Part shown: piece by piece, positions 1 through 64,000 of the stretch
How positions within the stretch are numbered: the stretch's first letter is position 1
Layout: every line of letters begins with the position of its first letter
DNA from: an uncultured Gemmatimonadaceae bacterium
GTDB taxonomy: Bacteria; Gemmatimonadota; Gemmatimonadetes; Gemmatimonadales; Gemmatimonadaceae
Direction of reading: 5' to 3'
Length of the DNA: 64,000 bases
Assembly: GCA_964437225.1 (NCBI GenBank)
Contig: CAYTFY010000003.1
Location: forward strand, 609,077-673,076
The notes under the pieces: model-generated
What the model saw: only the letters and a program-made list of their open reading frames with translations
Told to the model about the DNA's origin: nothing
Databases searched by the model: none
Program-made: the position numbers and the translations under genes

Positions 1-403
1 TGATGCCTCATTCGTTCCTATCACCCATACCGGAAATCTTCGCATGCTGCCAGGATCCGGGGACGACACCTTCGACAGTCTCGTTGCGGCAATGGGAAAA
101 GGCGTGGCGATTCGGTATCTGGGCGCACAGATGGACTTTCAGCAGTTGAATGGCTTTGCGCAAGGGCAGGCGTATGAAGTGAAGAATGGCAAACGTGTGG
201 CGCTTCTGACAAATGGTGCCATTCTATTTAGAACACCTGAGCTATGGAAAAATATTACCCAACTTGGTGGTGTTGCCTCGACGCGCCGATTCGGTCATGA
301 GCCGGGAAAGGGTGAACCATACCAGAGCGGATGTCATAGCGTGACCGCCGTACCAGCCGCGTTCAAGAATCTTTCGTTTATCAATTCCCTGAGAAAAGCA
401 TGA
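1..403 (+). CDS. TldD-like protein (PmbA/TldD superfamily), C-terminal fragment; gene starts left of the window (cassette 0)
   Basis: The frame is open from base 2. The translation (HTGNLRMLPGSGDDTF...EVKNGKRVALLTNGAILFRTPELWKNI...GKGEPYQSGCHSVTAVPAAF) parallels the C-termini of the full-length copies at 14477, 26904 and 40250. Confidence 0.8.
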   Translation, partial: DASFVPITHTGNLRMLPGSGDDTFDSLVAAMGKGVAIRYLGAQMDFQQLNGFAQGQAYEVKNGKRVALLTNGAILFRTPELWKNITQLGGVASTRRFGHEPGKGEPYQSGCHSVTAVPAAFKNLSFINSLRKA

Positions 404-1899
404 CGACAGCGGGACGCATCGTGGGACACACGATAGAACACGCCGGAATACCGGATGACCGCATGATGACTCGAGAGCAATGCGACCAGCTTGCTGTTCG
501 GATCTCTCGGTTAACAGAAGGCGGTGGGACCACCATGGTCCAGATATACAGTTGGTGGTTTGGTGAGCTGCGTTGGGCACGGAACCGAGTGACGCTCACG
601 AGCGACCGTCGCCAAACTCAACTCTTTATTCTGCGTTCGATTCGGAACTCGACTGGGAAAGCGTGGACCAATCTACTTGACGACGATTCCTTGCGCTCTG
701 CCGTACGCGCCGCGGAGCGAGTCAGTGCACTGTTCCCGGGAATGGAGGTAAACGACCTGCGACTGCCGCCTCCAGAACTTCCAACACCAACTCCTCTCAT
801 CTGGAGTGACGCCACATTCAATGCCACGGCGGAAATGCGCGGCGATATTGGGAGCTTTCTGTCGCAACACGCGGCGGTATCGTCGATGTTATCCGCCGGG
901 TTTCTTAAAATGAATAGCGGTGTCATTGCTCGACGACGGTTTGGTTTCGACAATTCAACGAACGGCACAGGTGATCAGGCGACTACTGCAGCGGATGGTC
1001 TGGAATCTTCTGGCACTGGATCAAACGTCCTGGAATATGAGCCATACACCATGAGCGAATGTTCCATGACCGTACGCGAGGCGAACGGCATGGGATCGGG
1101 ATGGGCCGGACTGTCGGGATACGACTGGTCGTCCATCAATGGCAAAGCACTCGCGGAACGTGCGTTGGAGAAATGTCTGAAATCACTGAATCCTGTGGCG
1201 ATAGAACCCGGACGATATACCGTCGTATTGGAACCCACCGCTGCGTTGCCCATGGTTAGCATGTTGGTGGCACAGGCGAGCAGAGTTGCAGCGGAGAGTG
1301 GGCGTGGTCCGTTTGTGTTGGGACGCGATAACACGCTTGGGTTATTCCGGACGAAGCTGGGGATGAAAGTTGTCGATCACCGAGTGACAATTTCGCACGA
1401 CCCAGACGATCCAGCGCTTGGAGAACTTGCACACTCGGGCACAACTCCCATAACCTGGATCGAAAATGGGATTCTCAAAACAATGACGAATGATCGTGAA
1501 ACGTATGCCCTTCCCAAGTTGAATGATAATCTTGGTTCCCTCGGACGTCGAAGCTTTCGTATGCAAGGCGGAGACACATCCATTGAAGAGATGATCGCGT
1601 CTACGCGACGCGGGTTGCTGGTAACGCGATTCGTGAATATGGTCCTGCTCGATTCCACCAGCGTACTGTGCACCGGATTAACCCGCGATGGACTTTGGTT
1701 GATCGAGCGCGGCGAAATTACCAAAGCGGTGAAAAATATGCGATTCACCGAATCTCCGTTGTTCATGTTGAACAATCTGGAACAGCTCGGAGTTGCGGTC
1801 CCGGTGTTTACCGCCTTTCGTCAGCAGCCAGCTCCGGTAATCGTTCCGGCGCTCAAGATCAACGATTTCAGCTTTACGTCCATGGTTGATTCAATCTAG
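400..1899 (+). CDS. PmbA/TldE-like protein (PmbA/TldD superfamily), no signal peptide (cassette 0)
   Basis: 499-aa ORF. The ATG overlaps the upstream TGA (ATGA). Family-typical segments are WWFGELRWARNRVTLTSDRR, GRYTVVLEPTAA, ITISHDPDDP, RRGLLVTRF, GLTRDGLWLIERGEI and RFTESPLFMLNN. It is paralogous to 16114, 28580 and 41875. Confidence 0.85.
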   Translation: MTTAGRIVGHTIEHAGIPDDRMMTREQCDQLAVRISRLTEGGGTTMVQIYSWWFGELRWARNRVTLTSDRRQTQLFILRSIRNSTGKAWTNLLDDDSLRSAVRAAERVSALFPGMEVNDLRLPPPELPTPTPLIWSDATFNATAEMRGDIGSFLSQHAAVSSMLSAGFLKMNSGVIARRRFGFDNSTNGTGDQATTAADGLESSGTGSNVLEYEPYTMSECSMTVREANGMGSGWAGLSGYDWSSINGKALAERALEKCLKSLNPVAIEPGRYTVVLEPTAALPMVSMLVAQASRVAAESGRGPFVLGRDNTLGLFRTKLGMKVVDHRVTISHDPDDPALGELAHSGTTPITWIENGILKTMTNDRETYALPKLNDNLGSLGRRSFRMQGGDTSIEEMIASTRRGLLVTRFVNMVLLDSTSVLCTGLTRDGLWLIERGEITKAVKNMRFTESPLFMLNNLEQLGVAVPVFTAFRQQPAPVIVPALKINDFSFTSMVDSI

Positions 1900-1908
1900 T
1901 CGCGAGTA

Positions 1909-3405
1909 ATGAACATGAATTCAGCAATGTATCGTTCCTGCAGGCTTGGCCGACGAGTTCGTCGTATCGGTCGCCATATCGTTCCCGTTTTGCTTGGCTT
2001 TGTGTGTACGGGCATGAGCGTGTTAGCGTGGCCATCTCTCGTCGTTGCTCAAGCGACACAAACACGGTTTCTCTGGCCGGACCGTCTCCCCGATGTAACA
2101 CGGTACGAAACTCCAGAGCAATGTTTGGCCGCAACACAGCGGATTCGGGATAGCGTGTTAGGTCCGCGCCAAATTGTGGCGATCACATCACCACGGGGTA
2201 CTCCTGAATCGCTGGCGTCGCCGAGGGCAGTGATCGATGCAGCGCAACAGTGTAGTGCGCGATGGCCATTGGAGCACGCGTCACTCGAAATATTCTACGC
2301 ACTCTTCCCCTTGTATCTACAAGCCGGACGAGATGCAGACGCCGACTCTCTCGCATCTCGACGCCTAGCTCGAGTGGCACATGATACAGGGGACGTGCGG
2401 TTTGCCGTAATCGATTCGATCGCGGCCGTCTATCTGTACGCGTCGCCCGCACGGATCAGTCGTGCTGAACCAATGCTCACGCTGCTTGGCGAAATCGAGA
2501 GCACAACCGACCAACGCTTTAGGCGATTCGATCATCTGCACACGCTTTTACAGCAAAGCGATGCACTCGGCGATACCATTCGCGCATATCGCGCGGCCGA
2601 AGAGATGACTCGGCTGGCCGCTGCCTTGCCGGATGCTGATCGGACTCAGGAGTGGTGGACACGGATCGGACGGTTTCAGGCGTATACAGGGTATGACTAT
2701 CTGAGCACTCAGAAGCAGTTCGACAGCCTTCGCATCAGTACGGCTGCATACGCAAAAGTCGTTCGCGCCAACTGGGCGTTTGCCAACCACGAATCTGTCG
2801 GTACCGTAGAGTTCCCGGTGGGATCGCCGGCGGCTCCGTTGCAGAGTACGTTCGTGTTTCCTCCGGTTCTTGAGACTCAGAGCGCTGGAGCGCCGAGATC
2901 TGATGTGAGGGGGAATGCGCTTGTGCGTCCGGCACCGGGTGTAATTTCATTGATTGTTTTTCTCGACCGATGCGATATGTTTGTGCTGCAGTGTCTGGAG
3001 ACCTATGCGACGATCAAACGGATTGCGAGCCAGTATTCGGAACTCGAATTGACGTTGAGCGCACAAACATACGGGTTTTTCTTTGATCAGAAACCGCCGG
3101 TTCCAAAGGAAGAAGCGGATCTATATCAAAAGTGGTGGTTGGAGTTTCATGCGCTACCAGCGATGTTGGCTGTTACGGAAACACCGTTTTGGCGAATTAC
3201 AGATCCCGATCGACGGCGCATTAATGAAGTGATCGATAATCGGAAGAATTATTCGTTTGGCAGTTGGGTGATTCGGCCGCAGATGGGGGTGTTGGTTGAC
3301 CGGGATGGGACGATTGTGTATACGAATATTTTGGGGCGAATGGCGGAGCGGCGGTTTGGGGAGTTGATTCGGATTTTACTTGAAGATCGCGCTGTCCATC
3401 GGTAA
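1909..3405 (+). CDS. Cassette-terminal secreted protein of unknown function; helical N-domain plus thioredoxin-fold-like C-domain without CxxC (cassette 0)
   Basis: 498-aa ORF with a signal-like N-terminus (VPVLLGFVCTGMSVLAWPSLVVAQA). It carries the conserved motif WPD...VTRYETPEQCLAA. The C-terminal pattern is ISLIVFLDRC...LELTLSAQ...ITDPDRRRINEV...VLVDRDGTIVY. Paralogs are at 17525, 30000 and 43350. Confidence 0.7.
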   Translation: MNMNSAMYRSCRLGRRVRRIGRHIVPVLLGFVCTGMSVLAWPSLVVAQATQTRFLWPDRLPDVTRYETPEQCLAATQRIRDSVLGPRQIVAITSPRGTPESLASPRAVIDAAQQCSARWPLEHASLEIFYALFPLYLQAGRDADADSLASRRLARVAHDTGDVRFAVIDSIAAVYLYASPARISRAEPMLTLLGEIESTTDQRFRRFDHLHTLLQQSDALGDTIRAYRAAEEMTRLAAALPDADRTQEWWTRIGRFQAYTGYDYLSTQKQFDSLRISTAAYAKVVRANWAFANHESVGTVEFPVGSPAAPLQSTFVFPPVLETQSAGAPRSDVRGNALVRPAPGVISLIVFLDRCDMFVLQCLETYATIKRIASQYSELELTLSAQTYGFFFDQKPPVPKEEADLYQKWWLEFHALPAMLAVTETPFWRITDPDRRRINEVIDNRKNYSFGSWVIRPQMGVLVDRDGTIVYTNILGRMAERRFGELIRILLEDRAVHR

Positions 3406-3513
3406 ATCAGTATGTAACGCCAGAAATACTCTACTCGAGTCCCGCAGCAACTCGAAGATCCTTCAACAATTGAACACGTCGTAATTCTGAATGCGGTGAC
3501 AGCGATGATTAAA

Positions 3514-3570
3514 TGCCTCCCCAAAAGTTGGACACCGCGTCCATCCTTTGGGGGGCACTTCAGTTAGGGG
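3514..3570 (+). repeat. Hairpin-forming intergenic element, copy A
   Basis: The core caaaagttggacac (3522-3535) recurs as an exact reverse complement at 5130-5143. The flanks (tgcctcccc.aaaag / cctttggggggca) can pair. The trailing cttcagtta is also shared with copy B. Confidence 0.5.
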
Positions 3571-3725
3571 CGTGGAGCCGAGTTCTCCGAACCCCCCGGG
3601 AGAAGCGTATCGATTAGCCGAATAACCTGTGCAGAAACCGCTGGGGCGTTACATTTAAACGAATGTTTTGAGAGTCGTGCAGCTCTACACGCCTGAGAAA
3701 ACGCCTTGCGACTTCGTAACTACGT

Positions 3726-4757
3726 ATGAACATTCCCATACCCCGAACGATGCGATTTCAATACATCCTTTCGTTAGCATTGTTGTTAGCAGAAGCTGTC
3801 CCTCTGACTGCTCAACAATCCTCCGTCCCGCTGAGTCAGACTCTCAAAATCTCCGGGACTACTGTAGAGGTAATTGGTCTCAAGAAGTGGAATCTTAAGA
3901 TGCTTCAGGATTCACTCAAAAAGCACGATATCTCCCTCACTTCCGGGATGTGCGCTGCCACGATGCGATATTCCTTAGGGTTCGCAGATGCAGCCGTTAT
4001 AGGAATCAAGTCGGAATATAGGTTAGTGACTCTGACGGAGCCACAAGATTCATCCCATATTCGATATCGCCCGATGCCGTTCGATACGACACCTGGTCGC
4101 GCGGAGTGGTCTGAGATGGAACACCTGGCCAAAGTGTTTCCTGAGCAATTTGTGCTTGCAGTTGCCAAGTATCCTGCTTATAAGGACTCCGCGATCAGCG
4201 CACTTCCTCCCGACCTACGGAAAGATTCAACGGCCATCCGTAAACTGTGGAATTTTATTCGCGCTCACAATACGCCGAGCGATGAAAAAGCCGCGATCAT
4301 GGCATTGAAGTCCGCTTCGCAGGTCGCGGATCGTAGGACAGCCATGGCCATCGCCATGAACTTTCCTGAGAGTGATTCCGTTTGGGCAGCTGTGGCGAGC
4401 GGTATGATTGAAACTGATGGTCCAATAAAACTCCTTGCCGCCGACGCAATTAGAGGGTTTATAGCTGCAGGTCATCGGCCATCCAGCTGGGAAGCGATCG
4501 CTCCAACTGTGAGCGCTATCCTGAACGGAACGAGTCAGTTTATGATATTTGAAGCAATGGATCTTGTCGAGTCGATCAAGCCGGACTCCGTATTGTCGAA
4601 GAGTCTGTTAAAAGACGGCGGTTCGTTACTGCTTGCTTATGCCTCATTGCAGCGTCCGCGTTACCGAGAACGAGCATTGACTACATTGAGAACATTGAGT
4701 GGAAAGGATTTTGGTGCTGATGTTTCCAAGTGGCAAGCCTGGGTGGCATCGTTATAG
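3726..4757 (+). CDS. Hypothetical secreted protein, alpha-helical repeat-like
   Basis: 343-aa ORF with a signal-like start (MRFQYILSLALLLAEAVPLTAQQ). No recognisable catalytic motif was seen, and the C-terminal half looks helical-repeat-like. Confidence 0.55.
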   Translation: MNIPIPRTMRFQYILSLALLLAEAVPLTAQQSSVPLSQTLKISGTTVEVIGLKKWNLKMLQDSLKKHDISLTSGMCAATMRYSLGFADAAVIGIKSEYRLVTLTEPQDSSHIRYRPMPFDTTPGRAEWSEMEHLAKVFPEQFVLAVAKYPAYKDSAISALPPDLRKDSTAIRKLWNFIRAHNTPSDEKAAIMALKSASQVADRRTAMAIAMNFPESDSVWAAVASGMIETDGPIKLLAADAIRGFIAAGHRPSSWEAIAPTVSAILNGTSQFMIFEAMDLVESIKPDSVLSKSLLKDGGSLLLAYASLQRPRYRERALTTLRTLSGKDFGADVSKWQAWVASL

Positions 4758-5094
4758 TCGTTTTGTTTTGATAGGCGGAGAGGGGCTGTAAAAGGGTTTT
4801 ATCGCTAACATTTGAAGTGGGTGGCAATGATTGCAGAGTTGAGCCTGTCTGCAATGATCGGTTGACATGTCCGGCTTTTGTCAGGGATGAACGCAGAGTC
4901 GACGCAATCATTCGTCGTGAGCTGGATAGCCAATTACGCGCACAACAATAGAGGGTCGGCGATGCGCGAAGATTGTAGTTCCGGAGCAATGATTCAAGTC
5001 CGCAAGCATCTATCATCAATTCCTTTATGTGTATTCGTAATACGGTATACGCGCAGCAAATTGTGAAGCCGATCAAATCAAAAAAATGACGAAA

Positions 5095-5153
5095 CCGTAA
5101 CTGAAGGGCACCAGAAAAGTACTGATGCAGTGTCCAACTTTTGAGTGCCCTTC
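5095..5153 (-). repeat. Hairpin-forming intergenic element, copy B (inverted relative to copy A)
   Basis: gtgtccaacttttg (5130-5143) is the reverse complement of the copy A core. The outer stem is gaagggcac (5103-5111) / gtgcccttc (5145-5153). ccgtaactgaaggg mirrors the copy A tail. Confidence 0.5.
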
Positions 5154-5199
5154 ATCCGGACCTGACGCGTCCGCGCGGACCGTCGGACGAGGTGCGTGA

Positions 5200-5730
5200 T
5201 TACGCAGGAACGTACGTCAGGCGAATCGTGTGCTCACCAATGCGATCGCTGGCCACTAGGCGTAGCGGCGGCCGAGGGCCGGCGAAGAAAGGCGTGCCGT
5301 GACCAAGCACGAAGGGTAGGAAATAGAGGCGGTACTCATCGATAAGACCCAGGTCGGTCAGGCTTCGCGCCAAGTCTGGTCCGGAAACAGCAATCTCCCC
5401 AGCGAGCTTGGTCTTCAGGTCAAGAACCACCGCCTCGACGTCCTCCGACACCAGTGTGGCGTTGGGGCCGACCGACTTTAACGAGCGCGACACGACCCAC
5501 TTCGGTTGGCGCCGCCACGCCGCCGCGAAGTCGCGTTGCTCCGCGTCCCACTCAGGATGGTCTTCATCCCAATACCGCATGACCTCGTACATACGGCGGC
5601 CGTACACACTGCCGGCCAGGTTGCGCACATGCTCGACCCAGTGACGAAAGAGCGCGGGGTCGGTCTGCATTTTCTGGTGGTCGACGTATCCGTCCAAGGA
5701 CTGATTCATTCCGAAAACGAGCTTCGCCAT
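5200..5730 (-). CDS. Dihydrofolate reductase-family protein (RibD C-terminal domain type)
   Basis: The start is taken at MAKLVFGMNQSLDGYVD. The later segment GEIAVSGPDLARSLTDLGLIDEYRLYFLPFVLGHGTPFF is the classic RibD_C signature. Confidence 0.85.
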   Translation of the reverse strand: MAKLVFGMNQSLDGYVDHQKMQTDPALFRHWVEHVRNLAGSVYGRRMYEVMRYWDEDHPEWDAEQRDFAAAWRRQPKWVVSRSLKSVGPNATLVSEDVEAVVLDLKTKLAGEIAVSGPDLARSLTDLGLIDEYRLYFLPFVLGHGTPFFAGPRPPLRLVASDRIGEHTIRLTYVPA

Positions 5731-5825
5731 GCTGCAAGAACCTCCACTCCAAAGGGGCAATATATGCAACCTGGTGTTAATCGAAGTCGACTACGATTAC
5801 TCATCAGGAGTCTTTCCTAAAATTA

Positions 5826-6479
5826 ATGGGAAATAACACCTGTGCAGCTTTTTACCAGGTCAGTACACAACTACCCTGCTTAGCTCTCTATATGGGCGAT
5901 CTGCTATATTCGTTCATGGCACTCATGACATGGTCCCCAGATTTCCTTGCTGAACTGGTTGCACTCGACGACAGTATCACCGCGCTATTCGCGCTGCCAT
6001 CGGAGCAATTGGTCCGCACTCCGGCCCCGACCAAGTGGTCAGCGCTCCAGGCGATCGACCACATCATGCTCACCAACCGCGAGTACTTCCCCGAGATCGC
6101 GCGGGCGATCCGAGATTCACGCGCGGCCAACCGGCATGCGACTGAACCATTTCATTACTCGTGGCTGGGTCGGCAAATCGTCACCCTATTCGAGCCACCC
6201 CCGAAGCTTCGTATCCCTCTCCCCACTCGGCGCATCGCTCCTCCGGTGATACCGGACTTCGATACTGTCCGGCGAGCGTATGAAGAGCATACCGTCCGCT
6301 TCGGGGAATACATCCGGGAGGCCATGACCGTCGATATGCGGCGCACGAAAGTCCGCTCGCCGTTCTTGATCGAACGATGGGTGCCTCTCAACCTTGGAGC
6401 GACTATCGGCGCACTCCTCGCGCACGGCCGGCGGCATGTATATCAGGCACAGGGGGCAGTTAATGGGAGCGAGCGATAG
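5826..6479 (+). CDS. DinB-family (DinB_2-like) protein
   Basis: Contains WSALQAIDHIMLTNREYFPEI and a C-terminal LLAHGRRHVYQA, typical of DinB-like four-helix-bundle proteins. The true start is probably an internal ATG (5892 or 5916). Confidence 0.6.
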   Translation: MGNNTCAAFYQVSTQLPCLALYMGDLLYSFMALMTWSPDFLAELVALDDSITALFALPSEQLVRTPAPTKWSALQAIDHIMLTNREYFPEIARAIRDSRAANRHATEPFHYSWLGRQIVTLFEPPPKLRIPLPTRRIAPPVIPDFDTVRRAYEEHTVRFGEYIREAMTVDMRRTKVRSPFLIERWVPLNLGATIGALLAHGRRHVYQAQGAVNGSER

Positions 6480-6662
6480 TATCGCGGGCTCGCGAAGGCC
6501 CTGTTCCTCAGCAACTATAGCGTGGCGTCAGAAAGAATTCGACTGCCGCCGTTGTTATACTATAAAATAATTGAAAGTTGTTACAGCCCATTTAGTCCGA
6601 TTTCACTTAAGAACTCTCCAGGACATAGACCGGATGATAAAATAGTACATTCTGGATAGGCA

Positions 6663-7289
6663 TTGAACTTGCGAAATCCTAGAGTGATGCACGACGACCC
6701 GAATCACCAGGACGTAAACTCCGTACGTGAAGGTGATCAACATATCGTCGCAAGCATTCGGCAAGGCGATCATGTGGCGTTTGCCGCGTTATTCAAAACG
6801 TTCGCGCCGCTGCTCTATCGTATCGCGTTCAGTTACCTACGGTCCGACGCCACCGCGAAAGATATCGTACAAGACATAATGTTCTCCTTCTGGAAAAATC
6901 GCCAGACTCTGATCATTACAGAGACACTCCACGCCTATCTAACCTCCGCAACAAGAAAGCGTGCACTCAAAGTACTGGTGAGCACATCACGCTCTGATAA
7001 GTACGTCGAAGCCTATTCATGGGAAGACGACATCCCTGGCATGGGCCAGCATACGGACGATCCTGAACGACAGGTTGAAACAAACGACGTAACTGTCGCG
7101 ATCATCGACGCCGTTGAAAAACTTCCCGAACGGTATCGGCGAGTTCTCATGCTTCGGGCAACAGAGCAACTCTCTTATCCAGAGATCGCAGAGCTCCTTG
7201 GCCTCCCTCTAAAGACAGTCAAAACTCAAGCGCGTCGTGGGATGGAGCGACTGCAGAGGGTTCTCGCACGTTACTTCCCGCTGCCATAA
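6663..7289 (+). CDS. ECF-type RNA polymerase sigma factor (cassette 1)
   Basis: Region 2 is DIVQDIMFSFWKNRQTL. Region 4 is LPERYRRVLMLRATEQLSYPEIAELLGLPLKTVKTQARRGMERL. The ORF-track start is TTG, and an in-frame ATG at 6687 is an alternative. Confidence 0.85.
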   Translation: MNLRNPRVMHDDPNHQDVNSVREGDQHIVASIRQGDHVAFAALFKTFAPLLYRIAFSYLRSDATAKDIVQDIMFSFWKNRQTLIITETLHAYLTSATRKRALKVLVSTSRSDKYVEAYSWEDDIPGMGQHTDDPERQVETNDVTVAIIDAVEKLPERYRRVLMLRATEQLSYPEIAELLGLPLKTVKTQARRGMERLQRVLARYFPLP

Positions 7290-7398
7290 TACGCGAAGAC
7301 CGTCTGGATAATCGGGGTGGTTTTTTGCCTCTTTCAAAAAAAATGAAGCCTTTTTGTGCCGTCGGGGAACCTACATACAGAGCCCCCCGACGGTATTT

Positions 7399-8481
7399 AT
7401 GGATAACCCTGATCTAAATTCCAACTTGGAGACTCCAGACGCGCTAGTGTTGGAGTCCTACTTTGCTGGTGACTGCAGTAAATACGAAACTCAACGCATT
7501 GAGTCTTGGATCTCTGCTCATCCGCAACACCAAGACTATGTCGAGGCGATGCGGTTAGCATGGAGGCAATTAGGGCATCCAACGCAAATTCCAGCATACA
7601 ATGTGGAAGTCGAATTGTTGCGATTGAGCCGAGCGATCCAAGAGGAGTGGGATACGGTTTCGGTGCAACCTTCTCAGGTTAGTGAGTTTACCGACCGGAT
7701 ACTTCGATCGCAAACGGTTGCTGCTTCTACACGTTGGCCGTCTCGAAATGTTGTTCGTACGTTTGGGATCGCAATAGGCGGTCTTTGTACAGCGATCGTA
7801 TTGATCTTTTCGGGATCATATTGGACACGTCGCTCCGTCGACCAAACGCTCTCGCAGCAGGTGTCTACATATTCCACGACGCCAGGAAAGCAGGCGAGTG
7901 TCGTGTTGCCTGATGGAAGTACTGTGATTCTCAATGTTGATAGTCGTCTCGACGTTCCTTCGGACTATGCTACAGGAAATCGTACGATTCATTTGTCTGG
8001 TGAAGCGCTCTTCACAGTCAATCATGTGGAACATGACCCATTTATTGTCGTTGCCGGACCGAGTACAACGCGTGTGTTGGGCACCCGGTTTGTCGTACGA
8101 CACTATGTAACGGATACTATGGCGGTTATTGCTGTAGAAGATGGAAAAGTTGCGGTGGAGTCCACGGTATTGACTGCGGCGCAACAAGTCTCGGTTGGGG
8201 AGCGAGGGGCCGTATCAGATGTCACCCCGGTGCAACTAGGACGTTTTTCTTTTGCGCGCGGTGTGTTAACGCTCGACAACGTCCCACTTTCCGCGGCATT
8301 GGCCGACCTCAGTCGTTGGTATGACGCCACCCTTCAACTCGGCGATCCAGCGCTGGCAGATCGCATATTGATTGGACGGTTCACCACGGGTTCGATTTCG
8401 GATCTTGTTGAGAATCTTGAATGGGCATTCCAACTGCGTGTCGTGCGAAATGGCCGCACATTAACACTCTATCCAAAGTGA
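7399..8481 (+). CDS. FecR-family anti-sigma factor / transmembrane sensor (cassette 1)
   Basis: N-terminal anti-sigma motif (LESYFAGDCSKYETQRIESWISAHP). TM segment FGIAIGGLCTAIVLIF. FecR domain (VVLPDGSTVILNVDSRLDV...LSGEALFTV...TRVLGTRFVVRHY). C-terminal LSAALADLSRWYD. Confidence 0.85.
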   Translation: MDNPDLNSNLETPDALVLESYFAGDCSKYETQRIESWISAHPQHQDYVEAMRLAWRQLGHPTQIPAYNVEVELLRLSRAIQEEWDTVSVQPSQVSEFTDRILRSQTVAASTRWPSRNVVRTFGIAIGGLCTAIVLIFSGSYWTRRSVDQTLSQQVSTYSTTPGKQASVVLPDGSTVILNVDSRLDVPSDYATGNRTIHLSGEALFTVNHVEHDPFIVVAGPSTTRVLGTRFVVRHYVTDTMAVIAVEDGKVAVESTVLTAAQQVSVGERGAVSDVTPVQLGRFSFARGVLTLDNVPLSAALADLSRWYDATLQLGDPALADRILIGRFTTGSISDLVENLEWAFQLRVVRNGRTLTLYPK

Positions 8482-8490
8482 TGACTACCA

Positions 8491-11400
8491 ATGTGGAGAA
8501 TCGGATATTACGAGATGCGATCACCTCTTCAGACCTCCAGGATATTCTTGGTTGGCTCGTTAGTAATCTCGACGGTATGGACGAGCATCGGAATTTCGAT
8601 ACTGAGTGCACAAGCAACACCCCAAGAGGCAACGATTGAGGCAACCTCAATGGTTGTTGGAACACGCAATGCCGCGAATCGACAGCAAGATAAGAAAGTT
8701 ACATTGACGGTACGCGACAGTACCATTCGATATATCATTCATGCACTTGCCGCCCAAACCAATATGATGTTGGTCGGTGACGTCACCGACCAATCACTGT
8801 CAAAGCGAATCTCCGTTCAGTTTAATAATACAAGTCTCTCAAAGGCACTCGCCACCGCGCTGAATGGAACCGAACTCGTCGCTGGGCTTTCATCCGATGG
8901 TGAGACAATTCTGATTCGGAAAAGAGGTGCAGATTCCATCACAACGCAGACGCGAAGTGGAGATATCGTTGGAACCGTTACCGATTCCGCTACCGGGAAG
9001 GGAATTGTCGGTGTCATCGTTAGCATCGTTGGAACAAAGTTGGGAACTACGACGAAAGACGAAGGGCGATATATGCTGGGTAAGGTCCCCGCCGGAGAGC
9101 ATCGTATCAACTACAAGCTGTTTGGGTATAAATTCATCACGAGAGTTGTCACTGTTGTGGAAGGAAAATCAACAACGATGCATGTTGTCATGGCTCCCAC
9201 TGCAACACAACTCTCTGGAGTTGTAACCACTGCGACAGGGTTACAGCGGAAAGTAGAAGTAGGGAATGATATCACCCAGCTTAGCGTCCCTGAGGTGATC
9301 AAGACAATGCCGGTGTCGAACATGAGTGAACTGTTGGCGACGCGGGTCCCTGGTCTGGAAGTCGCACCCACATCGGGAGCACCCGGGGCTCCTTCAAGAA
9401 TACGCATTCGGGGAGTTAGTAGCATTAACGCTACAAATGATCCGATCATCATTGTAGATGGCATCCGAGTGTACGCGGCTCAGACTAATTACAGTGGCTC
9501 CTCCCCGAATGGCGTATTGCAGTCTTCGCCTATCGATCAGCTGGATGTGAACAATATTGAAACGGTAGAAGTGCTCAAAGGGCCATCCGCGGTAGCGTTG
9601 TATGGCTCTGATGCTGCCAATGGTGTAATCGTCATCACATCAAAACGTGGACAGGTCGGTTCGCCCAGATGGGATGCGCAGGCGATATTTGGAGTGACGA
9701 CTGACCCCGGGAAGTGGCCGTTGAACTATTGGATGTGGGGGCACCAACCCCCGTTCGAATCAAGTGTGATGCAATGTACCGTAGGAACGACCTGGTGTGT
9801 GCAGGATAGTTTAGCTAGGTATCAATTGCTGAATGATCCGGCGACGACGGTCTTTGCTCGTGGAAGCACCCAGGAGTATCGGACGAACGTCAGCGGTGGT
9901 CGATCTGGAATGACATACGTCTTGTCAGCCTCATCCAGTCGTGAATTGGGGGCACTCAAGTTGCCAGATGCTGATGTGGCGGTCCTGCGGCGTCTTGGCG
10001 CCACCATACCTGCCTGGCAGCGGCGTCCCCAACAGAACTCTGTACAGAGTGTGCAGGCGACAGTTGGGCTTGATATCGGGAGTAATTCGGATGTTTTGCT
10101 CACGAACAGCGTCACGCAGAATACGAATCTTACCACGCCTTGGTCGAGTGCAATCGAAGTCACAAAACGGATGCCTCTCGATGCACAGTCAGTCGCCGAA
10201 ATTCCCGATTCGCTCTGGGGGAGTGGGGCGTTGTATGAGATCCCCGACTTTCGTGCTAAAACAACAACGAAGGTATTAGGGTTCCGCAATAGCGTAAATC
10301 TCAACACCAGATGGCCATATGCTATCACCACGCAGGCCACAACTGGTGTCGAAGTCCGTCGGGGACAGGATATCACTAAGCTCGAGCGCGGTGCTTGCAT
10401 GGAGGCGGGGTTCGCTCGTGCTTGCGGTCCGACTGAGTTCAATGGGTATTACAATGTTGGGCGACAGAATAGTTTAATCCCGACCGTGAACCTTCGTGCG
10501 AGTCAGCAGCAAGCATTGAACCGGTGGTTATCCTTGCGAACCTCAGTTGGGATGAATTATACGTCCGATCGGTTTGATTACGTATACATGTATGGGTCCG
10601 ACATCCCGGCTGGTGCGAACTCCCCCGACTTGGCTGTGTCCAGATCCGGAAATGAGAATCGTAGTGTGCAGACCACTGCGGGAGGATATGTAGAGATGTT
10701 AATCGGAGTGGCCGACCGGTTTTTCATTCCTCTAGCGTTGCGCAACGATGCGGGAAACGCATTAGGTCCTCAGGTCACAGTGAAACTCCCAAAACTATCG
10801 TGGTCATATCTGATGTCGGAAGAACCGTGGTTTCAGGATATTCCGGTCCTCAGAAAGTTGTCAGTATTTCGGCCACGTGTAGCGTATGGGCAAGCAGGAG
10901 TGCAACCAAAGGTCGGTGGTGGTACTCGTACGTATATGTTCAATAATGGAGTGATTGATGGGAGCACGGTTCCCTACGTGACCATCAGTTCTCCTGGTAA
11001 CTCCAAGCTGTTACCTGAACGAACTCGAGAATTGGAAGGCGGCTTTGACGCCGAGGTTGGCCAATGGATAAATCTTGGATTGACTTGGTATCATAAAAAA
11101 ACCTACGACATGCTTACCACGGAACCAACCGCAGCCTCGGCGGGATTTGGCGAGCGACCGGCTACCTACAATCTGGGAGATGTGCTTAATACCGGCTTTG
11201 AGGGACACCTCGAAGGGACGCTGGTGGATAAGCGAATGGTTCGAGTGGATACTCGCTTGAGTATCTCAGGGAATAGAAATCGACTGCTCAGGCTGGGAGT
11301 GAATACTGAAGATCGAGCGAGGCAGACAAACAGCGGTGCCAGTCAAAATCGAGTTGGATATCCTCTCAATGGAGTATGGGTGTATCCGATCGTTGCTGTG

Positions 11401-11955
11401 GAGGACAAAAATCACGATGGGTTCCCCGATAACAATGAAATACTCTGGAGCGATAGTGCCGAGTATAAAGGTGTTGGAGTACCGAAATACACGTTTAATA
11501 TGGGTCACACGATGAGGCTCGGACCGTGGGTGACGGTAGCAACGACGTTTAGCTATCAGAGCCAATTCACGCAATATATGCGCGGCTATGGTCATCGGTT
11601 GTCGGCGGTATTGAACGATCCAACAATTTCGTTACGAGAGAGGGCGATTTTGCTCTATGGTAGTTGCGTAACTATAACAACGATCAACAACGATTGTGGT
11701 GGGAACATAATTCAGACCGTGTCGATTTGGCGGTTCAATGAATTCTCTGCCGCTGTGGCGATACCGGCCGAACTCACGCGTACTGTATTAGGGCCACGTC
11801 GCCTCCACATAGCCCTTCAGGGCAGGAATCTCAGGCTGTGGACCAACTATAGAGGTAAAGATCCCAACGTGAATTCATCGGTTGGCGATCAATTACTTGA
11901 TTTCGGGTCACAACCAACACCACGTATATGGCAAATCTCCCTGAGGATCGACTAA
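8491..11955 (+). CDS. SusC-like TonB-dependent transducer with N-terminal STN signalling domain (cassette 1)
   Basis: STN-like segment (VTLTVRDSTIRYIIHALAAQTNMML). CarboxypepD_reg-like segment (GTVTDSATGKGIVGVIVSIVGTKLGTTTKDEGRYML). Plug (DPIIIVDGIRVY, IETVEVLKGPSAVALYGSDAANGVIVITSKRG). Barrel end (LQGRNLRLWTNYRGKDPNVNS...PRIWQISLRID). Confidence 0.9.
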   Translation: MWRIGYYEMRSPLQTSRIFLVGSLVISTVWTSIGISILSAQATPQEATIEATSMVVGTRNAANRQQDKKVTLTVRDSTIRYIIHALAAQTNMMLVGDVTDQSLSKRISVQFNNTSLSKALATALNGTELVAGLSSDGETILIRKRGADSITTQTRSGDIVGTVTDSATGKGIVGVIVSIVGTKLGTTTKDEGRYMLGKVPAGEHRINYKLFGYKFITRVVTVVEGKSTTMHVVMAPTATQLSGVVTTATGLQRKVEVGNDITQLSVPEVIKTMPVSNMSELLATRVPGLEVAPTSGAPGAPSRIRIRGVSSINATNDPIIIVDGIRVYAAQTNYSGSSPNGVLQSSPIDQLDVNNIETVEVLKGPSAVALYGSDAANGVIVITSKRGQVGSPRWDAQAIFGVTTDPGKWPLNYWMWGHQPPFESSVMQCTVGTTWCVQDSLARYQLLNDPATTVFARGSTQEYRTNVSGGRSGMTYVLSASSSRELGALKLPDADVAVLRRLGATIPAWQRRPQQNSVQSVQATVGLDIGSNSDVLLTNSVTQNTNLTTPWSSAIEVTKRMPLDAQSVAEIPDSLWGSGALYEIPDFRAKTTTKVLGFRNSVNLNTRWPYAITTQATTGVEVRRGQDITKLERGACMEAGFARACGPTEFNGYYNVGRQNSLIPTVNLRASQQQALNRWLSLRTSVGMNYTSDRFDYVYMYGSDIPAGANSPDLAVSRSGNENRSVQTTAGGYVEMLIGVADRFFIPLALRNDAGNALGPQVTVKLPKLSWSYLMSEEPWFQDIPVLRKLSVFRPRVAYGQAGVQPKVGGGTRTYMFNNGVIDGSTVPYVTISSPGNSKLLPERTRELEGGFDAEVGQWINLGLTWYHKKTYDMLTTEPTAASAGFGERPATYNLGDVLNTGFEGHLEGTLVDKRMVRVDTRLSISGNRNRLLRLGVNTEDRARQTNSGASQNRVGYPLNGVWVYPIVAVEDKNHDGFPDNNEILWSDSAEYKGVGVPKYTFNMGHTMRLGPWVTVATTFSYQSQFTQYMRGYGHRLSAVLNDPTISLRERAILLYGSCVTITTINNDCGGNIIQTVSIWRFNEFSAAVAIPAELTRTVLGPRRLHIALQGRNLRLWTNYRGKDPNVNSSVGDQLLDFGSQPTPRIWQISLRID

Positions 11956-13295
11956 TGCGGCGATGGTGGACGTGTGGGACGCACTATATGTATTTACTCG
12001 CGCCAGTTGTCCTTCTCACTGCCTGTTCGTTGCAGGACTTGGTCGGCAAAACCGGCCAGGATAGCTACGTCACAGATCCCAACGCAGTGAAGGATAAAGC
12101 GGGAGCGATCGCACGCTATAACAGTGTGCCAATTTTGTTCACGGCGATGATGGGGAGAGCCACACTCAGCCCTCCATCTTATATCTTCGTCTCAGGTGTC
12201 TTGTCTGATGAACTCAAGATGAACACCGCGCCCTTCGTCGATTTTCCGTCCGTGTATTTCGATCAGTTGGACAGTCGGACTGTGGCGGGGGCGGTTTTAG
12301 TTCCTTCTTCGCCGTACTCCGCTCTTCACGAGGTTCGAGGACGAGCCGTAGAAGGAATTGGAGCGTTACGAAAATATGCTTCGGATATGCCGACGTCCTA
12401 TGTCGGCTACCTTTATGCGCTCAAAGCGTATGCTGAGCTGTTGCTTGCGGAGTTTTACTGTTCGGGGATTCCGCTTAGTGAGCCGGTGTTTGAAGGAGAC
12501 TTTTACTACACGCCTGGCTATTCTAGGGATAGCGTCATGCGGCACGCAGTGGCCTTGTTCGATACGGCGGCAACACTGGCAACGGATAGTGCGAGAATTC
12601 TCCATTTGATTCGGGTTGGGAAAGGGCGCGCGTTACTCTCGTTGGGTGAATACGCACTCGCAGGCGCTGCGGTGAAAGAAGTCCCGACTGACTACGAGTA
12701 TGCGCTCCAGTATTCGTCCGAAGTGAAGAAGTGGGGCCCTTCGGCGACCGGTAATGTGGCCAATATGGCTGATAACGAAGGGGGGAACGGGGAGCCATAT
12801 CGGTCAAGTGGAGATCCGCGACTTGCTCTTCCAAGAATCCGGGACTCTCTCGCATCGCTCCCAGTAGCCACTGGGGTTGAGGCACGATTGATCGAAGCGG
12901 AGACGGCCCTGCAGACAGCAGGCGAAACGCCGGCGTGGTTGAAAATTTTAAATGCGTTGCGAACGACGTGCACCGACGCTCTAACCTGTCCGTCCCCAGC
13001 GCCTGCGGGCACCGGAGGCATCGCGGGACTGCCACCTTTGACAGACCCTGGGACGCGAGACACACGGATCGATCTAGTGTTTCAGGAGCGCGCGTATTGG
13101 ATGTATTTGACGGGACATCGCCAAGGTGACTTGCGGCGGCTCGTGAGGGTGTATGGACGACCACAGGGAACCGTCTATCCCGTGGGAGGATGGGGGAGAG
13201 AGGGAATAACAGCCTATGGACAAGATATCTCTTCACCGGTCCCAGCAACTGAACAACAGTATAATCCTCTCTTTCAGGGTTGTCGAGATGATTAA
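11955..13295 (+). CDS. SusD/RagB-like outer-membrane lipoprotein (cassette 1)
   Basis: The start overlaps the SusC stop (TAATG). Lipobox in MRRWWTCGTHYMYLLAPVVLLTAC. SusD-like helices (YALKAYAELLLAEFYCSGIPLSE and ERAYWMYLTGHRQGDLRRL). It sits immediately downstream of SusC. Confidence 0.75.
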   Translation: MRRWWTCGTHYMYLLAPVVLLTACSLQDLVGKTGQDSYVTDPNAVKDKAGAIARYNSVPILFTAMMGRATLSPPSYIFVSGVLSDELKMNTAPFVDFPSVYFDQLDSRTVAGAVLVPSSPYSALHEVRGRAVEGIGALRKYASDMPTSYVGYLYALKAYAELLLAEFYCSGIPLSEPVFEGDFYYTPGYSRDSVMRHAVALFDTAATLATDSARILHLIRVGKGRALLSLGEYALAGAAVKEVPTDYEYALQYSSEVKKWGPSATGNVANMADNEGGNGEPYRSSGDPRLALPRIRDSLASLPVATGVEARLIEAETALQTAGETPAWLKILNALRTTCTDALTCPSPAPAGTGGIAGLPPLTDPGTRDTRIDLVFQERAYWMYLTGHRQGDLRRLVRVYGRPQGTVYPVGGWGREGITAYGQDISSPVPATEQQYNPLFQGCRDD

Positions 13296-13371
13296 GCAGA
13301 CACTGGCGAGTCGTGCGACACAACAGCTGTCGAGAACACAATCACTGACCGGGCGATGCTGGTTTCGTCCG

Positions 13372-14487
13372 ATGAAGATGATGACCGTGTTGTGTGTTGG
13401 GATCATCCTTAATTTGGCGGGGTGTGGTAATGAACCTACCGAGATCCCAGTCGAATATCGTAGTTCCAGGTACTGGGCGTTAAGGGTGAACTATCCAGCT
13501 GTTCAACTGTCTACCGCCAGTCCGTACGATACAGTTCGGTTGATGGCCATTCCTCACGGATTCGATGGGGCCCCTCTTTCTAGTTCGGAGATGAGCGATT
13601 CCGTACTCGCGGCTTCACCAACGAAATGGTACTCCACCGACTCGGCGTATGTGGAGGTCAATCAGGACGGATTGGTACGGGCGCGAAAGAATACAGACGC
13701 ACGGAAGATCTATGTGATTGCCACGCGACAACTCAACTGGGTGACGCATACGGATACTACATGGGTTGCTGTAAACGATGTTGCAACCGCTTCGACCTTC
13801 GAAACCTTTCAACTTTCGATCCCCGATTCGCTCAAACGCGCAGCGGGTACGAACACCGGATTGATACTCACTGTTACCGATAATGCGGGAAATCCGGTGC
13901 CCACTACTACGCTTCCGCTTCGGTTTGCAGTCAGTGGTCAAGACGAGAAATCTCCGGATGTATCATTCCAGAATTCCTGGAATGGGACGGTTCGCATCAG
14001 TCCATCAGCCATCCCCGAGCGGAAAACGACTGTGTCTGTACGAACGTGGGCATATGGCGTTGCGTATGAGGCGTCATTCCAGTTGGAAATCGGCTGGCCA
14101 ATCTTTTGTATCGTAGGATGTCCCTACGTTGGATGGGAGTTCAATAGCAAGGGTGAGATGAAACGTCAAATCTTTACCCCAGAGATCGATCTCGGACCAG
14201 GCGCTGAGGTCTCTTGGTCAAACTATTCCGGCTGGGAAGGATTTAATGAGATCGGAGTACCACACGAAGGAGATACGATCAGTGTCGTCTTTGACGATCC
14301 TACGAACGTTCTCGCATCGGCAATTCCCAGTAATAATACTGGAGGTGGTAACATGATCATCCCTGGAGACACTCTATTACCTCCGGATCAGAAATATCGA
14401 GTTCGTCGGTTCGTAAAGGTCGGGACCTACGATTATACAATCCAACCATTTGGCGCTCGCGGGAGAATTATTGTTCATGCACGGTAA
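13372..14487 (+). CDS. Surface lipoprotein with Big_2-like Ig repeats and a cupredoxin-like C-terminal domain lacking Cu ligands (cassette 1)
   Basis: The start is chosen at MKMMTVLCVGIILNLAGC (lipobox). Big_2-type strand LSTASPYDTVRLMAIPHGFDG. C-terminus GAEVSWSNYSG...ISVVFDDP...VGTYDYTIQPFGARGRIIVHAR. The ORF track begins earlier (13216), inside SusD. Confidence 0.65.
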   Translation: MKMMTVLCVGIILNLAGCGNEPTEIPVEYRSSRYWALRVNYPAVQLSTASPYDTVRLMAIPHGFDGAPLSSSEMSDSVLAASPTKWYSTDSAYVEVNQDGLVRARKNTDARKIYVIATRQLNWVTHTDTTWVAVNDVATASTFETFQLSIPDSLKRAAGTNTGLILTVTDNAGNPVPTTTLPLRFAVSGQDEKSPDVSFQNSWNGTVRISPSAIPERKTTVSVRTWAYGVAYEASFQLEIGWPIFCIVGCPYVGWEFNSKGEMKRQIFTPEIDLGPGAEVSWSNYSGWEGFNEIGVPHEGDTISVVFDDPTNVLASAIPSNNTGGGNMIIPGDTLLPPDQKYRVRRFVKVGTYDYTIQPFGARGRIIVHAR

Positions 14488-16114
14488 TCCGATTCTGCGT
14501 CGGCAATTTCTACAGCGGAGTGCCTCGGCAGCCGCTGCAGTTGCTGCGTGTGTGTCAACCGCATCACTGTGGACACAGCCAACACCGTTGCTCGCGCAAA
14601 TTAGCAGCATCCCGGAACCGATTCCGTCCATTGATGACCCACGATTAAAGGAATTAATCGATCGCGCAATCGACGCTGGGCGCGCTGCGGGAGCTATCTA
14701 TGTTGATGTTCGCTTAACCCATTCCTATTTACGTGGCATTTCCAACGACCGTACTATCAGCGATCATGAATCGATGACGGTAGGTGTGCGGGCGTTAGTA
14801 GATGGCTACTGGGGCTTTGCCTCGGGCCCCGTCTGGAATCTGGATGAAATGGTACGTTTAAGTCAGGAAGCCGCACAACAGGCTAAATCCAACGCTCTCG
14901 GTAAACCTCGGGTTACAACACTTGCACCGACGCCCGTTGTACAGGGGCACTGGGTGACACCAATTCGTATCGATCCTTTCGGTATTCACCCGGTGGAAGT
15001 TCTCGATTTGTTAGGCGGGATCGATATCTACGCAAGGCGTCGCCCTGAAAGAGTGTCGACGAGGTATGGCACGTCATTTCTCAAACAAGACAAGGCTTTT
15101 GGGTCTAGCGATGGCAGCTATTGCACACAATGTCGATATCTGACCAGTGGACGATTCGAAATCGAAGTTGAGTTGCCGGATATCGGGAAGAGTTCGGATG
15201 AAATCGACTTTCTCGATCCCGTAGGTATGGGGTTCGAGTTGTTTGATGAACAACGACTGCGTATCGGCGTGGATCAGATTATGGACGACATCAAAGCCGA
15301 TTCGCTCCTCCCGATCCAACCGGTGGACGTGGGCCGTTATGATATTCTCATCGATGCGAAACCGCTGGCGGGGATTATAAGTGGAACCATTGGCGTGGCT
15401 ACGGAATTGGATCGTATCCTTGGCTATGAAGCCAACGCAAGTGGGACCAGCTATCTCAACGATCCCGCAGAGATGATCGGTACGCTGAAGTTCGGATCTC
15501 CAGCGCTTACAGTGACGATGAATCGCAACGAACCGGGTGGTGCGGCTACAATACAATGGGATGACGATGGCGTCGTTCCCGAACCGGTGGCGTTAGTGAA
15601 AGATGGGATTCTCAATGATGTCCAAACCACACGAGAAGCCGCGGGATGGCTGCAAGCACTATCCAGTACACGAGGTCGTTCAGCAAAATCGACCGGTTCA
15701 TCGTATGCACCATCCGGGATGGATGCTCCATTGATCCATACAGGGAATCTCGTGCTCACGCCTTCCACGGAGAATCGGACACGCGACGATCTCCTCAAAG
15801 ACCTCAAGAACGGTGTGTATTTCTCGAGCCTCAGCACCAGTCTTGATTTTCAACTATTGAGCGGAATATCCGCTGGACGAGCCTATCAAGTGAGCCACGG
15901 GAAAAAGGTCGCTCGACTACAGGGCGCAGGATTGATGTTTAGAGCATCTGAGTTTTGGAAAGGGCTTTCTGCGATGGCCGGCGCATCAAGCGCGCGACGA
16001 TCGGCTCTCACTGTAGTAAAAGGACAACCGCTACAACGGTCATCGCATAGTGTAACGGCGGTTCCAGCGGTGTTCACACAACAGACGATTACCGATTTCC
16101 TGAGAAAGATCTGA
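14477..16114 (+). CDS. Tat-signal TldD-like protein, HExxxH-less (cassette 1)
   Basis: Twin-arginine leader (MHGNPILRRQFLQRSASAAAAVAA). TldD-type N-domain (AGAIYVDVRLTH...VGVRALVDGYWGFAS). The motif region reads IISGTIGVATELDRILGYEANASGTSYL. C-terminus KGQPLQRSSHSVTAVPAVF. Confidence 0.85.
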   Translation: MHGNPILRRQFLQRSASAAAAVAACVSTASLWTQPTPLLAQISSIPEPIPSIDDPRLKELIDRAIDAGRAAGAIYVDVRLTHSYLRGISNDRTISDHESMTVGVRALVDGYWGFASGPVWNLDEMVRLSQEAAQQAKSNALGKPRVTTLAPTPVVQGHWVTPIRIDPFGIHPVEVLDLLGGIDIYARRRPERVSTRYGTSFLKQDKAFGSSDGSYCTQCRYLTSGRFEIEVELPDIGKSSDEIDFLDPVGMGFELFDEQRLRIGVDQIMDDIKADSLLPIQPVDVGRYDILIDAKPLAGIISGTIGVATELDRILGYEANASGTSYLNDPAEMIGTLKFGSPALTVTMNRNEPGGAATIQWDDDGVVPEPVALVKDGILNDVQTTREAAGWLQALSSTRGRSAKSTGSSYAPSGMDAPLIHTGNLVLTPSTENRTRDDLLKDLKNGVYFSSLSTSLDFQLLSGISAGRAYQVSHGKKVARLQGAGLMFRASEFWKGLSAMAGASSARRSALTVVKGQPLQRSSHSVTAVPAVFTQQTITDFLRKI

Positions 16115-17535
16115 TGGCGAGTCTAGAATCTTTAAAAACTCCCGTACCACGTATTCTATCGCATGAAGAAGTGAGTCGTATTGCACAACGTGTCCTGGGG
16201 TTCGCGCGCGATGGCGGAGAAACAACCGTCTATATACAAAGTTGGTGGAATGGCGAGTTACGGTGGGCTCGTAATCGCACGAGCCTCGCGGGCGATCGAC
16301 GAGATATTACCGTGCGTGTCTCACGTTTGAGTCATAATGGCGTCGGAAATGCATCCACGAATCAGTTGGATGATGTCTCCTTGGAATCAATCGTTCGCGC
16401 CGCGGAGCGCGGAGCTGTGTTTGCACTCCGACGAGACATCCCATCATATCCGGTGACACCACCGTTTCTGCGGACGCCAGAGACCCGTATCTGGAGCGAT
16501 CAGACATACAACGTGTCAGTCGCTCAACGGGCATTACTCGTACAAACATTGACGGAACGCGCGGAGCAACAATCAATGCTCTCCGCGGGCTATATCGAGA
16601 TGCGGGCGGGTGAGACTGCAGTGCGAAGCACAGCGGCCGCGACACCTGAGACGATTGACTACTACCCGTACACGCAAGCACAGTGCTCCACGACAGTTCG
16701 CCATCCCAAAGGAGCGGGGGCAGGGTGGGCAGGGCTTTCGAGCTATGACTGGTCAGCAATCGATAGCGGCGCACTTGCGACACGCGCGCTCGATAAATGT
16801 ATCGCGTCACTCAATCCTGTTGCAATCGAACCGGGCCGATACACCGTAGTATTGGAACCGCAAGCCGTGAACGATCTCATCTCTCCGCTATTCGGTGGCC
16901 TCAACGACCGCATTACAGCGGAGCGGGGGGAGGGGCCATTCGCCTGGACCATAGATACTGATTTTGGTATATGGCGGACAAAGCTCGGGCTAAAGATTGC
17001 CGACGAACGGATTACGATCAGTCACGATCCCACCGATCCATTGCTTGGTGTCGTTCCCCTACCGGGAATGCAGCCAATTACCTGGATCAATCAAGGAGTT
17101 CTGACAACGTTAGCATACGATCGAACCTATGCGTTACAACAGTTGAACGACAATCTCGGAGCCGATGCGCGACCGGCATATCGCATGACAGGAGGAACAA
17201 CGTCGATCGACGAGATGATCCTCACGACAAAACGTGGGTTGTTAGTCACGCGGTTTTCGAACCTGATGCTGCTGGACTATAGCAGCATGCTTTTTAGCGG
17301 TGTGACACGTGACGGACTCTGGTTAATCGAAAATGGAAAGATTTCAAAGGTGGTAAAAAATCTGCGGTTTACGGAATCCCCACTCTTTGTGCTGAATCAA
17401 ATCGATCAGCTTGGTGTCCCGGTTCCGGTATTCCGACCTATGGAAAATCCGTATGTACCTGGCCTAAGTCCCGGGATCGTTCCTCCACTCAAAGTCAACG
17501 ACTTTAGCTTTACGGCTACCATCGATGCCATATAA
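16114..17535 (+). CDS. PmbA/TldE-like protein, no signal peptide (cassette 1)
   Basis: The ATG overlaps the upstream TGA by 1 nt (TGATG). Contains WWNGELRWARNRTSLAGDRRD, GRYTVVLEPQAV, ITISHDPTDP, KRGLLVTRF and RFTESPLFVLNQ. Confidence 0.85.
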   Translation: MASLESLKTPVPRILSHEEVSRIAQRVLGFARDGGETTVYIQSWWNGELRWARNRTSLAGDRRDITVRVSRLSHNGVGNASTNQLDDVSLESIVRAAERGAVFALRRDIPSYPVTPPFLRTPETRIWSDQTYNVSVAQRALLVQTLTERAEQQSMLSAGYIEMRAGETAVRSTAAATPETIDYYPYTQAQCSTTVRHPKGAGAGWAGLSSYDWSAIDSGALATRALDKCIASLNPVAIEPGRYTVVLEPQAVNDLISPLFGGLNDRITAERGEGPFAWTIDTDFGIWRTKLGLKIADERITISHDPTDPLLGVVPLPGMQPITWINQGVLTTLAYDRTYALQQLNDNLGADARPAYRMTGGTTSIDEMILTTKRGLLVTRFSNLMLLDYSSMLFSGVTRDGLWLIENGKISKVVKNLRFTESPLFVLNQIDQLGVPVPVFRPMENPYVPGLSPGIVPPLKVNDFSFTATIDAI

Positions 17536-18925
17536 TTATATACCCGTCAGGAAAATCCTCACAGCCTGGTTGATCTTGGGGTCTGTTGCCATGCTCGTAT
17601 GTCCCGCGATAGGACTATCGCAAACACGGCTGACCTGGCCTGACAGTCGTGTGGATGTCACCAAATATTCGTCGTTGGAATCCTGCCTTGCAATGGCCAA
17701 GCGGGTCGGGGATAGTGTATATGCACATAGTGATACGCTGACCGATACTCTCCCCGCCACGACAATACGAATTATTGCAGTAGACACCCGTCTTGCCTCG
17801 GCGCAGGTCAAAACCGCCGTTCGGCAATGTCTCGCGCATGTTTCGCTCGAGACAGTACCGTTAAAGTACTACCTTCTGGCACAAGAACTCTATTTGATCG
17901 CGGGACAGGATACAAATGCGGTCGATATCATAAATCGAAGACTCTCCGCTGTTCCGAAGATCGATAGTGCACAACGAACAGCCGTGCTCGATACAGTGAT
18001 TCAAAAGTATGTAACGATAGCACCGTTACAGATCGAAGCAATTCATTCATGGGCCAAACAATTGGCGTCTGCGAGGCAGTTCTTGCCGTGGCAAGATCAG
18101 CTGTCATTCTACTTTCTTATGGTCGGGTACAGCAAGCAGTTTGATCGTGATGCGCAGGTTCAACAATACGGGCAAGAATTACTCACGATTGCTCGGTCGT
18201 TACTTGATACTCTGAAATTATCGGAAGACCGCGAAAGTGTTCGGCAAATGATGCTGTTTGCCAAACGCATGATGTTGCATGATGTGTTACTCGATAGTTT
18301 ACGCAAGAGTACAGCATCATACGCCAACCTGCGAGCGCAGATGGCTGCTGAGGTACAGCAAATAGATCTGAAAGAAAGCGCGAGTCTGATCTCCCCGGGA
18401 CACCAAGCTCCCGAATTGAATGGCGATTTTGTTTTTCCCGCCACAGCACGAAACGATCGGTTGCCGAGAGCGGGAAAGACGTCGTTGGTCATACGGGTGT
18501 TGGGTGATCAACGACGTCAGATTAGGGAGTTCTCTCGTAATGTGGTGATCCGTCGACTTAAGCGGCAATTCCCGGACCTCGATATCATTGTTGTCGCAAC
18601 AACAACGGGGGCGGTTGTGCCGCTTGTCCCTCCGTCGCCTGCAGAAGAAGCCGAGTTGTTTAACAAGATGCTCTTCGATTATGGGAAAGTTCCTGTTACA
18701 CTGGTGGTGAGTTCTCCGCCATTCATCCGGGTCCCAGATCCTGATCGACGACGACTTAATCAACCTTCCGAATTGGAAGAGCGGTGGAGTTGGTTGCCGT
18801 ATATTGGAAGTGCTGTGCTGATCGATAAAGCAGGTATGATTGTGGATGCTTTCTCGATGGATTTTTACGAGAAAGAGTTGATGGAGTTGATTCAGGTGGT
18901 GTATGAGCGAGATCAGGGAGGCTGA
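17525..18925 (+). CDS. Cassette-terminal secreted protein; helical N-domain plus CxxC-less thioredoxin-like C-domain (cassette 1)
   Basis: Signal-like start (LTAWLILGSVAMLVCPAIGLSQ). Motif TWPDSRVDVTKYSSLESCLAMA. C-terminal SLVIRVLGD...LDIIVVATT...VPDPDRRRLNQP...VLIDKAGMIVDAF. Confidence 0.7.
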   Translation: MPYNYIPVRKILTAWLILGSVAMLVCPAIGLSQTRLTWPDSRVDVTKYSSLESCLAMAKRVGDSVYAHSDTLTDTLPATTIRIIAVDTRLASAQVKTAVRQCLAHVSLETVPLKYYLLAQELYLIAGQDTNAVDIINRRLSAVPKIDSAQRTAVLDTVIQKYVTIAPLQIEAIHSWAKQLASARQFLPWQDQLSFYFLMVGYSKQFDRDAQVQQYGQELLTIARSLLDTLKLSEDRESVRQMMLFAKRMMLHDVLLDSLRKSTASYANLRAQMAAEVQQIDLKESASLISPGHQAPELNGDFVFPATARNDRLPRAGKTSLVIRVLGDQRRQIREFSRNVVIRRLKRQFPDLDIIVVATTTGAVVPLVPPSPAEEAELFNKMLFDYGKVPVTLVVSSPPFIRVPDPDRRRLNQPSELEERWSWLPYIGSAVLIDKAGMIVDAFSMDFYEKELMELIQVVYERDQGG

Positions 18926-19192
18926 GCCGCGTGTGCCTTGAAGCAAGACTGGTAACACTTCAAGATGGTTACGTACTTCAGTGACGGTATAAACAGATAT
19001 GTCGCGAACTAATGATATCCGCCGTTTAATCTCAGCCTTGCGCCGTTTCATGTTTCGACGTACCGTACTAAATCAGAGTTAATCCACGAATTCTGAGCAT
19101 TCGTGGCATTATTCTAATTTGCTTGACGTTTTCTCTCGTATCATCAACACCTGTCGCATACACCCCGTCTTTGCGCTTGAGCGAGTCTTGTG

Positions 19193-19879
19193 ATGTCATT
19201 GCCATTTGACCTGCGCGGATACCTTGCGTCGGCAGAATTCTCAGATGCTGACGGAGGGTATTCCGAAAGTCGTGTGAGAGGAACGCCGAGCCGTCCTTCG
19301 CGAGCGATTCATGTCCCTTCCGAAATTGTGGCTGGGGTACAGAGCCAGGACGCCGAAGCTTTCCGGGAACTTGTCCGGCTGACTTATATCCCACTGGTTC
19401 GCTTTGGCAGGACAATCGTTGGCTCCCGGGATGAAGCGGAAGATGTAGTGCAAGACGTGTTCGCTTTGCTCTGGGATCGAAGCGCTCAATGGCAGCCTTC
19501 GGTCGATCCGGCCGCGTACTTGTTTCGAGCGGTGCGCAATCACGCCCTAAACGAGGTTCGCCGTCAGGACCGCGCCGTTCGGCGAGCCCAGCGAGCAGAA
19601 GAGTCGGTCGTTGGGCGTGATCGTTCTGATGGGTCTCCGAGTGTTCTCGAACACATAATCGACGATGAAGTACATGCTACGCACGCTAGAGCGATTGCGG
19701 CAGTTCTTGCTAGTTGCACGGAACGGCAGCGGACGGTGTATGACCTTAGATATTCACGAGGGTTTTCAGCCGCTGAGGTTGCCGCGGTCCTGGAGATCAC
19801 TCCGAAGAGTGCAGCAAAACTCATTGGGCGTGTAACCCACTTGGTTGTAGATCGGCTCCGGCAAGAATTAAAAAAATAA
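19193..19879 (+). CDS. ECF-type sigma factor with an N-terminal extension of about 45 aa (cassette 2)
   Basis: Region 2 is DVVQDVFALLWDRSAQW. Region 4 is CTERQRTVYDLRYSRGFSAAEVAAVLEITPKSAAKLIGR. The N-terminal FDLRGYLASAEFSDADGG is conserved in the cassette 4 sigma. Confidence 0.85.
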   Translation: MSLPFDLRGYLASAEFSDADGGYSESRVRGTPSRPSRAIHVPSEIVAGVQSQDAEAFRELVRLTYIPLVRFGRTIVGSRDEAEDVVQDVFALLWDRSAQWQPSVDPAAYLFRAVRNHALNEVRRQDRAVRRAQRAEESVVGRDRSDGSPSVLEHIIDDEVHATHARAIAAVLASCTERQRTVYDLRYSRGFSAAEVAAVLEITPKSAAKLIGRVTHLVVDRLRQELKK

Positions 19880-19929
19880 AATAGACGGGAGTATGGGGTA
19901 ATTTCGATTGGTGGTGGTGTCTCCTGTAC

Positions 19930-21066
19930 ATGAGCGACACTGCGTTTTCCCTTCCGAAGCCCACTGATGCAAGTCCTGCCGATCGTCTGGTCGAGTTGTA
20001 TCTGGCCGGCGAATGCACTCTCACAGAACAGGCTGCGATGGAACGATGGATTTCGGCAAATCCAGAGATTGGTAGCATCTTCCGATCACTGCGGGCCTAC
20101 AGTAACGACCAGGCGAGCCTCCCAAGTGGTCCTGAAGTCCTGGAAGGAGTTCGCGCAGTCGTCAACCGAATTCCTGCTATTTCCGCTCCCTCTACTGTCA
20201 GGGGACACGACCTCCCCTCCCAACAAATCCCCGGCCCAGGCCAGTCCAAACTCGGGACATGGGCTCGTGCGATTGCAAAGCCATGGTTAGGGGTTGGGAT
20301 CATTACCAGCGCCATCCTCATTTTCTTCAGCCCCATGTGGTCGTCACACACTCGGAGTGAACAGCGCGTCTATTCCACGACGACACACACGGCACAGCTG
20401 ACCCTGGATGACGGCACCGAAGTGATCCTTGCACCGAGAACAACGCTTCGGCTGTTGAGATTCAACACGCAGGCCCGCACGGTATCTATCGATGGAGAAG
20501 CCCGTTTTACCGTCGTCCAAAGTGAAGGTGTCCCATTTGTAGTACAGGCACGAGGTGTTCAGACCCGGGTCCTGGGTACCACGTTCGTCGTCCGTCGTTA
20601 TGCAACCGATACAGTGGCCCATATCTCGGTGGCGACAGGGAAAGTGGTCGTCATTCCCGAACCACATCCGGATCGTGGTGCTGTACTTACCGCTGGTCAC
20701 GGTGTGATCGTCAGCGAGTCCGCTGTCACGAACGTTGACGTAACACGGTATCCGGAATGGCTCGGCTCTGAATTTGTCTTCAGCGAAACTCCGGCGAGCG
20801 ACGTGCTGGAGTCGTTATCCCGGTGGTACGGATACGATTTCAACCTGAATGATTCTTCTATTGCGCGTGAGATCATCACCGTGAGCATCAATACGACGTC
20901 CCCTCAAAATGCACTGTCGACACTCGCGCTCTGTCTTGGCGTCACTATTCGTGTCGAAGCGAACATCGTAACACTAACTCGGCAGTCCGGTACACAGACT
21001 TCTGCACAGACTTCCAGGCAGGAAGCTCAGGCCAAAATCGTGGTTAGCCCTATGGATGACAAATGA
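19930..21066 (+). CDS. FecR-family anti-sigma factor (cassette 2)
   Basis: Contains LVELYLAGECTLTEQAAMERWISANP. TM segment LGVGIITSAILIFF. FecR domain (LTLDDGTEVILAPRTTL...IDGEARFTV...TRVLGTTFVVRRY). Confidence 0.85.
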   Translation: MSDTAFSLPKPTDASPADRLVELYLAGECTLTEQAAMERWISANPEIGSIFRSLRAYSNDQASLPSGPEVLEGVRAVVNRIPAISAPSTVRGHDLPSQQIPGPGQSKLGTWARAIAKPWLGVGIITSAILIFFSPMWSSHTRSEQRVYSTTTHTAQLTLDDGTEVILAPRTTLRLLRFNTQARTVSIDGEARFTVVQSEGVPFVVQARGVQTRVLGTTFVVRRYATDTVAHISVATGKVVVIPEPHPDRGAVLTAGHGVIVSESAVTNVDVTRYPEWLGSEFVFSETPASDVLESLSRWYGYDFNLNDSSIAREIITVSINTTSPQNALSTLALCLGVTIRVEANIVTLTRQSGTQTSAQTSRQEAQAKIVVSPMDDK

Positions 21067-24000
21067 TACTAGTCTTTTCGCCGACGTCTGTTCGTCATGC
21101 TGTCCTGAAAGCCAATCTGGCGGTCGTGTTCATGTCATTCGTTCTTGGAACGATCATGAACGCTCAGCGGGCACCGGTTCCCGAGCCGGAAAATACGAAG
21201 CCAGCAATGATCGACACGTTGCTCAATCGTCTCGTGACTGTACATGTAACTGACGTATCCCGGAGCGATGCACTCAAGGCGATCTCGTCCCAGACGAATA
21301 TCCTGATTCAATATCGGACAGGGTTGTTGGCTTCCTTCAAAGGTACCGTCACCATTCAAGTCGACAAAGTTCCACTGCGTGATGTCATTGGTCAGGTGCT
21401 CGCTGGTACGAGATTGAAGGTAGTCAGTGACTCGAATGGTCGACTCGTGATCGTAGAAACGTTGCCCGATGCGAAGACTTCCCGCACCGATGCGACTGGA
21501 ACGGTGACAGGGATAGTCCTGGATTCCGCAAGTGGTCAAAGAATACCGGGAGCAACGGTAACAATTTCGGGAACGAAGTTGACGTCAGTAACCGATCTGG
21601 ACGGAGCATTTATGATGAAACTTGTGCCAGTCGGATCCCAGACCGTTGTCGTCAAAATGTTAGGATATATCTCGGTGAAACGTTCCGTTCGCGTGAGCGA
21701 TAATCAGCAGAGTACGCTTCGAATTGCGCTCAGGCCCAACACAACAACTTTATCAGAAGTCGTGACCACCGCGACAGGAATGCAGCGAAAGATCGAAGTC
21801 GGAAATGCAATTACGTCGATCAATGTCGATTCAGTAATGCGAGTCGCTCCAATTCAAACCCTTACCGATCTCTTGGAGTCACGCGTCCCGGGATTGACGG
21901 TTCAGCGTACATCTGGTGCTCCGGGGGATCCGTCCCGACTACGACTACGTGGTGCTGCCAGCGTGACCGGAAACAACGATCCGATCGTGATTGTCGATGG
22001 TGTGCGAGTGTATGCGGCACAATCCGACATACGAAATACAAATCTTACCAATACCGGATACGCGGCGCCGTCGCCGTTGGATCAGATCGATCCGAATAGT
22101 ATCGAGACGATCGACGTGTTCAAAGGTCCATCTGCCTCCTCGATGTATGGTTCAGATGCCGCAAATGGTGTTATCGTCATCACCACCAAACGAGGACGAG
22201 CTGGACCGGCGCGTTGGACCGCCTCGATCAATCAGGGCGTGGCGTATATTCCTGGAAAATACCCTGTAGGGTTGTTCCGGTTTGGAAGTTCCATTGGGCA
22301 AGTTGGTGCATCCGGGCGATGCTCCATTTTCGACTTGTTGTGTCAGTTGGACAGCGTCGTGCGGTTCCAGGCACTAAACGATCCGAAGTATACAGTCCTG
22401 GGAACCGGCTTGGAATCTGGAGTGAGTACATCTGTGTCTGGTGGGACACAGGCACTTCAGTACGCGGTAACCGCGAGCGGAGGGAACAACCGAGGATTGC
22501 TCAAACTCCCATCCTCTGCTGCTCAACGATATAAAGACATACTCGGCAGCTCACCTCCATCGTGGATGCACCATCCAGATCTCTACCGAACCTGGAGCGG
22601 GGAAGGGACCGTAACGGCGCAAATCAATCCAGCGTTGCAGATTGGTTTCACCAGCGCACTGTTCAACAGTAACCAACATCGGAGTTCACTGGGGCTTGGA
22701 GCGATTCCAACGCTCATGGCCCAGTATATCGATCCGGTAGTCTTCAACACGTCGGAGTTGATCAAGTTTTATGAGAAGATCAGCGCCAGCAATTTGAATT
22801 CGACCCATACCGCGCGATTGAATTGGCGTGTGACGCCTTGGCTCCCGGTGACAGCGACAGCCGGACTCAATATCATGAATCGAATGGACGAAGCCGTGAT
22901 CCCTCGTGGCGCGTCCCCATTACCCATCGACAGTCTCGGAGCATTTAGTATAGGGCGCGGCTCCGCGGTCAATCGGTCGTTTGCCTTGAATGGACAAATC
23001 CCGACCTGGGGAGACTATGTAACTTCCATGATTGGTCTGAACTTGGTGAATGAATCGATTACAGACATCGTCAGCACGACTGGAGATCAGGGGATTCCTA
23101 ACGGAGTATCTCGCCCGACGTTGTTTTCGCAATCGACCGAAAGAACATCAGGCCGCACGACATTCGGATGGTTCATTGAACCACGAATCAACGTCAAGTC
23201 ACGATTCTTCGTAATGCCTGGGTTTCGGTTAGACAACAACGGTCTGGCTGGATCTGACGCAAAGCTAATGGGGTTGCCGAAAATGAACTTTTCGTGGGTG
23301 GCATCTGACGAATCATTCTTTCCCTTGCAAAACATCATTTCATTATTTCGGCTCCGCGCCGGTTTTGGAACCGCAGGGGTCCAACCCGGTCCAACAGCCC
23401 GTCTACGATTATTCTCGACGTTAATGGGGAACCAGAATTTAGCGGAGTTTTATGGTAACTCAATTATTATGACACAGCTTGGAAACACCCAGTTGCGTCC
23501 CGAGCGCTCAACGGAGTTCGAGGGTGGCTTTGATGCGGATCTCTGGAATGGCCGACTCCGCGTCGAGATGACCGGATATCGCAAAGTACGCCATGACGCT
23601 ATCGTCTCCGCTCCCTTGGCCCCATCGGTATTTACATCCGGTAGTAATTATTACAATGCCAATATTGGTGTCGTTCGCAACACGGGAGGGGACATGACGC
23701 TCAACGCACAACTCATTGAATCCCAAAGCGTTGGGTGGCAGATGGGATTCTCGGTGAGCCAGAACGACAATCTTGTGACTCGACTCAACGCCGGCCAGAC
23801 GTCCGTTATGGTAGTTGGTGTCGGCGTCTCTACGCGAGTCACGCCAGGATACCCACTCTTTGGCCGGTGGGCAAACCCCATCGTTGGATATGCCGATGCC
23901 GATGGCGATGGTCGTATTATCGCCAGTGAAGTCGTTGTTGGAGATTCCGCAGTATATCTGGGAAGATCAGAACCGAAAAACACGATGGCGTTAAGCAACA

Positions 24001-24434
24001 ATCTGACAATGTTTGGAGGCCGGATACAGTTTAATACACAGTTCAGTTACACAGGCGCTATGGCGCAATACAATGAGGTGATGAGTGCATTGACGAGTCC
24101 GTTGAATCTCGCGGCCAATGATCCCAATGCTCCCTTTGCTCAACAAGCGGCTGCTGCGGCTAGCGCTGTAACCCCGTACGGACTGATTCAGACCGTCACT
24201 ACATTCCGATTTCAATCGGCATCGGCAAGCTACGTGGTGAACCCGGCGTTGGCGCGGCGCTTGGGCGCACGTAACATGACGCTCGCATTGCAAGGAAGCA
24301 ATCTCTGGCTCAGGACCGGATATCGTGGAAAAGACCCCAATGTTAATTCAGTGCCGTACGGGAATGATGCTGTAGATGGAGGCGCTCTTCCTCAGCCCCG
24401 TACGTGGTCGCTCAGAATCATGTTGGGGAATTAG
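21063..24434 (+). CDS. SusC-like TonB-dependent transducer with STN domain (cassette 2)
   Basis: ATGA overlap with the FecR stop. STN (VTVHVTDVSRSDALKAISSQTNILIQY). CarboxypepD_reg (GIVLDSASGQRIPGATVTISGTKL). Plug (DPIVIVDGVRVY, IETIDVFKGPSASSMYGSDAANGVIVITTKRG). Barrel end LQGSNLWLRTGYRGKDPNVNS...PRTWSLRIMLGN. Confidence 0.9.
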   Translation: MILVFSPTSVRHAVLKANLAVVFMSFVLGTIMNAQRAPVPEPENTKPAMIDTLLNRLVTVHVTDVSRSDALKAISSQTNILIQYRTGLLASFKGTVTIQVDKVPLRDVIGQVLAGTRLKVVSDSNGRLVIVETLPDAKTSRTDATGTVTGIVLDSASGQRIPGATVTISGTKLTSVTDLDGAFMMKLVPVGSQTVVVKMLGYISVKRSVRVSDNQQSTLRIALRPNTTTLSEVVTTATGMQRKIEVGNAITSINVDSVMRVAPIQTLTDLLESRVPGLTVQRTSGAPGDPSRLRLRGAASVTGNNDPIVIVDGVRVYAAQSDIRNTNLTNTGYAAPSPLDQIDPNSIETIDVFKGPSASSMYGSDAANGVIVITTKRGRAGPARWTASINQGVAYIPGKYPVGLFRFGSSIGQVGASGRCSIFDLLCQLDSVVRFQALNDPKYTVLGTGLESGVSTSVSGGTQALQYAVTASGGNNRGLLKLPSSAAQRYKDILGSSPPSWMHHPDLYRTWSGEGTVTAQINPALQIGFTSALFNSNQHRSSLGLGAIPTLMAQYIDPVVFNTSELIKFYEKISASNLNSTHTARLNWRVTPWLPVTATAGLNIMNRMDEAVIPRGASPLPIDSLGAFSIGRGSAVNRSFALNGQIPTWGDYVTSMIGLNLVNESITDIVSTTGDQGIPNGVSRPTLFSQSTERTSGRTTFGWFIEPRINVKSRFFVMPGFRLDNNGLAGSDAKLMGLPKMNFSWVASDESFFPLQNIISLFRLRAGFGTAGVQPGPTARLRLFSTLMGNQNLAEFYGNSIIMTQLGNTQLRPERSTEFEGGFDADLWNGRLRVEMTGYRKVRHDAIVSAPLAPSVFTSGSNYYNANIGVVRNTGGDMTLNAQLIESQSVGWQMGFSVSQNDNLVTRLNAGQTSVMVVGVGVSTRVTPGYPLFGRWANPIVGYADADGDGRIIASEVVVGDSAVYLGRSEPKNTMALSNNLTMFGGRIQFNTQFSYTGAMAQYNEVMSALTSPLNLAANDPNAPFAQQAAAAASAVTPYGLIQTVTTFRFQSASASYVVNPALARRLGARNMTLALQGSNLWLRTGYRGKDPNVNSVPYGNDAVDGGALPQPRTWSLRIMLGN

Positions 24435-24436
24435 AT

Positions 24437-25873
24437 ATGAGATTGAAAAGGAATAGAAGTAAGCAAGGCTTCCGGCCGAATAGCATCATCCTCCGTTCGT
24501 ATGCACACATCTTCGCGGCCATGTTGATCGTCGTACAAACCGCCTGTCAAGATATGTCTCCGCCACTTCCAGCAGGGACAATGGGTCCGAATACAGTCCG
24601 GACATCAGCGGGCGCATTGGCGATGCACAAAGGTGCGTTGAGTATCGCGCACACGGGATTTGTGTATTTCCTAATGGCGACGGGGCGTTTGACTGATGAA
24701 TTAATGACAGTCTCATCACTTTCCCCACAGAATACGGGGGGAGGACCTGACGTCCGTAACTTTGATCGTGGTCCAGGAGATTTTCAAGACCAATATACGT
24801 ACACGGCACTACACGGAATTCGGAACACGACTAGCCTGGCGATTATTGCGCTGGAACGATACGCTCCGGACAGCCCTCCCGCGCTTCGAGGTGAACTTTT
24901 CGCGTGGCAAGGGTTCTCCGAAGTCATGTTAGCTGAAATGTATTGTTCTGGTATTCCGCTGAGTACCGTCGATTTCGACGGGGATTGGACATATCGTGCG
25001 GGATCAGCAGACAGCGTCGTGTTTCGTCACGCAATTACATTGTTTGATACAGCGATCGTCTTGAGTCGAGATAGTGCGTACGTGAACTACTTCGCGAGGA
25101 TTGGCAAGGCGCGAGCGCTGGTTGGCTTAGGCGAATTTGCAGAAGCGGCCCAAGTGGTGGCTGATGTGCCGAATGGGTATCGATATACCATTCTCAATCC
25201 GAGCACAATATCTGACGCAACAGAGTGGCGGATGTTAAAATCCGACAACACCATTTCCGACCGCGAAGGTGGGAATGGATTGCCGTTTCGAAGTTCGAAA
25301 GACCCACGCTCGTTAGTGCATTCGCGGGCCAAGCAGCAGTTTTGGATTGATTCGCAATATGTTGCCGTCAAATACGATATTCCCATCCCCAATGGTATCG
25401 TCGCGGATGCAATAGAAGCTCGGCTCATTGCCGCTGAAGCCGACTTGCGTGCCTCTGGGACGCAATGGCTGACCATGCTGAATGCGCTGCGTACCGATGG
25501 AACGTTCACGGTTTCTTCACCTAACCCATCCGGAGACGTTGATACACTATGGCATGCAGGTACAGGAGGCGTTGATGGACTTCGCCCATTGCGTGATCCT
25601 GCGCTCGATCACATTCCAGCGGGTAAGGCCGCCAGTGACGTGCGTATCGATCTTCTGTTCGCGGAACGTGGCTATTGGATGTTTCTCACCGGGCACCACC
25701 AGGGCGATCTTCGTCGGCTCGTTCGGTATGATCGACGTAATTCAGAAACAGTCTATCCAACGGGCCGATATGGGTTCTCCTTGACATATGGTCGCGATGT
25801 CGTCGTCCCTGTACCAGAATCGGAACAACAGTTGAATCCATCCTATCGAGGATGTCTTGACAGGAATGCATAA
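24437..25873 (+). CDS. SusD/RagB-like lipoprotein (cassette 2)
   Basis: Start at MRLKRNRSKQ with lipobox LIVVQTAC. Contains EVMLAEMYCSGIPLST and ERGYWMFLTGHHQGDLRRL. Confidence 0.75.
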   Translation: MRLKRNRSKQGFRPNSIILRSYAHIFAAMLIVVQTACQDMSPPLPAGTMGPNTVRTSAGALAMHKGALSIAHTGFVYFLMATGRLTDELMTVSSLSPQNTGGGPDVRNFDRGPGDFQDQYTYTALHGIRNTTSLAIIALERYAPDSPPALRGELFAWQGFSEVMLAEMYCSGIPLSTVDFDGDWTYRAGSADSVVFRHAITLFDTAIVLSRDSAYVNYFARIGKARALVGLGEFAEAAQVVADVPNGYRYTILNPSTISDATEWRMLKSDNTISDREGGNGLPFRSSKDPRSLVHSRAKQQFWIDSQYVAVKYDIPIPNGIVADAIEARLIAAEADLRASGTQWLTMLNALRTDGTFTVSSPNPSGDVDTLWHAGTGGVDGLRPLRDPALDHIPAGKAASDVRIDLLFAERGYWMFLTGHHQGDLRRLVRYDRRNSETVYPTGRYGFSLTYGRDVVVPVPESEQQLNPSYRGCLDRNA

Positions 25874-25876
25874 CCA

Positions 25877-26890
25877 ATGAATTCGCAAAATATGAACGGC
25901 AATGCTATCCGTTGTTTCCTGCACTTCATAGGAATTTACTGCCTCTTGCTCGTAGCGACCGGATGCGGCGATACAACGAAGTCTGTAACAACCGTGGTTC
26001 CTCCCGATCAACTCTTCTGGGCGTTGACAATCAACTATCCATCGGTCAATCTTTCGACGGAAGCTCCCTATGATACCGTGCAACTTGTTGCCATGCCACG
26101 CAACGTGTATGGTGAGATCCTTCCCAACGCTCCCGCGGCTAGCTTTGCGCAACCGCAAGACGCATCTGTTCGTGTGACCACCAATGGCTTGGTGACCGGA
26201 CTCAGTCACCAGGCCAACTCCGAAGGCACAAAAGTCGTTGGCACTCTGACCTACAATGGCGTTACGCGGACGACCAACACGTTCGTAACGGTAACCGAAT
26301 TGCATGGACCACCACCAACGTTGGCACAGCTGTCCATTCATCTCCCGCCGGACGATCGATACGAAGTGAATACCTGTGGTGCCTGTATTGTTCAGGTAGC
26401 ACGTCAGCTCCCGTTGATAGCAACAGACATCAATAATCAACCAATCGATCGCCTCAACGTCCAGTGGACTTCTTCCGATACGTCGATCCTTTTGGTCGAT
26501 CAAACAGGATTAGTCACCGGACTTCGACCTGGGAAGGCTTCCATTGTGGCGAGCGCCAATGCATACGGAGTGGCCATGCGCGATTCGATCCAATTGACAG
26601 CGACCGCGCCGAGAGATGTGGTGATCTGGCTGCTCGCTCTCGATGTGTCTCGGACATTTGCGGTCACAATCCCCGTTGGAGGCGAAGTCTTTTGGGTCAA
26701 CAATGTCACCGATACTCTGGACGTTGTATTCGATGCTCCCGATGCCGCCGAGGAGTCACCGTCGTTGCCGAGCGGTGTTGGCAACTTCCGTGTGGCGAGT
26801 GACTTTTCCGCACGTGCTTTTTACCACGCAGGGGTATATCGGTGGCACAGTACAAAATATCCAATTAGCGGCACCATTACCGTCAAATAA
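25877..26890 (+). CDS. Big_2-like / cupredoxin-like surface lipoprotein (cassette 2)
   Basis: Lipobox CLLLVATGC. Contains LSTEAPYDTVQLVAMPRNVYGE. C-terminus VGGEVFWVNNVTDTLDVVFDAP...AGVYRWHSTKYPISGTITVK. Confidence 0.7.
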   Translation: MNSQNMNGNAIRCFLHFIGIYCLLLVATGCGDTTKSVTTVVPPDQLFWALTINYPSVNLSTEAPYDTVQLVAMPRNVYGEILPNAPAASFAQPQDASVRVTTNGLVTGLSHQANSEGTKVVGTLTYNGVTRTTNTFVTVTELHGPPPTLAQLSIHLPPDDRYEVNTCGACIVQVARQLPLIATDINNQPIDRLNVQWTSSDTSILLVDQTGLVTGLRPGKASIVASANAYGVAMRDSIQLTATAPRDVVIWLLALDVSRTFAVTIPVGGEVFWVNNVTDTLDVVFDAPDAAEESPSLPSGVGNFRVASDFSARAFYHAGVYRWHSTKYPISGTITVK

Positions 26891-26903
26891 CGTCTCTCTT
26901 CGA

Positions 26904-28583
26904 ATGCCTTTCTCTCGTAGACAATTTATCCATCGTTGCTCATCCGTTGCGACACTGAGCGCAATCAGCGGACAGCATCTTTACGCGTCTTCCTTCGCGA
27001 AAGGCTCTGGAGCATCGACCAGCCCGCCAATCACAACGCGTGCCGCCTCTCTTGCCGACCCTGAATTGGTACGGAAGTTAGCGCTCCAGGCGATCGACGC
27101 TGCACGACAGGCCGGTGCAACATATGCTGATGTACGACTGACCCGAATTGTGTCGCAGTCGTTCATCAACGGAGAATTTCAGAGTGACCGAGAGACGGTG
27201 GGAATCGGTGTGCGAACCCTGGTGAACGGATATTGGGGATTTTCGGCGAGTCCATTCTGGGAGGGCGATGAAGGTGCGCTCTTGGCGCGTGATGCTGTCG
27301 CGCAGGCGTCGGCCAACGCGACAGGAAGTGCTCGAACCGTGGATATGGGGACCGTCCCCGCCATCGTAAATGGCACATGGACGACTCCAATCCGCAGAGA
27401 TCCATTTACAATCCCATTGGAAGAAAAACTCGACATGCTTTCCTCGATCATGGCGTACGCAGGAGCGTATGGAAAAGCCAGAAGCGTTGGCCAGAAAGAA
27501 TCTGGTCCTCAACTGGCAGTAACGATTGAGCGGGAAGAGCGTTCGGTGGCGACTACGGACGGTTCGTATTTTACACAAGTATTATACAATACTGGCGGCT
27601 CGCTCGAATACACGATGCAAGACCGCCAATATCAGGGGCAATCTGACAAGCTTCCGCTATGGACATCCTTCGCGCAGGGACTCACCAAAGCGCAAGGCGG
27701 TTGGGAAATCGTCGAGGATGCGAACCTTTACGCTCAGATTCCTCGACTCTACGCAGAGTGCGACGAACAGGTTGGGCTTCCGGTCAAGCCGGTGGATGTC
27801 GGTAGGCACACAATAGTCTTTGACGCCGCGAGCTCGGCGAGCCTAGTTGATCAAACCATTGGAATAGCCACAGAGCTAGATCGCGCTCTGGGATATGAAG
27901 CCAACGCGGGCGGCACAAGTTACCTCACAGACCCCGTCGAGATGCTCGGTACATATTCGTTTGGGACGCCGTTGCTTACCGTTACAGCCGATCGCACATC
28001 TCCTGGCGCGCTGGCAACCGTGAAATGGGACGATGAAGGCGTCACGCCTGATACATGCACACTCGTCTCCAACGGCACTCTCACGGATTTTCAGACGACG
28101 CGGGAGCAAGCGACGTGGCTTGCACCGTGGTATGCGCGTCAGGGACACCCGGTGCGTTCCCATGGATGCGCCGGAGCAGACTCTGCGCTTTCGATTCCAA
28201 TGCAACACGCACCCAACCTTATTTTGGCCCATGGACATGAAGACGTTGGATTAGAAAATCTTGTGTCGAATACGGCGAAAGGCTTTCTGATGATGCGCGG
28301 TCGCTTTTCGACTGACTTTCAGGCGAGAAACGGCTTTGGGAGTGGGATTTTAAGAGAAATTAAGAATGGAAAGTTAGGAAATCATGTTGCCGGTGGAGGA
28401 GTTTTATTCAATACATCTGAATTATGGAAAAGTTTGATAACGATCGGTGGCTCTCGATCCGCTGAATGGTTCGCGATGCGGCGGGAGAAAGGACAGCCTG
28501 TACAACACACGAATCACAGCGTTCGTGCCGTACCATTTACCGCAAAAGAGATTGCGGTCATTGATCCGCGGAGAAAGGCATGA
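26904..28583 (+). CDS. Tat-signal TldD-like protein, HExxxH-less (cassette 2)
   Basis: Start at MPFSRRQFIHRCSSVATLSAISG. The ORF-track N-extension overlaps the previous gene and is rejected. Contains GATYADVRLTR...IGVRTLVNGYWGFSAS, LVDQTIGIATELDRALGYEANAGGTSYL and KGQPVQHTNHSVRAVPF. Confidence 0.85.
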   Translation: MPFSRRQFIHRCSSVATLSAISGQHLYASSFAKGSGASTSPPITTRAASLADPELVRKLALQAIDAARQAGATYADVRLTRIVSQSFINGEFQSDRETVGIGVRTLVNGYWGFSASPFWEGDEGALLARDAVAQASANATGSARTVDMGTVPAIVNGTWTTPIRRDPFTIPLEEKLDMLSSIMAYAGAYGKARSVGQKESGPQLAVTIEREERSVATTDGSYFTQVLYNTGGSLEYTMQDRQYQGQSDKLPLWTSFAQGLTKAQGGWEIVEDANLYAQIPRLYAECDEQVGLPVKPVDVGRHTIVFDAASSASLVDQTIGIATELDRALGYEANAGGTSYLTDPVEMLGTYSFGTPLLTVTADRTSPGALATVKWDDEGVTPDTCTLVSNGTLTDFQTTREQATWLAPWYARQGHPVRSHGCAGADSALSIPMQHAPNLILAHGHEDVGLENLVSNTAKGFLMMRGRFSTDFQARNGFGSGILREIKNGKLGNHVAGGGVLFNTSELWKSLITIGGSRSAEWFAMRREKGQPVQHTNHSVRAVPFTAKEIAVIDPRRKA

Positions 28584-29959
28584 GTAGCCATCAAACCGAT
28601 CGGCCACAATCTCGATTTCTCTCTCGAGACGAATGTCGGGCTATTGCCAACCGCACTGCGCGCATGGCGGTTGGCGGTGGGATTACAGCAGTGCAAATCC
28701 AAAGCGCGTGGAACGGAAATCTCCGTTGGGCCCGGAATCAAGTGAGTACATCCGGTGATGTGCGCAACAACGAGATCAGTGTGGGACGCAGCATCAACGG
28801 CGCAGGCGCGGGAATGTCGTTGAATATGATTGATGACATCGCTCTGGAAGCCGCCGTGCGCCGAGCCGAGCGGATCATTCCATTTCAATCAGTCAACCTG
28901 GAAAGCCATTTCCCAAAGATTCCAAGACACGAAGCACACGCCACTCCAGATATCTGGAGCGATGTGACCTATAATCTGAGCGCAACACGACGAGCGGAAA
29001 TCATGCGACAACTCACCGAATCGGTGGAACATGCCGGGTTGCGTGCTGCAGGATATATCGATGTCTCAGCTCAAGGGCGCGCGGTCATGGATGACGAAAG
29101 CACATCCATGTATTACCCTTACACTAGCGCCCAATATTCGATTACAGTTCGAAATCCTAAAGGGACTGGGAGCGGATGGGCTGGGATCGATTATGCCGAT
29201 TGGAGTAAGATCGATACGGACCGGATTTCGTCAATTGCAATCGAGAAATGTATTCGTTCGCAGAATCCGGTGAGAATTGAACCCGGGCGCTATACCGCCA
29301 TTCTCGAACCGCAGGCGGTCTGTGATTTCGTCCAGCTCTTGTTTGATCCTGGGACGCTCGATCGCATGAGAGCTGAGAATAGTATCAGCGTTTATAGTGG
29401 ATCAAACGGTGATTCCCGAATCGGTGACCGTCTATTCGATGAGCGAATCACAGTAACGACCGATTGCATGAACCCTGAGTTGGGATTTGTGCCATTTGCT
29501 TCGAACGGAGAGATCTATTATCCGGCCACTTGGGTCGAAGCAGGGGTGTTGCGCGCGCTCTCGTATAGTCGCCGATACGGCGTCGAGAACCTCGGGAAAA
29601 ACACAGGATTGCCTGCATCAGGCGCATTTCATATGAGTGGTGGTACGACGAGTCTCGAGGAAATGATTTCCACCACTAAACGCGGTGTGCTCGTGACACG
29701 TTTTACCAACGTTACTGTCCTCGATGAAGTCTCGATGCTCTCTGCAGGATATACACGCGATGGCCTCTGGCTGATCGAGAATGGAAAAATCAGCAAACCC
29801 GTCTGGAACTTTCGATTTACCGAGTCTCCGATGTTCGCGTTGAACAACATCGAACAGCTTGGAGTGCCACAAAGAGTGTTTCATCCTTCTGCGCCTGTTG
29901 TCGTCCCTTCGTTAAAGGTCCGGGATTTCAGCTTTACCAGTCTGTCGGACGCGATATAA
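28580..29959 (+). CDS. PmbA/TldE-like protein, no signal peptide (cassette 2)
   Basis: ATGA overlap with the TldD-like stop. Contains AWNGNLRWARNQVSTSGDVRN, GRYTAILEPQAV, KRGVLVTRF and RFTESPMFALNN. Confidence 0.85.
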   Translation: MSSHQTDRPQSRFLSRDECRAIANRTARMAVGGGITAVQIQSAWNGNLRWARNQVSTSGDVRNNEISVGRSINGAGAGMSLNMIDDIALEAAVRRAERIIPFQSVNLESHFPKIPRHEAHATPDIWSDVTYNLSATRRAEIMRQLTESVEHAGLRAAGYIDVSAQGRAVMDDESTSMYYPYTSAQYSITVRNPKGTGSGWAGIDYADWSKIDTDRISSIAIEKCIRSQNPVRIEPGRYTAILEPQAVCDFVQLLFDPGTLDRMRAENSISVYSGSNGDSRIGDRLFDERITVTTDCMNPELGFVPFASNGEIYYPATWVEAGVLRALSYSRRYGVENLGKNTGLPASGAFHMSGGTTSLEEMISTTKRGVLVTRFTNVTVLDEVSMLSAGYTRDGLWLIENGKISKPVWNFRFTESPMFALNNIEQLGVPQRVFHPSAPVVVPSLKVRDFSFTSLSDAI

Positions 29960-29999
29960 ATCCCCGTCAAACATGACACCACAATTATGAAATGAACGT

Positions 30000-31445
30000 A
30001 TGCAAAACGAGATCACCCTATTGCGGAACATGACACCCGTCTCGAGCAAGCATGGCCGAATTACGACCGTCCTGTTGTTACTCTGCGTGATGTGGCCTTC
30101 GTTGATGTCGGCGCAGCGGCGATCGGATTCAACACCAAAAACACAGAGAGAGTATGTCGTCTACGATCCTCAACTGGCGTTGCCCTCTGACACTGGACGC
30201 ATGCTTCGTGGACATCGACAGTTCGATCAATATACGCGCCCATCTCAGTGTTATACGGCTGTCCTGCAAATGACAGGAATCCTCTGGCGAACATTTTTGA
30301 TAGATACCATGGAATATAGTGCGATGATCGCGCTCTCGTTTCCGCAACAATCCATCGATGCCGGCCGTAGCTGCCTCGCCTCGCTTGGGAATATGCATTC
30401 TCTGACCGACCCACTCGAATTGGAGTTTCTGCAACGATTAGCCCTGCTCGTGAGCGATGATACCCTGGCCAACAACATCATAGCCTACCGAATGGGCTTC
30501 GCCCGCTCCAACGAAGATTCGGCGAAAGTGCTATGGGACAGCTTTGACAAGTATTTGGACAATAGGCCTCGCCGATTTGAGGCCGCTACGCAAACGCTCG
30601 CACTGTTGGATCGTCTCTCCCCCAATACGTATCAAGCCAGGCTATCAGCGCATTGGCGATTATTGGAAATCTACTCGACGAGTTTCGATCTCGACAAGGT
30701 CAAACAAGAGGGGACGCGCATGCTTGCGATTTGCGCGGAAATGGAAACAAAAGGTATTGTCTTGCAGCATAATGCGTGTGGAAATAATGGCGTCACATGG
30801 TGGGAAATTGACTTGGCTGTCTACAATGATCCATCGCGTGTCCCCCAACTTGCCTCGGCGGCTCTGGATATGAATGAAGCACAACTCCGAGCAATTCCGC
30901 CTGGCAACCCCGCGAGCGATTTTATCGCTCGTGTCGACATGATTGGTCAGCCTGCACCTCCGTTACAGCTTTCTCCGTCCTTCTGGTTTAGATCTGACGG
31001 CACAAAACAGTGGCCCGTCCCCGGAAAAGCGTCATACATTTTGTATACAGAGCAAAACTTTGGCGCGATGAACTATCGAAATGTCGTGCAAATTCGCCGC
31101 GCGTTAGATAAATATGGTTCGTCTGGTTTAGATGTAACGATCATCGTTCCAACCGCTGGATATACTCGTTGGAGCGATAGTCCACCCCAGACTCCGGAAG
31201 AGGAAGCCGAGTCTGTGCGGCAGTATTATCAGGATATACTGAAGGTTCCCGTGTCAGTTGTCGTCGAAGAACTTCCCTTTACTCGAAAGCCCGACGGACG
31301 TCGAGTCAACGAGCGTTCCAAATTTTTGACGATGTATCATGAGTCGATCTCAATCTTGACCGATCGGGCTGGACGAGTGGTGGGAATGAATTTCGTTAGT
31401 GAGGGCGAGTTAAACGCGTATATTCGGCGCGCGTTAAGACGGTGA
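30000..31445 (+). CDS. Cassette-terminal secreted protein, divergent copy (cassette 2)
   Basis: Signal-like start (ITTVLLLLCVMWPSLMSAQ). C-terminal SYILYTEQN...LDVTIIVPTAG...RKPDGRRVNERS...ILTDRAGRVVGMNF has the same layout as the other copies. Confidence 0.65.
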   Translation: MQNEITLLRNMTPVSSKHGRITTVLLLLCVMWPSLMSAQRRSDSTPKTQREYVVYDPQLALPSDTGRMLRGHRQFDQYTRPSQCYTAVLQMTGILWRTFLIDTMEYSAMIALSFPQQSIDAGRSCLASLGNMHSLTDPLELEFLQRLALLVSDDTLANNIIAYRMGFARSNEDSAKVLWDSFDKYLDNRPRRFEAATQTLALLDRLSPNTYQARLSAHWRLLEIYSTSFDLDKVKQEGTRMLAICAEMETKGIVLQHNACGNNGVTWWEIDLAVYNDPSRVPQLASAALDMNEAQLRAIPPGNPASDFIARVDMIGQPAPPLQLSPSFWFRSDGTKQWPVPGKASYILYTEQNFGAMNYRNVVQIRRALDKYGSSGLDVTIIVPTAGYTRWSDSPPQTPEEEAESVRQYYQDILKVPVSVVVEELPFTRKPDGRRVNERSKFLTMYHESISILTDRAGRVVGMNFVSEGELNAYIRRALRR

Positions 31446-31561
31446 AGGGGGGTACCGAGGGATACTGCTTGGATTTCGACTCAGTTTTCAAATGGCGCAA
31501 TAGCTGTTCTGCGAGCTATGGGATCGAGTCAACCCTGGTTTCTCCAGAAGCGGTAAATGCT

Positions 31562-32002
31562 TCAGAAGAGTTCCTCGGCTAGCGCGACGATGATGCCCGC
31601 AGGGCCTCGCATGTAGCAGAGTTTGTACTTGTCCTCGTACTGGGCCACCTCACCGATGAGTTCGGCGCCGTTGGCTTGCAGGCGAGCGACGGTGTCGTCG
31701 ACGCTGTCGACGGTAAACATGACGCTCCGGAGGCCCAGCGTGTTTGGTGGTGCGATTGCCGGTTTGATCTCGACCAGCTTGGGGTTGCGAAACTTGGTCA
31801 GCTCAAGTCGCCCGTGCCCATCTGGGGTCCGCATCATCACGATGTTGACTTGGACACTGTCGATCCCGTTGACTCGGTCTACCCACGGACCTTCGATCGG
31901 TGCCTCGCCGTCGACTGTCATGCCGAGCGCGGTGAAAAAAGCGATAGCGGCGGGAAGATCGTCGACGACGACGCTGATGTGGTCTAATCTCTTGATCATC
32001 AT
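31562..32002 (-). CDS. VOC-family protein (glyoxalase / bleomycin-resistance / dioxygenase fold)
   Basis: Start at MMIKRLDHISVVVDDLPAAIAFFTALGM (ATG ATG at 32002/31999). The second beta-alpha-beta-beta-beta half is LRSVMFTVDSVDDTVARLQANGAELIG. The longer ORF-track N-extension looks non-coding. Confidence 0.85.
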   Translation of the reverse strand: MMIKRLDHISVVVDDLPAAIAFFTALGMTVDGEAPIEGPWVDRVNGIDSVQVNIVMMRTPDGHGRLELTKFRNPKLVEIKPAIAPPNTLGLRSVMFTVDSVDDTVARLQANGAELIGEVAQYEDKYKLCYMRGPAGIIVALAEELF

Positions 32003-32475
32003 GTTTGTAGTATAGCAGAGGTTATGCGTGGCGGTCCAGGTCGACTGTTCATGTGAGGTGGAGTTGGAGGTGGGTTTGCTGAGGGAACGTAGGCAGGGGC
32101 GGGTGCCGCGTTGTCGATACCGACAGATCTCCTTATCTGGAAAGCGAGGTAGCCAATTCCGGAGCGCTGGTGGGATGACAGCGATTCTGTTAGCACGGAT
32201 CACAGTGTTACGCGCTATACGATTCCCCAATGAGTGCGATAGGATCAGGGTTGCCTTTAGGATTAGCCACGGGGACGTGAACCACGATCACGTACAAGAC
32301 AATTCACAACACCGCGATGATGTGAAGTGAAGAGCGACGCTTGGTACCGAGTTTGGGTGCCACGCGTCGTGTCGTCTCAAACATTCCGTAATGCGCTGAG
32401 CTCGCGTGCGTTCTATATGAATTGTTGGTGAGAGAAAGAGATAAGTATATTTTTGCAACCCAAGGATAGCGTTTT

Positions 32476-33135
32476 TTGAATACTCCCTCAAAGTTTGATG
32501 TTGAGTTGTACGGCGCGAACCTTTATGTAATGTCCGTATCGATGGTTTGGAATCAAACGTTCGAGTCCGAAGATACTCCGGCACACGTGCAGGAGCATCT
32601 TCTCGTTGGCCGAATTCGTGATGGCGATGAGCACGCATTTACCGCGATCGTCGCCCAATATCTCGATACCGTCACGCGGTTTGCTTTTTATATCGTCCAA
32701 TCACACGACGTCGCTGAAGACATCGCGCAAAACGTCTTCGTTGCCCTGTGGGAACATCGCGACACGCTGGGCGATATCCGCTCACTGAAGTCTTATTTGT
32801 TGCGCGCCGCGCACAATCGTGCCATCAACGACCAGCGCGCCGCCGGCGTTCGGGAACGGTATCAAACGCATCTCCGGACCGAGCTTGAATTAGGAGGGCT
32901 GCTCGACGACCCCCCTAGTGCCGATGAGAACGAGTGGCCCCTCACCGATTCTCTGGTGCAAACCGCCGTCGATCGCCTCTCGGAACGCCATCGGTTGGCG
33001 CTCCGCCTTAGGATTTTGGACGAAATGACTAATCCGGAGATTGCCGGCATCCTTGGCATTTCCACGGAAGCCGCCCAACGATTGATCAGCCGTGCGATGG
33101 CAAATTTACGAAAATTTCTCCGACCGTCTGAATAA
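32476..33135 (+). CDS. ECF-type sigma factor (cassette 3)
   Basis: Region 2 is DIAQNVFVALWEHRDTL. Region 4 is LSERHRLALRLRILDEMTNPEIAGILGISTEAAQRLISRAMANL. The TTG start is uncertain, and an ATG at 32530 is possible. Confidence 0.8.
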   Translation: MNTPSKFDVELYGANLYVMSVSMVWNQTFESEDTPAHVQEHLLVGRIRDGDEHAFTAIVAQYLDTVTRFAFYIVQSHDVAEDIAQNVFVALWEHRDTLGDIRSLKSYLLRAAHNRAINDQRAAGVRERYQTHLRTELELGGLLDDPPSADENEWPLTDSLVQTAVDRLSERHRLALRLRILDEMTNPEIAGILGISTEAAQRLISRAMANLRKFLRPSE

Positions 33136-33159
33136 GCTCCACTGGCGTGTCTTTGGAGT

Positions 33160-34293
33160 ATGATGAGACCCGGCACGCCGTCTGGTGACACTCCCCCTGA
33201 TGACACACCGTCCAGTCCGGACGGAACGAGTCATGAGTCGCTCGACGATTTAATCGTTCGTTATTGGACGGGCGAAACCTCGGCTGATGAAGCGGCACGG
33301 CTCACGGCTTGGTTCGCGCGTCATCCCGGACGTCAGTCATGGTATGACGACCTTCATCGCCGTCTCCGAAAGGAGAAGTGGACTACCCTCAGCCCCAATG
33401 TCGTCGCGGAACGAACTGTCAACATCGTTCACGCGGCACGCATTCAGGGGAAACAACCATCGACAAACGTCACACCGCGACGGCCGTCATCGTATTGGCG
33501 ATATGTGTTGGGTGGGACGCTGGCAGGAATGCTCTTGTTGAGCGTGTTCTGGCAGCAACGCGTGCCGCAGCGGATCGTGCACGCCACCACTCCGCGCGCG
33601 GGAAATTCTATCTATACTACAGGCAATGGTGAACGCGCACGGGTCACCTTACCCGATGGAAGTACCGTACAGCTCAACGTCGCTAGCCGGCTCGAAGTGC
33701 CATTTGATTATGATCGTGGAAACCGAACTATACGGCTCACGGGCGAAGCGTTGTTTACGGTTGCGCATTATCAAGGAAATCCATTTACCGTCATCACCGA
33801 ACAGAGTACAACCCGAGTGCTCGGCACGAGTTTTATCGTGCGCCAATATGCAACGGATACCGCGGCTGTCGTTGCGGTGCACGACGGAAAAGTCTCGGTT
33901 GAATTCAACTCGGAATCCGTACGCGAATCCATGGGGCGATCTACGCGTAGCGCTCAGCATGGAGCTGTCGTGGTTACCGCGGGATACGAAACCGTCTTGA
34001 TGGCGGGACATATTCCACGGGTCGATACCGCGAATGCGAGGCGCTTTAGTTTTGCTCAAGGCACATTGTCGATCACATCGTTAACACTCCAAGACGCCAT
34101 CCCTGAATTGAATCGATGGTATAACGCCGACATTCGACTTGGAGACTCCACGTTAGCCACGCGACCCGCCTCCGGCTCGTTGGAGGTTGGTTCGATTACC
34201 GATTTGATGTGGCTGCTACACACCGCGTACGACGTGCGTGTCGTCAGGACCGGTCGCGTGGTCACGCTTTATCCTGAGGAGAGTGCACCGTGA
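33160..34293 (+). CDS. FecR-family anti-sigma factor (cassette 3)
   Basis: Contains LIVRYWTGETSADEAARLTAWFARHP. TM segment VLGGTLAGMLLLSVFW. FecR domain (VTLPDGSTVQLNVASRLEV...LTGEALFTV...TRVLGTSFIVRQY). Confidence 0.85.
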   Translation: MMRPGTPSGDTPPDDTPSSPDGTSHESLDDLIVRYWTGETSADEAARLTAWFARHPGRQSWYDDLHRRLRKEKWTTLSPNVVAERTVNIVHAARIQGKQPSTNVTPRRPSSYWRYVLGGTLAGMLLLSVFWQQRVPQRIVHATTPRAGNSIYTTGNGERARVTLPDGSTVQLNVASRLEVPFDYDRGNRTIRLTGEALFTVAHYQGNPFTVITEQSTTRVLGTSFIVRQYATDTAAVVAVHDGKVSVEFNSESVRESMGRSTRSAQHGAVVVTAGYETVLMAGHIPRVDTANARRFSFAQGTLSITSLTLQDAIPELNRWYNADIRLGDSTLATRPASGSLEVGSITDLMWLLHTAYDVRVVRTGRVVTLYPEESAP

Positions 34294-37200
34294 AACCTGA
34301 AGTACAGGGAGCTGAGATGCAGGCAACGATAATACGGGCAACGCGGATGGATCAGACGTTCAGTAAAGGGTATAAACAACGACGATTTACTCCGAATATC
34401 GTCACACTCGTTGCTGCCATCATACAGTTGGGGAGCTTCATCAGCGTCCCATTAGGGGCGCGGGCGGCCACTGTCGTCCCTTCCGTGCAACAGCCAACGA
34501 GGAACGATAGCACTGCCGCTTCAACCGCTTCCCAACCCTCGGCGCAACAGATCCGATTGGTCATGAATGCGAGTGCGTTGCGAACGGTGTTGCTGACGCT
34601 GAGCCAAGAGAGCAAACAGCCGGTGTATTTTACCGATAAAGATCCACGTTTCGATCAACGGATCAGCGTGAACATCACGGCCCCGAACGTCATGGCCGCA
34701 TTCACCGCAGTTCTGAAAGGGACAGGACTCGTCGCGACCTTGGGGCCTGATGGCCGAACCATTGTGATTGCCGGTGTAAAGGGTGCAAAAGTAAATACAA
34801 ATAAAGATGAAGGTATCATTGTCGGCGCCGTCGTCGATTCAGCGACGAAAAAGCCCCTCGCGGGGGTGACGGTCTTGATTCGTGGCACAAAGCTCGGAGC
34901 AACCACCCGGGAGGATGGTCAGTTCCGCTTTACAAACGTTCCGATTGGGTCTCGTGCGGTGGTGGTACGACTGTTGGGATATCACACACGCACCGTCACC
35001 GTCACAGTCACTGCAAGCGACACGGCGCGCGTGGTGGTCGTGCTCCAGCAGTCATCGACCTCGCTGACCGAAGTGGTCACGACCGCGATGGGACAACAAC
35101 GCCGCATCGATATCTCGAACGATGTGGTGACGATTAACGCCGACAAACTCATCGAATCAGCGCCAATCCGAAACGTCACCGATCTTTTGGTCGCCGCGCA
35201 GGTACCGGGAATGATCGTGACAAAAAGTTCAGGGGATCCCAACGCGCCCACTCGTATTCGATTCGGAGGACCTGGAAGCATTTCTCAGAGTAACGACCCG
35301 GTGGTGATCGTTGATGGGATCTGGATCAAATCGTCGTTTTCTACTCCGGATGTACAGCGAGGGCTGGCGACGCTCAATGGCGTTCCCTCGACATACGTAT
35401 TGGGTGGAGGATCACAATATGTCCCCTCTCGGCTTGATGAGATCGATCCCTCGATGATCGAAACGATCGAAATCGTGCGGGGTCCAGCCGCCACTTCTTT
35501 GTATGGACCCGATGCAGCAAATGGAGTGATCCGAATTACCACCAAACGTGGACGAGCGGGGCCGACACGGTGGGACATCACAGCGTTCCGGAATATTGGA
35601 TCACCTGTGGGAAACAAGCCACCAACGTATCAAGGGTATGGGCACACCACTCGGTCATCCGAAACGACGCTCTGCGGGACATTGGAGCTGTCATACGGGG
35701 CATGCATACAGGATTCATTAGTGATATACGATCCTGATAGTCCGCTATTGAATAACGAAGGAGGTACCTATACAAATAGTCTTTCATTGTCGGTGAGCGG
35801 TGGTTCAAACGCATTGACGTATAACGTGACCGGTTCGATGCAAGACGGTATTGGCCCGCGCCGGTTTCCGGGTGCTTTACGCGTAGGACTCCGTCAGATG
35901 GATCTTCCGATGATCTCGAAATTCCAATTGCCCAGCCAAAATCGGACACGCGCATTGTCTGCTCGAATTGGAATGACTCCTCGTCCTGGCTTGGAAGTCT
36001 CGCTCGATTTCAGTGGGAGTCAACGTAATTCGCAAGAAAATACCGTTGACATCGTTGGGCTTGGAGCTCCGGACGACACGATAACGACGCTTCGTCAACC
36101 GGTCACCTTCACACCGAGCCAAAACAATACCACAGTGACGCATGGTACGATGAACGTGTCCACGACATGGAATGCCCGTGCATGGATGAACGCTACCGCG
36201 ACTTTGGGAGTGGATCGGACCTATCAAGACGAAGCCAATACATCGACAGACAAAAATTGTACGGCCGGCGCCGGGTGTATAGTCTTTGGGAGTGGGCAGG
36301 CCGGAGCAACTGGACGGTCATCGGTGTATTCCATGCGCATTCAATCGAACTTCTTCCCGCAGCTTGGATGGGCTGGTCGGTTCATCGCCATCCGTCCAGG
36401 GATCGCGTTTGACGTGCGGCGGGATGTCAACGCTGGATCCGGACTATTTCTCTATTCACCAGTTGGCGGCGCACAACGCACAACGCTCAGTGCTCCTTGG
36501 AGTAATAGTACCGCGCTTGCGGGATTGAGTGTCAACGCCTACGTCACACTCTTCGATCGCATTTCATTCGACCCAGGCTTCCGTCGTGATTTTGCGAGCT
36601 CACGATCATTTCAGAATGCGCAGAAGTCGTATCCTCGATTTGGGACGTCGTGGCTTATTTCCGATGAATCGTTTTTTCCTAAAACACAATGGATCACTCT
36701 CTTGCGGCTCCGTGGCGCATTTGGGTATGCCGCAGTACAGCCGGATCTGGCTGCGGTGCAAGGTGGGTATTTGGGAGGATCAACCATGGTCAACGGGCAA
36801 AGTTATCCCGTCGTTCGTTTCGTCAGACTTGGGAATTCGGGGTTGGCGCCAGAGCGAAGTGTTGAACTCGAAACAGGATTCGACGCGGAGCTATTGGGAG
36901 ATCGTATTTCATTGACGTTTACACACTCCAACAAACGCAACATCAACACGTTGATCAATCGTGTTGTAGCGCCGTCGTCCGGTGTTCCAAACGACCGTCA
37001 AGAGAATGTGGCGCGGATCCTCAATCAGCAAACCACGTTGGAACTCATGACACGTCCGGTCGATCTTCCGAATCTGACGCTGCGTCTTGGCGCTAACATC
37101 GCCGTGCTCAACAACAAGGTCCAAACCCTCGGGCAAGGCGTAAGCCCGTTTGGTCCGGGTGAACAACGGTATGTCGGAGGATATCCTGTTGGTGGATTGT

Positions 37201-37757
37201 GGGCACTTCCACTCCTTGGCGTACACGACATCAATGGAGACGGATACCTGGGGCTCAATGAGTACGATGTCGGTGACACGTTAGTGTACATTGGCTCCAA
37301 TGTGCCGAGGTACACCGTTGGGTACAATATCGAAGTTGGTTTTTTGCAACGGTTCTCGTTCAGTGCCCGGATGGACTATCAAGGAAAAGGCATGCAAAAT
37401 CGCACGATCGACCCTAATAGCTTGCGTGGACGGTGGGATGCGGACGCGTCAATCGCTGAGCAAATGTTGGTGTTCGGATCATGGGCCGCGAGCACCGCTG
37501 CCGACTATCAATCTATCTCGATGCTTCGGTGGCAATCCGCGTCGCTCACGGTGGATCTGCCGAATTCCTGGTTACGTGTCATGCGCGCGCGACGAGCGCA
37601 ACTGTCGTTGCAAGGGAGCAACCTCGGACTCTGGACCAATTATCACGGACGAGATCCCGGTGTGAACTCCACCCCGATTGGTGAACGAACTACCGATAAT
37701 GGATTGGCACTCGGGATTCCGCGTGCGTATGTCGTACAACTACGATTGGGGTATTAA
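34290..37757 (+). CDS. SusC-like TonB-dependent transducer with STN domain (cassette 3)
   Basis: A GTG overlaps the FecR TGA (GTGA); later ATGs at 34317 and 34347 are possible starts. STN (IRLVMNASALRTVLLTLSQESKQPVYF). CarboxypepD_reg (GAVVDSATKKPLAGVTVLIRGTKLG). Plug (DPVVIVDGIWI, IETIEIVRGPAATSLYGPDAANGVIRITTKRG). Barrel end LQGSNLGLWTNYHGRDPGVNS. Confidence 0.9.
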   Translation: MKPEVQGAEMQATIIRATRMDQTFSKGYKQRRFTPNIVTLVAAIIQLGSFISVPLGARAATVVPSVQQPTRNDSTAASTASQPSAQQIRLVMNASALRTVLLTLSQESKQPVYFTDKDPRFDQRISVNITAPNVMAAFTAVLKGTGLVATLGPDGRTIVIAGVKGAKVNTNKDEGIIVGAVVDSATKKPLAGVTVLIRGTKLGATTREDGQFRFTNVPIGSRAVVVRLLGYHTRTVTVTVTASDTARVVVVLQQSSTSLTEVVTTAMGQQRRIDISNDVVTINADKLIESAPIRNVTDLLVAAQVPGMIVTKSSGDPNAPTRIRFGGPGSISQSNDPVVIVDGIWIKSSFSTPDVQRGLATLNGVPSTYVLGGGSQYVPSRLDEIDPSMIETIEIVRGPAATSLYGPDAANGVIRITTKRGRAGPTRWDITAFRNIGSPVGNKPPTYQGYGHTTRSSETTLCGTLELSYGACIQDSLVIYDPDSPLLNNEGGTYTNSLSLSVSGGSNALTYNVTGSMQDGIGPRRFPGALRVGLRQMDLPMISKFQLPSQNRTRALSARIGMTPRPGLEVSLDFSGSQRNSQENTVDIVGLGAPDDTITTLRQPVTFTPSQNNTTVTHGTMNVSTTWNARAWMNATATLGVDRTYQDEANTSTDKNCTAGAGCIVFGSGQAGATGRSSVYSMRIQSNFFPQLGWAGRFIAIRPGIAFDVRRDVNAGSGLFLYSPVGGAQRTTLSAPWSNSTALAGLSVNAYVTLFDRISFDPGFRRDFASSRSFQNAQKSYPRFGTSWLISDESFFPKTQWITLLRLRGAFGYAAVQPDLAAVQGGYLGGSTMVNGQSYPVVRFVRLGNSGLAPERSVELETGFDAELLGDRISLTFTHSNKRNINTLINRVVAPSSGVPNDRQENVARILNQQTTLELMTRPVDLPNLTLRLGANIAVLNNKVQTLGQGVSPFGPGEQRYVGGYPVGGLWALPLLGVHDINGDGYLGLNEYDVGDTLVYIGSNVPRYTVGYNIEVGFLQRFSFSARMDYQGKGMQNRTIDPNSLRGRWDADASIAEQMLVFGSWAASTAADYQSISMLRWQSASLTVDLPNSWLRVMRARRAQLSLQGSNLGLWTNYHGRDPGVNSTPIGERTTDNGLALGIPRAYVVQLRLGY

Positions 37758-37761
37758 ACGA

Positions 37762-39114
37762 ATGCGTCGTCGATATTCTTTGGTGATGACAGCTTGTGCG
37801 AGTTGGTTCGTCATTGTTGCGCTATTAGTTGGAACAGGTCCTGTTGCCTGTTCGTTGAATTCACTGCTCGATGGAAGCCAATCTGGAATCGATAGTACGA
37901 GTGTGGTTGATCCCGACATCGTCAAATCGTATACGGGAGCAGTTGGTATGTACTACGCGGCGATCTCATCGACGCGCATTGCGATCGGACAACAGGTGGC
38001 GGTTGTTGGGATGTTCACCGATGAGTTGAACGAGTCTGGTGGAAATCAGAATAAAACACTCGACGGACGTATCGCGACGGACTTATTGACTGGTGGTATT
38101 GTTGGGTCTTATGCGGGATTGCAGACCGCGCGTGTGCAAGCGGCACAAGCCAGCGCCGCATTGTTACGATATGGAACTCCCGCATCATATCCACTCGTTG
38201 GACATGCATACGCGCTGCAAGCGCATGCCATTACGTTGCTCGCGGAGATCTTTTGTTCGGGGATTCCACTAACTGAGGCTCCATTGGGAGGCACCCTGAC
38301 GTATACCCCAGGGTTCTCGACAACGGCCCTCCTCGAACGTGCCGCGGCGTTATTCGACACCGCATACCAATACGGCAAAGATAGCTTGCCTATCGCGACA
38401 TTCGCGAAAGTCGGGAAGGGGCGTGCGCTTCTCGATCTCGGGCGGTTCGCCGATGCACGCGCGGCTGTTTCCGACGTGGCGACAACCGCGCAATATCTGA
38501 TGGAATTTAGTGATCAGGAGCCATACATCCCTGTTGGGACATCGTTGGACGTGAATGAGAATCGAATCGCGACAGCGGACCGGGAGGGACGTAATGGCAT
38601 ACAATGGACTGCTCCAACACCGGCGCAACAAGATCCTCGGCTTCTGTTCGCAACGAATAGCGCCTCGTTTGTCGTTCCACTGAAAGAGCAGAAGTATCTC
38701 AGCGCCTCCGAGGTTGTTCCCATTGCTGATGGCATCCAGGCACGGATGATTGAGGCGGAAGCCAATCTGCAACCAGCGGAAGCGCCAAGTGGGATGTGGC
38801 TGCAAGCATTGAACGCGGCGCGTGCAACAGTTGGATTGCCGGATACGACCGATCCCGGAACAAAAGATGGCCGCATCAATCTCGTCTTTCGCGAACGCGC
38901 CTTTTGGTTTTATCTCAGGGCGCAACGTCTTGGCGACCTGCGCCGATTGGTGCGGCAGTACGGCCGGCAGCCTGTGCAAGTATATCCGACGGGGCCGTAT
39001 CCTTCTCCGAGTCTCGAAGTCCCGTCATACGGGTCGGAACTCGTCTTCGTTCCACCATTGAAAGAACAACAATACAATCCTTTGTACAAAGGGTGCATCA
39101 ACAAGAGCGCATGA
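37762..39114 (+). CDS. SusD/RagB-like lipoprotein (cassette 3)
   Basis: Start at MRRRYSLVMTACASWFVIVALLVGTGPVAC (lipobox). Contains ITLLAEIFCSGIPLTE and ERAFWFYLRAQRLGDLRRL. Confidence 0.75.
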   Translation: MRRRYSLVMTACASWFVIVALLVGTGPVACSLNSLLDGSQSGIDSTSVVDPDIVKSYTGAVGMYYAAISSTRIAIGQQVAVVGMFTDELNESGGNQNKTLDGRIATDLLTGGIVGSYAGLQTARVQAAQASAALLRYGTPASYPLVGHAYALQAHAITLLAEIFCSGIPLTEAPLGGTLTYTPGFSTTALLERAAALFDTAYQYGKDSLPIATFAKVGKGRALLDLGRFADARAAVSDVATTAQYLMEFSDQEPYIPVGTSLDVNENRIATADREGRNGIQWTAPTPAQQDPRLLFATNSASFVVPLKEQKYLSASEVVPIADGIQARMIEAEANLQPAEAPSGMWLQALNAARATVGLPDTTDPGTKDGRINLVFRERAFWFYLRAQRLGDLRRLVRQYGRQPVQVYPTGPYPSPSLEVPSYGSELVFVPPLKEQQYNPLYKGCINKSA

Positions 39115-40238
39115 TGATGATCATAAATCTTTCTCGTTCGCGTGCGAGGATACTTGGGATATCTCACTGCGGGATATCGCGCTACGCCGCGATGTGCATA
39201 GCGGCGGTGGTATTGATGTCGTCGCTATGGTCATGCGCGGACGCACTCTCGACGTCACCCGTGGCGCCAACCGAAGAAGTCCTGCATGAAATCGTCCTGA
39301 GCCCCAATGTGTTGACTATGGCGGTTGGGGATACGATGCGGATCACCGCGACTCCTCGAAATATCTTGGGGGATACACTTCCCGTAGATCCCAGCGAGCC
39401 CGTACAGTGGAGTACGCTCGATAACGACATCGTTTCGGTCGATGCCAATGGGGTCATCACCGCCCGAGCGTCCAACGACAACTTTGTGAACGTTACCGCA
39501 ACGTGGCACCACGGTGGTGTGACTCGGTCCGCGACCGTATCGATCAATGTGACCGCGATTCGATATTCAGTGGCGCACTTCGCGCTCATACCCAGAGACA
39601 GCGCGCGCGCGGGCGTAGGGTTTCCGATGTTTGTGCCAATGACCTATCTCGAGATCGGTACGGTCGACGCAGAGGGGGAGTCGTCGTTGGCTCCAGCGGT
39701 TGGTTTTGAATTCCACGATACGCTTGGGCAGATGATCCCTAATGGCTTCGGTGGAGTCAATCTGCAATATGAATCCGTAGGGCGATATTCGATTTCGACC
39801 TGGGGATCCGAACGCACCTACGGCAAGTTTTGGGTGATCGCGTATGCGACCATGTATGGCGTTCCCGTCCGCGACAGTATTGCGTTTGTGGGGCTGTATT
39901 CCACTGATGTCAGCATCGAGATTACCCAGGATCCTGTCACAGGGGTCTTGACGAGTTCGATGCAAGGTGGATCCGCGCAACTGCAGCCATGCGCGTTTGT
40001 CTCATTTGTTAATAGCTCACAAACACCACTCGATATCGTCTTCGACGATCCCAGCCAAGCCAAAGGGTGTACGACGGCGGATGATACCTCGAAAGGAAAT
40101 ATTCTCGGGATTGGCTACGGTGAGGGAGGAATTCGACAATTTCCTGTGGTTGGAACACGAACATGGTCTGCCCGTAACGCAACCACCGGCGCGGTCATTC
40201 CACGAATAAACGGAACACTCGTGTTCCGTGAACCATAG
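39111..40238 (+). CDS. Big_2-like / cupredoxin-like surface lipoprotein (cassette 3)
   Basis: A triple ATG overlaps the SusD TGA. Lipobox VLMSSLWSC. Big_2 strand LTMAVGDTMRITATPRNILGD. C-terminus FVSFVNSSQTPLDIVFDDP...VVGTRTWSARN...INGTLVFREP. Confidence 0.7.
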   Translation: MMMIINLSRSRARILGISHCGISRYAAMCIAAVVLMSSLWSCADALSTSPVAPTEEVLHEIVLSPNVLTMAVGDTMRITATPRNILGDTLPVDPSEPVQWSTLDNDIVSVDANGVITARASNDNFVNVTATWHHGGVTRSATVSINVTAIRYSVAHFALIPRDSARAGVGFPMFVPMTYLEIGTVDAEGESSLAPAVGFEFHDTLGQMIPNGFGGVNLQYESVGRYSISTWGSERTYGKFWVIAYATMYGVPVRDSIAFVGLYSTDVSIEITQDPVTGVLTSSMQGGSAQLQPCAFVSFVNSSQTPLDIVFDDPSQAKGCTTADDTSKGNILGIGYGEGGIRQFPVVGTRTWSARNATTGAVIPRINGTLVFREP

Positions 40239-40249
40239 ACCATCACTGT

Positions 40250-41872
40250 ATGTCATATACTCGTCGCGATCTTCTCAAACGTAGTGGTACCCTAGCCGCA
40301 TTAGGGACTATCGGTACGCTGCCGCACCCGCTCTACGCCATGCTTCCCCGGGAGCACCGTCGTATTCCGCACAATGTCATCTCGCTCCTTGCCGATCCGA
40401 ACGTCAAGGCGTTGAGTGATGTGGCGTTGAACGCCGCGAAGAGCGCTGGCGCGGTGTACGCGGACGTGCGCTTTACACATACCTTCACCCGTGACGTATC
40501 GATCGGCTCGGTGTGGGATTCTGAATCGATGACCTTGGGTGTGCGCGCATTGGTGGAGGGGTATTGGGGTTTTGCCGCCAGCCCCATCTGGACCCCCGAC
40601 GAAGCGGCGCGACTCGCGCGGGCGGCGGTGGAGAATGCCAAGGCCAATACCTTGGGAAAACCTCGAGTCATCGAATTAGCGCCAGTGGCGGCGATCGACA
40701 ACGGGCAGTGGAGTACCCCAATCAAAGACGATCCGTTTATCACGAGCGAAGATGAAATTGGCGATTTCTTGACGGGATTGTTGTCGTTTATCCAAAAGCT
40801 CCCGCACGTGGGCTCTGCCTATACAGTCGCGACATTCATCAGACAGGACAAAGCGTATGCGTCCACCGAAAATCAATTTGTGACGCAGCGGTTCTACCAA
40901 ACGCAGGGGATTGCCCAATTCGTAGTCATAAAAAATCAAGAACGGCAGAAAGGGGTAGCACTTGATACGATCACTCCTGCGGGGCTGGGGTTCGAATATC
41001 TGCGGGAACAACCACTTCGGGATCAAATCGTCGCGCGGCACGAAGAGGCGATGAAGGATATGGAGCTCCCGCTGAAACCCGTGGATGTGGGACGGTACGC
41101 ATTGGTGTTCGATGCGCCGAGCGTTGCGCAGTTGGTGAGTGCCACCATTGGGAGCGCGACCGAATTGGATCGGGCGATGGGCTACGAGGCGAATGCAGGT
41201 GGTACCAGTTACATCACTGATCCGCAAGCGATGATCGGGACACTCAAAATTGGCGCGCCGGCACTCACGGTAACAGGTAATCGAATGGAAGCCGCTGGTG
41301 CGGCCACCGTCAAATGGGATGATGAAGGTGTCTCCCCCCGGGAGTTCACGGTGGTGAAAGACGGGATCCTCACCGATATGCAGACGAATCGCGAAGGCGC
41401 AGGGTGGCTCAAGGAACAGTACGCAAAACGAAACCTTCCCTTTGCCTCGCACGGATGCGCGTATGCCCCGGAGGGGATTCATGTGCCGCTCACGCACTGC
41501 GCAAATTTGAGAATGCAGGCGGCCACGACTGATGCGACCTTCGAGACCTTGATTGCCAATACGACAAAAGGGCTCGCGATCAAACGCGCCAGTGTCGATA
41601 TGGATTTCCAACAGGTCACTGGGCTCGGCGGCGGTGAAACGTTCGAAATCAAAAACGGGAAACGTGTCGCGGAAATTCAAGGTGCGGGATTCCTCTTTCG
41701 AACACCAGAACTATGGACGGCACTCGCCGCCGTCGGTGGCTCTGCGAGTCTCCGACGGTTTGGGATCGAAGCAACGAAAGGACAGCCGGAACAAACGTCG
41801 ACACGGAGTGTCACGGCACCACCTATCGCGATCAAAGAACTGTCGATTATCGATCCAACGCGGAAAGCATAA
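40250..41872 (+). CDS. Tat-signal TldD-like protein, HExxxH-less (cassette 3)
   Basis: Tat leader MSYTRRDLLKRSGTLAALGTIG. Contains GAVYADVRFTH...LGVRALVEGYWGFAAS, LVSATIGSATELDRAMGYEANAGGTSYI and KGQPEQTSTRSVTAPPIAI. Confidence 0.85.
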   Translation: MSYTRRDLLKRSGTLAALGTIGTLPHPLYAMLPREHRRIPHNVISLLADPNVKALSDVALNAAKSAGAVYADVRFTHTFTRDVSIGSVWDSESMTLGVRALVEGYWGFAASPIWTPDEAARLARAAVENAKANTLGKPRVIELAPVAAIDNGQWSTPIKDDPFITSEDEIGDFLTGLLSFIQKLPHVGSAYTVATFIRQDKAYASTENQFVTQRFYQTQGIAQFVVIKNQERQKGVALDTITPAGLGFEYLREQPLRDQIVARHEEAMKDMELPLKPVDVGRYALVFDAPSVAQLVSATIGSATELDRAMGYEANAGGTSYITDPQAMIGTLKIGAPALTVTGNRMEAAGAATVKWDDEGVSPREFTVVKDGILTDMQTNREGAGWLKEQYAKRNLPFASHGCAYAPEGIHVPLTHCANLRMQAATTDATFETLIANTTKGLAIKRASVDMDFQQVTGLGGGETFEIKNGKRVAEIQGAGFLFRTPELWTALAAVGGSASLRRFGIEATKGQPEQTSTRSVTAPPIAIKELSIIDPTRKA

Positions 41873-41874
41873 CG

Positions 41875-43353
41875 ATGCCCAAACTCATGAATGTACAGGA
41901 CACTGCGCAAGAGAAGGAGAAGAAAGTCTTCCTCCGTGACGAAACAGAGCGTCTTCTCAAGCGCCTTGAGTCGTTGACGGAAAGTGGGGGAAGTTCCTTC
42001 TTTGTCGTATCGAACTATTGGCAAGGCGAACTGCGCTGGGCCCGCAATCGCGCGAGCATGACCAGCGACCGGCGCGATACCACCATTTCTGTCAACCGAA
42101 CAATCCGCGGGGGGAGTGGAGGCGCGATGACGAATCAACTGGACGATGCGTCGTTGATAGGCGCTATTCGCTCAGCGGAACGGCGCGCCTTGAAATACGC
42201 CAATCGTGCGACGCAAGACATGGCATTCGATCTGCCCTCGTTGTCGGCGATGCAGACCACCACGTGGAGCGATGCCACGCTCGCACGTACGATGCAAGAG
42301 CGTGCGGCTTTTGTGCAAGCGGTTACGGAAGAAGCGGAGCACAATACGTTGCTTTCTGCAGGCTATTTAGAATCGCGTGGAGTTGCGGTCGGCTCATTCG
42401 TGATCGATGAATATGGTCGTAAGGAGTCATTCTATGGTCAGATGACACAAGCCCAATGCTCCGCGACGGTACGACATCCGCAAGGGACCAGCTCGGGCTG
42501 GGCCGGGCTCTCTGGATATGATATTACGAAGATCGACGAGCAATCCATCGCCAAACGCGCGCTCGATAAATGTCTGTCGTCGCTCAATCCCGTGCGGATC
42601 GAACCTGGGCGCTACACCACGATCTTAGAACCACAAGCTGTCGCGGATTTGATGGAGATTTTGATGGGGGCGGTCGATCGATATTCCCCCGAACACGTGC
42701 CCCCTAATATTCCGCCGAACATGCCGGCGGGAACGCCATTCTTCTTGCAATACGATGCGACGGTGAGCCGAGATCGCAGTAAACTCGGGCAACGCATGAT
42801 CGATGAACGGATTACGGTCAGTCATGATCCGTCAGATCCGCTCTTAGGCGTCCTGCCCGTCAAAAATGTCAAACCGATCACGTGGTTCAAGAACGGCGTC
42901 TTGCAAACGTTGAACTACGACCGTGGGTATGCGCTTAATGAGTTGAATGACAACGAAGCGGCCAGCGGACGCGCCGCATACCGGATGTCTGGTAGCACGA
43001 CCACCATGGACGAAATGATCGCAACCACCAAGCGTGGCTTGATTGTGACTCGACTTGCCTCGGTACGGATGGTAGATCGAGGTAGTTTGCTTTCGACCGG
43101 ATTAACGCGCGACGGGCTTTGGCTTGTAGAAAACGGAAAGATATCCAAAGCCGTCCGTAACTTCCGGTTCACCGAATCACCGCTCTTTGTACTCAATAAT
43201 GTGGTGGATTTAGGTGTCCCGACTCCAGTGTTTCGTCCCTCACGGAGGCCACAATATGCGGGATTTGCTCCTGTCAATGGACTCATGTCGGCTATCGTTC
43301 CACCACTCAAAGTCAATGACTTTAGCTTTACGTCAACCGTTGACGCAATATGA
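41875..43353 (+). CDS. PmbA/TldE-like protein, no signal peptide (cassette 3)
   Basis: Start at MPKLMNVQDT, 2 nt after the TldD-like stop. Contains YWQGELRWARNRASMTSDRRD, GRYTTILEPQAV, ITVSHDPSDP, KRGLIVTRL and RFTESPLFVLNN. Confidence 0.85.
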   Translation: MPKLMNVQDTAQEKEKKVFLRDETERLLKRLESLTESGGSSFFVVSNYWQGELRWARNRASMTSDRRDTTISVNRTIRGGSGGAMTNQLDDASLIGAIRSAERRALKYANRATQDMAFDLPSLSAMQTTTWSDATLARTMQERAAFVQAVTEEAEHNTLLSAGYLESRGVAVGSFVIDEYGRKESFYGQMTQAQCSATVRHPQGTSSGWAGLSGYDITKIDEQSIAKRALDKCLSSLNPVRIEPGRYTTILEPQAVADLMEILMGAVDRYSPEHVPPNIPPNMPAGTPFFLQYDATVSRDRSKLGQRMIDERITVSHDPSDPLLGVLPVKNVKPITWFKNGVLQTLNYDRGYALNELNDNEAASGRAAYRMSGSTTTMDEMIATTKRGLIVTRLASVRMVDRGSLLSTGLTRDGLWLVENGKISKAVRNFRFTESPLFVLNNVVDLGVPTPVFRPSRRPQYAGFAPVNGLMSAIVPPLKVNDFSFTSTVDAI

Positions 43354-44960
43354 TACCGAAGTGCGAATTCAATAGTCAAAGATCATCAATACAACCTTGT
43401 GGCACGCGGCGAAGTCTTGTATCGCGTCATAACGATATTCGCTGGATGATCCTACGTGTTATGGACATCTCTATTTCGAATGCATCAATTATACGGACAC
43501 GCAGCAAACGATCGAGATTCATGCTGTTGTGGATGATTCCTGCAATGTTGTGTCTGGGGCCTAGTGTTAGTGTGGTCAATGCACAAACACTCTTTCAGCC
43601 ATACGATACCATCCCCGCGCTATCGCGCTATCGTTCCGTCGAAGAGTGTCTTGCGGCCGTCTCGCGCGTGGCGGGTAGTGCGGCGTTAGCGCGTCCTGAG
43701 TTTCCGGATACCATGCCGTTCCGAAAAGGTGTAGGGCGAGATTCAACGGACATGGCCGCGGTCGCGGTCGCGGGGCAATGTGCTACACAATTTAACCCGG
43801 ATTCTGTCGTCTTGACCGGTGCGGTCGAGACGTATAGCGACTGGATACAACTGTATCTCACAGCCAATCGGGATGACGCGGCGGTTCGAGTCGTCCAACG
43901 TCGTGTCGCCAATGCTCGGCAACACCCCAAAACGCCACGTGATTTGTACGATGTGTTGATGGGGATCATGGGTGCATATGGAGACGCCCGTCCGATGCGG
44001 TGGGACAAGGTGCAAGAAACCGGTGTACAACTCGAAGCAAAAGGCGTGGCACCGGGGCCGATGGAGTTATACAAGGTGTATGTGACACAATATCAGCTTG
44101 CGGAAACGATGAACGATACCGTTGTCCAAACGACGATGGCCGAACGCATGCTCTCGACCGCAGAGACGATGCTTCCAGAGGTCAAAAACCGGCCGGAATT
44201 CATGTTCGTGCGCTACATGAACTTCGGTGCGGCCAGCTTTCTAACACGCGCCGCACTCATGGACAGTTTACGCCGAGGTCCTGAGGCTTATGTCGCTCTC
44301 GCACGTGCCAATTGGAAGAAAGTCGCAGAAAGCTCGATGTTCCCAATTCCCATGATGATCGGCGAAAAAGCGTTACCGCTCACCGCTGATTTTTGGGTTT
44401 CCTCGAGCACCGCTCCCGTGACCACCACCAGTGATCATCCCCGCCCATCGCCTGGAAAGATCGCACTCGTGGTCTTTCTCCGTGAAGGGTGTAATGCAAG
44501 AACGCCGATATTTTCCGGAGGATTGGACCGTGCCACCTTTGTGGATTCTTGCTGGGGCACGTATACGAGTCTTCGCCGTCTCGCGCAACGATTTCCATCA
44601 CTTGAAATCACGCTCGTCTCGCGGACGATGGGTTACATCGGTAATACCGGTCCAATGTCGCCACAGGACGAAGCGTTGGTATTACAGAAATGGTGGTTAG
44701 GATTCCATAAGTTATCCGTGACTCTGGCAATCACGAATACCCAATTCTTCCGGCTCGAGGGCGTCGACCGCCGCCGCATCGATCAACCAGTGGCGAACGA
44801 CGTCAACTATCTCTTTGGACAAGGGCAGGGCGGGAATGAGGTTGGATCCCAGATGTCGTATCTCATCGATACCAATGGGATGGTCATCTACTCGGGTGGG
44901 CTGGCCCAGGAATGGATCTTCACTCAAATGCTCGACGTGATCATGCAACGGGGGAAGTGA
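43350..44960 (+). CDS. Cassette-terminal secreted protein; helical N-domain plus thioredoxin-like C-domain (cassette 3)
   Basis: The ORF begins with an ATGA overlap, but the signal-like segment (FMLLWMIPAMLCLGPSVSVVNAQ) suggests a start at 43461 or 43521. Contains SRYRSVEECLAAVSRV and IALVVFLREGC...LEITLVSRT...LEGVDRRRIDQP...YLIDTNGMVIYSG. Confidence 0.7.
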   Translation: MIPKCEFNSQRSSIQPCGTRRSLVSRHNDIRWMILRVMDISISNASIIRTRSKRSRFMLLWMIPAMLCLGPSVSVVNAQTLFQPYDTIPALSRYRSVEECLAAVSRVAGSAALARPEFPDTMPFRKGVGRDSTDMAAVAVAGQCATQFNPDSVVLTGAVETYSDWIQLYLTANRDDAAVRVVQRRVANARQHPKTPRDLYDVLMGIMGAYGDARPMRWDKVQETGVQLEAKGVAPGPMELYKVYVTQYQLAETMNDTVVQTTMAERMLSTAETMLPEVKNRPEFMFVRYMNFGAASFLTRAALMDSLRRGPEAYVALARANWKKVAESSMFPIPMMIGEKALPLTADFWVSSSTAPVTTTSDHPRPSPGKIALVVFLREGCNARTPIFSGGLDRATFVDSCWGTYTSLRRLAQRFPSLEITLVSRTMGYIGNTGPMSPQDEALVLQKWWLGFHKLSVTLAITNTQFFRLEGVDRRRIDQPVANDVNYLFGQGQGGNEVGSQMSYLIDTNGMVIYSGGLAQEWIFTQMLDVIMQRGK

Positions 44961-45547
44961 TTGAGGGGCGGTGGGCTCGAAATAGGAGTAATGAGTGACA
45001 ATTAACGTTAACTTGTCGGATTTCAGAGGGGAGATTGAGCATCGGCGCTGGTCTCTTCGTGACTCGATGTCCGAAATTTGTATACATTTTACGGACAATG
45101 TCTACTCCATCTTTGAAACGCGATATTGAGGCTCGTATGACTCAACAAGCGCCATTTGGTGTTTGGACACCCGCCGATTTTCTTGATCTTGGCCCGCGGG
45201 TGCGATTCGCCGCCTGTCGCAGGGCATACGTGATCTGCTCGTCTGAAAATCTCGACCGCTTCATCGTGCATCCTCCAAATATGTGGTTGAGGAGCCCGAC
45301 GGAATTTACTCTAGTTTAGCCGTGTCCCGCTTTCCGGGGGAACGTCATGGGGGAGTCGTGAAAGCGTGGGAAGAGAGTGGACTACTTAAATCGTTGAGCT
45401 CACGCGAGGCCGTTGGGTAACGTTACCCGTCCGATAGAGTTGTATGTCACCTCAGGCAGGGGATTCTGACTTGTACATAGTTGTTACGTCTATTTTGCTA
45501 TGCTAAAATGGCAAAATCCGTTACAAAAACACGAGCCCAAGCGCGGT

Positions 45548-45778
45548 TCATTCATTATGCATAGTCCTCAGGTACAACTGCTCGACTTTCGTACGCGCCC
45601 ACGGCGTCTTTCGTAGAAACTTGAGACTCGACGCGATACTGGGATCGCTCGTAAAACACCGAATATTGATGTGTTGACCCATTTCATCCCAGCCTAAAAT
45701 GCTCACTAATTCAGTCAGCATCCGCTTCAGCGTGATGCCATGCAGCGGATTGTTTGTTGTACTATGCGAATCGGCCAT
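45548..45778 (-). CDS. VF530/DUF2132-family small DNA-binding protein
   Basis: The 76-aa ORF ([61 protein letters not shown]) matches the remembered DUF2132 consensus almost along its full length. Confidence 0.75.
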
Positions 45779-46195
45779 GATACAATTTGTACGAATTTAC
45801 GCTTGGGCGCATCTCCCACTCGTCGCACTATCGGGATTTCGGAGGCCATCGAAGCCGAGATCCCGATGATCATCGGAAAACTAGGAAGATAAAGCGCTCG
45901 ACAGGCCTCTCTCATCCGTCTCGTACGGGTCCCATAGGCCGTCACCACATAATTCATAAACAGATTGCCGAAATCAGTGGATTTCTAGGGGCTGAGGTGT
46001 GAGAATCTTGGCGTAATGAGTCGATCGTTATGCTGGGCAATAGTAGTAAACGATTGCTGATCGAAGCATTCGCAGGAGACTAACGCTATGTGGCCGAAGC
46101 GGAAGCTGTTTCCGCAATGGTGTATCTTGCCATCGATGTATGGGTCGAAAGCCACTTTGCGGAATGGATTGCGAAGTATCTCGAGGTGAGGTTCA

Positions 46196-47140
46196 CTATT
46201 TCCAACTCGGGCTATCCATCTCCGTCGCATACAGCAGTGGGACGACTTGTCCTGTCGTCACGCGGACCAATACCAAATACGTCCCTTCGACCGCCCCATC
46301 GTAGGTGTTACCGTCCGGCCCGCCATTTAACACTAGCCACCGACTATCCGGCGACCACGCGATGGACTGTCGCGCAAAGCGTTGCCCGTAGGCCTGCCCC
46401 AGGGATACAATCGCGCGCCGGTTCGATCCGTCAGGATTCATGACCATGAGCGTGCCATCAGATGCCGATAAGTACGCTACATATGCCCCGTTCGGCGACC
46501 ACGAAGGATAGACGCCGTTGACACCGACCGGCTTTAAGGTGCCGGTCGCGACGTCGATGATGCGGATCATCGAATATCCCGCGCTGTCCGTGACGAACGC
46601 GACCCGGCCTCCATCGGGCGAGGGGGCCGGGCTGAACGCCGGTACCTGTGCTTGCGACTGGGCCATGGAGAAAGCCGTCGCGTTCGAACCCTGTGTATTT
46701 GTGCGGTACAAACAATAATTGCTCTCCGAGCACTCCGTGGTGTGCCCGGCGAAGTAAACCCACTTGCCGTTGGCGGTCGGCATCGGTGCGTCCGCATTAA
46801 TAATGCTGGGTGCTGCGGAAGTCAGGAACGGCGTACCAGGCCTTATCACGCGAGCGTTCGCATTCGTCCGCATCAGGGTGATCGGTCCAGATGCGAGTGT
46901 TTGCGTATACACAATGATATTCGTTCCCGGAATTCAGCGCGGGGAACCAAGGCTCGCCCCTGTCACTGCCGTGACAACCGTGTCCATATTGGAACCGTCC
47001 AGATTGAATGCGACGATGTACGGTCCCCGTCGCGCAACGAGACGTGATGTTGGGGACGGATTCTCTATTGGTGCCGTCCCATCGTTTCCGCATCCCAGGC
47101 TCAGGAGGCATACCACTACCGATAAGGAAAGTCTTTTCAT
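46196..47140 (-). pseudogene. PD40/TolB-like beta-propeller lipoprotein interrupted by an in-frame TGA (46934-46936)
   Basis: Lipoprotein signal MKRLSLSVVVCLLSLGC. PD40 repeats (SPAPSPDGGRVAFV, YPSWSPNGAYVAYL, SIAWSPDSRWLVL). ORFs 46934-47293 and 46196-46912 are in the same frame and are separated only by the TGA in ...GSPR*IPGTNIIVY. Confidence 0.7.
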
Positions 47141-47146
47141 GGCTGA

Positions 47147-47269
47147 AAAATACCAAAATCCGACGCGGTCCGTGTAATTGCGGACTGGATCCAGTTCTAT
47201 AACACGTGTCGTCGATCCAAGTGTTGGCGATGAAAAACCCCTGTCGAAGCGTTCGCTTTCGCAGCTTGA
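47147..47269 (+). mobile_element. Degenerate C-terminal remnant of a DDE (rve-type, IS3/IS481-like) transposase
   Basis: The translation is AVRVIADWIQFYNTCRRSKCWR*KTPVEAFAFAA. The integrase-core tail consensus is ..W..FYN..RPH..LG..TP.E.F. The remnant has an internal stop and no upstream catalytic domain. Confidence 0.5.
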
Positions 47270-47356
47270 TCTGTGCAGATTCTGCAGGGTCACTACAATA
47301 GGCAGAGAGTCTTGTTTGACGAATGATCGTTCATAAACATCCTAGCACCGACCGCT

Positions 47357-47808
47357 ATGCCGACCGAGCAACACCTCGAGATTTACCGACAACACCGTGC
47401 CGTACAGGAGAAGTATGTCTACTCCTTGCTGGCGTCCGTCGGGGCGGCAATCGCGCTTGCGGTCACTCGAACGCAGGGCGCGAGCTTGGCTTGGTCACAA
47501 ATGCCGCTCGCATTTGCGGTCCTCCTTTGGGGCTCAGCTTTTACTTTGGGTGTCGGCATCTCGTTTATGTTGAGTCCACCCTTTTTGCAAATGCTGCACT
47601 GCTGAAGGTTGAAGCCGGTGAACATCCGGAAGTAGGTCGCCATCCTCAACTCATGGCGGCAGCGAATGAAGGCATACGCTCTGCCATCGAGTCCAACTCA
47701 AATTGTGCCAGTCGGTTCGCGCGCTTGCAGTTTCGCTTTCTTGTATTGGGTGCGATAAGCTACCTCGGCTGGCATGTCTATGAAATGTTTCTTCGTGCCG
47801 TCTCGTAG
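47357..47808 (+). pseudogene. Small 3-TM membrane protein, apparently frameshifted near 47575-47590
   Basis: The frame from 47357 gives MPTEQHLEIYRQH... followed by two clean TM helices, then stops at 47605. The +2 frame continues with a plausible coding tail (LKVEAGEHPEV...LQFRFLVLGAISYLGWHVYEMF) to 47808. The junction lies at a ccaccctttttg homopolymer run. Confidence 0.35.
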
Positions 47809-47959
47809 GTGGGTCCGCTTGACCATTGCAGTATAATTATACGAAGGTCTCGACGTTCGATGTGCTCAAGCGGAAAACGGAAGAAAGCGTAATCGAAGCC
47901 TTCGAAATAGCGTGCCTGCTAACGGGCAAAGGATTCCATTAGCCTATATCTAGTAAATC

Positions 47960-48397
47960 ATGAGTGATCTAATACCAGGTCTAGTTGGCGCAATTGTAGG
48001 ATATATGCTGGGTTGGGGTAAAGAGTTCCTTGATCGATCAAGAAAACGCCGTGCGGTTGCAACGGCCTTGATCCTTGAGATTGAGCGACATATTCCGGTG
48101 CTTCAGCGAGCGACTACACGCGGGTGGGTGGTACCAGATGACTACGGGATGCTCTTATCTCCGATCACGGATCGAATATCTGACTGGGTAGATCTATTTG
48201 ATGCGAACACGGTCGAACAGGTACTGCAATACCGAGCGGTGTTTGCGAGTGTTCATGAGCATGCGACGATAATATTCAATCGCATGGGGCAACAAGTTGT
48301 CTTCCCGCATGGAGCGCCAGGATACCAGAAGCACATTGCGGATTGCGTAGATCTTGCTGAAAAGGCGGTGAAAGCGTTGCGTCATGAACGAGGCTGA
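47960..48397 (+). CDS. Hypothetical protein with N-terminal TM helix
   Basis: 145-aa ORF starting MSDLIPGLVGAIVGYMLGW, followed by a soluble helical region. No recognisable family. Confidence 0.5.
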   Translation: MSDLIPGLVGAIVGYMLGWGKEFLDRSRKRRAVATALILEIERHIPVLQRATTRGWVVPDDYGMLLSPITDRISDWVDLFDANTVEQVLQYRAVFASVHEHATIIFNRMGQQVVFPHGAPGYQKHIADCVDLAEKAVKALRHERG

Positions 48398-48570
48398 ATC
48401 CGCATAGCGTTTTAAGAGTACTCAACAATCTCCTTCATAGTTACAGCTTTTCTTCAGTAGCTCGCCAGGGAGAAAAAACGGACGCGATGGCAGTCTTCCC
48501 TGGCCGTCTTAGGCGTCAGAAGTACAAACGGCTAGGTGAAGTCCGAGCCTAGCGATCGGACGTGGACTTT

Positions 48571-49761
48571 TTAGCTCTGAAAGAGAGAAGTCGATAGCTC
48601 GGTCAATGATGCTGCTTTTTGGGGAGGTCTGACTTTTGAAAGGGAAGAAGGACAATCTTTTCTACGCAAAGCTTGGGAGGTAAATTCGACAATTCTCTTA
48701 TCCGTCATCAAAACATCTACATAAGGAAGATAGGCAATGTGTTGAATGTCAAGTTGGTCACTGGCAACCGGAGTGTTGGTTGCTTTTGCCATCTGTAACT
48801 CTACCGCGCCTGCTAGCCACGTACCGGGGCACTGATCGATTTGAACAAGCGCTGCTATAGAGTCAATCGTAGATTCCTCGGTGACATTAAGAAAGTTACG
48901 GAGTATTTCCTGAACATTTTTACGAAATACTGACTCCTGAATTAAGATGTCAATGTGTTTCTTCTGCGACGTACTGCTGTCCGCGATCGGAAGTAGCGAT
49001 TCCAGACCCTTCCTTGGGCCCAGGTCAGTCATTGTTTGAATAATATCCCGGCCAAGCTCCTCTGTGAGCTTTTTTAGCTGGGTGATCGCTGCGGCCGGAA
49101 GAAGTTGTTCTATACCTTCCCAAACAGAATTGTCCTCAAGAGCTTTGCGGAACATTTCATTTGCTGTCGCAACATCAAAGTCACTGGGATACTCTTCCGG
49201 GATTTCAGAGAGACGCGGTCGTTCATACTGCTGTTCTTTAGGTCGTACCCTTGCACGTGCTCCAGTAGTAAGCGCGCTGCGCAGAAACCGTGATGTATGG
49301 GCGAGAACGGGATCTTCGATGATTACGAGCTGGTCGATTTCCTCGGCTGTTCTTAATACCCCAGGAAAAATGTCAATCCAGCGAGTAATTGTTTCCACTA
49401 AGTTAGGCCCGGTGCCTCCGAGGATGCCAAGTTCGCAATAAGCACGGACGATTTCTCGGCCAACGAGTAGGCGAGGACCTAATGGCTCGACTTCCTCGGT
49501 AGGGAAATCAAGAACTAGAGGAGCGAGGCTTTGGAAAGTTTTTCGGCGGGCTTCCCGAGTGATCTGGTCAGCATGCTGACGTAGTTCCATCAAATGCGTA
49601 AGAGTAATAACTAACGCATTAGAACTTTCTTTCCATCGCTTTATAAACTTGCAAAACTCCCGCTGATCTTTTGCTGCAGCAGTTGCTAGTAAATGATGGT
49701 GGCTTGTGTCAAGATAAATGAGTCGCGCTCTATGCTCGGGAAATAATATAGGCTTGGTCAT
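48571..49761 (-). CDS. Hypothetical 396-aa protein with PIN-like N- and C-terminal motifs
   Basis: A clean ORF with N-terminal RLIYLDTSHHHLL...LTHLMELRQ and C-terminal IAYLPYVDVLMTDKRIVEF. These resemble the first and last acidic-residue strands of PIN-like nucleases, separated by a long insert. The assignment is tentative. Confidence 0.6.
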   Translation of the reverse strand: MTKPILFPEHRARLIYLDTSHHHLLATAAAKDQREFCKFIKRWKESSNALVITLTHLMELRQHADQITREARRKTFQSLAPLVLDFPTEEVEPLGPRLLVGREIVRAYCELGILGGTGPNLVETITRWIDIFPGVLRTAEEIDQLVIIEDPVLAHTSRFLRSALTTGARARVRPKEQQYERPRLSEIPEEYPSDFDVATANEMFRKALEDNSVWEGIEQLLPAAAITQLKKLTEELGRDIIQTMTDLGPRKGLESLLPIADSSTSQKKHIDILIQESVFRKNVQEILRNFLNVTEESTIDSIAALVQIDQCPGTWLAGAVELQMAKATNTPVASDQLDIQHIAYLPYVDVLMTDKRIVEFTSQALRRKDCPSSLSKVRPPQKAASLTELSTSLFQS

Positions 49762-49933
49762 TTCTGGGTGGAGTCAATGTTGCTCATGTGCTATTGTTCA
49801 AAATTGGATTAACACAACGCCCCACAGAGTATAACACTCACCTGTCATCGCGGCTGAGCACCACCTCGCTGGTGCGGAGTGGCCAAGTTTAGGCAGGTCG
49901 CGCGCCACTGCATTCCGCTCCTAAGTGGTTCTC

Positions 49934-49977
49934 AAGGAGAGCTCTTTAAGCTGCTCTCAGCTAAAAGAGCTCTCCTT
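49934..49977 (-). terminator. Strong hairpin immediately downstream of the 3-TM gene
   Basis: A perfect 14-bp inverted repeat: aaggagagctcttt (49934-49947) / aaagagctctcctt (49964-49977). An inner agctg/cagct pair is also present. No clear U-tract follows, so intrinsic-terminator function is uncertain. Confidence 0.4.
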
Positions 49978-49983
49978 CGAAGG

Positions 49984-50802
49984 CTACCTATTAAGGCTTA
50001 ATAATCCGCCCACGACGGTCAGCGACACCAGTATCGTCACCACGTGAAGTGCTAGAAGGGCGTTCGGCACCCAAATCTCACGAGACGTAAAGGAACGGTA
50101 AATCTTGGGATCTTCTCCCCTTCCAAGAGCTTCCCACTCCGCGGCATAAATCGAGGCCTTTAGATAGCGCTCGATATAGTTGATAACCTGAAACTTACCT
50201 CGATTCAATTGTCCGAACGATGAGATCAAACTTCGCCATGCACCGCATAAAATGGCACCGGCCACAGCCAGTACAGCTACACCAAGTCCGCCCATTCTGT
50301 TGCCACCGGAGTTCTGAACAATCAATCCCGAAGCGGTGAGGAGTGCTCCATTCATCGTCAGAAAAAAAGTATTTACCGCCTGCCGGCGACCAACAAGGCC
50401 CTCCGAGCTTTGAACCATAATCTTGTAGAGATCAAGAGCTTGCTGAGTCGCGGCGTCGCCTTCAGGGGGGCCGAACGGGAAAAGAACTTCGGCGAAACGC
50501 GGTCGAGACGGAGTGCGTATCCCGAGTTCATCTGCAGCGCGGCGAATGGCAACGACGAAGATCCGATCCTCGTCTTGAACGGAGCTTGGTAATTCGTCGT
50601 AAGCGACCAGAGAGGCGTGAGTAGAATCGCGCTCAGCCATCCAAGCTGACCATGCGTCGTGAACATCACTTTCGCTCACATCACACCCTTTAGAGCGAAG
50701 GAGAATAGCATACGTTCGAAGCAAAGCTTCGGCATGGCCATTCGGCATACGCTCATCTGGGATGTGCTTTCGGATTCGGGCGGCGATATCGTCGAGGTAC
50801 AT
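49984..50802 (-). CDS. Membrane protein: soluble N-domain with RyR-like motif plus three C-terminal TM helices; candidate effector partner of the TIR gene
   Basis: 272-aa ORF starting 6 nt after the TIR-like gene stop. N-domain VHDAWSAWMAERDSTHASLVAYDELPSSVQDEDRIFVVAI. TM segments FFLTMNGALLTASGLIV, GLGVAVLAVAGAILCGAW and ALLALHVVTILVSLTVVGGLL. Confidence 0.7.
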   Translation of the reverse strand: MYLDDIAARIRKHIPDERMPNGHAEALLRTYAILLRSKGCDVSESDVHDAWSAWMAERDSTHASLVAYDELPSSVQDEDRIFVVAIRRAADELGIRTPSRPRFAEVLFPFGPPEGDAATQQALDLYKIMVQSSEGLVGRRQAVNTFFLTMNGALLTASGLIVQNSGGNRMGGLGVAVLAVAGAILCGAWRSLISSFGQLNRGKFQVINYIERYLKASIYAAEWEALGRGEDPKIYRSFTSREIWVPNALLALHVVTILVSLTVVGGLLSLNR

Positions 50803-50808
50803 AGATGA

Positions 50809-51192
50809 CTAAACCCAGGTTCTTAACCACTTCGCTATCTGATCGAAGTTCCAGCGGATGACGTCACTGCTTGGAATACCTGTCGGAATTGAGTGCGACT
50901 TATCCTTGTTGATCTGAATGCCAAAGAGGTAATGACCTTGTCGGGTCGTCTCCGCGATCTCCCAAAGTACTGCGTCCGATTTCCAAGTCGTGGGGCCAAT
51001 CAAGACGATGGTTCCTTTCGTTATGCCAATCCTCTTAGAGCATTCAGTCTTCCATTGGGAATCAAAAGGACTTTTCACAGAGTAGTCGTAAAACTCGATG
51101 TTGTTTCGGTCATCTCTAGCATGCTGCGCTAGAAAATCGCGCGCCCATTTGTCCTCCATTTCGAAGCTGATGAATGCACGAGGTGTAGCCAT
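50809..51192 (-). CDS. TIR-like (DUF1863 / ThsB-like) protein
   Basis: Start at MATPRAFISFEMEDKWARDFL (ATG at 51192, with GGAG 7 nt upstream). GTIVLIGPTTWKSDAVLWEIAETTRQGHYLFGIQIN matches the ThsB pattern ..VLIG..T..R.WV.YEI......IIGI.IN, including the glutamate. The ORF-track N-extension to 51501 is Arg-rich and rejected. Confidence 0.7.
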   Translation of the reverse strand: MATPRAFISFEMEDKWARDFLAQHARDDRNNIEFYDYSVKSPFDSQWKTECSKRIGITKGTIVLIGPTTWKSDAVLWEIAETTRQGHYLFGIQINKDKSHSIPTGIPSSDVIRWNFDQIAKWLRTWV

Positions 51193-52197
51193 GGATAATC
51201 TCCGTTGTCCTGTTTTGAATTGGATGCGAGGGACCGCCGACTGAGCGGCCCCGTAGACCCGCAATGGGGGTGGCACTCTAACGATATTTGGACTGCAAAG
51301 CTTCAGTTCATATAAGTGATGTAAATTAGCCCTCTTCAAAATATATGCTGAACGCCGCCTGCAGTCGCATCGCAGTTTGCTCGGAGCGTCCCTCCCCCAG
51401 AGAGTGCGCGAACTGCCTGCATTCTTGGTTGGGTGACCGAGCGAAAGAATCGGTCTCCGAACGGTCCCGGTAGGCGGGTGATAGTGACCGTTGGACGTCA
51501 AAAATCATCCAAATCTGGTCCTTGCCTGGGCTGACCGCATTGAAGGCCATGGGCATTGGGGCTGGAATCGTAGTGTTCTTAAAGGGTGTTTTGGGACCGT
51601 ATATTTAAGGCGTCGGAACCAAGGCGTATCCAACCTACCTGACAGTGAAACAAGGTCTAGGAACACATGGGCGAAGGTGGGTCTTACGCCTGGTGAGCCA
51701 TTTCTGACGCAGAATATGCCTTAGAAAAAGTTCGTCAATTGCCAGGAATCTGCACTCGTGACGGTGATTCATTCACAATGGCAGAACGCACTGGATGAGC
51801 GATCTCATGGAAGATTGGTCGGCCATTCGATTGGCGAACCGCTCAGGCACTCATTGATGAGGATCGGGTTGAACGCTAAAAGATCAATCGCGTCGGTGGG
51901 TCTCTTTCACTCAACATCGGAAGACAACAGGGACCGCTTCCAATAATCAGCAAATCCCAGAAATCCGCAGCGGACGTTTTGGGCAAGTTACAAATACGGC
52001 AAGGCTGGATTGGTACCAGCGATCTCTTACAGCCTCTGGATGAGAAGAGTCTCTCGTCCTCGCTAATGTTTCCGTCGATCGAGGCATGGGGCTCTCGAGT
52101 CCGTGGCACGGGGGGCTACCATAAGAGAAATCCCGACGAAAAGATATGAAAATATCAAAATTGTGATGTTTGTGTAAGATATTTAAGAAATAAAAAC

Positions 52198-52230
52198 TGT
52201 GTTGACACGATAGTGTGTACAACACATTAT
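52198..52230 (+). promoter_or_regulatory. Candidate promoter with overlapping operator palindrome upstream of the XRE gene
   Basis: TTGACA (52202-52207), a 17-nt spacer, then CATTAT (52225-52230), 6 nt before the ATG. There is an imperfect palindrome tgtgttgacac (52198-52208) / gtgtacaacaca (52215-52226). The host promoter consensus is unknown. Confidence 0.3.
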
Positions 52231-52236
52231 TGTGTT

Positions 52237-53076
52237 ATGCGAAATCGTGTTCGTGACCTTCGTACTCGACTCGGGTGGTCCCAAAATGAGCTTGCCAAAG
52301 CCGCAGGAACAAGTCAGCAGCAAATTCAACGTATTGAAATTGGCGATCAAAGCGTCAAGCTTGACCTTGCTATACGTCTCGCAACTGCTCTAAAAGCCGA
52401 CCTGACAGAAGTATTTCCGCAAGCAAAGCAAGCGCTTGGAAGCTCGCGTCCTCATAACGTCGCAGACCTTACACAGTTAGCCGACAATGACAAAAAGCGT
52501 CGTGCTCTAGAAGATGCAGGACTTGATACCGATAGTGATTCTTGGTCTTTAGTTATCGGCTTAAGAACCGGAGCGAAAGTTCATTTACCAATTAGTACTG
52601 AAGAGAAAAATCGGTTTAGACATAATTTGATATCGATAGAACCAAGTGCACCATTTTTTGTATTCGATTCAGGCCATTTTCATGTTGGTATCAACCTCCT
52701 TGAAATACAGTATGTGCAGGAGTTATGGGAGCCAGATCCAACAATTAGTGAATGGGCCACGCCCAAATTTGATAAAACGGATATCACCGTCTATCTAAGA
52801 GGAAGAGCCGAACCATTGTTGTTCAGTGGTAGTCCAGATTGGGAAGACAGTTCAGATGAAGAAGATATCGGTCAATTCGAAAGTATATTCCAGATAGCTC
52901 AGACATTCATCGAAAAATACCACTTTTTTGACTTCCTTGACGGTGATGGTGAGTCCGTGCATTTACGAGCGCAGGATATAGAACTTTTAGCGATTCCTAT
53001 GTGGTTGACGGATAAAGAGTTTATTGATGATGAGTTAGATAAGGACGATAGTGAATCAAGCAACATCGACGAGTGA
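52237..53076 (+). CDS. XRE-family HTH protein with an uncharacterised C-terminal domain of about 210 aa and an acidic tail
   Basis: MRNRVRDLRTRLGWSQNELAKAAGTSQQQIQRIEIGDQSVKLDLAIRLATAL is a canonical HTH_3 domain. The C-terminus is unassignable and ends DDELDKDDSESSNIDE. Confidence 0.8.
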   Translation: MRNRVRDLRTRLGWSQNELAKAAGTSQQQIQRIEIGDQSVKLDLAIRLATALKADLTEVFPQAKQALGSSRPHNVADLTQLADNDKKRRALEDAGLDTDSDSWSLVIGLRTGAKVHLPISTEEKNRFRHNLISIEPSAPFFVFDSGHFHVGINLLEIQYVQELWEPDPTISEWATPKFDKTDITVYLRGRAEPLLFSGSPDWEDSSDEEDIGQFESIFQIAQTFIEKYHFFDFLDGDGESVHLRAQDIELLAIPMWLTDKEFIDDELDKDDSESSNIDE

Positions 53077-53095
53077 GATGCTGGAATAATAGCAT

Positions 53096-53827
53096 ATGAT
53101 GATACTTGAATCAGTATTGACGTGGCTTCGTGACCCTATCTGGCAAAGCTTAGGGGTATTAATCGCAGTTTTTGCTGCAGCTTGGACAGCAGGGCGACGA
53201 GATAAGAAGCAGATATATTACGAGACTTTTTCATCTCCAGTTGTGGTTCCTGATGCTGGATATGGAGATCGAGTGAAAGTATTGTTTGATGAGAAAGAAG
53301 TCTCGAATGTATGGACTGGAAGATTTTCTATTCAAAACAGAGGAAACATCCCAGTCAAATCCGGGGATTTTGAACAAAATATTGTTTTAACTGTCGGCCC
53401 AGAAAGTCAGTTTTTGAGTGCCGCTATTGGTCGAGTATCGGAACCAACTCTGAATCCAAATCTTGAGTTTGTACCAGGGAGTTCACAACTATCTATCCGG
53501 CCCATGTTACTTAATCCAGGAGATCGCTTCGAGATAAACTTTGTTTCAGAGGGAGTACGTCCTACGATCAAAGTAATGTCAAGAATTTCTGGTATCAAAT
53601 CTATAAAGCCAGATCCTGCGTTTGCTCGGGATCTATTCTTCAATAGCATTCTAATATGTAGTATCTCTCTAGGGATGACTTTTTATATAGATAGAAACCC
53701 ACAAATGCGTGACGCTGTGGGCGGCAACGGCGTGCTCGTTTTAATCGCATCCGTAACCGTAATAGGTATATTTCTGTCGAAGTCTTCATTTTCTGAATGG
53801 AGACGTAAGGAGCGTTTTGATAGTTAA
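53096..53827 (+). CDS. Hypothetical membrane protein (1 N-terminal and 2 C-terminal TM helices around a beta-rich domain)
   Basis: 243-aa ORF starting 19 nt after the XRE gene. TM segments SLGVLIAVFAAAW, FFNSILICSISLGMTFYI and GVLVLIASVTVIGIFL. The coding sequence is A+T-rich. Confidence 0.65.
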   Translation: MMILESVLTWLRDPIWQSLGVLIAVFAAAWTAGRRDKKQIYYETFSSPVVVPDAGYGDRVKVLFDEKEVSNVWTGRFSIQNRGNIPVKSGDFEQNIVLTVGPESQFLSAAIGRVSEPTLNPNLEFVPGSSQLSIRPMLLNPGDRFEINFVSEGVRPTIKVMSRISGIKSIKPDPAFARDLFFNSILICSISLGMTFYIDRNPQMRDAVGGNGVLVLIASVTVIGIFLSKSSFSEWRRKERFDS

Positions 53828-54222
53828 TTTCAGAGCCGTGTAGTGTTTATCGATACACTCGGTGCTCACTTTGGACAGTGTTGTATCATCACTACATACT
53901 CATCGCATTTGTTATCACAGAGCGAAGCGTGATCCCAATCTGAACAGCTGAGCGTAATTAACTTCGATACGTGGAACAGACCCTGATATCATCGTACGAC
54001 TAGAAAACGATCCCGTGTATTGTGACTACCTATTATACAGATAGCTCAATGTAACGACCCAGCCATTTTTGCACAGGTCAGGCGGCTAATCTAAATACTT
54101 CAGCCGAGGTTTTCATCGCCAGCGTCTCGCGTCTGCCCGGGGCTCCGTCCTGGCCTCGCTCTTATCGAGCACCGCGTTCATGGATGAGCGCGTTTGCCTT
54201 CCCGGCGTTTGCTCGTTGTAAA

Positions 54223-54252
54223 GGCGGAAGCGGTGGGACTTGAACCCATCAC
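54223..54252 (-). other. tRNA 3'-end fragment (T-arm plus acceptor 3' strand), no matching 5' half
   Basis: The minus strand reads GTGATGGGTTCAAGTCCCACCGCTTCCGCC. This has a GGGTTCAAGTCCC T-arm followed by a 7-nt acceptor strand, a discriminator and CC. The complementary 5' acceptor strand (cttccgc on +) is absent within the next 100 nt. Confidence 0.55.
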
Positions 54253-54483
54253 TCCGTTGCTAGTTTTCAGGTGCATTGATGGGGTTTGCATTTAGTTTTG
54301 TCCTCTCGCATTTTCCTCTACACAGTCCGCGAGTTCACCCATGAATCGCGTTTATGCTGGGGGCATGGAATGCATTCGAGGCTGTTAGAGCACGGGAAAG
54401 GTACTTTCCAGTTGTCCATACCGTCTAGTTACTGGCTGAGTCAGGAGTACCTTCGCGCACAGAGACTCGCTTTAGAAAGGAAA

Positions 54484-54941
54484 CTAAGAAACGGACCCTA
54501 AAGGATTTCCGGTAGGTGATGCTGTGACAATTTGCCCTATTCCTGCCCTATCTGTGCTCAATATGCCCAATCGTATGGAAATATCAACGACGCTCGAAAA
54601 TGGTCGTGCCAGATCATATTGCGAAAAATCTACTTTCATCTGCACCGAGATATCCGATCCGCGTCCAATATGCCCCATCCGTGGCTCACGTACTTTTGCG
54701 ACGGATTCATGAAACACAACATCTGGCGTGGTGAGCCAACTCGGAAGTTGTATATATCTCTTTCGAAGCTGTCGAAATATCTCCTTGCGTGCTTCGACGA
54801 GATACCCATTCACCGTACTCGCACTGACCTGCATGATCATTGCTGCTGCATCATGCGACCGTTCTGCCACACCACATAACAAGAAGGCCTGTCGACAGCG
54901 CAACGGTAACCGTTGAATAATATTATGGAACCCGCGTTCTT
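54484..54941 (-). pseudogene. Sigma-70 region-4-only ORF; likely truncated sigma-factor remnant
   Basis: IQRLPLRCRQAFLLCGVAERSHDAAAMIMQVSASTVNGYLVEARKEI is a region-4 HTH. The homology runs upstream of the only available start (TTG at 54903) to a stop at 54940-54942. No region 2 is present. Confidence 0.4.
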
Positions 54942-55262
54942 ATGTATAGATGTGCGCTACGCACGTCTATACATAAAATCAATAATTCTTACATCGTTCA
55001 CTTCGCAAATACGTGATTCGCGTGCAGATTACAAGTATTCTCCTAAGCTGATGATTCACATTGGATACTGACCCATTCACGGCATGGGGTGCTAGTGATA
55101 GCAAACGGTGAGATTTATAACGTTGACGATGTGTTGCTATGGAGTAGCTTATAGTGAGACCACTCGAATACATTCTGGGAGCATCCCGCGCATAGAAAAC
55201 ATACATTGCCGTGTTGATCTCATTATTAATGCTTACATCTGTTCGCGTGAGAGGGAACTCGT

Positions 55263-55958
55263 ATGACGTTTTCTGCTGATCTGCGTGCCTTCGCATCGTC
55301 TCAATTCGATGACGATGCCGGTGGTATACAACCAGGGAAACGACCGCAGGGAGAAAGATCTCGTCCCACCATCATCCTCGCCGCATCGCTCATTAGCCGA
55401 GTACAAGCGCGCGACGCCGACGCGTTCCGCGAATTGGTTCAAACGCTCTACGTTCCACTCGTTCGATTCGCGCGTTCCCTCCTTGGCTCACATGATGATG
55501 CCAAAGATGTCGTACAGGACGTATTAGCTCTTGTCTGGGACTTGGGTCCACGTTGGATACCAAATGGCGATCCGGTCGCATATCTATTTGCCAGCGTACG
55601 TAACCACGCGTTAAAAGAAATACGTCGTCGAGACCGCGCACACCAACGCGCTCAACGGGCACACAGTGTTGATTTGGCCGTTCCCGGTAACCCTGAAGCT
55701 ACAGAGCACCCCAACGCGCTCGACCAAGTCATAGAAACCGAAGTCGATATCGTGCATCGACAACATGTGAGCATAGTTCTGTCAACACTCTCGGAGCGCT
55801 ATCGTACTGTCTACGAACTCCGCTACCGACGAGGGCTCTCTGTGTCTGCTATTGCGGAAGTCCTGGGTACGTCTGTGAAGAGCGCAGAACACCTGACCGC
55901 GCGAGTCACGCAGATGGTACTCGAACGGCTTCGACAAAGAATTTCAAGAATTATTTAG
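55263..55958 (+). CDS. ECF-type sigma factor with N-terminal extension (cassette 4)
   Basis: Region 2 is DVVQDVLALVWDLGPRW. Region 4 is LSERYRTVYELRYRRGLSVSAIAEVLGTSVKSAEHLTAR. The N-terminal ADLRAFASSQFDDDAGG parallels the cassette 2 sigma. Confidence 0.85.
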   Translation: MTFSADLRAFASSQFDDDAGGIQPGKRPQGERSRPTIILAASLISRVQARDADAFRELVQTLYVPLVRFARSLLGSHDDAKDVVQDVLALVWDLGPRWIPNGDPVAYLFASVRNHALKEIRRRDRAHQRAQRAHSVDLAVPGNPEATEHPNALDQVIETEVDIVHRQHVSIVLSTLSERYRTVYELRYRRGLSVSAIAEVLGTSVKSAEHLTARVTQMVLERLRQRISRII

Positions 55959-55998
55959 AAAACCGGGGGTTTGGGTGCGTCGGCGGGATGTACCAGGT

Positions 55999-57078
55999 AT
56001 GAGAGACGACTCGTTCACTTTACCGCGACCCACCGATGCGATGCCTGACCCCCGACTGATTGAGCGGTACGTCGCGGGCGAATGCACGCTGCCGGAGCGA
56101 GTGGTAATACAACGATGGATAGCTGTGAACCCGAATTGGGGTGATGCCTTAGCAGCTATGCGTTGTGACAGCGCGCACGAGCTTGCAGGGAGAGAAGAGT
56201 CGATTGATGAGCGTGCTGAAACACAGCAACTGTTCGCACGAGTTGGATTGCAAAATCTCGATAATGCGAACATGCCGGAGAATGGATGGGCCGAGACCGC
56301 ATCTGCGCCCTCAGACGTTCGTCGAGTCCGCAACGCATATTTTGGGTTCAGCGTACGTCGTATCGCATATGGAGTTGCAGCGACCGGCCTGTGTCTTGTG
56401 ATCGCCGCTGTGACGGTTCTCGGATGGGCCCGATCTGCAGAGCCGACCACCGTTCCCGTTTCTACCTACACAACAGGAAATGGTGAACGCGCGACGATCA
56501 AGCTCCCTGACGGAAGCACCGTTGTGCTCAACGTCGCCAGTCGTCTCGAAGTGCCGATCGACTATCTTGAAGGGCATCGCGCGTTGCGATTGGAAGGTGA
56601 AGCGAGGTTCTCTGTTGTTGCACAATCAGACGCACCGTTTACTGTGGAGTCTGGTAAGACAGTGACACGTGTGCTTGGGACACGCTTCGTTGTTCGCCAT
56701 TACGAGACCGATCCGTCGACTATGGTTGCGGTGCACGACGGGAAAGTTGCCGTCAACGGTGCTGTCTTGACTGGCGCACAGCGCGCCGAAATCTTTGCAA
56801 ATGGTGAGACCATTGTGTCCAGGGTCACTGACATGGATAACACATTTGCCGATGGTGTACTCATACTGCGCGGTGCGTTGCTATCCGATGCTATTACTGA
56901 TCTCAATCGATGGTACGACGTAGATGTACGAATTGTTGATTCGTCTCTTGCCACCCGTCGGTTAGATGCAAAATTGGATGCTGGATCGCCATCTGATTTG
57001 CAGACGATTCTGGAGTTGACCTTTGGTGTGCGCGTGGTGCGCGATGGACGAGTTCTTTCTCTGTACTCCGGGCGATGA
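55999..57078 (+). CDS. FecR-family anti-sigma factor (cassette 4)
   Basis: The start is chosen at MRDDSFTLPRPTD by alignment with MSDTAFSLPKPTD of cassette 2. Contains YVAGECTLPERVVIQRWIAVNP. TM segment GVAATGLCLVIAAVTVLGW. FecR domain (IKLPDGSTVVLNVASRLEV...TRVLGTRFVVRHY). Confidence 0.85.
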   Translation: MRDDSFTLPRPTDAMPDPRLIERYVAGECTLPERVVIQRWIAVNPNWGDALAAMRCDSAHELAGREESIDERAETQQLFARVGLQNLDNANMPENGWAETASAPSDVRRVRNAYFGFSVRRIAYGVAATGLCLVIAAVTVLGWARSAEPTTVPVSTYTTGNGERATIKLPDGSTVVLNVASRLEVPIDYLEGHRALRLEGEARFSVVAQSDAPFTVESGKTVTRVLGTRFVVRHYETDPSTMVAVHDGKVAVNGAVLTGAQRAEIFANGETIVSRVTDMDNTFADGVLILRGALLSDAITDLNRWYDVDVRIVDSSLATRRLDAKLDAGSPSDLQTILELTFGVRVVRDGRVLSLYSGR

Positions 57079-60000
57079 GTGTGCGAACAAAACAATATTT
57101 GATGTGTGGAGTGATGGTAGGTTTAACTGGTATGATGCCCACGACGGTGGTGTGTGCACAATCGGAGATTGGGACGCAGACCGACGCGCGATATACGGTG
57201 CAATCCGGGAGAGTTGCTGTGCAAGAGGACGATAAGGCGCAGCCACAGAAACGTGATAGTAAAACGTCGGAACGTTCCGTCACACTTAATGTGCGCGACA
57301 GTTCAATGTTGTATGTCATCAATGAGATATCACGGCAGGCTGGGCTCCGCATTGCATTCGATCGAACCTTATCGCAGTTCAAATCGAAGGTGAGTCTGAA
57401 CGTTACACAGATGAAGCCAGCGGCTGCGTTGGCCGTTGCCGTAAAGAGTTCGGGGTTGGAGGTGGTAGTGGCGCCTGATGGGCGAACTGTTGTCATTCGT
57501 CCGAGCACAAAAGATGGTGCTGGGAGATCCGAATTACAGGATACAGGAGCGGTATTCGTTCGTGTGACGGATTCGGCGTCCGGCCAGCGGATTTCTGGAG
57601 TGACTGTCGCCATCACGGGAACAAAGATCGTGGGAACTACCAATGGACAGGGAGAGCTTCGATTGATGAATGTTCCACTTGGAGACCGATTAGTGACGAT
57701 TAAAATGTTTGGTTATCGTCCGACCAGCCGTGCCATTGAGGTGAATAAGGAGAAGCCGACCTATCTTCTCATCGCGTTAGTATCCATCCCGACAGCATTA
57801 TCTGGAGTTGTTACTACAGCAACAGGAATGCAACGCAAGCTCGAGATCGGGAATTCCATTACATCGATTAATGTCGATTCGGTGATGAACGTTGCGCCAA
57901 TTGCGACGTTGACTGATTTGTTGGAAACGCGGGTCCCGGGATTGATAGTGCAGCATACGTCAGGCGCACCCGGAGATCCATCTCGTATTCGAATTCGTGG
58001 TTCGAGTAGCATTACGAGAAGTAATGATCCGATTGTAATTGTGGATGGGATTCGCGTGTACGGGGATCAGTCTGTTGGGCAGAGCCAGAACTTATCGCAA
58101 CAGGACGCTGGGCAAGGGGGGCTCAACATCATGCAAGCCAGAACTCCTTCACTCGCGCCGTCACCGCTAGATCAGATCGACCCGAACAGCATTGAGACGA
58201 TCGACGTATTCAAAGGTCCGAGTGCTGCCGCACTGTACGGGTCGGACGCCGCGAATGGAGTTATCGTGATAACCACTAAACGTGGCCGTCCGGGAAAGAC
58301 GCAGTGGACCGTGGCTCTCAATCAGGGCATTCAATACCTTCCCGGGAAGTATCCAGAAGGTACGTATCAGTTTGGGCATATCGAGGGTAGTTCATTCCAA
58401 TACGGAACTTTACGTTGTCCACAATCAGTGCTGCTAGCTGGTACGGCGGGGTGCGTCGTCGACAGCCTAGTACGGTTTCAGGCGCTCAACGATTCGCGAT
58501 ACACCATTCTCGGTCACGGTTTAAATAGTGGAGCCAGTATGACGGTGCGAGGCGGGGTTTCAAATCTGCAATATGCGCTGACTGGCACGGGCTCAAGTAC
58601 GCTGGGCCTACTTCGCCTACCAGCGGCCGAAGTGGAACGTTTCACAGCTTTGCATAGCCGACGGCCTCCTGAATGGATGCGGCGACCCCAAACCTATAAC
58701 ACGTGGGGGGGAACGGGCTCAGTCACGGCCCAGGTCAACCCCCGAACTTCCGTTACGCTGTCGAGTGCATTATTTCATAGCAACCAACAGCGCTCATCCC
58801 TGGAGTCCGCACTACCCGCGCTTGCGGAAACGTATCTCGATCCGGCATTACTGGGTGAGAGTCCGATCATTAACGACTTCTATCGACGTGCAACATCGGA
58901 GGGGCTCACGTCGCGGAACAGTCTACAATTACAATGGGTGCCGATTTCGTGGCTTCCCGTGACTGCGACCGCAGGGCTCAATATAGGGACGCGCACCGAT
59001 CAGACACTCGTCCCCCGTGGGTATCTAACCTCGGTCGTCGATAGCAGCGGACGGTTTGCCATTGGAAAGGGCAGTGATCAGACTCGCTCGTTTTCGGTAA
59101 ATACCAGCGTCCCGTTTCCATGGATGAGAACCGTACTTGCCCTGGGATTCAGTGGGAACGCTCAGTCCGTCGCCACCGTGCGGGCGCAAACAAATGTCAT
59201 TCCCCCGGGAGTCGACCTACCAACCGTGTTTCCCACTGATCAAGTCAACGTGAGCAGTATCAGCCAAAGCACCACGGCAGGAGCGACTTATGGCTGGTTT
59301 GTTGAGCCGCGCTTGAATGTGACCTCGCGTTTCTTCGTGATGGCAGGGTTGCGCTTGGATAACAACGGACTGGCTGGAGCACGGGCCGGAATTATGGGTC
59401 TTCCGAAGATGAACTTCTCATGGATCGCCTCCGAGGAGCCGTTCTTTCCTTGGAAGGGTCTGTTCACGACGTTACGACTGCGGACAGCTATCGGCTCCAG
59501 TGGAGTGCAGCCAGCGCCAACCGATCGTCTTCGTACCTATGCTGTGTTGACGAGTGCGGACATCAATGCGGCGAGTCTGTCCTCGACCACAGTCGTTTCG
59601 AATCAGCAACTGCTTGGACTAAATACGCTCGGCAATACACAACTTCGGCCAGAGCGATCCCGGGAGTTGGAGGGAGGCTTCGATGCCGACCTATGGAACA
59701 ACCGATTGCATGTGGAGGTGACGCGATATCAAAAGACGAAACAGGATGCGATTCTCAGCATTCTGCTCGCGCCGTCGTTGGGTGGCTACAGCTCCTCGCA
59801 ATCCATCAATATAGGAGTGGTGCGAAACACAGGGCTCGAAATGAACCTCAGCACGCAAGTGCTCGATCTGCAGCAGGTCCGATGGACTGTAGGGACCTTG
59901 ATCAGTCGGAATAATAATGTGGTGGTTCGCCTCAACCCAGGGCAAAGTGCAATCACGTTTCCAGAAGCCGGGGTGGTTGGCAGCACGCGGGTGGTGCCAG

Positions 60001-60608
60001 GATACCCGCTGTTCGGGCGATGGGTGAGGCCGATAGCGGGGTTCGCAGATGCCAATGATGACGGTTTCATTGATCGGAGTGAAGTGCGCATCAGCGATAG
60101 TTTAGTCTACGTCGGGCGGCAGGAGCCCGACTACACCATGACGATGAATACCTCGGCAACCTTTTTAGGAAAATTCAGTGTTAATGCGTCTCTCAGCTAC
60201 CAGCACGGCGTTGTGCAAGTGAACAATGCGCGGAGCACAAACTCGGGAGATAGCCCATTTTCTCCCGTCGGTCCGGATGTGCCGCTTAGCACGCAGGCGG
60301 CATACGCGGCATTGAGTTCTGGGGTGATTACGACCGAGTCGGGGACCGCGTACGGATTCATCCAATCAGTGAACACGCTACGTTTTGAGACATTCTCGGT
60401 GTCTTATAACATGCCACAGACTGTTGCTCAATGGTTGCGAGGGCGCTCGATGCTTCTTTCTCTACAAGGGAGCAATCTAGGCCTTCGGACGAATTACCGG
60501 GGCAAGGACCCTAGCGTTGGGGCAAGAGCGACGGGGTACAGCATCATCGACGATGGGCAGGTTCCGTTGCCACGCAAATGGGAACTTCGCGTACAGGTGG
60601 GCAACTAA
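57075..60608 (+). CDS. SusC-like TonB-dependent transducer with STN domain (cassette 4)
   Basis: ATGA overlap with the FecR stop. STN (VTLNVRDSSMLYVINEISRQAGLRIAF). CarboxypepD_reg (VRVTDSASGQRISGVTVAITGTKI). Plug (DPIVIVDGIRVY, IETIDVFKGPSAAALYGSDAANGVIVITTKRG). Barrel end LQGSNLGLRTNYRGKDPSV. Confidence 0.9.
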   Translation: MSVRTKQYLMCGVMVGLTGMMPTTVVCAQSEIGTQTDARYTVQSGRVAVQEDDKAQPQKRDSKTSERSVTLNVRDSSMLYVINEISRQAGLRIAFDRTLSQFKSKVSLNVTQMKPAAALAVAVKSSGLEVVVAPDGRTVVIRPSTKDGAGRSELQDTGAVFVRVTDSASGQRISGVTVAITGTKIVGTTNGQGELRLMNVPLGDRLVTIKMFGYRPTSRAIEVNKEKPTYLLIALVSIPTALSGVVTTATGMQRKLEIGNSITSINVDSVMNVAPIATLTDLLETRVPGLIVQHTSGAPGDPSRIRIRGSSSITRSNDPIVIVDGIRVYGDQSVGQSQNLSQQDAGQGGLNIMQARTPSLAPSPLDQIDPNSIETIDVFKGPSAAALYGSDAANGVIVITTKRGRPGKTQWTVALNQGIQYLPGKYPEGTYQFGHIEGSSFQYGTLRCPQSVLLAGTAGCVVDSLVRFQALNDSRYTILGHGLNSGASMTVRGGVSNLQYALTGTGSSTLGLLRLPAAEVERFTALHSRRPPEWMRRPQTYNTWGGTGSVTAQVNPRTSVTLSSALFHSNQQRSSLESALPALAETYLDPALLGESPIINDFYRRATSEGLTSRNSLQLQWVPISWLPVTATAGLNIGTRTDQTLVPRGYLTSVVDSSGRFAIGKGSDQTRSFSVNTSVPFPWMRTVLALGFSGNAQSVATVRAQTNVIPPGVDLPTVFPTDQVNVSSISQSTTAGATYGWFVEPRLNVTSRFFVMAGLRLDNNGLAGARAGIMGLPKMNFSWIASEEPFFPWKGLFTTLRLRTAIGSSGVQPAPTDRLRTYAVLTSADINAASLSSTTVVSNQQLLGLNTLGNTQLRPERSRELEGGFDADLWNNRLHVEVTRYQKTKQDAILSILLAPSLGGYSSSQSINIGVVRNTGLEMNLSTQVLDLQQVRWTVGTLISRNNNVVVRLNPGQSAITFPEAGVVGSTRVVPGYPLFGRWVRPIAGFADANDDGFIDRSEVRISDSLVYVGRQEPDYTMTMNTSATFLGKFSVNASLSYQHGVVQVNNARSTNSGDSPFSPVGPDVPLSTQAAYAALSSGVITTESGTAYGFIQSVNTLRFETFSVSYNMPQTVAQWLRGRSMLLSLQGSNLGLRTNYRGKDPSVGARATGYSIIDDGQVPLPRKWELRVQVGN

Positions 60609-62014
60609 TGCGCTCAAGCATACAGATTGGACGAAGTGTCATCCTGGGTGTTGTGCTCGCCGGGGGGGCCGGTTGTGATATGATCGGCACACCAGAGCTG
60701 CCCGCTGGCACGCAGAAGGTAGAAAACTTCAATACGCTAGACGGCGCAATGGGACTCTATCGAACAGCAGTACTCCAGTTCGGTCCCGTAGTGGTAGAAG
60801 CGTCACTTTTGGGCGGTGTACTGAGCGATGAGCTACAGGCGAATGCACTTCTGGGCAATACAGATTTGAACACCGCTGCTGCGCTAAGTGTGACGGATAA
60901 TGCAATTGTTTTGACTGATGCGCGGCAATTAGGCGTAAACACGTTCAACTCCTACACGCAGTTGCAGACGCTTCGCAACCAGACGAGACAGGCAATCAGC
61001 GTCTTCGCCAGGTATGCTCCGACTGCGGTGCCTACCGTACGCGGAGAGCTCTATGCTATTCAAGGTTACGCGGAGATCTTGCTCGCAGAGCTCTTTTGCT
61101 CAGGGGTGCCACTCAGCACGATCGAACTCGACCAGGACTATACGTACCGGCCTGGCTCGACTACGACACAGGTGTATGAACATGCGGTAGCACTGTTCGA
61201 TACCGCACTTGTGTTGAGCGTCGACAGCGCGCGAGTACTGAACTTAGCACGTGTAGGCAAAGGGCGGACGCTCCTTGCGCTCGGTCGCTATGCCGAGGCG
61301 GCACAAGCCGTGGCCGATGTGCCGGCGGGGTTTCAGTACCAGCAAGCGCTCACTTGGCGCAGGCCGAGCCTCGGTACGCTCTTTATGGTAACCATAGCCG
61401 ATCAAGAAGGGGGAGTTGGGCTCGCATATCGGACAAGCCGAGATCCACGTACCGATACTGTCTTTGTAGGAACGAACGACTATGGGATGCGGCTATTTTT
61501 GCCGAAGAAGTCGTACGCGACACCAACCAATGCCGCGCGCCCGTTCGTTCTTGCGGACTGGGTCGAGGCGCGACTCATACAGGCCGAAGCGCAATTGCAG
61601 GCCGATGACGTGGCTGGCTGGTTACTGACGCTCAACGCGCTGCGTACAGACGGTACCTTCACGGTGATTACCCAGCCCTTGCCCTCCACGGGAGTGGATA
61701 CGGTGTGGGGGCTTGGCACAGCCAAAGTCAACGAGCAAACGGTCGGCGTTCGGCCGCTTCGTGACCCTGGCACACAGGCGACACGAATCGACAGCCTCTT
61801 CGCCGATCGTGCGTTCTGGTTATACCTGACGGGGCATCGGCAAGGGGATTTGCGCCGTATGATCCGCGAGTATCGGCGGGATGCCGACTCGGTCTATCCT
61901 GTTGGCGGTTATCCTGGGACTGGGCTCCAATATGGCTCCGAGATCGCGTTGCCGATTCCGGATACAGAGTTTAGAAACCCTCTTTTTCGTGGATGTTTAA
62001 GCAATGAGGCGTGA
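60608..62014 (+). CDS. SusD/RagB-like lipoprotein (cassette 4)
   Basis: TAATG overlap with the SusC stop. Lipobox in MRSSIQIGRSVILGVVLAGGAGC. Contains EILLAELFCSGVPLST and DRAFWLYLTGHRQGDLRRM. Confidence 0.75.
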   Translation: MRSSIQIGRSVILGVVLAGGAGCDMIGTPELPAGTQKVENFNTLDGAMGLYRTAVLQFGPVVVEASLLGGVLSDELQANALLGNTDLNTAAALSVTDNAIVLTDARQLGVNTFNSYTQLQTLRNQTRQAISVFARYAPTAVPTVRGELYAIQGYAEILLAELFCSGVPLSTIELDQDYTYRPGSTTTQVYEHAVALFDTALVLSVDSARVLNLARVGKGRTLLALGRYAEAAQAVADVPAGFQYQQALTWRRPSLGTLFMVTIADQEGGVGLAYRTSRDPRTDTVFVGTNDYGMRLFLPKKSYATPTNAARPFVLADWVEARLIQAEAQLQADDVAGWLLTLNALRTDGTFTVITQPLPSTGVDTVWGLGTAKVNEQTVGVRPLRDPGTQATRIDSLFADRAFWLYLTGHRQGDLRRMIREYRRDADSVYPVGGYPGTGLQYGSEIALPIPDTEFRNPLFRGCLSNEA

Positions 62015-63056
62015 ATACTTGCTGATGCCGAAGACCGAGCATTTCTTGTGGGGAGTTCTACTGATGGCTGTCGGAGGCGGATGCGTGCCAGATCTTGTTA
62101 CTCGGCCTGCGCAAGATCCAGCGGAGCTATTCTGGGCTCTGAAGCTCAATCATCGCGCAATTACGTTGGACGTGACTGCGCCTTACGACACCGTTCAGCT
62201 CGTAGCGACGCCGAAAAACGTCGATGGTATCCCGCTTACCGCGCCTCCTGCCGTCAGGTACAGCACATTGGATACAACAATTCGTCTGAGTCCAACTGGT
62301 TTTGTTCGGGCGAGCTCTGTGACAGCCAGTACAGGTGCGCGTGTGATCGCGTCACTCACGGTGAATGGGGTTTCATTGGCGGATACAGCGTTCATTCGCG
62401 TCACGAAAAATTTAGTTCCCAGTCTACTGGATACTTTTGCGATCACGCGAGTGGTGGGAGACAGTGCCAAGGTAGCCTTTGGGATGGCTGCGCCGACACT
62501 CTCGGTTACTGCAAACAACGACGCTGGCGCGTCGATGTCGCCGCCCGTGTATTATCGATCATTGAATGAGAGGGTTGCCACGATCAATCGGGTGACGGGA
62601 GCAATCAAGATCAAAACGATTGGCAAGGTTACCTTCATCGTCACGTCGCGCGTCTACGGTGATATCCGCGAGGATTCGCTTCCTTTCACAGTGGGCTTTC
62701 CACTGTTGACGATCGTAGCGGCGAAGGCGCGTCCCTCTGCGACCGGAACTACTCCATTGAGTTACTTCGATGCTTCCGTGATCACTTTGGGAGTAGGCGG
62801 AGAAGTGAATTTTCTGAATATGTCGGGACGGTCTGTCGACATCGTGTTCGATACGCCATCCGCGGTGGCAGGGACTACTCGAAATGGACAATCCCTCAGT
62901 GACAGTGGAAATATCGCTGCCTTTGAGAGCGGTAGTCCCAGTCTTTTTGCTGGTGCATCGTTGCGAGCTCGCCGATTCCCAGTTGCAGGCACATACCACT
63001 TTCGTAGCACGTTGTACCCCGAGGCCACTGGGACCATCCTGGTGAAAGCTGAATGA
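62004..63056 (+). CDS. Big_2-like / cupredoxin-like surface lipoprotein (cassette 4)
   Basis: Lipobox LLMAVGGGC. Contains LDVTAPYDTVQLVATPKNVDG. C-terminus VGGEVNFLNMSGRSVDIVFDTP...VAGTYHFRSTLYPEATGTILVKAE. Confidence 0.7.
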   Translation: MRREYLLMPKTEHFLWGVLLMAVGGGCVPDLVTRPAQDPAELFWALKLNHRAITLDVTAPYDTVQLVATPKNVDGIPLTAPPAVRYSTLDTTIRLSPTGFVRASSVTASTGARVIASLTVNGVSLADTAFIRVTKNLVPSLLDTFAITRVVGDSAKVAFGMAAPTLSVTANNDAGASMSPPVYYRSLNERVATINRVTGAIKIKTIGKVTFIVTSRVYGDIREDSLPFTVGFPLLTIVAAKARPSATGTTPLSYFDASVITLGVGGEVNFLNMSGRSVDIVFDTPSAVAGTTRNGQSLSDSGNIAAFESGSPSLFAGASLRARRFPVAGTYHFRSTLYPEATGTILVKAE

Positions 63057-63084
63057 GCTTCGTTCCTATCTAAACAAAACGCAC

Positions 63085-64000
63085 ATGACTTCACAATTTA
63101 CCCGGCGTGACTTCGTCCGTCTGAGTTCGCTGACGGCACTCTCGACCGGTGCCAGTCGTACGGCCGGCGCCACGTTAGCGAATCGTTTACCTTCGCAGAC
63201 GCAACGCTTGGTTGGGCTGACTGATGCGCCGTTGGGCCAGCTTCTTGATCCAGCCGGTGTCCGTCTACTAGCCGAGCGTGCGATTGAGGCGGCACGCGCC
63301 GCTGGAGCTTCCTACGCCGATGTTCGACTCACCCGGACTATTAAGGAAGCCTTCAGCGGGGAATCCTTGCAGGCCCGCTACACCTCGACAATTTGGGGAG
63401 GTGAACGGCTTGGTGTCCACGACAAGGCCCCAACCGACGACGAAGCGTTTGGCGTTGGCGTGCGAGCACTCGTGGACGGTTGCTGGGGGTTTGCCTCCAG
63501 TTCTCGCTGGACCTTCGAGGAGATGCCGCGCTTGGCGCAGGCAGCCGTACAGCAGGCGAAGAAGAATGCGGCGGCTACGCCACGTCGTACTGAGCTTGTC
63601 CCTGTAGCTGCGACAACGGGGAGTTGGCGGCCCGCCGAGGTTATCGATCCCTTTCTCATTGCACCCGAAGAGAAACTCGAACACCTGCGCGCGTTGACTG
63701 ACTACCTTGTGCCAAAACGAATCCCGCCACGTCCAAGTGAGGAGAGGAAGTGGGCTGCGAAATTTGAGTTCGCTTTTACGCGCCAGGAGTGGGCGCTGGC
63801 GACGAGTGAAGGCACCTACTGTACCCAGCAGCGCTACACTTCTAATGGGGACATAACGCTGGGGGTGATGATGAGTAGAATGGGAGGGTATGGGGGTGAG
63901 AGTATGAGTGCAGGCTGGCCGGGCTTGATGGCGCAGGGGTGGGAATACTGCGAGCGGACAGCAGCGCTCGCTCGCTTGGACGCAGCAGTTGAGCTGTATT
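63085..64000 (+). CDS. Tat-signal TldD-like protein, N-terminal part; runs off the right edge (cassette 4)
   Basis: Not in the ORF track because no stop lies within the window. Hand translation from the ATG at 63085 gives MTSQFTRRDFVRLSSLTALSTGA...AIEAARAAGASYADVRLTR...FGVGVRALVDGCWGFASS. The frame stays open to base 64000. Confidence 0.8.
   Translation, partial: MTSQFTRRDFVRLSSLTALSTGASRTAGATLANRLPSQTQRLVGLTDAPLGQLLDPAGVRLLAERAIEAARAAGASYADVRLTRTIKEAFSGESLQARYTSTIWGGERLGVHDKAPTDDEAFGVGVRALVDGCWGFASSSRWTFEEMPRLAQAAVQQAKKNAAATPRRTELVPVAATTGSWRPAEVIDPFLIAPEEKLEHLRALTDYLVPKRIPPRPSEERKWAAKFEFAFTRQEWALATSEGTYCTQQRYTSNGDITLGVMMSRMGGYGGESMSAGWPGLMAQGWEYCERTAALARLDAAVELY

Follow-up and report, generated by a model that had tools for sequence, protein, structure and literature searches.

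SusC/SusD-type uptake and signalling operons of a Gemmatimonadota bacterium carry TldD/PmbA-like proteins that lack the catalytic metal site

What does a SusC/SusD-type uptake operon handle when the only genes in it that resemble enzymes are relatives of a protease? The question is raised by a window of 64,000 nucleotides (64 kb) from a soil-type member of the Gemmatimonadota phylum, in which the ORF list shows five cassettes, all on the plus strand, three complete and two cut (Table 1). Their gene order is ECF sigma factor, FecR anti-sigma factor, STN-bearing SusC-like transporter, SusD-like lipoprotein, surface lipoprotein, TldD-like protein, PmbA-like protein and an unannotated last gene. 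HMMs trained on genes of the window itself recovered 33 cassette genes and no further cassette fragments in the window, and the fixed eight-gene order in five copies, first described in a sequence-only reading, was borne out at essentially the same positions. The cassettes arose by ancient duplication rather than by recent amplification, since paralogue identity between them is only 24-51%. Each one forms a self-contained operon, comprising a cell-surface-signalling circuit, a SusC/SusD-type TonB-dependent importer and a fixed three-gene periplasmic module (TldD-like, PmbA-like and last gene). The only "enzyme" genes of the operon are, judged from sequence, protease look-alikes, of which the TldD-like subunit has lost its catalytic metal site.

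Table 1. Genes of cassettes C1 to C5 in the window
Gene	Position	Strand	Evidence
C1 TldD-like 3' end, cut by window start	2..403	+	frame-2 translation; HMM; 51% identical to C4 TldD-like C-terminus
C1 PmbA-like, no signal peptide	400..1899	+	PF19289 E 1.3e-26; 40-50% identity to other copies; start overlaps TldD-like stop by 4 nt
C1 last gene (Sec signal, helical repeat, CxxC-less Trx fold)	1909..3405	+	alignments A1, A4; no Pfam/NCBIfam family
C2 ECF sigma	6663..7289	+	Sigma70_r2, r4_2, ECF
C2 FecR-type anti-sigma	7354..8481	+	FecR + FecR_C
C2 SusC-like, N-terminal STN-like extension	8491..11955	+	CarbopepD_reg, Plug, weak STN; TIGR04057 above cut-off
C2 SusD-like lipoprotein, lipobox LTAC	11928..13295	+	SusD_RagB E 0.0097; family profile matches SusD structures
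C2 surface lipoprotein, probable start about 13372	13216..14487	+	alignment A6; cupredoxin profile; Cu ligand columns
C2 TldD-like, Tat RRQFLQ, SGTIGV for HExxxH	14450..16114	+	PmbA_TldD; E. coli TldD alignment
C2 PmbA-like	16114..17535	+	PF19289 E 2.5e-26; 1-nt overlap with TldD stop
C2 last gene, AF2-modelled copy	17525..18925	+	AF2 model, Foldseek
C3 ECF sigma	19190..19879	+	47% identity to C5 sigma; HMM
C3 FecR-type anti-sigma	19930..21066	+	27-33% identity to other copies; HMM
C3 SusC-like	21063..24434	+	CarbopepD_reg_2, Plug, TonB_dep_Rec_b-barrel, STN 26.3 bits
C3 SusD-like lipoprotein	24404..25873	+	32-42% identity to other copies; profile A5
C3 surface lipoprotein, AF2-modelled copy	25877..26890	+	Big_2; C-terminal cupredoxin
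C3 TldD-like, probable start 26904 (MPFSRRQFI), DQTIGI for HExxxH	26643..28583	+	Pfam; alignments
C3 PmbA-like	28580..29959	+	PF19289 E 2e-28
C3 last gene	30000..31445	+	alignment A1; no Pfam/NCBIfam family
C4 ECF sigma	32476..33135	+	paralogue identity; HMM
C4 FecR-type anti-sigma	33160..34293	+	paralogue identity; HMM
C4 SusC-like	34290..37757	+	CarbopepD_reg_2, Plug
C4 SusD-like lipoprotein	37678..39114	+	SusD_RagB E 0.0022
C4 surface lipoprotein, probable start about 39117	38796..40238	+	weak Big_2; alignment A6
C4 TldD-like, Tat RRDLLK, SATIGS for HExxxH	40250..41872	+	Pfam; alignment; homologues without HExxxH
C4 PmbA-like, probable start about 41887	41713..43353	+	PF19289 E 1.3e-20; alignment A2
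C4 last gene	43350..44960	+	alignment A1
C5 ECF sigma	55263..55958	+	paralogue identity; HMM
C5 FecR-type anti-sigma	55975..57078	+	paralogue identity; HMM
C5 SusC-like	57075..60608	+	Plug, CarbopepD_reg; 48% identity to C3 SusC
C5 SusD-like lipoprotein	60578..62014	+	42% identity to C3 SusD; no Pfam match alone
C5 surface lipoprotein	62004..63056	+	alignments A6, A7
C5 TldD-like 5' part, Tat TRRDFV, cut by window end	63085..64000	+	PmbA_TldD_1st + 2nd; translation

With regard to the signalling circuit, Pfam assigned Sigma70_r2/r4_2 to the sigma genes, FecR and FecR_C to the anti-sigma genes, and CarbopepD_reg and Plug to the SusC-like genes, on which NCBIfam also recognized the SusC/RagA signature TIGR04057 (50.7 bits; cut-off, 46.2). 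Pfam STN was below its cut-off in the SusC-like proteins of C2 and C3 and was not seen in those of C4 and C5. A profile built from 44 sequences of the N-terminal extension of SusC matched PilQ N0 (E 1e-8) and the signalling domains of FpvA, PupA and HasR (E 3e-6 to 0.03), and the predicted STN domain is confirmed at the level of this family profile. The five separate sigma/anti-sigma/STN-SusC circuits are real, and the findings support the earlier proposal of uptake coupled to five signalling circuits.

The SusD-like lipoprotein gave weak SusD_RagB matches in Pfam (E 0.002-0.01) in only two of four copies, while three of the best four PDB matches of a 47-sequence profile were SusD structures (E 0.008-0.06). 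The surface lipoprotein, for which Pfam returned Big_2 only, and in C3 and C4 only, is composed of Ig-like domains and a plastocyanin-like (cupredoxin) domain without copper ligands. The AF2 model of the C3 copy shows three beta-sandwich domains with structural matches only to Ig, S-layer and cadherin-like folds, and no enzyme fold emerged from the model, the structure matches, the cupredoxin profile or the ligand columns. It is evident from Pfam that the window genes scanned include no CAZyme family, as was claimed from the sequence, and neither these genes nor the flank survey yielded a glycoside hydrolase family in Pfam. The latter (101 ORFs flanking 33 loci) revealed neither a recurring CAZyme nor a conserved enzyme; its commonest family was Peptidase_M13 (4 of 101 ORFs). 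Peptidases of the M13, M1 and PF04228 families are sometimes found near the cassettes.

The relatives of the cassettes are almost all from Gemmatimonadaceae or Gemmatimonadales, and the architecture is not specific to Bacteroidota. The earlier framing as polysaccharide utilization loci (PULs), implicitly of Bacteroidota, is therefore off, because the host is a member of Gemmatimonadota. The octet itself recurs: about 45 of 75 related Gemmatimonadota loci have the same gene order, often in tandem, with at least 18 copies in a single MAG. Literature searches turned up no published description of the eight-gene cassette, either as a named locus type or otherwise. Across 34 complete cassettes, the pairwise-identity matrices of the components correlate (Spearman 0.58-0.83 without correction for phylogeny; 0.83, likewise uncorrected, for the TldD-like protein and the last gene), a pattern of sequence divergence that fits inheritance of the cassette as a unit. 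The best-conserved proteins are the TldD-like and PmbA-like ones (mean pairwise identity of 42-45% versus 26-38% for the others). In addition, three loci (L017, L032 and L034) have TldD-PmbA-last triplets without an adjacent sigma or transporter gene.

Pfam found PmbA_TldD domains in both protease-like genes, and the family assignment of the sequence-only reading was correct. We mapped residues of the cassette TldD-like proteins by alignment onto E. coli TldD, in which H262, H267 and C454 are the metal ligands, E263 is the base, E270, D272 and K456 are structural, and the single mutant H262A is already inactive (PMC5810440). In every cassette-type protein examined, namely 52 of 52 copies from the loci and the window and 120 of 120 database homologues of the C4 protein, HExxxH has lost both His and the catalytic Glu; the third ligand is gone in the 52 locus and window copies, in which alone it was scored. 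The replaced positions are variable within the cassette clade. On the other hand, HExxxH is kept in 20 of 20 stand-alone relatives, with Asp at the third-ligand position, and the position of C454 is Asp in Gemmatimonas. The cassette protein descends from metal-site-bearing periplasmic TldD homologues that are still extant in the same phylum. TldD-type catalysis is not expected because HExxxH and the third ligand are absent, which leaves the idea that the pair processes peptides like E. coli TldD/E unsupported. The equivalents of E270, D272 and K456 (E319, D321 and K524) are 77-96% conserved in the clade, and with them the protein retains the residues that tether the TldD clamp. The cleft that binds peptides may have been remodelled, since the equivalent of the brace Arg362 is His in only 63% of the clade and otherwise variable. 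Clade-specific conserved residues are E107, E133, E183, D186 and D549. All four readable window copies have a Tat motif of the RRxF type, as do 113 of 120 homologues, and the C2 protein scored 16.4 bits against TIGR01409 (cut-off, 16.7).

The PmbA-like gene overlaps or abuts the TldD-like gene, and its product has no hydrophobic signal at the N-terminus and carries clade-conserved C229 (94%), R266 and E270. The last gene belongs to no Pfam or NCBIfam family; its product has a Sec signal, a helical repeat with two invariant Cys, and a thioredoxin fold. The AF2 model of the C2 copy (pLDDT 80.7) has helices at 51-278 and the Trx-like fold at about 295-463, and Foldseek matched it to Bcp1 and TlpA-like domains (3drn, 3eyt, 3fw2, 3fkf; probability 1.0, target TM 0.64-0.72), with no enzyme fold from either. 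The earlier description as Trx-like holds for the fold, but the protein has no CxxC, and any CxxC occurs in only 2 of 158 family members.

Our best guess, to which we give a probability of about 45%, is an uptake and signalling operon in which a catalytically dead TldD/PmbA-like shell serves as a periplasmic cargo receptor. At the cell surface, the lipoprotein and SusD lid would capture a ligand, which TonB would draw through SusC, while SusC occupancy would be relayed via STN to the anti-sigma factor, freeing the sigma factor to induce the operon. The TldD/PmbA-like pair would fold in the cytoplasm and be exported as a heterodimer via Tat, probably with the PmbA-like protein as a hitchhiker. 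In the periplasm, the shell, no longer cutting, may act as the cassette-specific receptor or holder of the imported cargo, probably joined by the last protein. The cargo would most likely be an extended, peptide-like chain because the TldD/E cleft binds such chains; this is plausible solely from the ancestry of the fold. Any breakdown would be left to general periplasmic peptidases, and each diverged cassette would serve a different ligand. Counting against a dead receptor are the lack of an inner-membrane transporter gene in the cassette, the possible remodelling of the peptide cleft and the high conservation of the TldD-like and PmbA-like proteins, which would also be in keeping with an enzyme whose active site is new.

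Such an enzyme, a TldD/PmbA-like shell with a different catalytic centre acting on a non-peptide or unusual polymer, is unlikely but deserves some weight, and the cassettes would then be analogues of PULs centred on an enzyme family that has yet to be described. No part of the cassette is more conserved than the pair, no other enzyme is present, and both proteins have clade-specific conserved residues; however, these are known from alignment rather than placed on a structure, they include no new His/Cys cluster or recognizable motif, and we know of no case in which this fold catalyses anything other than proteolysis. We consider it improbable that the cassettes are mainly surface-signalling inputs whose periplasmic module modulates the anti-sigma factor instead of handling nutrients. 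Every copy has kept its own sigma, anti-sigma and STN, and neither a catabolic enzyme nor an inner-membrane transporter is encoded, but the SusD lid and surface lipoprotein are import machinery, the triplets occur without adjacent sigma or transporter genes and, to our knowledge, circuits of the FecIRA type that have been characterized work without accessory proteins of this kind. Slightly more improbable still is the first suggestion, an active TldD/E-type metalloprotease acting to degrade or mature an imported peptide or modified peptide: the family membership, the adjacent and translationally coupled genes, the motif-bearing stand-alone relatives and the occasional nearby peptidases are set against the loss of three ligands and the catalytic Glu in the 52 locus and window copies and of HExxxH in the 120 database homologues, at positions not conserved within the clade, where a single substitution inactivates the E. 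coli enzyme. Least credible is metal or metallophore uptake with the degenerate cupredoxin, TldD and Trx folds as metallochaperones, because, although siderophore and haem uptake is the classical target of ECF/FecR/STN circuits and all three folds come from proteins with a metal or redox function, precisely the ligands for those functions have been lost, and we know of no SusD-lidded transporters for siderophores.

The cassettes can be compared with several known systems. FecIRA, FpvA and PupA systems share with the cassettes the ECF sigma factor, the FecR anti-sigma factor and STN on a TonB-dependent transporter, whereas the transporter in the cassettes belongs to the SusC class and has a SusD lid. 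RagAB of Porphyromonas gingivalis is a SusCD-type importer of non-glycan (peptide) cargo and, like the cassettes, is not known to have CAZymes in its locus; unlike them, it is not known to have a sigma/anti-sigma circuit or partners of the TldD/PmbA or Trx-like kind. TlpA-like genes may often close sigma/anti-sigma/SusCD loci in Bacteroidota, and the C-terminal domain of the last protein finds its best structural matches in the Bacteroides TlpA-like "thiol-disulfide oxidoreductase" domains (3fw2, 3fkf, 4k9z). The N-terminal helical-repeat domain of the last protein is not seen in these structures, and its family differs from them in the rarity of CxxC.

E. coli TldD/TldE (PMC5810440) resembles the cassette pair in its PmbA_TldD family and its adjacent paralogous subunits. 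The clamp-tethering Glu, Asp and Lys are also shared with the cassette TldD-like protein. E. coli TldD/E is not known to carry an export signal; the cassette protein differs from E. coli TldD in having a Tat signal and in lacking HExxxH and the third ligand. Finally, the cassettes differ from the ECF-regulated PULs of Bacteroidota in their Gemmatimonadota host and in having no glycoside hydrolases, lyases or esterases, in place of which stands the periplasmic trio of dead TldD-like, PmbA-like and CxxC-less Trx-fold proteins. Like such PULs (e.g., the O-glycan PULs of B. thetaiotaomicron, PMC2709373), the cassettes bring together in one operon a sigma factor, an anti-sigma factor, a SusC with an N-terminal signalling extension, a SusD lid and an extra surface lipoprotein, and they occur as many diverged paralogous loci per genome.

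Our firmest conclusion is that every cassette represents a Gemmatimonadota import operon of the SusCD type, in which the SusD part is probable, and that it is controlled by an ECF sigma factor and always includes the same periplasmic trio. The first gene carries Sigma70_r2/r4_2 and the second carries FecR and FecR_C (Pfam and NCBIfam for both), and the encoding of an ECF sigma factor and a FecR anti-sigma factor beside the transporter is a FecIRA-type trait. The transporter scored 50.7 bits for the SusC/RagA signature TIGR04057 (cut-off 46.2) and 327 bits for TIGR04056, under the cut-off of 368, and Plug and CarbopepD_reg were matched by Pfam in every copy. The STN domain fell under the Pfam cut-off in single sequences. 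A profile of the SusC N-terminal extension (44 sequences) matched PilQ N0 (E 1e-8), FpvA (3e-6), PupA (7e-5) and HasR (0.03), and on these profile matches we take a predicted STN signalling domain as present at the N-terminus. SusD_RagB was matched below the Pfam cut-off (E 0.002-0.01) in two of the four SusD-like copies, and SusD structures were three of the top four PDB matches of a 47-sequence SusD profile, with weak E values (0.008-0.06). Together with its lipobox, position and size, which are as expected, this suggests that the SusD-like gene probably encodes a SusD-family lipoprotein lid. Promoter and terminator sites in a scan of 17-34 kb were no more numerous than in shuffled sequence, so that the operon boundaries rest solely on gene spacing.

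The window holds exactly five copies of the cassette, C1 to C5. The sequence-only reading that one gene order is repeated five times agrees with both the ORF list and HMMs built from the window's own cassette genes, which recovered 33 cassette genes on the plus strand and nothing more. The same HMMs gave no match at 45-55 kb, and a sixth, degraded copy in that interval was therefore rejected.

Coordinates of the cassettes and of the other features in the window
Feature	Position	Strand	Basis
C1, last three genes only	2-3405	+	ORF list
Between cassettes: unknown 343-aa protein, RibD_C (minus), DinB_2, glyoxalase-fold (minus)	3726-6479 and 31562-32230		Pfam
C2, complete	6663-18925	+	same eight-gene run in ORF list
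C3, complete	19190-31445	+	same eight-gene run in ORF list
C4, complete	32476-44960	+	same eight-gene run in ORF list
Beta-propeller fragment	46196-46912	-	PD40, WD40, Peptidase_S9_N, all sub-cut-off
Unknown 396-aa protein	48571-49761	-	
8xMP/DUF7701 membrane protein	49984-50802	-	
ThsB-like TIR protein	50809-51501	-	
HTH_3 protein	52213-53076	+	
Unknown 243-aa ORF	within 48571-53827	+	
139-aa sigma region-4 fragment	54484-54903	-	
C5, first six genes, to window end	from 55263	+	ORF list
C5 TldD-like gene start	63085	+	translation

Because the pairwise identities among the window copies are so low (sigma 27-47%, FecR 27-48%, SusC 30-48%, SusD 32-42%, lipoprotein 24-30%, TldD-like 38-44%, PmbA-like 40-51%, last gene 24-29%), the cassettes are, as judged from sequence, ancient duplicates that did not originate by recent amplification. 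Moreover, C3 and C5 are the nearest pair for sigma, SusC, SusD and lipoprotein but not for the partial TldD, and thus simple whole-cassette duplication is not the whole history. None of the genes between the cassettes (343-aa protein, RibD_C, DinB_2, glyoxalase) recurs in the related loci. A low-GC stretch at 48571-53827 (GC 0.43 at 52-54 kb versus about 0.53 elsewhere) divides C4 from C5 and looks like an inserted defence-type island, with weak PADLOC matches. Only short overlapping ORFs lie at 44961-47300 and 54484-54903, and these may be gene remnants next to the island.

To follow the cassette beyond the window, one genome per species was scanned with the PmbA-like alignment, the 17-sequence last-protein alignment being too diverged for DNA search patterns, and genes of the related loci were identified among stop-to-stop ORFs by means of HMMs made from the window. 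The scan yielded 75 loci, nearly all from Gemmatimonadaceae or Gemmatimonadales MAGs. The octet recurs in other genomes: its order is kept in about 45 of the 75 loci as far as the contigs extend, often in tandem, and also in an independent assembly (L001). Its carriers include MAGs labelled Gemmatimonas aurantiaca (L010, L068). Across 34 complete cassettes (C2-C4 and those of the loci), pairwise identities were compiled into one matrix per component; these matrices correlate with each other (Spearman 0.58-0.83, uncorrected for phylogeny), which fits inheritance of the components as units. The correlation is highest between the TldD-like and last proteins (0.83; other pairs 0.58-0.79), which hints that these two may contact each other.

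Some loci depart from the full order. Triplets of TldD-like, PmbA-like and last genes were seen at L017:14277-18694, L032:3225-8093 and L034:8304-12774, each directly after another cassette or triplet and with no sigma, anti-sigma, SusC or SusD genes belonging to it; the trio behaves as a separable module. A fen Gemmatimonadetes locus (L054:1-5494) has the order SusC-SusD-TldD-PmbA; it lacks the lipoprotein, and a last gene was not detected in it either. The HExxxH motif is already gone from its TldD-like protein (LSASLAPAAELDRA), and this locus may represent an intermediate architecture.

The assignment of the TldD-like and PmbA-like genes to their families, proposed from the sequence alone, was upheld, as both adjacent paralogous subunits matched PmbA_TldD domains, the families found being PF01523, PF19290 and PF19289. 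The TldD-like profile aligned to E. coli TldD (5nj5, E 2e-4); one TldD-like protein searched alone by sequence against the PDB gave no match. In E. coli TldD, Zn or Fe is bound by H262 and H267 of HExxxH together with C454, a position occupied by Asp in Gemmatimonas; E263 serves in acid-base catalysis, the H262A mutant is inactive, and E270, D272 and K456 have a structural role as tethers of the clamp (PMC5810440). We compared these positions in 72 TldD-like proteins from the related loci and the window. Twenty of them belong to stand-alone pairs of Gemmatimonadota, Pyrinomonadaceae and KSB1 whose neighbourhoods lack SusCD, sigma and last genes, and 52 are cassette-type copies inside the eight-gene operon of Gemmatimonadaceae/Gemmatimonadales MAGs and the window. 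HExxxH is retained in all 20 stand-alone proteins (IHESIGHPTELDR) and missing from all 52 cassette-type copies, in which its three positions vary. The third-ligand column is Asp in 100% of the stand-alone clade and varies among the 52 cassette-type copies, where Ser is the most frequent residue (25%). The structural Glu/Asp/Lys are retained in the former clade and conserved at 77-96% in the latter. HExxxH is likewise absent from the 120 database homologues closest to the C4 TldD-like protein, and the PmbA-like subunit never carries it.

No new conserved His or Cys that could form a replacement metal site occurs in the cassette TldD-like proteins, and only Cys229 does so in the PmbA-like ones. 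This residue (numbered on the window gene at 16114-17535) is Cys in 94% of cassette-type and Ala in 95% of stand-alone PmbA-like proteins. At 90% identity the TldD-like clade still falls into over 3,300 clusters, with proteins named "TldD protein", "TldD/PmbA family protein" or "Predicted Zn-dependent protease" in the source databases, and the protease labels are contradicted by the sequences of this clade. With regard to localization, an RRxF-type twin-arginine motif is present in all four readable TldD-like N-termini of the window and in 113 of 120 homologues, no signal peptide was seen at the N-termini of the PmbA-like proteins, and the PmbA-like start codon overlaps the TldD stop in C1-C3. 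From the Tat motif on TldD only, the signal-less PmbA and the overlapping genes, we infer that the two proteins probably co-fold and then leave via Tat as a heterodimer, which would be a case of hitchhiker export.

The last gene matched no Pfam or NCBIfam family, and designed helical repeats were the sole PDB matches of its profile by sequence only. AF2 models, for which the input alignments were shallow (17 and 7 sequences), were obtained for the last protein (pLDDT 80.7) and the lipoprotein (pLDDT 74). The former consists of a signal peptide, a helical-repeat domain at about residues 50-278 and a C-terminal thioredoxin/peroxiredoxin/TlpA-like fold, with Foldseek matches to 3drn, 3eyt, 3fw2 and 3fkf (probability 1.0, target TM 0.64-0.72), and thus the Trx-like fold first noticed in the terminal protein was borne out. 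Any CxxC is present in only 2 of 158 family members, and no Cys of the Trx-fold domain is invariant in the alignments; the family itself amounts to 1,347 clusters at 50% identity (E <= 1e-3). Two Cys of the helical domain (residues 54 and 102 of the protein at 17525-18925) are invariant in 53 last-gene sequences (alignments A1 and A4), and a PDxRR motif is found in 108 of the 158 members. Many last proteins, the C2 copy excepted, carry two extra Cys around a long variable insert at the usual Trx CxxC site.

The lipoprotein model has three beta-sandwich domains, which matched only Ig, S-layer and cadherin arrays, and Pfam found Big_2 in C3 and C4. The C-terminal 100 residues or so are a plastocyanin/amicyanin-type cupredoxin (profile A7 against the PDB; 1pcs E 3.3e-8, with amicyanins matched too), and in 36 lipoproteins the four columns aligned with the type-1 copper ligands His/Cys/His/Met never contain His, Cys or Met. 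All three accessory proteins are descendants of metal/redox folds (cupredoxin, TldD and thioredoxin) without cofactor sites.

The sequence-only reading had proposed peptide uptake with processing by TldD/PmbA. Proteolysis of the TldD/E type is contradicted, because the metal site of the cassette-type TldD-like protein is wholly lost. We prefer the reading, with a probability of roughly 0.45, that the TldD/PmbA-like shell would have no catalytic role and would, alongside the last protein, receive or hold imported cargo in the periplasm. Such cargo would resemble peptides, since extended peptides are bound in the TldD/E cleft regardless of sequence (PMC5810440). The sequence-only reading saw no CAZymes, and Pfam agrees: neither the families in the window genes scanned nor those shown for 101 flanking ORFs of 33 octet loci (A8) include a glycoside hydrolase, lyase or esterase. 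Peptidase_M13 is the commonest flanking family (4 of 101 ORFs, a count that overlapping loci on the same contig may inflate), and an AbgT transporter as well as one zinc peptidase each of M1 and PF04228 were also found nearby. These peptidases are only a faint hint of peptide metabolism, because some of the surveyed loci overlap on the same contig.

The main rival explanation is that the shell has gained a new catalytic centre. The TldD/PmbA-like pair are the best-conserved proteins of the cassette, as such an enzyme would be, and the remaining candidate residues are the clade-specific acidic ones E107, E133, E183, D186 and D549 in TldD-like, where H430 is a further clade-specific residue, and Cys229, R266 and E270 in PmbA-like; we nevertheless regard this explanation as unlikely. 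We give a lower probability to signalling as the sole function and to the uptake of metallophores. Beyond the receptor or holder that we prefer, the shell and its Trx-fold/helical-repeat partner might form a new periplasmic machine, either a polymer enzyme with an unrecognised site or a ratchet-like receptor drawing unfolded polypeptide through SusC, which we consider a rather doubtful but far-reaching idea. If true, the shell would define the main nutrient acquisition of soil Gemmatimonadota, a part played in Bacteroidota by PULs.

Members of this phylum abound in soils, and their diet is poorly understood. The related genomes devote much DNA to this operon: cassettes take up about 44 kb of the 64-kb window, and a related MAG (JBEBRK01) has at least 18 copies, that is, 18 pattern-matched ones plus more in the flanks. 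The cassette ligands, once found, would reveal both SusCD-type import outside Bacteroidota and the role of a protease shell after loss of its metal site. Full-text literature searches found no report linking TldD, PmbA or U62 to SusC/SusD or TonB transporters, and none of such loci in Gemmatimonadota or of TldD/PmbA with twin-arginine signals; this agrees with the view that the octet is not a characterised system. SusCD loci with cell-surface signalling are known, and what is new here is an undescribed accessory module of very wide occurrence, together with a host that does not belong to the Bacteroidota.

What the first reader, a model, noticed from the sequence alone, without database searches (positions are those of the whole stretch)
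15371..15454. All TldD-like copies lack the HExxxH zinc site and share a different invariant motif (TIG.ATELDR.LGYEANA.GTSY)
E. coli TldD carries its catalytic HExxxH in the segment [15 protein letters not shown]. At the equivalent position the copies here read as follows:
- cassette 1, 15371-15454: GIISGTIGVATELDRILGYEANASGTSY
- cassette 2, about 27841-27923: SLVDQTIGIATELDRALGYEANAGGTSY
- cassette 3, about 41131-41213: QLVSATIGSATELDRAMGYEANAGGTSY

No HExxH occurs anywhere in these proteins or in the PmbA-like partners. The substituting motif is nearly invariant across otherwise diverged paralogs, so it is under selection. A conserved C-terminal KGQP.Q...HSVTA.P is also shared. This points to either a non-canonical catalytic centre or a non-proteolytic role (binding or chaperone) for a Tat-exported TldD/PmbA-fold heterodimer.
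Basis: partly seen in the sequence, partly recalled or inferred. Interest (0 to 1): 0.75.

Follow-up and report, generated by a model that had tools for sequence, protein, structure and literature searches.

The report
Dead TldD proteases in SusCD cassettes

Summary
All three complete TldD-like ORFs carry TIG.ATELDR..GYEANA.GTSY, and none contains HExxH or HExxxH.

Two profile alignments place E. coli H262-E263-xxx-H267 on SGTIGV, DQTIGI and SATIGS, just upstream of the motif. The motif's E.D and N..GTS correspond to E. coli E270/D272 and N274..GTS. E270 and D272 are published structural salt-bridge residues.

The decisive evidence is a sister clade of Tat-signal TldD-like proteins in other Gemmatimonadota. 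These read HESIGH-PT-ELDRAMGYEANYAGTSF, an intact HExxxH followed by the same motif. The motif therefore does not replace the zinc site.

In the HExxxH-less clade, both His, the catalytic Glu and the third ligand (Asp in the sister clade, Cys454 in E. coli) are lost and among the most variable positions. No new conserved polar residues appear. The clade has a single origin, evolves faster, and comprises at least 150 clusters at 50% identity.

It is tied to a fixed cassette: ECF sigma, FecR, SusC, SusD, Ig-like lipoprotein, TldD-like, PmbA-like and an orphan thioredoxin-fold protein. The window holds five such cassettes.

Best reading: a Tat-exported pseudo-protease heterodimer with a non-catalytic role, probably ligand holding. 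This is a new variant of a known kind, of moderate interest.

The parts
2..403 (+). C-terminal fragment of a TldD-like gene (cassette 0), cut by the window start. It ends ...KGEPYQSGCHSVTAVPAAFKNLSFINSLRKA*.
400..1899 (+). PmbA-like partner of cassette 0 (PmbA_TldD_3rd). No signal peptide.
1909..3405 (+). 'Tail' protein of cassette 0: an orphan family with a Sec signal, a helical N-domain and a thioredoxin-fold C-domain.
6663..7289 (+). ECF sigma factor of cassette 1.
   Evidence: 30% identity to the ECF sigma at 55263-55958, which has Pfam Sigma70_r2/r4 hits
7354..8481 (+). FecR-type anti-sigma factor of cassette 1.
8491..11955 (+). SusC-like TonB-dependent transducer of cassette 1. Domains: STN (weak), CarboxypepD_reg, Plug.
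11928..13295 (+). SusD/RagB-like lipoprotein of cassette 1. The Pfam hit is weak. It has a lipoprotein signal, LLTAC.
13216..14487 (+). Ig-like (Big_2, weak) lipoprotein of cassette 1.
14477..16114 (+). TldD-like pseudo-protease, copy 1. It is 545 aa from Met 14477; the ORF opens at 14450. Tat motif: ILRRQFLQ.
   Evidence: (P0001 identical)
15371..15454 (+). The reported 28-residue segment of copy 1, GIISGTIGVATELDRILGYEANASGTSY.
15380..15397 (+). SGTIGV, the position equivalent to E. coli H262-E-A-V-G-H267 (degenerate ex-HExxxH).
16013..16021 (+). V522-V523-K524, equivalent to the sister clade's D-G-K and E. coli C454-G-K456. The third metal ligand is lost; the structural Lys is kept.
   Evidence: The register is inferred from the [D/C]-G-K pattern and PMC5810440.
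16114..17535 (+). PmbA/TldE-like partner, copy 1. Its start overlaps the TldD stop (TGATG). No signal peptide.
17525..18925 (+). 'Tail' protein of cassette 1.
19190..26890 (+). Cassette 2 upstream genes: ECF sigma 19190-19879, FecR 19930-21066, SusC 21063-24434, SusD 24404-25873, Big_2 lipoprotein 25877-26890.
26904..28583 (+). TldD-like pseudo-protease, copy 2 (Met 26904, MPFSRRQFI). The motif is at 27840-27923 and the ex-HExxxH DQTIGI at 27849-27866.
28580..31445 (+). PmbA-like copy 2 (28580-29959, ATGA overlap with the TldD stop) and Tail 2 (30000-31445).
32476..40238 (+). Cassette 3 upstream genes: ECF sigma 32476-33135, FecR 33160-34293, SusC 34290-37757, SusD 37678-39114, Big_2 lipoprotein 38796-40238.
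40250..41872 (+). TldD-like pseudo-protease, copy 3 (MSYTRRDLLK; TIGR01409 above its cut-off). The motif is at 41129-41212 and the ex-HExxxH SATIGS at 41138-41155.
41875..44960 (+). PmbA-like copy 3 (likely start ATG 41875, to 43353) and Tail 3 (43350-44960).
55263..63056 (+). Cassette 4 upstream genes: ECF sigma 55263-55958, FecR 55975-57078, SusC 57075-60608, SusD 60578-62014, Ig-like lipoprotein 62004-63056.
63085..64000 (+). N-terminal part of a fifth TldD-like gene (MTSQFTRRDFVRL...), cut by the window end before the motif.

Best explanation
The three complete TldD-like genes, and probably the two truncated ones, encode catalytically dead descendants of a periplasmic, Tat-exported TldD metalloprotease.

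Shown:
- They keep the whole TldD fold and its structural signature. That includes the E.D pair after the central helix, N..GTS, the WDDEG segment and the C-terminal K-G-Q-P.
- They have lost both zinc-binding His, the catalytic Glu and the third ligand. Those four positions now drift freely.
- No new conserved polar cluster has appeared, either in them or in the PmbA-like partner.
- The loss happened once, in a lineage now tied to an eight-gene cassette: ECF sigma, FecR anti-sigma, SusC-like TonB-dependent transducer, SusD-like lipoprotein, Ig-like lipoprotein, TldD-like, PmbA-like and a thioredoxin-fold 'Tail' protein. This cassette has multiplied in Gemmatimonadota.

Inferred:
- The TldD-like subunit carries the twin-arginine signal, and the signal-less, translationally coupled PmbA-like subunit is exported with it as a pre-folded heterodimer (hitchhiking).
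- In the periplasm the hollow TldD/E-type shell no longer cuts. It binds or holds the cargo brought in by the cognate SusCD pair, or otherwise acts as a non-catalytic adaptor. The rapidly diverging paralogues would each be matched to their own transporter.

The TELDR..GYEAN..GTSY motif is a fold-maintaining element, not an active site.
For: Family and fold:
- Pfam PmbA_TldD domains.
- AlphaFold2 model with pLDDT 90.9.
- Foldseek best hits are E. coli TldD chains, E 3e-33 to 1e-32, TM 0.78 normalised to the target.

Alignment of the catalytic site: a HMMER profile against 5nj5_A and hhalign both put H262/E263/H267 on S311/G312/V316, and E270/D272 on E319/D321.

Sister clade:
- It has an intact HExxxH followed by the same motif.
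- In it, H, E, H and the D of D-G-K are 99-100% conserved. In the HExxxH-less clade the same columns are hypervariable, at entropy percentiles 0.71-0.94 in 261 sequences, while most motif positions sit at 0.01-0.16.

Published support (PMC5810440):
- E270/D272-K456 are structural salt bridges.
- Cys454 is the third ligand, and Asp can replace it in Gemmatimonas sp.

No neo-active site: clade-specific conserved residues are almost all small or hydrophobic. The partner likewise shows only W51, R53, Q250, L344, L402 and S465.

Evolution:
- The clade is monophyletic in 30 of 30 resamplings and nested among HExxxH forms, with longer branches.
- Mean pairwise identity is 39% within the clade against 62% in the sister clade.

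Still under selection:
- None of the 150 best representative clusters at 50% identity has HExxxH.
- 53 columns are invariant in 46 sequences.

Context in public genomes:

| Feature | HExxxH-less copies | HExxxH copies |
|---|---|---|
| Tail gene after the pair | 17 of 19 | 0 of 49 |
| SusC, SusD and Ig-like lipoprotein upstream | 11 of 16 | 0 of 50 |

Export:
- The RR pair is conserved in both clades, and TIGR01409 hits were found.
- The PmbA-like genes lack signal peptides, and their starts overlap or abut the TldD stop.
Against: - No biochemical data exist for any member. Loss of the canonical site does not prove lack of all activity.
- Several acidic residues shared with active relatives remain invariant (D321, E327, D371/D372, E396, D466). 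They could in principle bind another metal.
- About 40% of clade members have Asp at the ex-H262 position.
- The heterodimer, the Tat co-export and the cargo-binding role are inferred from gene order and signals only. No multimer model or ligand is available.
- The register of the third-ligand alignment differs by 1-2 residues between MAFFT, hhalign and the [D/C]-G-K pattern.
- The cassette encodes no inner-membrane transporter and no obvious active enzyme, so the fate of any cargo is unexplained.
Confidence: 0.6

Rival explanations
1. Non-canonical catalytic centre: the TELDR/YEAN/GTSY residues form a new active site, carboxylate-based or binding a different metal, that replaces HExxxH, so the pair is still a hydrolase.
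For: E327, D321, N329, T333 and S334 are near-invariant in the clade. They lie on and just after the central helix that carries the active site in E. coli TldD.
Against: - The same residues are equally invariant in the sister clade, which keeps HExxxH plus the Asp ligand.
- Part of them (E.D, N..GTS) are present in E. coli TldD, where E270/D272 are structural.
- Nothing new has become conserved after the loss.
Confidence: 0.1
2. The catalytic function has moved to another cassette protein (the PmbA-like subunit, the thioredoxin-fold Tail protein or the Ig-like lipoprotein). The TldD-like subunit then serves as a substrate-presenting scaffold for that enzyme.
For: - Tail is strictly co-inherited with the HExxxH-less pairs: 17 of 19 against 0 of 49.
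- Tail has invariant D407, R409, R410, E375 and T360.
- All cassette components are co-duplicated.
Against: - The PmbA-like partner has no HExxH and no clade-specific polar residues beyond R53, Q250 and S465.
- Tail has no conserved CxxC and no Pfam or PDB sequence match. Its only structural match is a generic thioredoxin fold.
- No protease or hydrolase signature was found in any cassette gene.
Confidence: 0.12
3. The pair is part of the signalling circuit rather than of cargo handling, for example a periplasmic modulator of the FecR anti-sigma factor or of the SusC N-terminal signalling domain.
For: Every full cassette starts with an ECF sigma, a FecR and a SusC with an STN-like N-terminal extension.
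Against: - Some loci carry tandem TldD-PmbA-Tail triplets behind a single sigma/FecR/SusCD set (L009, L074). That fits accessory cargo factors better than 1:1 signalling partners.
- No precedent is known to me.
Confidence: 0.08
4. The copies are decaying relics with no function.
For: Evolution is faster than in the sister clade, and the active site is lost.
Against: - The ORFs are intact in every copy.
- 53 columns are invariant across 46 sequences.
- There are at least 150 clusters at 50% identity.
- The fold prediction is confident.
- Gene order and translational coupling are conserved.
Confidence: 0.03

Closest known systems
E. coli TldD (catalytic subunit of the TldD/TldE microcin-B17-processing metalloprotease; PDB 5NJ5 chain A; MEROPS M103)
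   Same: - Same three-domain fold: Foldseek E about 1e-32, TM 0.78.
- Same Pfam domains.
- Same structural E.D...N..GTS segment after the central helix, the WDDEG segment, and the C-terminal Lys.
- A TldE/PmbA-type gene lies directly downstream.
   Different: - H262, E263, H267 and the Cys454-equivalent ligand are all absent.
- There is a six-residue insert (R.LGYE) after the E.D pair.
- It has a Tat signal and so is periplasmic, whereas E. coli TldD is cytoplasmic.
- Identity to E. coli TldD is only about 19%.
- It is embedded in SusCD-type cassettes.
HExxxH-bearing Tat-signal TldD/PmbA pairs of Gemmatimonadota (sister clade found here, loci L019-L081)
   Same: - 30-38% identical.
- Same Tat RR motif.
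- Same T-ELDR-.-GYEAN-..-GTS[FY] and K-G-Q-P motifs.
- Same signal-less, coupled PmbA-like partner.
   Different: - The sister clade keeps HExxxH, the D of D-G-K, the Arg equivalent to E. coli R362 and many cleft residues.
- It evolves more slowly: 62% mean identity against 39%.
- It is never followed by Tail or preceded by SusCD, and its neighbours vary.
TldE/PmbA (non-catalytic subunit; PDB 5NJ5 chain B, 1VPB, 1VL4, 3QTD, 3TV9)
   Same: It lacks any HExxxH and any recognised catalytic site yet keeps the fold (PMC5810440). The window's PmbA-like partners belong here (1vpb at E 1.8e-7).
   Different: The TldD-like copies are not TldE. Their nearest relatives are HExxxH-bearing TldD forms, Foldseek ranks TldD chains first, and NCBIfam's only family hit is the archaeal TldD model, far below its cut-off. 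They are a second, independent loss of the site, so both subunits of the pair lack it.
ECF-sigma/anti-sigma-regulated SusC/SusD loci of Bacteroidota (PUL-type trans-envelope signalling systems; RagAB-type peptide importers). Comparison from general knowledge.
   Same: The gene order sigma, FecR, SusC with an N-terminal extension, SusD lipoprotein, further lipoprotein and periplasmic accessory proteins. Many diverged paralogous copies occur per genome.
   Different: - The host phylum is Gemmatimonadota.
- No glycoside hydrolase or active peptidase is encoded.
- The accessory genes are a dead TldD, a TldE-like protein and a CxxC-less thioredoxin-fold protein.
- The SusD Pfam hits are below the gathering score.

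Membership tests
TldD/PmbA superfamily (Pfam PF01523/PF19290/PF19289) | Three-domain PmbA_TldD architecture and fold | tested here: met
   PF19289 scores 50-62 bits against a cut-off of 22, and PF01523 scores 22.6-28.5 bits against a cut-off of 20.9, in all three copies. The AlphaFold2 model has pLDDT 90.9. Foldseek matches TldD and TldE structures at E 1e-25 to 3e-33.
TldD metalloprotease (MEROPS M103 catalytic subunit) | HExxxH on the central helix (two zinc-binding His and a catalytic Glu) | tested here: not met
   The motif is absent anywhere in the proteins. The aligned positions read S-G-...-V, D-Q-...-I and S-A-...-S and are hypervariable clade-wide.
TldD metalloprotease (MEROPS M103 catalytic subunit) | Third metal ligand near the C-terminus (Cys454 in E. 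coli, Asp in some taxa) | tested here: not met
   The sister clade has an invariant D in D-G-K. The window copies have V, R and A at that position. Across the clade the position sits at entropy percentile 0.94. The exact register is inferred (PMC5810440).
TldD metalloprotease (MEROPS M103 catalytic subunit) | Structural E270/D272-K456 clamp tether | tested here: met
   E319/D321 align to E270/D272 in two independent profile alignments. K524 is conserved in 244 of 261 sequences. The 3D contact itself was not checked, because no coordinates are returned.
TldD metalloprotease (MEROPS M103 catalytic subunit) | Heterodimer with TldE/PmbA and peptidase activity | not testable with these tools
   Only gene adjacency and start/stop overlap are available. 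There is no multimer prediction and no biochemistry.
NCBIfam NF040952 (archaeal zinc metalloprotease TldD, equivalog) | Score above the curated cut-off of 635 bits | tested here: not met
   The copies score 38-53 bits.
TldE/PmbA non-catalytic subunit | Closest relatives are TldE-type proteins | tested here: not met
   For the TldD-like copies the nearest clade is HExxxH-bearing, and Foldseek ranks TldD chains first. The feature is met for the downstream partners.
Tat (twin-arginine) substrates | S/T-R-R-x-F-L-K motif followed by a hydrophobic stretch at the N-terminus | tested here: met
   - TIGR01409 scores 19.8 bits against a cut-off of 16.7 for copy 3, and 16.4 bits for copy 1, just below the cut-off.
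- Copy 2 reads MPFSRRQFI.
- The RR pair is 96-100% conserved in both clades.
- Export itself was not tested.
SusC/SusD-type outer-membrane uptake locus with ECF sigma/anti-sigma control | TonB-dependent receptor with Plug, CarboxypepD_reg and an N-terminal STN domain, followed by a SusD-family lipoprotein and preceded by an ECF sigma and FecR | tested here: inconclusive
   The Plug, CarboxypepD_reg, FecR and Sigma70_r2/r4 hits are clear. The STN hit (21.7 bits against 28.4) and the SusD_RagB hits (16-18 bits against 23.1) are below gathering scores.

The most novel reading that the evidence does not exclude
A hollow TldD/TldE-type shell with no protease site in either subunit, co-exported by Tat, acts as a new kind of periplasmic cargo receptor or holding chamber for SusCD-type TonB-dependent import in Gemmatimonadota. 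It works with a redox-dead thioredoxin-fold partner, and each diverged paralogue set recognises a different, probably peptide-like, substrate.
Probability: 0.25. Interest if true: 0.7.

Novelty: new variant of a known kind. Interest (0 to 1): 0.5.

Why it matters
- TldD/E is a widespread but poorly understood protease family, and its only described inactive members are the TldE subunits. This work delimits a large, fast-evolving clade in which the catalytic subunit itself has died, leaving a heterodimer with no recognisable active site.
- Several hundred proteins that sources currently name 'TldD protein' or 'metallopeptidase TldD-related protein' should therefore not be assumed to be peptidases.
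- The strict link to multi-copy SusCD-type cassettes in Gemmatimonadota suggests a non-catalytic job in nutrient or signal uptake. Outer-membrane biology in this soil and freshwater phylum is almost unstudied.
- The clade offers a natural active/inactive pair of clades for testing what the TldD/E shell does besides cutting.
- It also corrects the attractive but wrong idea that the conserved TELDR/YEAN motif is a new catalytic centre.

Tried and rejected
- phmmer of copy 1 against PDB sequences found nothing. A family profile was needed.
- The second large protein search, with E. coli TldD as query, returned only enterobacterial sequences at 85% identity or more. It gave a shallow canonical profile, usable only as a near single-sequence target for hhalign.
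- A first tree script timed out. It was replaced by a simple distance and neighbour-joining analysis.
- Pfam at E up to 5 found nothing for the Tail proteins or for ORF 3726-4757.
The phylum assignment rests on the names of homologues.
- Literature searches found no description of HExxxH-less TldD or of these cassettes. The terms tried were TldD with twin-arginine, SusC, Gemmatimonas and polysaccharide utilization; peptidase U62 with TonB; and Gemmatimonad with SusD.
- Promoter and terminator scans were no better than shuffles.
- No tRNA genes were found.
- One Pfam call failed because of wrong coordinates.

Considered and rejected:
- The motif as a substitute active site. See the rival explanations.
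- Misalignment of the E. coli motif. Two independent profile methods and the sister clade agree.
- HExxH hidden elsewhere in either subunit. There is none.
Full report
**1. Observation**

The reported segment is real.
- Window 15371-15454 translates to GIISGTIGVATELDRILGYEANASGTSY.
- The coordinates given for the other two copies were 1-2 nt out of frame, but the peptide strings are exact at 27840-27923 and 41129-41212.

The three host ORFs are 14450-16114, 26643-28583 (true start probably Met 26904) and 40250-41872. They match Pfam PmbA_TldD_1st, PmbA_TldD_2nd (the latter below its gathering score, and not hit in copy 3) and PmbA_TldD_3rd. Each is followed by an ORF that matches only PmbA_TldD_3rd.

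A regex scan found no HExxH, HExxxH or reversed variant in any of them. E. coli K-12 TldD does read [22 protein letters not shown].

The window also holds the C-terminal end of a fourth TldD-like gene (2-403) and the N-terminal part of a fifth (from 63085).

**2. Where the HExxxH would be**

The proteins are too diverged for a pairwise PDB hit. A profile of 46 family members (A1) aligns to E. coli TldD (5nj5_A) over nearly its whole length, and hhalign gives the same register (probability 96%):

| E. coli TldD | G | V | L | L | H262 | E263 | A | V | G | H267 | G | L | E270 | G | D272 |
|---|---|---|---|---|---|---|---|---|---|---|---|---|---|---|---|
| Window copy 1 | G | I | I | S311 | G312 | T | I | G | V316 | A | T | E319 | L | D321 | |

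(Read the copy 1 row shifted one column right: the alignment pairs H262 with S311, E263 with G312, H267 with V316, E270 with E319 and D272 with D321.)

After D321 comes a six-residue insert (RILGYE), and then A-N-..-G-T-S pairs with E. coli F-N274-R-R-G-T-S.

The zinc ligands and catalytic Glu therefore correspond to S/G/V in copy 1, D/Q/I in copy 2 and S/A/S in copy 3. The E and D of 'TELDR' are the counterparts of E270 and D272.

Ghilarov et al. (PMC5810440, read) describe three relevant points:
- E270 and D272 are highly conserved residues that tether the clamp through salt bridges to Lys456. Their Ala mutants fail to express as soluble protein.
- Cys454 is the third metal ligand.
- Asp can replace that Cys 'e.g. 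in Gemmatimonas sp.'.

An AlphaFold2 model of copy 1 is confident (pLDDT 90.9, pTM 0.89). It places residues 303-318 in a helix. Its best Foldseek matches are the E. coli TldD chains (E 3e-33 to 1e-32, TM 0.78 normalised to the target), followed by TldE structures.

**3. The decisive comparison**

A scan of one genome per species returned 80 loci, 77 labelled Gemmatimonadota or one of its subgroups (the others: two unclassified bacterium MAGs and one Chlorobiaceae MAG). Their TldD-like ORFs fall into two groups.
- 71 have an intact HExxxH.
- 21 copies lack HExxxH. Together with the three window copies, they show almost any residue at the three positions.

Column statistics:
- In the HExxxH group, H, E, H, the D of a C-terminal D-G-K (the [C/D]-G-K of E. 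coli C454-G-K456) and the Arg equivalent to E. coli R362 are 99-100% conserved.
- In the HExxxH-less group the same columns are the most variable.
- E/D321, R322, G325, E327, A328, N329, G332, T333, S334, K524, G525, P527 and D371/D372 are conserved in both groups.

In 261 HExxxH-less sequences the four ex-ligand positions lie at entropy percentiles 0.71-0.94. Most motif positions lie at 0.01-0.16.

Residues conserved only in the HExxxH-less group are nearly all small or hydrophobic: W129, L137, A307, T313, G315, A317, A330, Y335, G472, F497 and V535, plus E183 and D549.

So nothing has replaced the lost site. The motif is a fold element that predates the loss.

**4. Evolution**
- In a neighbour-joining tree rooted on E. 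coli TldD, the HExxxH-less sequences are monophyletic in 30 of 30 column resamplings. The HExxxH forms are paraphyletic around them (monophyletic in only 2 of 30). Root-to-tip lengths are 2.86 against 2.15.
- Mean pairwise identity is 62% within the HExxxH group, 39% within the HExxxH-less group and 31% between them.
- The PmbA-like partners co-diverge in the same way (57%, 43% and 34.5%). They show no new conserved polar cluster and no HExxH.
- The clade is large. A profile search of 1.84 billion representatives gave 797 hits at E of 1e-30 or lower, and none of the best 150 clusters at 50% identity has HExxxH. In the more distant members even E327 or D321 can vary.
- Every source-given name with an organism among the close hits is Gemmatimonadaceae or Gemmatimonadales; JGI entries carry only 'TldD protein'.

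**5. Context**

All cassette genes are on the + strand and are paralogous from cassette to cassette. The order is:

1. ECF sigma
2. FecR anti-sigma
3. SusC-like TonB-dependent receptor (Plug, CarboxypepD_reg, weak STN)
4. SusD-like lipoprotein (weak Pfam hit)
5. Ig-like (Big_2) lipoprotein
6. TldD-like
7. PmbA-like
8. 'Tail'

These assignments rest. The window holds the end of one cassette, three complete cassettes and the start of a fifth.

In public genomes (for the architectures):

| Feature | HExxxH-less copies | HExxxH copies |
|---|---|---|
| Tail gene after the pair | 17 of 19 | 0 of 49 |
| SusC, SusD and Ig-like lipoprotein upstream | 11 of 16 | 0 of 50 |

The HExxxH pairs have variable neighbours.

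Tail is an orphan family. It has 15 homologues and no Pfam hit. The model has pLDDT 80.7 and shows a helical N-domain and a thioredoxin-fold C-domain. Its best structural matches are Bacteroides TlpA-like domains 3FW2 and 3FKF and Bcp 3DRN, at TM 0.64-0.72 normalised to the target. There is no conserved CxxC. The invariant residues include P-D-R-R-R.

**6. Export**
- The TldD-like proteins start with S/T-R-R-x-F-L motifs, and the RR pair is 96-100% conserved in both clades.
- The PmbA-like ORFs have no signal peptide. They start at or across the TldD stop codon: TGATG, ATGA, or 3 nt downstream. The same holds in the HExxxH clade.
- The simplest inference is co-export of a folded heterodimer by Tat. 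This is not shown.

**7. Interpretation**

Shown:
- The proteins are TldD-lineage and have the TldD fold.
- All four catalytic and metal-binding residues are lost.
- No replacement residues have become conserved.
- The loss has a single origin, and evolution is accelerated but still constrained.
- The clade is tightly linked to a SusCD-type cassette.

Inferred:
- The pair is a pseudo-protease.
- Given that the E. coli TldD/E shell binds unfolded peptides sequence-independently inside its cavity (PMC5810440), the most economical role is non-catalytic binding or holding of cargo imported by the cognate SusCD pair. Paralogues would be specialised for different substrates.

I put about 0.9 on 'canonical site dead', about 0.7 on 'no hydrolytic role', and about 0.35 on 'cargo binding' specifically.

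Rival explanations are a carboxylate-based neo-active site, catalysis supplied by Tail or the PmbA-like subunit, a signalling role, and functionless relics. They are discussed with their refutation tests in the rival explanations section.

**8. Comparison and novelty**

HExxxH-less family members are well known as TldE/PmbA. The new points are:
- a second, independent loss within the TldD lineage, which leaves both subunits without a site;
- its size as a clade;
- its exclusive association with ECF/FecR/SusCD cassettes and a CxxC-less thioredoxin-fold protein in Gemmatimonadota.

Seven full-text searches found no description of this.

It is a new variant of a known kind. The premise that the motif substitutes for the zinc site is refuted.

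Noticed in passing
window 1909-3405, 17525-18925, 30000-31445, 43350-44960: An orphan 'Tail' protein closes every cassette. It has a Sec signal and a helical N-domain with two invariant Cys (C54, C102). Its C-terminal thioredoxin fold lacks a conserved CxxC but has invariant T-x-G, E375 and P-D-R-R-R. No Pfam family matches and only 15 homologues were found. It looks like a second 'dead enzyme' in the same cassette.
   Followed up: partly
window 16111-16117, 28580-28583, 41872-41877: The PmbA-like genes have no signal peptide and start on or next to the stop codon of the Tat-signal TldD-like gene. This suggests translational coupling and Tat 'hitchhiker' co-export. The same holds for the HExxxH-bearing sister clade.
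   Followed up: partly
window 44960-55263, especially 52001-54000: The cassette array is interrupted by about 10 kb of unrelated genes:
- an 8xMP/DUF7701 membrane protein gene (49984-50802, minus strand);
- an unknown 396-aa ORF (48571-49761, minus strand);
- an XRE-type HTH gene (52213-53076).

GC drops to 0.427 at 52001-54000, against 0.51-0.57 elsewhere, so this may be an acquired islet.
   Followed up: no
whole window: GC content is only about 0.52-0.55. That is low for Gemmatimonadaceae as I remember them (typically above 0.6). The source organism could not be named.
   Followed up: no
L009 5180-17737 and L074 (Gemmatimonas phototrophica-labelled MAG): Tandem TldD-PmbA-Tail triplets (two or three in a row) sit behind a single SusC-SusD-lipoprotein set. 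The triplet is therefore the duplicating core unit.
   Followed up: no
sister-clade loci L019-L081 (alignment column equivalent to window copy 1 V535): The HExxxH-bearing Tat-TldD clade has an extra invariant His in a C-terminal S-H-G, where E. coli has V465 and the HExxxH-less clade has Val. It also has invariant Y and A in 'EANYAGTSF'. These may be additional active-site residues specific to the periplasmic enzymes.
   Followed up: no
window 3726-4757: A 343-aa ORF after cassette 0 has no Pfam match and no paralogue in the other cassettes.
   Followed up: no
window 13216-14487, 25877-26890, 38796-40238, 62004-63056: The lipoproteins between SusD and TldD-like (lipobox LAGC, ATGC or GGGC in three of the four; none seen in the 38796-40238 copy) carry a Big_2 Ig-like domain and diverge fast, at 24-30% identity between cassettes. 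They are candidate surface cargo-binding proteins.
   Followed up: no

Follow-up and report, generated by a model that had tools for sequence, protein, structure and literature searches.

The analysed window, a stretch of 64,000 nucleotides from an uncultured Gemmatimonadaceae bacterium, contains repeated nutrient-uptake gene cassettes, two of which (cassettes 3 and 4) are separated by the spacer at 44961-55262 described here (Table 1). Its limits are those proposed in the initial annotation, as the last gene of cassette 3, encoding 536 residues, extends to 44960 and the ECF sigma gene belonging to cassette 4 starts at 55263. The mixed strand orientation ascribed to these approximately 10.3 kb is evident in the gene coordinates, as are the long non-coding gaps, which extend over 587, 417, 1044 and about 1435 bp. 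Recognisable genes, with pseudogenes counted in, occupy about 6.0 of the 10.3 kb, corresponding to a coding share of about 59%.

Table 1. Features of the spacer between cassettes 3 and 4 (positions in the window).
Feature	Position	Strand	Evidence or remark
71-bp stretch directly after cassette 3	44971-45041		82% identity to C6:148103-148172
VF530/DUF2132 DNA-binding protein gene, 76 aa, intact	45548-45778	-	Pfam PF09905, E 6e-34
Doc/Fic-type toxin gene, C-terminal remnant, ~33 codons	46090-46188	+	67% identity to end of ORF C3:143851-144345
PD40/TolB-like beta-propeller lipoprotein pseudogene	46196-47140	-	one in-frame TGA, 46934-46936
IS3-family transposase 3' tail and right terminal repeat (ends ...TACA)	47177-47298	+	71-78% identity to intact IS3
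Frameshifted gene, ~150-aa 3-TM membrane protein, unnamed family	47357-47808	+	homologue match in two frames
145-aa ORF, hydrophobic N-terminus	47960-48397	+	no family match in libraries searched
396-aa gene, very rare family	48571-49761	-	5 homologues among 5.8 billion proteins
Hairpin, 20-bp arms, 95% complementary	49934-49977		just downstream of effector gene
Effector gene, 272 aa, DUF7701 + 8xMP	49984-50802	-	Pfam E 1.6e-30 and 3.8e-33
ThsB-type TIR gene, 127 aa	50809-51192	-	PF08937, E 1.2e-14
1044-bp gap between divergent TIR and XRE genes	51193-52236		without credible ORF
XRE-type HTH protein gene, 279 aa	52237-53076	+	G+C 43%, GC3 0.35
Membrane protein gene, 243 aa	53096-53827	+	phage-family match phrog_29378, E 3.6e-11
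Second IS3-family tail, ~75 nt and terminal repeat	54048-54124	-	81% identity to C7:6673-6747
tRNA-like 3' fragment, unconfirmed	54224-54253	-	GGTTCAAGTCC; T-loop motif and acceptor-like strand
Sigma-70 region-4 remnant, first 45 codons of ORF; region 2 missing	54484-54903	-	PhyR_sigma-like, E 2.7e-8
115-bp element with 17-bp perfect palindrome	54922-55036		97% identity to C6:145792-145906

Four of the five scars of gene decay that had been listed for the region were verified. The frame of the PD40 gene, about 315 codons long, is open but for a single stop, the transposase fragment, with a frameshift or stop inside, matches an intact IS3-family element of this genome (C7:5591-6760), the sigma remnant comprises region 4 only, and the frameshifted membrane gene matches one 153-residue homologue in two frames. 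In the latter, residues 3-65 of frame 2 correspond to residues 4-66 of the homologue (60% identity) and residues 70-161 of frame 1 to its residues 60-151 (53% identity), with the frameshift placed near 47530-47555; the family counts 371 clusters at 50% identity and no Pfam family was found for it. Both this frameshift and the TGA of the PD40 gene could be assembly errors. The fifth scar, described as a tRNA 3' fragment, stands as a motif resemblance only: ARAGORN and Rfam did not call a tRNA at this position, and neither this genome nor 300 genomes from the phylum contained a tRNA with a matching 3' end. Beyond those listed, we found two further scars, the toxin tail, whose related ORF bears the HG..DGNKR motif of Fic/Doc proteins as read from its sequence, and a second IS3 tail that is inverted relative to the first and faces it. 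As in the intact copy, both stubs retain the transposase C-terminus W..YN.(R)RPH..L...TP.E.F and the terminal ...TACA, but unlike IS3-family elements they are diverged, with 75-120 nt left of each, and do not contain a transposase. The two tails are old and unlike each other, with 56% identity between them compared to 64-71% to the intact copy. Further solo IS3 stubs are located in another inter-cassette spacer (3594-3655 and 5798-5867). At the right end of the spacer, the sigma remnant scores just under the cut-off for Sigma70_r4_2 and shows no BLAST similarity to the cassette sigma factors, and both copies of the neighbouring palindrome element precede an ECF sigma gene by about 200 bp.

Among the genes of the spacer, only the PD40 pseudogene has paralogues in the genome (30% identity), and with a G+C content of 58.6% and a GC3 of 0.70 it is probably native. 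The 396-residue protein found no match in Pfam, NCBIfam or PADLOC. Its family shows invariant YLDTS (N-terminal) and D..H..LPYVD..D.R (C-terminal) motifs in the alignment, and of the 21 best fold matches of its model more than half are PIN domains, although at E 0.4-3 and a pLDDT of 69. The two motifs and the top matches, which include the PIN domains of SMG6, VapC and Utp24, resemble VapC-like nucleases, whereas in the present protein the domain is interrupted by about 250 inserted residues. These features make it a candidate PIN-like nuclease, split by a helical insert, rather than an established member of that group. The XRE-type protein, preceded by a promoter-like site (TTGACA-17-CATTAT, 52202-52230), contains a C-terminal domain that is unassigned (about 200 residues) and an acidic tail. 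Its homologues, 11 among 5.8 billion proteins, adjoin Prim-Pol, resolvase and PLD-helicase genes, a set that is joined by methylase genes when the neighbours of the 396-residue homologues are counted in. The adjacent 243-residue membrane protein, with a hydrophobic segment near the N-terminus and two near the C-terminus, is encoded at a G+C content of 41.5% and a GC3 of 0.33.

The TIR gene, whose start was set from homologues as the mechanical 230-residue ORF extends too far 5', precedes the effector gene by 6 bp, and the glutamate of its WEIAE motif aligns with that of YEIMK in ThsB of B. cereus. The effector, whose homologues are named 'RipA family octameric membrane protein' by NCBI, combines DUF7701 at the N-terminus (residues 2-90) with a membrane domain of the 8xMP family at the C-terminus (residues 123-261), which has about three transmembrane helices; its monomer model is of moderate confidence (pLDDT 72.9) and found no match in the PDB. 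The hairpin downstream is probably the terminator of this operon. On the other side, the 1044-bp gap gave no family, RNA or tblastx match. The pair, always with its genes adjacent, is distributed over more than 10 phyla and plasmids at 56-91% protein identity, yet of 60 other genomes in this family only two contain 8xMP. Of 23 fused-type loci (56-78% identity), 21-22 have the two genes side by side; the loci belong to Gemmatimonadota, Acidobacteriota, Proteobacteria, Bacteroidota, Verrucomicrobiota, Planctomycetota, Chloroflexota, Actinomycetota, Spirochaetota and others. In the nearest relatives (87-89% protein and 75-77% nucleotide identity) the 6-bp spacing is kept, the neighbourhoods are unrelated, and the similarity is limited to the two coding sequences. 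Two plasmids, a conjugative one of Paenarthrobacter and one of Synechococcus, also carry TIR-8xMP pairs, beside IS21 and ISAs1 elements. Elsewhere, the pair adjoins BREX, DISARM and Hachiman genes, with strong PADLOC matches to BrxC, PglX, BrxHI/HII, HmaA, DrmA/DrmD, Old and DruM among its neighbours. In 29 of 52 actinobacterial 8xMP-DUF7701 loci there is no recognisable TIR directly upstream, thus 8xMP is not strictly TIR-dependent. Since the GC3 of the pair (0.52-0.57) is host-like, the case for its foreign origin comes from its distribution alone. It is a conserved, mobile unit and the clearest import in the spacer.

The G+C content of the spacer (49.3%) is lower than that of the flanking cassettes (54.7% and 55.4%) and the genome (53.9%), so that it ranks among the lowest 3.2% of the 10.3-kb windows of the assembly. 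With 42.8%, its 2-kb core at 51.9-53.9 kb belongs to the lowest 0.27% of windows of this length and is one of 13 such low-G+C clusters. Windows of 400 nt drop to 40.0-42.7% at 52.4-54.0 kb, in a core of 40-43% at 52.2-54.0 kb, and the 35-45% counted by hand near 52.5-53.2 kb was thus about right. The cassette line of about 60% near 16.7 kb used for comparison was unrepresentative, as the mean at 16-17 kb is 54.8%. The deviation in tetranucleotide composition is modest (86th-94th percentile), with a genome-typical left third (44.9-47.9 kb). With cassette genes at a GC3 of 0.48-0.62, the genes of the spacer fall into three tiers of 0.33-0.35, 0.42-0.45 and 0.52-0.70.

The region had been described as a horizontally acquired, partly eroded defence or mobility island. 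Parts of it are indeed foreign and linked to mobile elements, and it holds one credible defence module, but the findings speak against one island. A single integrative element that had entered at a tRNA gene by means of a tyrosine integrase, later lost this enzyme and eroded, would have left the tRNA-like fragment as right and a weak repeat after cassette 3 as left attachment site. This is quite unlikely. It would account for the T-loop and acceptor-like 30-mer, for the resemblance to it of about 13 of 15 nucleotides at 44968-44982, as read from the sequence, and for the lower mean G+C content of the whole block. However, neither an integrase or recombinase nor a credible att repeat was found in 44961-55262, the tRNA searches were negative, and the left repeat sits within the 71-bp stretch that is paralogous to a sequence elsewhere in the genome and was thus not made by integration. 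The heterogeneous composition and gene histories, the native-looking left third, the unlike old IS3 tails and the fact that the TIR pair resembles its closest relatives exactly as far as the two coding sequences extend likewise oppose one acquisition. The right ends of the two IS3 tails, which face each other and enclose exactly the genes without genome paralogues, could instead reflect a composite transposon, where two inverted copies brought the 6.75-kb segment 47299-54047 and subsequently lost their bodies by deletion. We consider this unlikely, in light of the closer relationship of each tail to the intact copy than to the other, the at least two compositional classes of the enclosed genes, the solitary travel of the TIR pair and the single occurrence of cargo genes elsewhere, the similar solo stubs in another spacer, and a target-site duplication that was not identified.

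It is very unlikely that the region is an ordinary native spacer, whose dip would reflect A+T-rich intergenic and lightly expressed DNA with nothing acquired horizontally. Such an origin would suit the composition of the left third, the PD40 gene with its paralogues, the GC3 of the TIR pair and the small non-cassette genes that separate other cassettes too, but not a low-G+C core that is coding and falls below the GC3 range of cassette genes, an effector conserved across unrelated phyla and rare in its own family, or the presence of IS3 stubs and a toxin tail; nor was a conserved order in most relatives seen for any island gene searched. A chimera, in which the assembler joined a low-G+C piece from another organism of the metagenome, appears highly improbable. 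The assembly is a bin of 161 contigs and 5.27 Mb, compared to 2.0-4.0 Mb in relatives of the genus, and has two tmRNA genes. Yet the piece resides in a contig of 673 kb with cassettes on both sides, so that two false joins would be needed, the estimated contamination is 0.55%, and the composition shifts gradually with no single sharp break.

We thus favour, at a probability of about 0.7, a long-lived variable region between cassettes, in which small pieces of DNA were inserted, rearranged and decayed at different times. The spacer is a patchwork of broken genes, IS stubs and a few intact imported genes, each intact module with its own history. It comprises three layers, of which the left, at about 44.96-47.15 kb, looks native and contains the VF530 gene, the toxin tail and the PD40 gene killed by one TGA. 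The second layer, at 47.3-51.2 kb between the two IS3 stubs, contains the frameshifted membrane gene, the 145-residue ORF, the PIN-like candidate and the intact TIR-effector operon. The third and presumably most recent, at 52.2-53.8 kb, is the most A+T-rich and holds the repressor-like XRE gene and the membrane protein gene, both with relatives among phages and further mobile elements. Orthologous cassettes or the same site were not found in any relative, so that the insertions in this scheme are putative. Like defence islands and variable hot spots, the spacer clusters defence-type, toxin-antitoxin and mobile-element remnants between conserved blocks, at lower G+C and with decaying genes. Unlike these, it contains one recognisable defence system only and no integrase; a PADLOC scan of the spacer returned the TIR, as a weak match, and an HTH domain as sole hits. 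It is thus ordinary in kind, yet deserves annotation.

The distribution and the neighbours of the TIR-effector pair point to a Thoeris-like abortive-infection module, which most likely works as Thoeris does. Upon phage infection, the TIR protein with its retained catalytic glutamate would turn NAD+ into an ADP-ribose-derived signal. This signal may be sensed by the cytoplasmic DUF7701 domain of the effector or in pockets between its protomers, whereupon the putative ring of three-helix 8xMP subunits would disturb the membrane and cause growth arrest or cell death before the phage completes its cycle. In their compilation of putative Thoeris TIRs (Table S1), Yirmiya et al. (bioRxiv 10.64898/2025.12.03.692087) include the TIR subfamily found here; proteins about 80% identical to the present TIR are labelled 'DUF2270 - Type V' there, a type consisting of ThsB and ThsF/DUF2270. 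None of the 30 operons that these authors tested has an 8xMP-DUF7701 effector. As in type V, the present operon has two genes, a short TIR of the ThsB type coming first and a small effector second, the latter with three membrane helices and a predicted ring, but here the effector belongs to Pfam 8xMP and carries the additional N-terminal DUF7701. It matched none of the validated Thoeris effector families: PF10028, the DUF2270 family, gave no hit even at E 10, and profile-profile comparison gave a probability of only 0.3-8.6%. In Thoeris type II, a TIR is combined with a Macro-TM effector and the signal is His-ADPR, whereas type VII combines a TIR with SLATT and employs cADPR. The common scheme, where a TIR-made signal acts on a cytoplasmic sensor joined to membrane helices that kill or arrest the cell, would also apply here. 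In contrast to both types, no Macro, SLOG or SLATT domain was detected in the present effector, where the candidate sensor is DUF7701, which weakly resembles RyR-repeat domains.

The block between cassettes 3 and 4 occupies exactly the interval proposed in the initial annotation, bounded by the end of the final cassette-3 gene (44960) and the start of the cassette-4 sigma gene (55263). The cassettes of the window are repeated and all located on the + strand, each comprising an ECF sigma factor, a FecR-type anti-sigma factor and a TonB-dependent receptor with a CarboxypepD_reg domain, accompanied by unassigned proteins and two to three TldD/PmbA-like proteins. One 536-residue family of cassette proteins shows a striking lineage-specific expansion in this genome (G000, about 50 copies) and a single genome of the same genus (G011, 48 copies), with zero copies in the 29 other relatives searched. 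No orthologous cassette or shared site was found in a DNA search of 30 relatives, a protein search of relatives and a metagenome scan. The assembly, in which the window spans C3:609077-673076, consists of 161 contigs with a total of 5.27 Mb and a G+C content of 53.9%, and it is larger than same-genus relatives (2.0-4.0 Mb). Two tmRNA genes with different tags were called by ARAGORN on contigs C8 (4603-4965) and C11 (26874-27236), together with a tRNA carrying a CTA anticodon that the program labels as Pyl (C8:80491-80566). The assembly may represent a mixed bin, or one of the tmRNAs may be carried by a mobile element.

The low G+C content ascribed to the block applies to its average but not to its entire length. 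With 49.3%, compared to 54.7% and 55.4% in the flanking cassettes, it ranks among the lowest 3.2% of the 10.3-kb windows of the assembly. Its left third (44.9-47.9 kb) is nevertheless ordinary for the genome, with tetranucleotide distances between the 4th and 52nd percentile and a G+C of 58.6% in the PD40 gene. A mild deviation is observed at 47.9-50.4 kb (46-49% G+C, 86th-89th percentile in tetranucleotide distance), and the extremes are confined to about 2 kb, with values as low as 40-43% between 52.2 and 54.0 kb, in agreement with the earlier spot estimate for this region. This 2-kb core (42.8% G+C) belongs to the lowest 0.27% of the assembly's 2-kb windows and constitutes one of 13 such clusters, some of the others adjoining copies or fragments of IS3 elements on contigs C7 and C2. 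The value of about 60% previously quoted for a cassette line exaggerates the contrast, as the mean at 16-17 kb is 54.8%. The profile is not flat, which is also reflected in three tiers of G+C at third codon positions (GC3): a lowest tier containing the genes of an XRE protein (0.35) and a 243-residue protein (0.33), a middle tier with those of a 145-residue (0.45) and a 396-residue protein (0.42), and a top tier comprising the TIR, effector, VF530 and PD40 genes (0.52-0.70), to be compared with 0.48-0.62 in cassette genes.

Located features of the block between cassettes 3 and 4 (window positions)
Feature	Position	Strand	Description
VF530 gene	45548-45778		Clear match, E 6e-34
Doc/Fic toxin tail (newly found)	46090-46188	+	Encodes the last ~33 residues
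PD40 pseudogene	47140-46196	-	Frame open except for a single TGA at 46934-46936
IS3-family transposase 3' end and terminal repeat	47177-47298	+	Likeness to the element on contig C7
Effector gene	49984-50802	-	272 residues: DUF7701 at 2-90, linker, 8xMP at 123-261; about three hydrophobic helices
ThsB-type TIR gene	50809-51192	-	127 residues
Second IS3 tail (absent from the initial annotation)	54048-54124	inverted	
Sigma remnant ORF	54484-54903	-	Sigma region 4 in the first 45 codons

Four of the five signs of gene decay listed in the initial annotation are found in the block. The reading frame of the PD40 gene, whose product would carry PD40/TolB-like repeats behind a lipoprotein-type signal sequence, contains the proposed in-frame stop, and the sigma remnant is truncated as described, showing no trace of region 2 and no similarity to the cassette sigma factors in BLAST. 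The frameshift in a membrane gene is reflected in its relation to homologues: its 82-residue ORF in frame 2 has 371 homologue clusters with a typical length of 146-154 residues that match the first 66 residues only, and the remainder of the closest homologue (P0139, 153 residues) matches frame 1 at 53% identity, illustrating that the single-base shift near 47530-47555 is real in the assembly. This family of proteins with three transmembrane helices has no Pfam model, and one of its members adjoins a GmrSD-type gene. A homology to 8xMP was rejected, as hhalign assigns the read-through protein a probability of 0.4% and the likeness concerns topology only. The newly found Doc tail shares 67% identity with the terminal part of an ORF with a Fic/Doc motif on the contig of the window (C3:143851-144345). 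An AbiEi-like fragment suggested by eye at 45098-45200 has no match in Pfam or PHROGs and was discarded, tblastx searches of the four gaps of the block against all fetched loci revealed no remnants, and promoter and terminator scans gave counts no higher than chance.

The transposase tail recognized before was tentatively assigned to the IS3 family by comparison to an intact element with OrfA/OrfB and a matching ...WYNHRRPHQALAMKTPAEAF end on contig C7 (5591-6760). Together with the second tail, which it faces across 47299-54047, it might have delimited a composite element. Both tails end in ...TACA and resemble the intact copy at 78-81% over the BLAST-aligned core. Only the last 75-120 nt are left of them, with no surviving transposase. 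They share 56% identity with each other and 64-71% with the C7 copy, and we thus regard them as old remnants of independent origin and not as a matched pair. The spacer that separates cassettes 0 and 1 also contains tail and head fragments of the same family (3594-3655 and 5798-5867), and the inter-cassette spacers seem to be recurrent landing sites of IS3 elements. Within C7:1-8500, a stretch of 39% G+C abuts the intact element and a relaxase-like gene (7421-8503). This region probably belongs to a plasmid or integrative element, from which the stubs may have originated.

Paralogues of the two block borders are found on contig C6. The 71 bp following cassette 3 (44971-45041) are 82% identical to C6:148103-148172 and the 115 bp at 54922-55036, upstream of the cassette-4 sigma gene, are 97% identical to C6:145792-145906. 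On C6, the two segments are found in the same order and orientation at a distance of only 2.2 kb. They enclose an MFS transporter gene together with a sigma region-2 fragment, and another sigma-FecR-receptor set follows downstream. This arrangement, a paralogue rather than an empty site, may illustrate the look of a less expanded spacer. A perfect palindrome of 17 bp (TTATGTATAGATGTGCG cta CGCACGTCTATACATAA) is present in the 115-bp element, which precedes an ECF sigma gene by about 200 bp at both of the otherwise unalignable loci. This element might serve as a common operator or promoter, have arisen by recent gene conversion or represent a tiny mobile element.

The described features bear on the origin of the block, which the initial annotation had interpreted as a horizontally acquired and partly eroded island of defence or mobility genes. 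In favour of this interpretation, the block is foreign in parts and contains one defence-related module. However, no integrase or recombinase domain was detected in its ORFs of at least 130 residues or in the small ORFs scanned, and the proposed 3' fragment of a tRNA, which would have pointed to an attachment site, failed in every test: the 30-mer was not called by ARAGORN or Rfam, and a cognate tRNA was found neither among the tRNAs of the genome itself nor in a pattern scan of 300 genomes. We therefore consider its tRNA origin and a reading as tRNA-att site unsupported. The proposed left-hand repeat resides within the 71-bp stretch with its paralogue on C6. Combined with the dissimilarity of the IS3 stubs, the three tiers of composition, the native-looking left third and a TIR-effector pair that travels on its own, these results are better accounted for by a mosaic spacer, which would have gathered small independent insertions and deletions over time. 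The initial observation has proven largely right and its interpretation half right, as the block resembles a mosaic hot spot rather than one acquired island. For the genome, a 10-kb stretch of 'hypothetical' genes has been turned into a gene-by-gene map, and the spacers between cassettes emerge as regions where the organism tolerates insertions and gene decay. As a kind of feature such a spacer is ordinary, and its module of TIR, 8xMP and DUF7701 is the one item worth following up.

The start of the TIR gene was defined by its homologues, which begin with MA.PRAFISFEMED and thus indicate a 127-residue protein instead of the 230 residues of the mechanically called ORF, which is too long. The protein matches the Pfam family ThsB_TIR (PF08937) with an E-value of 1.2e-14 and 54.9 bits (cut-off 21.2) and the ThsB models of PADLOC with 7e-6. 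In an alignment with ThsB from B. cereus, the Glu of the motif LWEIAET pairs with the Glu of VRYEIMKS, which we take to be the catalytic residue, and it is kept in nearly all TIR homologues as WEIAE, WEIQE or WEVGE. The stretch LIGPTTWKSDAVLWEIAET, which aligns with LIGSQTFNRRWVRYEIMKS of the B. cereus protein (PDB 6LHY, 9B7D), has thus retained the conserved Glu. The effector gene starts six bases downstream. Its product shows no match to the PDB at an E-value of 0.001 or better in Foldseek, and even at a threshold of 10 a Pfam search returned DUF7701 and 8xMP only.

Homologues of the effector are widespread, with 510 members in the protein collection at up to 91% identity, some of which carry the NCBI name 'RipA family octameric membrane protein'. 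When one genome per species was scanned, 75 loci were identified. In 23 of them both domains are fused in one protein as in our case, with effectors of 56-75% identity from MAGs and isolates of at least 10 phyla, and a TIR gene (53-78% identity) is found directly upstream on the same strand in 21-22 of the 23. In the split-type loci of Actinomycetota (L044-L095), where the domains are encoded separately, a TIR gene adjoins on the same strand in 23 of 52. There, the genes of TIR, 8xMP (~160 residues) and DUF7701 (~96 residues) form three overlapping ORFs in reverse of the fused domain order. The remaining 29 loci have no recognizable TIR gene directly upstream, and the 8xMP membrane module may be able to function on its own or with other partners as well. 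The best match in the scan is a Gemmatimonadota MAG, which for a horizontally mobile gene is not taxonomic evidence. Within the family of the organism itself, the distribution is patchy, with 8xMP present in 2 of 60 other genomes. In the nearest relatives with known context (87-89% identity), the 6-bp spacing is kept and a nucleotide similarity of 75-77% extends from the TIR start codon to the inside of the effector gene. Their flanks are unrelated, containing a HEPN_RiboL-PSP and a GH18 gene in one case and a HATPase_c_3 gene in another. The similarity is thus confined to the pair, which moves as a unit of 1.2 kb. An annotated TIR gene and a gene encoding nothing but 8xMP overlap by 4 bp on two plasmids, one from Synechococcus and a conjugative one from Paenarthrobacter, and these pairs adjoin ISAs1 and IS21 elements. 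Among 135 neighbouring ORFs from 25 loci, PADLOC detected the defence proteins BrxC (E 0), PglX, BrxHI/HII, HmaA (E 0), DrmA/DrmD, Old and DruM, besides type II methylases and further ThsB genes.

The described organization is reminiscent of Thoeris, a system for which a recent preprint has catalogued 29 putative configurations and validated types V-XI (bioRxiv 10.64898/2025.12.03.692087, December 2025). The pair has a ThsB-type TIR domain, the aligned Glu and a conserved adjoining effector gene. In Pfam, its effector matches none of the validated families, which are SIR2-SLOG, Macro-TM, caspase, DUF2270, DUF6650, SLATT, CMP hydrolase, ion channel and HIT. TIR domains of the same subfamily are contained in cluster 2635319349 of Table S1 of that study (e.g. 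QPRAFISFEMEDKWARDFLSQHAKD...WEIAETIRQDHYIFGIQINKDK), where they carry the label 'DUF2270 - Type V' in two rows and 'Caspase - Type IV' in one (bioRxiv 10.64898/2025.12.03.692087). ThsF, the type V effector, is described there as a membrane protein with three helices, for which a ring with charged pockets is predicted, and was activated by 3'cADPR in one tested case (bioRxiv 10.64898/2025.12.03.692087). A comparison of 8xMP by hhalign to five DUF2270 proteins of the same phylum yielded a probability of 0.3%, which increased to 8.6% (E 0.0039) upon inclusion of 70 more diverse 8xMP sequences, in an alignment that is collinear over 92 columns across the first helix and two transmembrane helices. 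On the basis of its neighbourhood, the pair may already be included in 'type V', its effector being at most a candidate member of the ThsF family. Since PF10028 (DUF2270) has no match anywhere in the genome, the profile probability is low and the effector is absent from the 30 operons tested in the preprint, we have filed the pair as Thoeris-like in its logic, a putative role suggested by domains, conservation and neighbourhood. The names DUF7701 and 8xMP and their accessions do not appear in the supplements of that study, and a search of the available literature for 8xMP, DUF7701 and RipA octameric membrane protein returned nothing relevant, matches to 'RipA' referring to RIPA buffer. For the field of phage defence, the module is of interest as a compact and highly conserved unit, which spans 1.2 kb, is distributed over more than 10 phyla and also on plasmids, and has no member with this effector among the operons tested in this systematic investigation.

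DUF7701 is fused to the N-terminus of the effector, encoded by a separate downstream gene in Actinomycetota, or absent in some plasmid copies. A profile of 21 fused proteins shows a weak relation to RyR-repeat domains in the PDB, with E-values of 3.5e-4 for a tandem chimera and 0.3-0.66 for single bacterial domains, and the Pfam RyR model is not reported for DUF7701. The domain matches phrog_26560 (E 8e-12), and tblastn located it at 37-45% identity in 40 Streptomyces phages of ~125-133 kb, including Annadreamy, Paradiddles and Limpid, as stand-alone proteins of 89-224 residues whose genes are found ~99-108 kb into the genomes (records H1-H15). The predicted structures of three of these proteins match residues 1-90 of the effector model at ~2 Å with a probability of 1.00. 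Its fused, separate or absent state and its occurrence alone in phages of the clade with the split form make DUF7701 a natural candidate for the role of signal receptor or regulator, which would have been copied by phages as decoy. We consider it rather unlikely that the full scheme holds, in which TIR and 8xMP would constitute a distinct Thoeris type, a RyR-like helical DUF7701 its signal receptor or regulator and the stand-alone proteins of about 40 phages decoys or sponges. In light of the permuted order in Actinomycetota, the plasmid copies lacking DUF7701 and the phage-borne proteins, the idea of a sensor and its decoy is cheap to test.

For the remaining intact genes, functions are suggested by domains, conservation and neighbourhood. 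The XRE protein (279 residues) has 11 homologues, which on one contig neighbour a PLD-helicase, an N6_N4 methylase and MazE, on a second Prim-Pol/PriCT and on a third a resolvase. Its pairing with the downstream gene, encoding the 243-residue membrane protein, is not conserved among these homologues. The latter matches phrog_29378, and no phage record was retrieved by tblastn. For the 396-residue protein, five homologues were found among 5.8 billion proteins. In their alignment, YLDTS close to the N-terminus and D..H...PYVD....D.R close to the C-terminus are invariant, with D18 and D338/D354 as conserved acidic motifs. PIN domains account for more than half of the top 21 Foldseek matches of its model (pLDDT 69), although these are weak (E 0.4-3, TM-score <0.4), and the gene may thus be PIN-like. 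In the closest homologue, an overlapping gene follows that encodes a 242-residue protein with a hydrophobic N-terminus, a partner that is missing in the block. Another homologue (L097, positions 1-13158 of a JGI metagenome contig) is part of a run of 16 small genes on the same strand, separated by gaps of 100-300 bp and including DUF4917, DUF2971, Hypoth_Ymh and DUF3800, a layout reminiscent of a defence island or of the cassette array of an integron.
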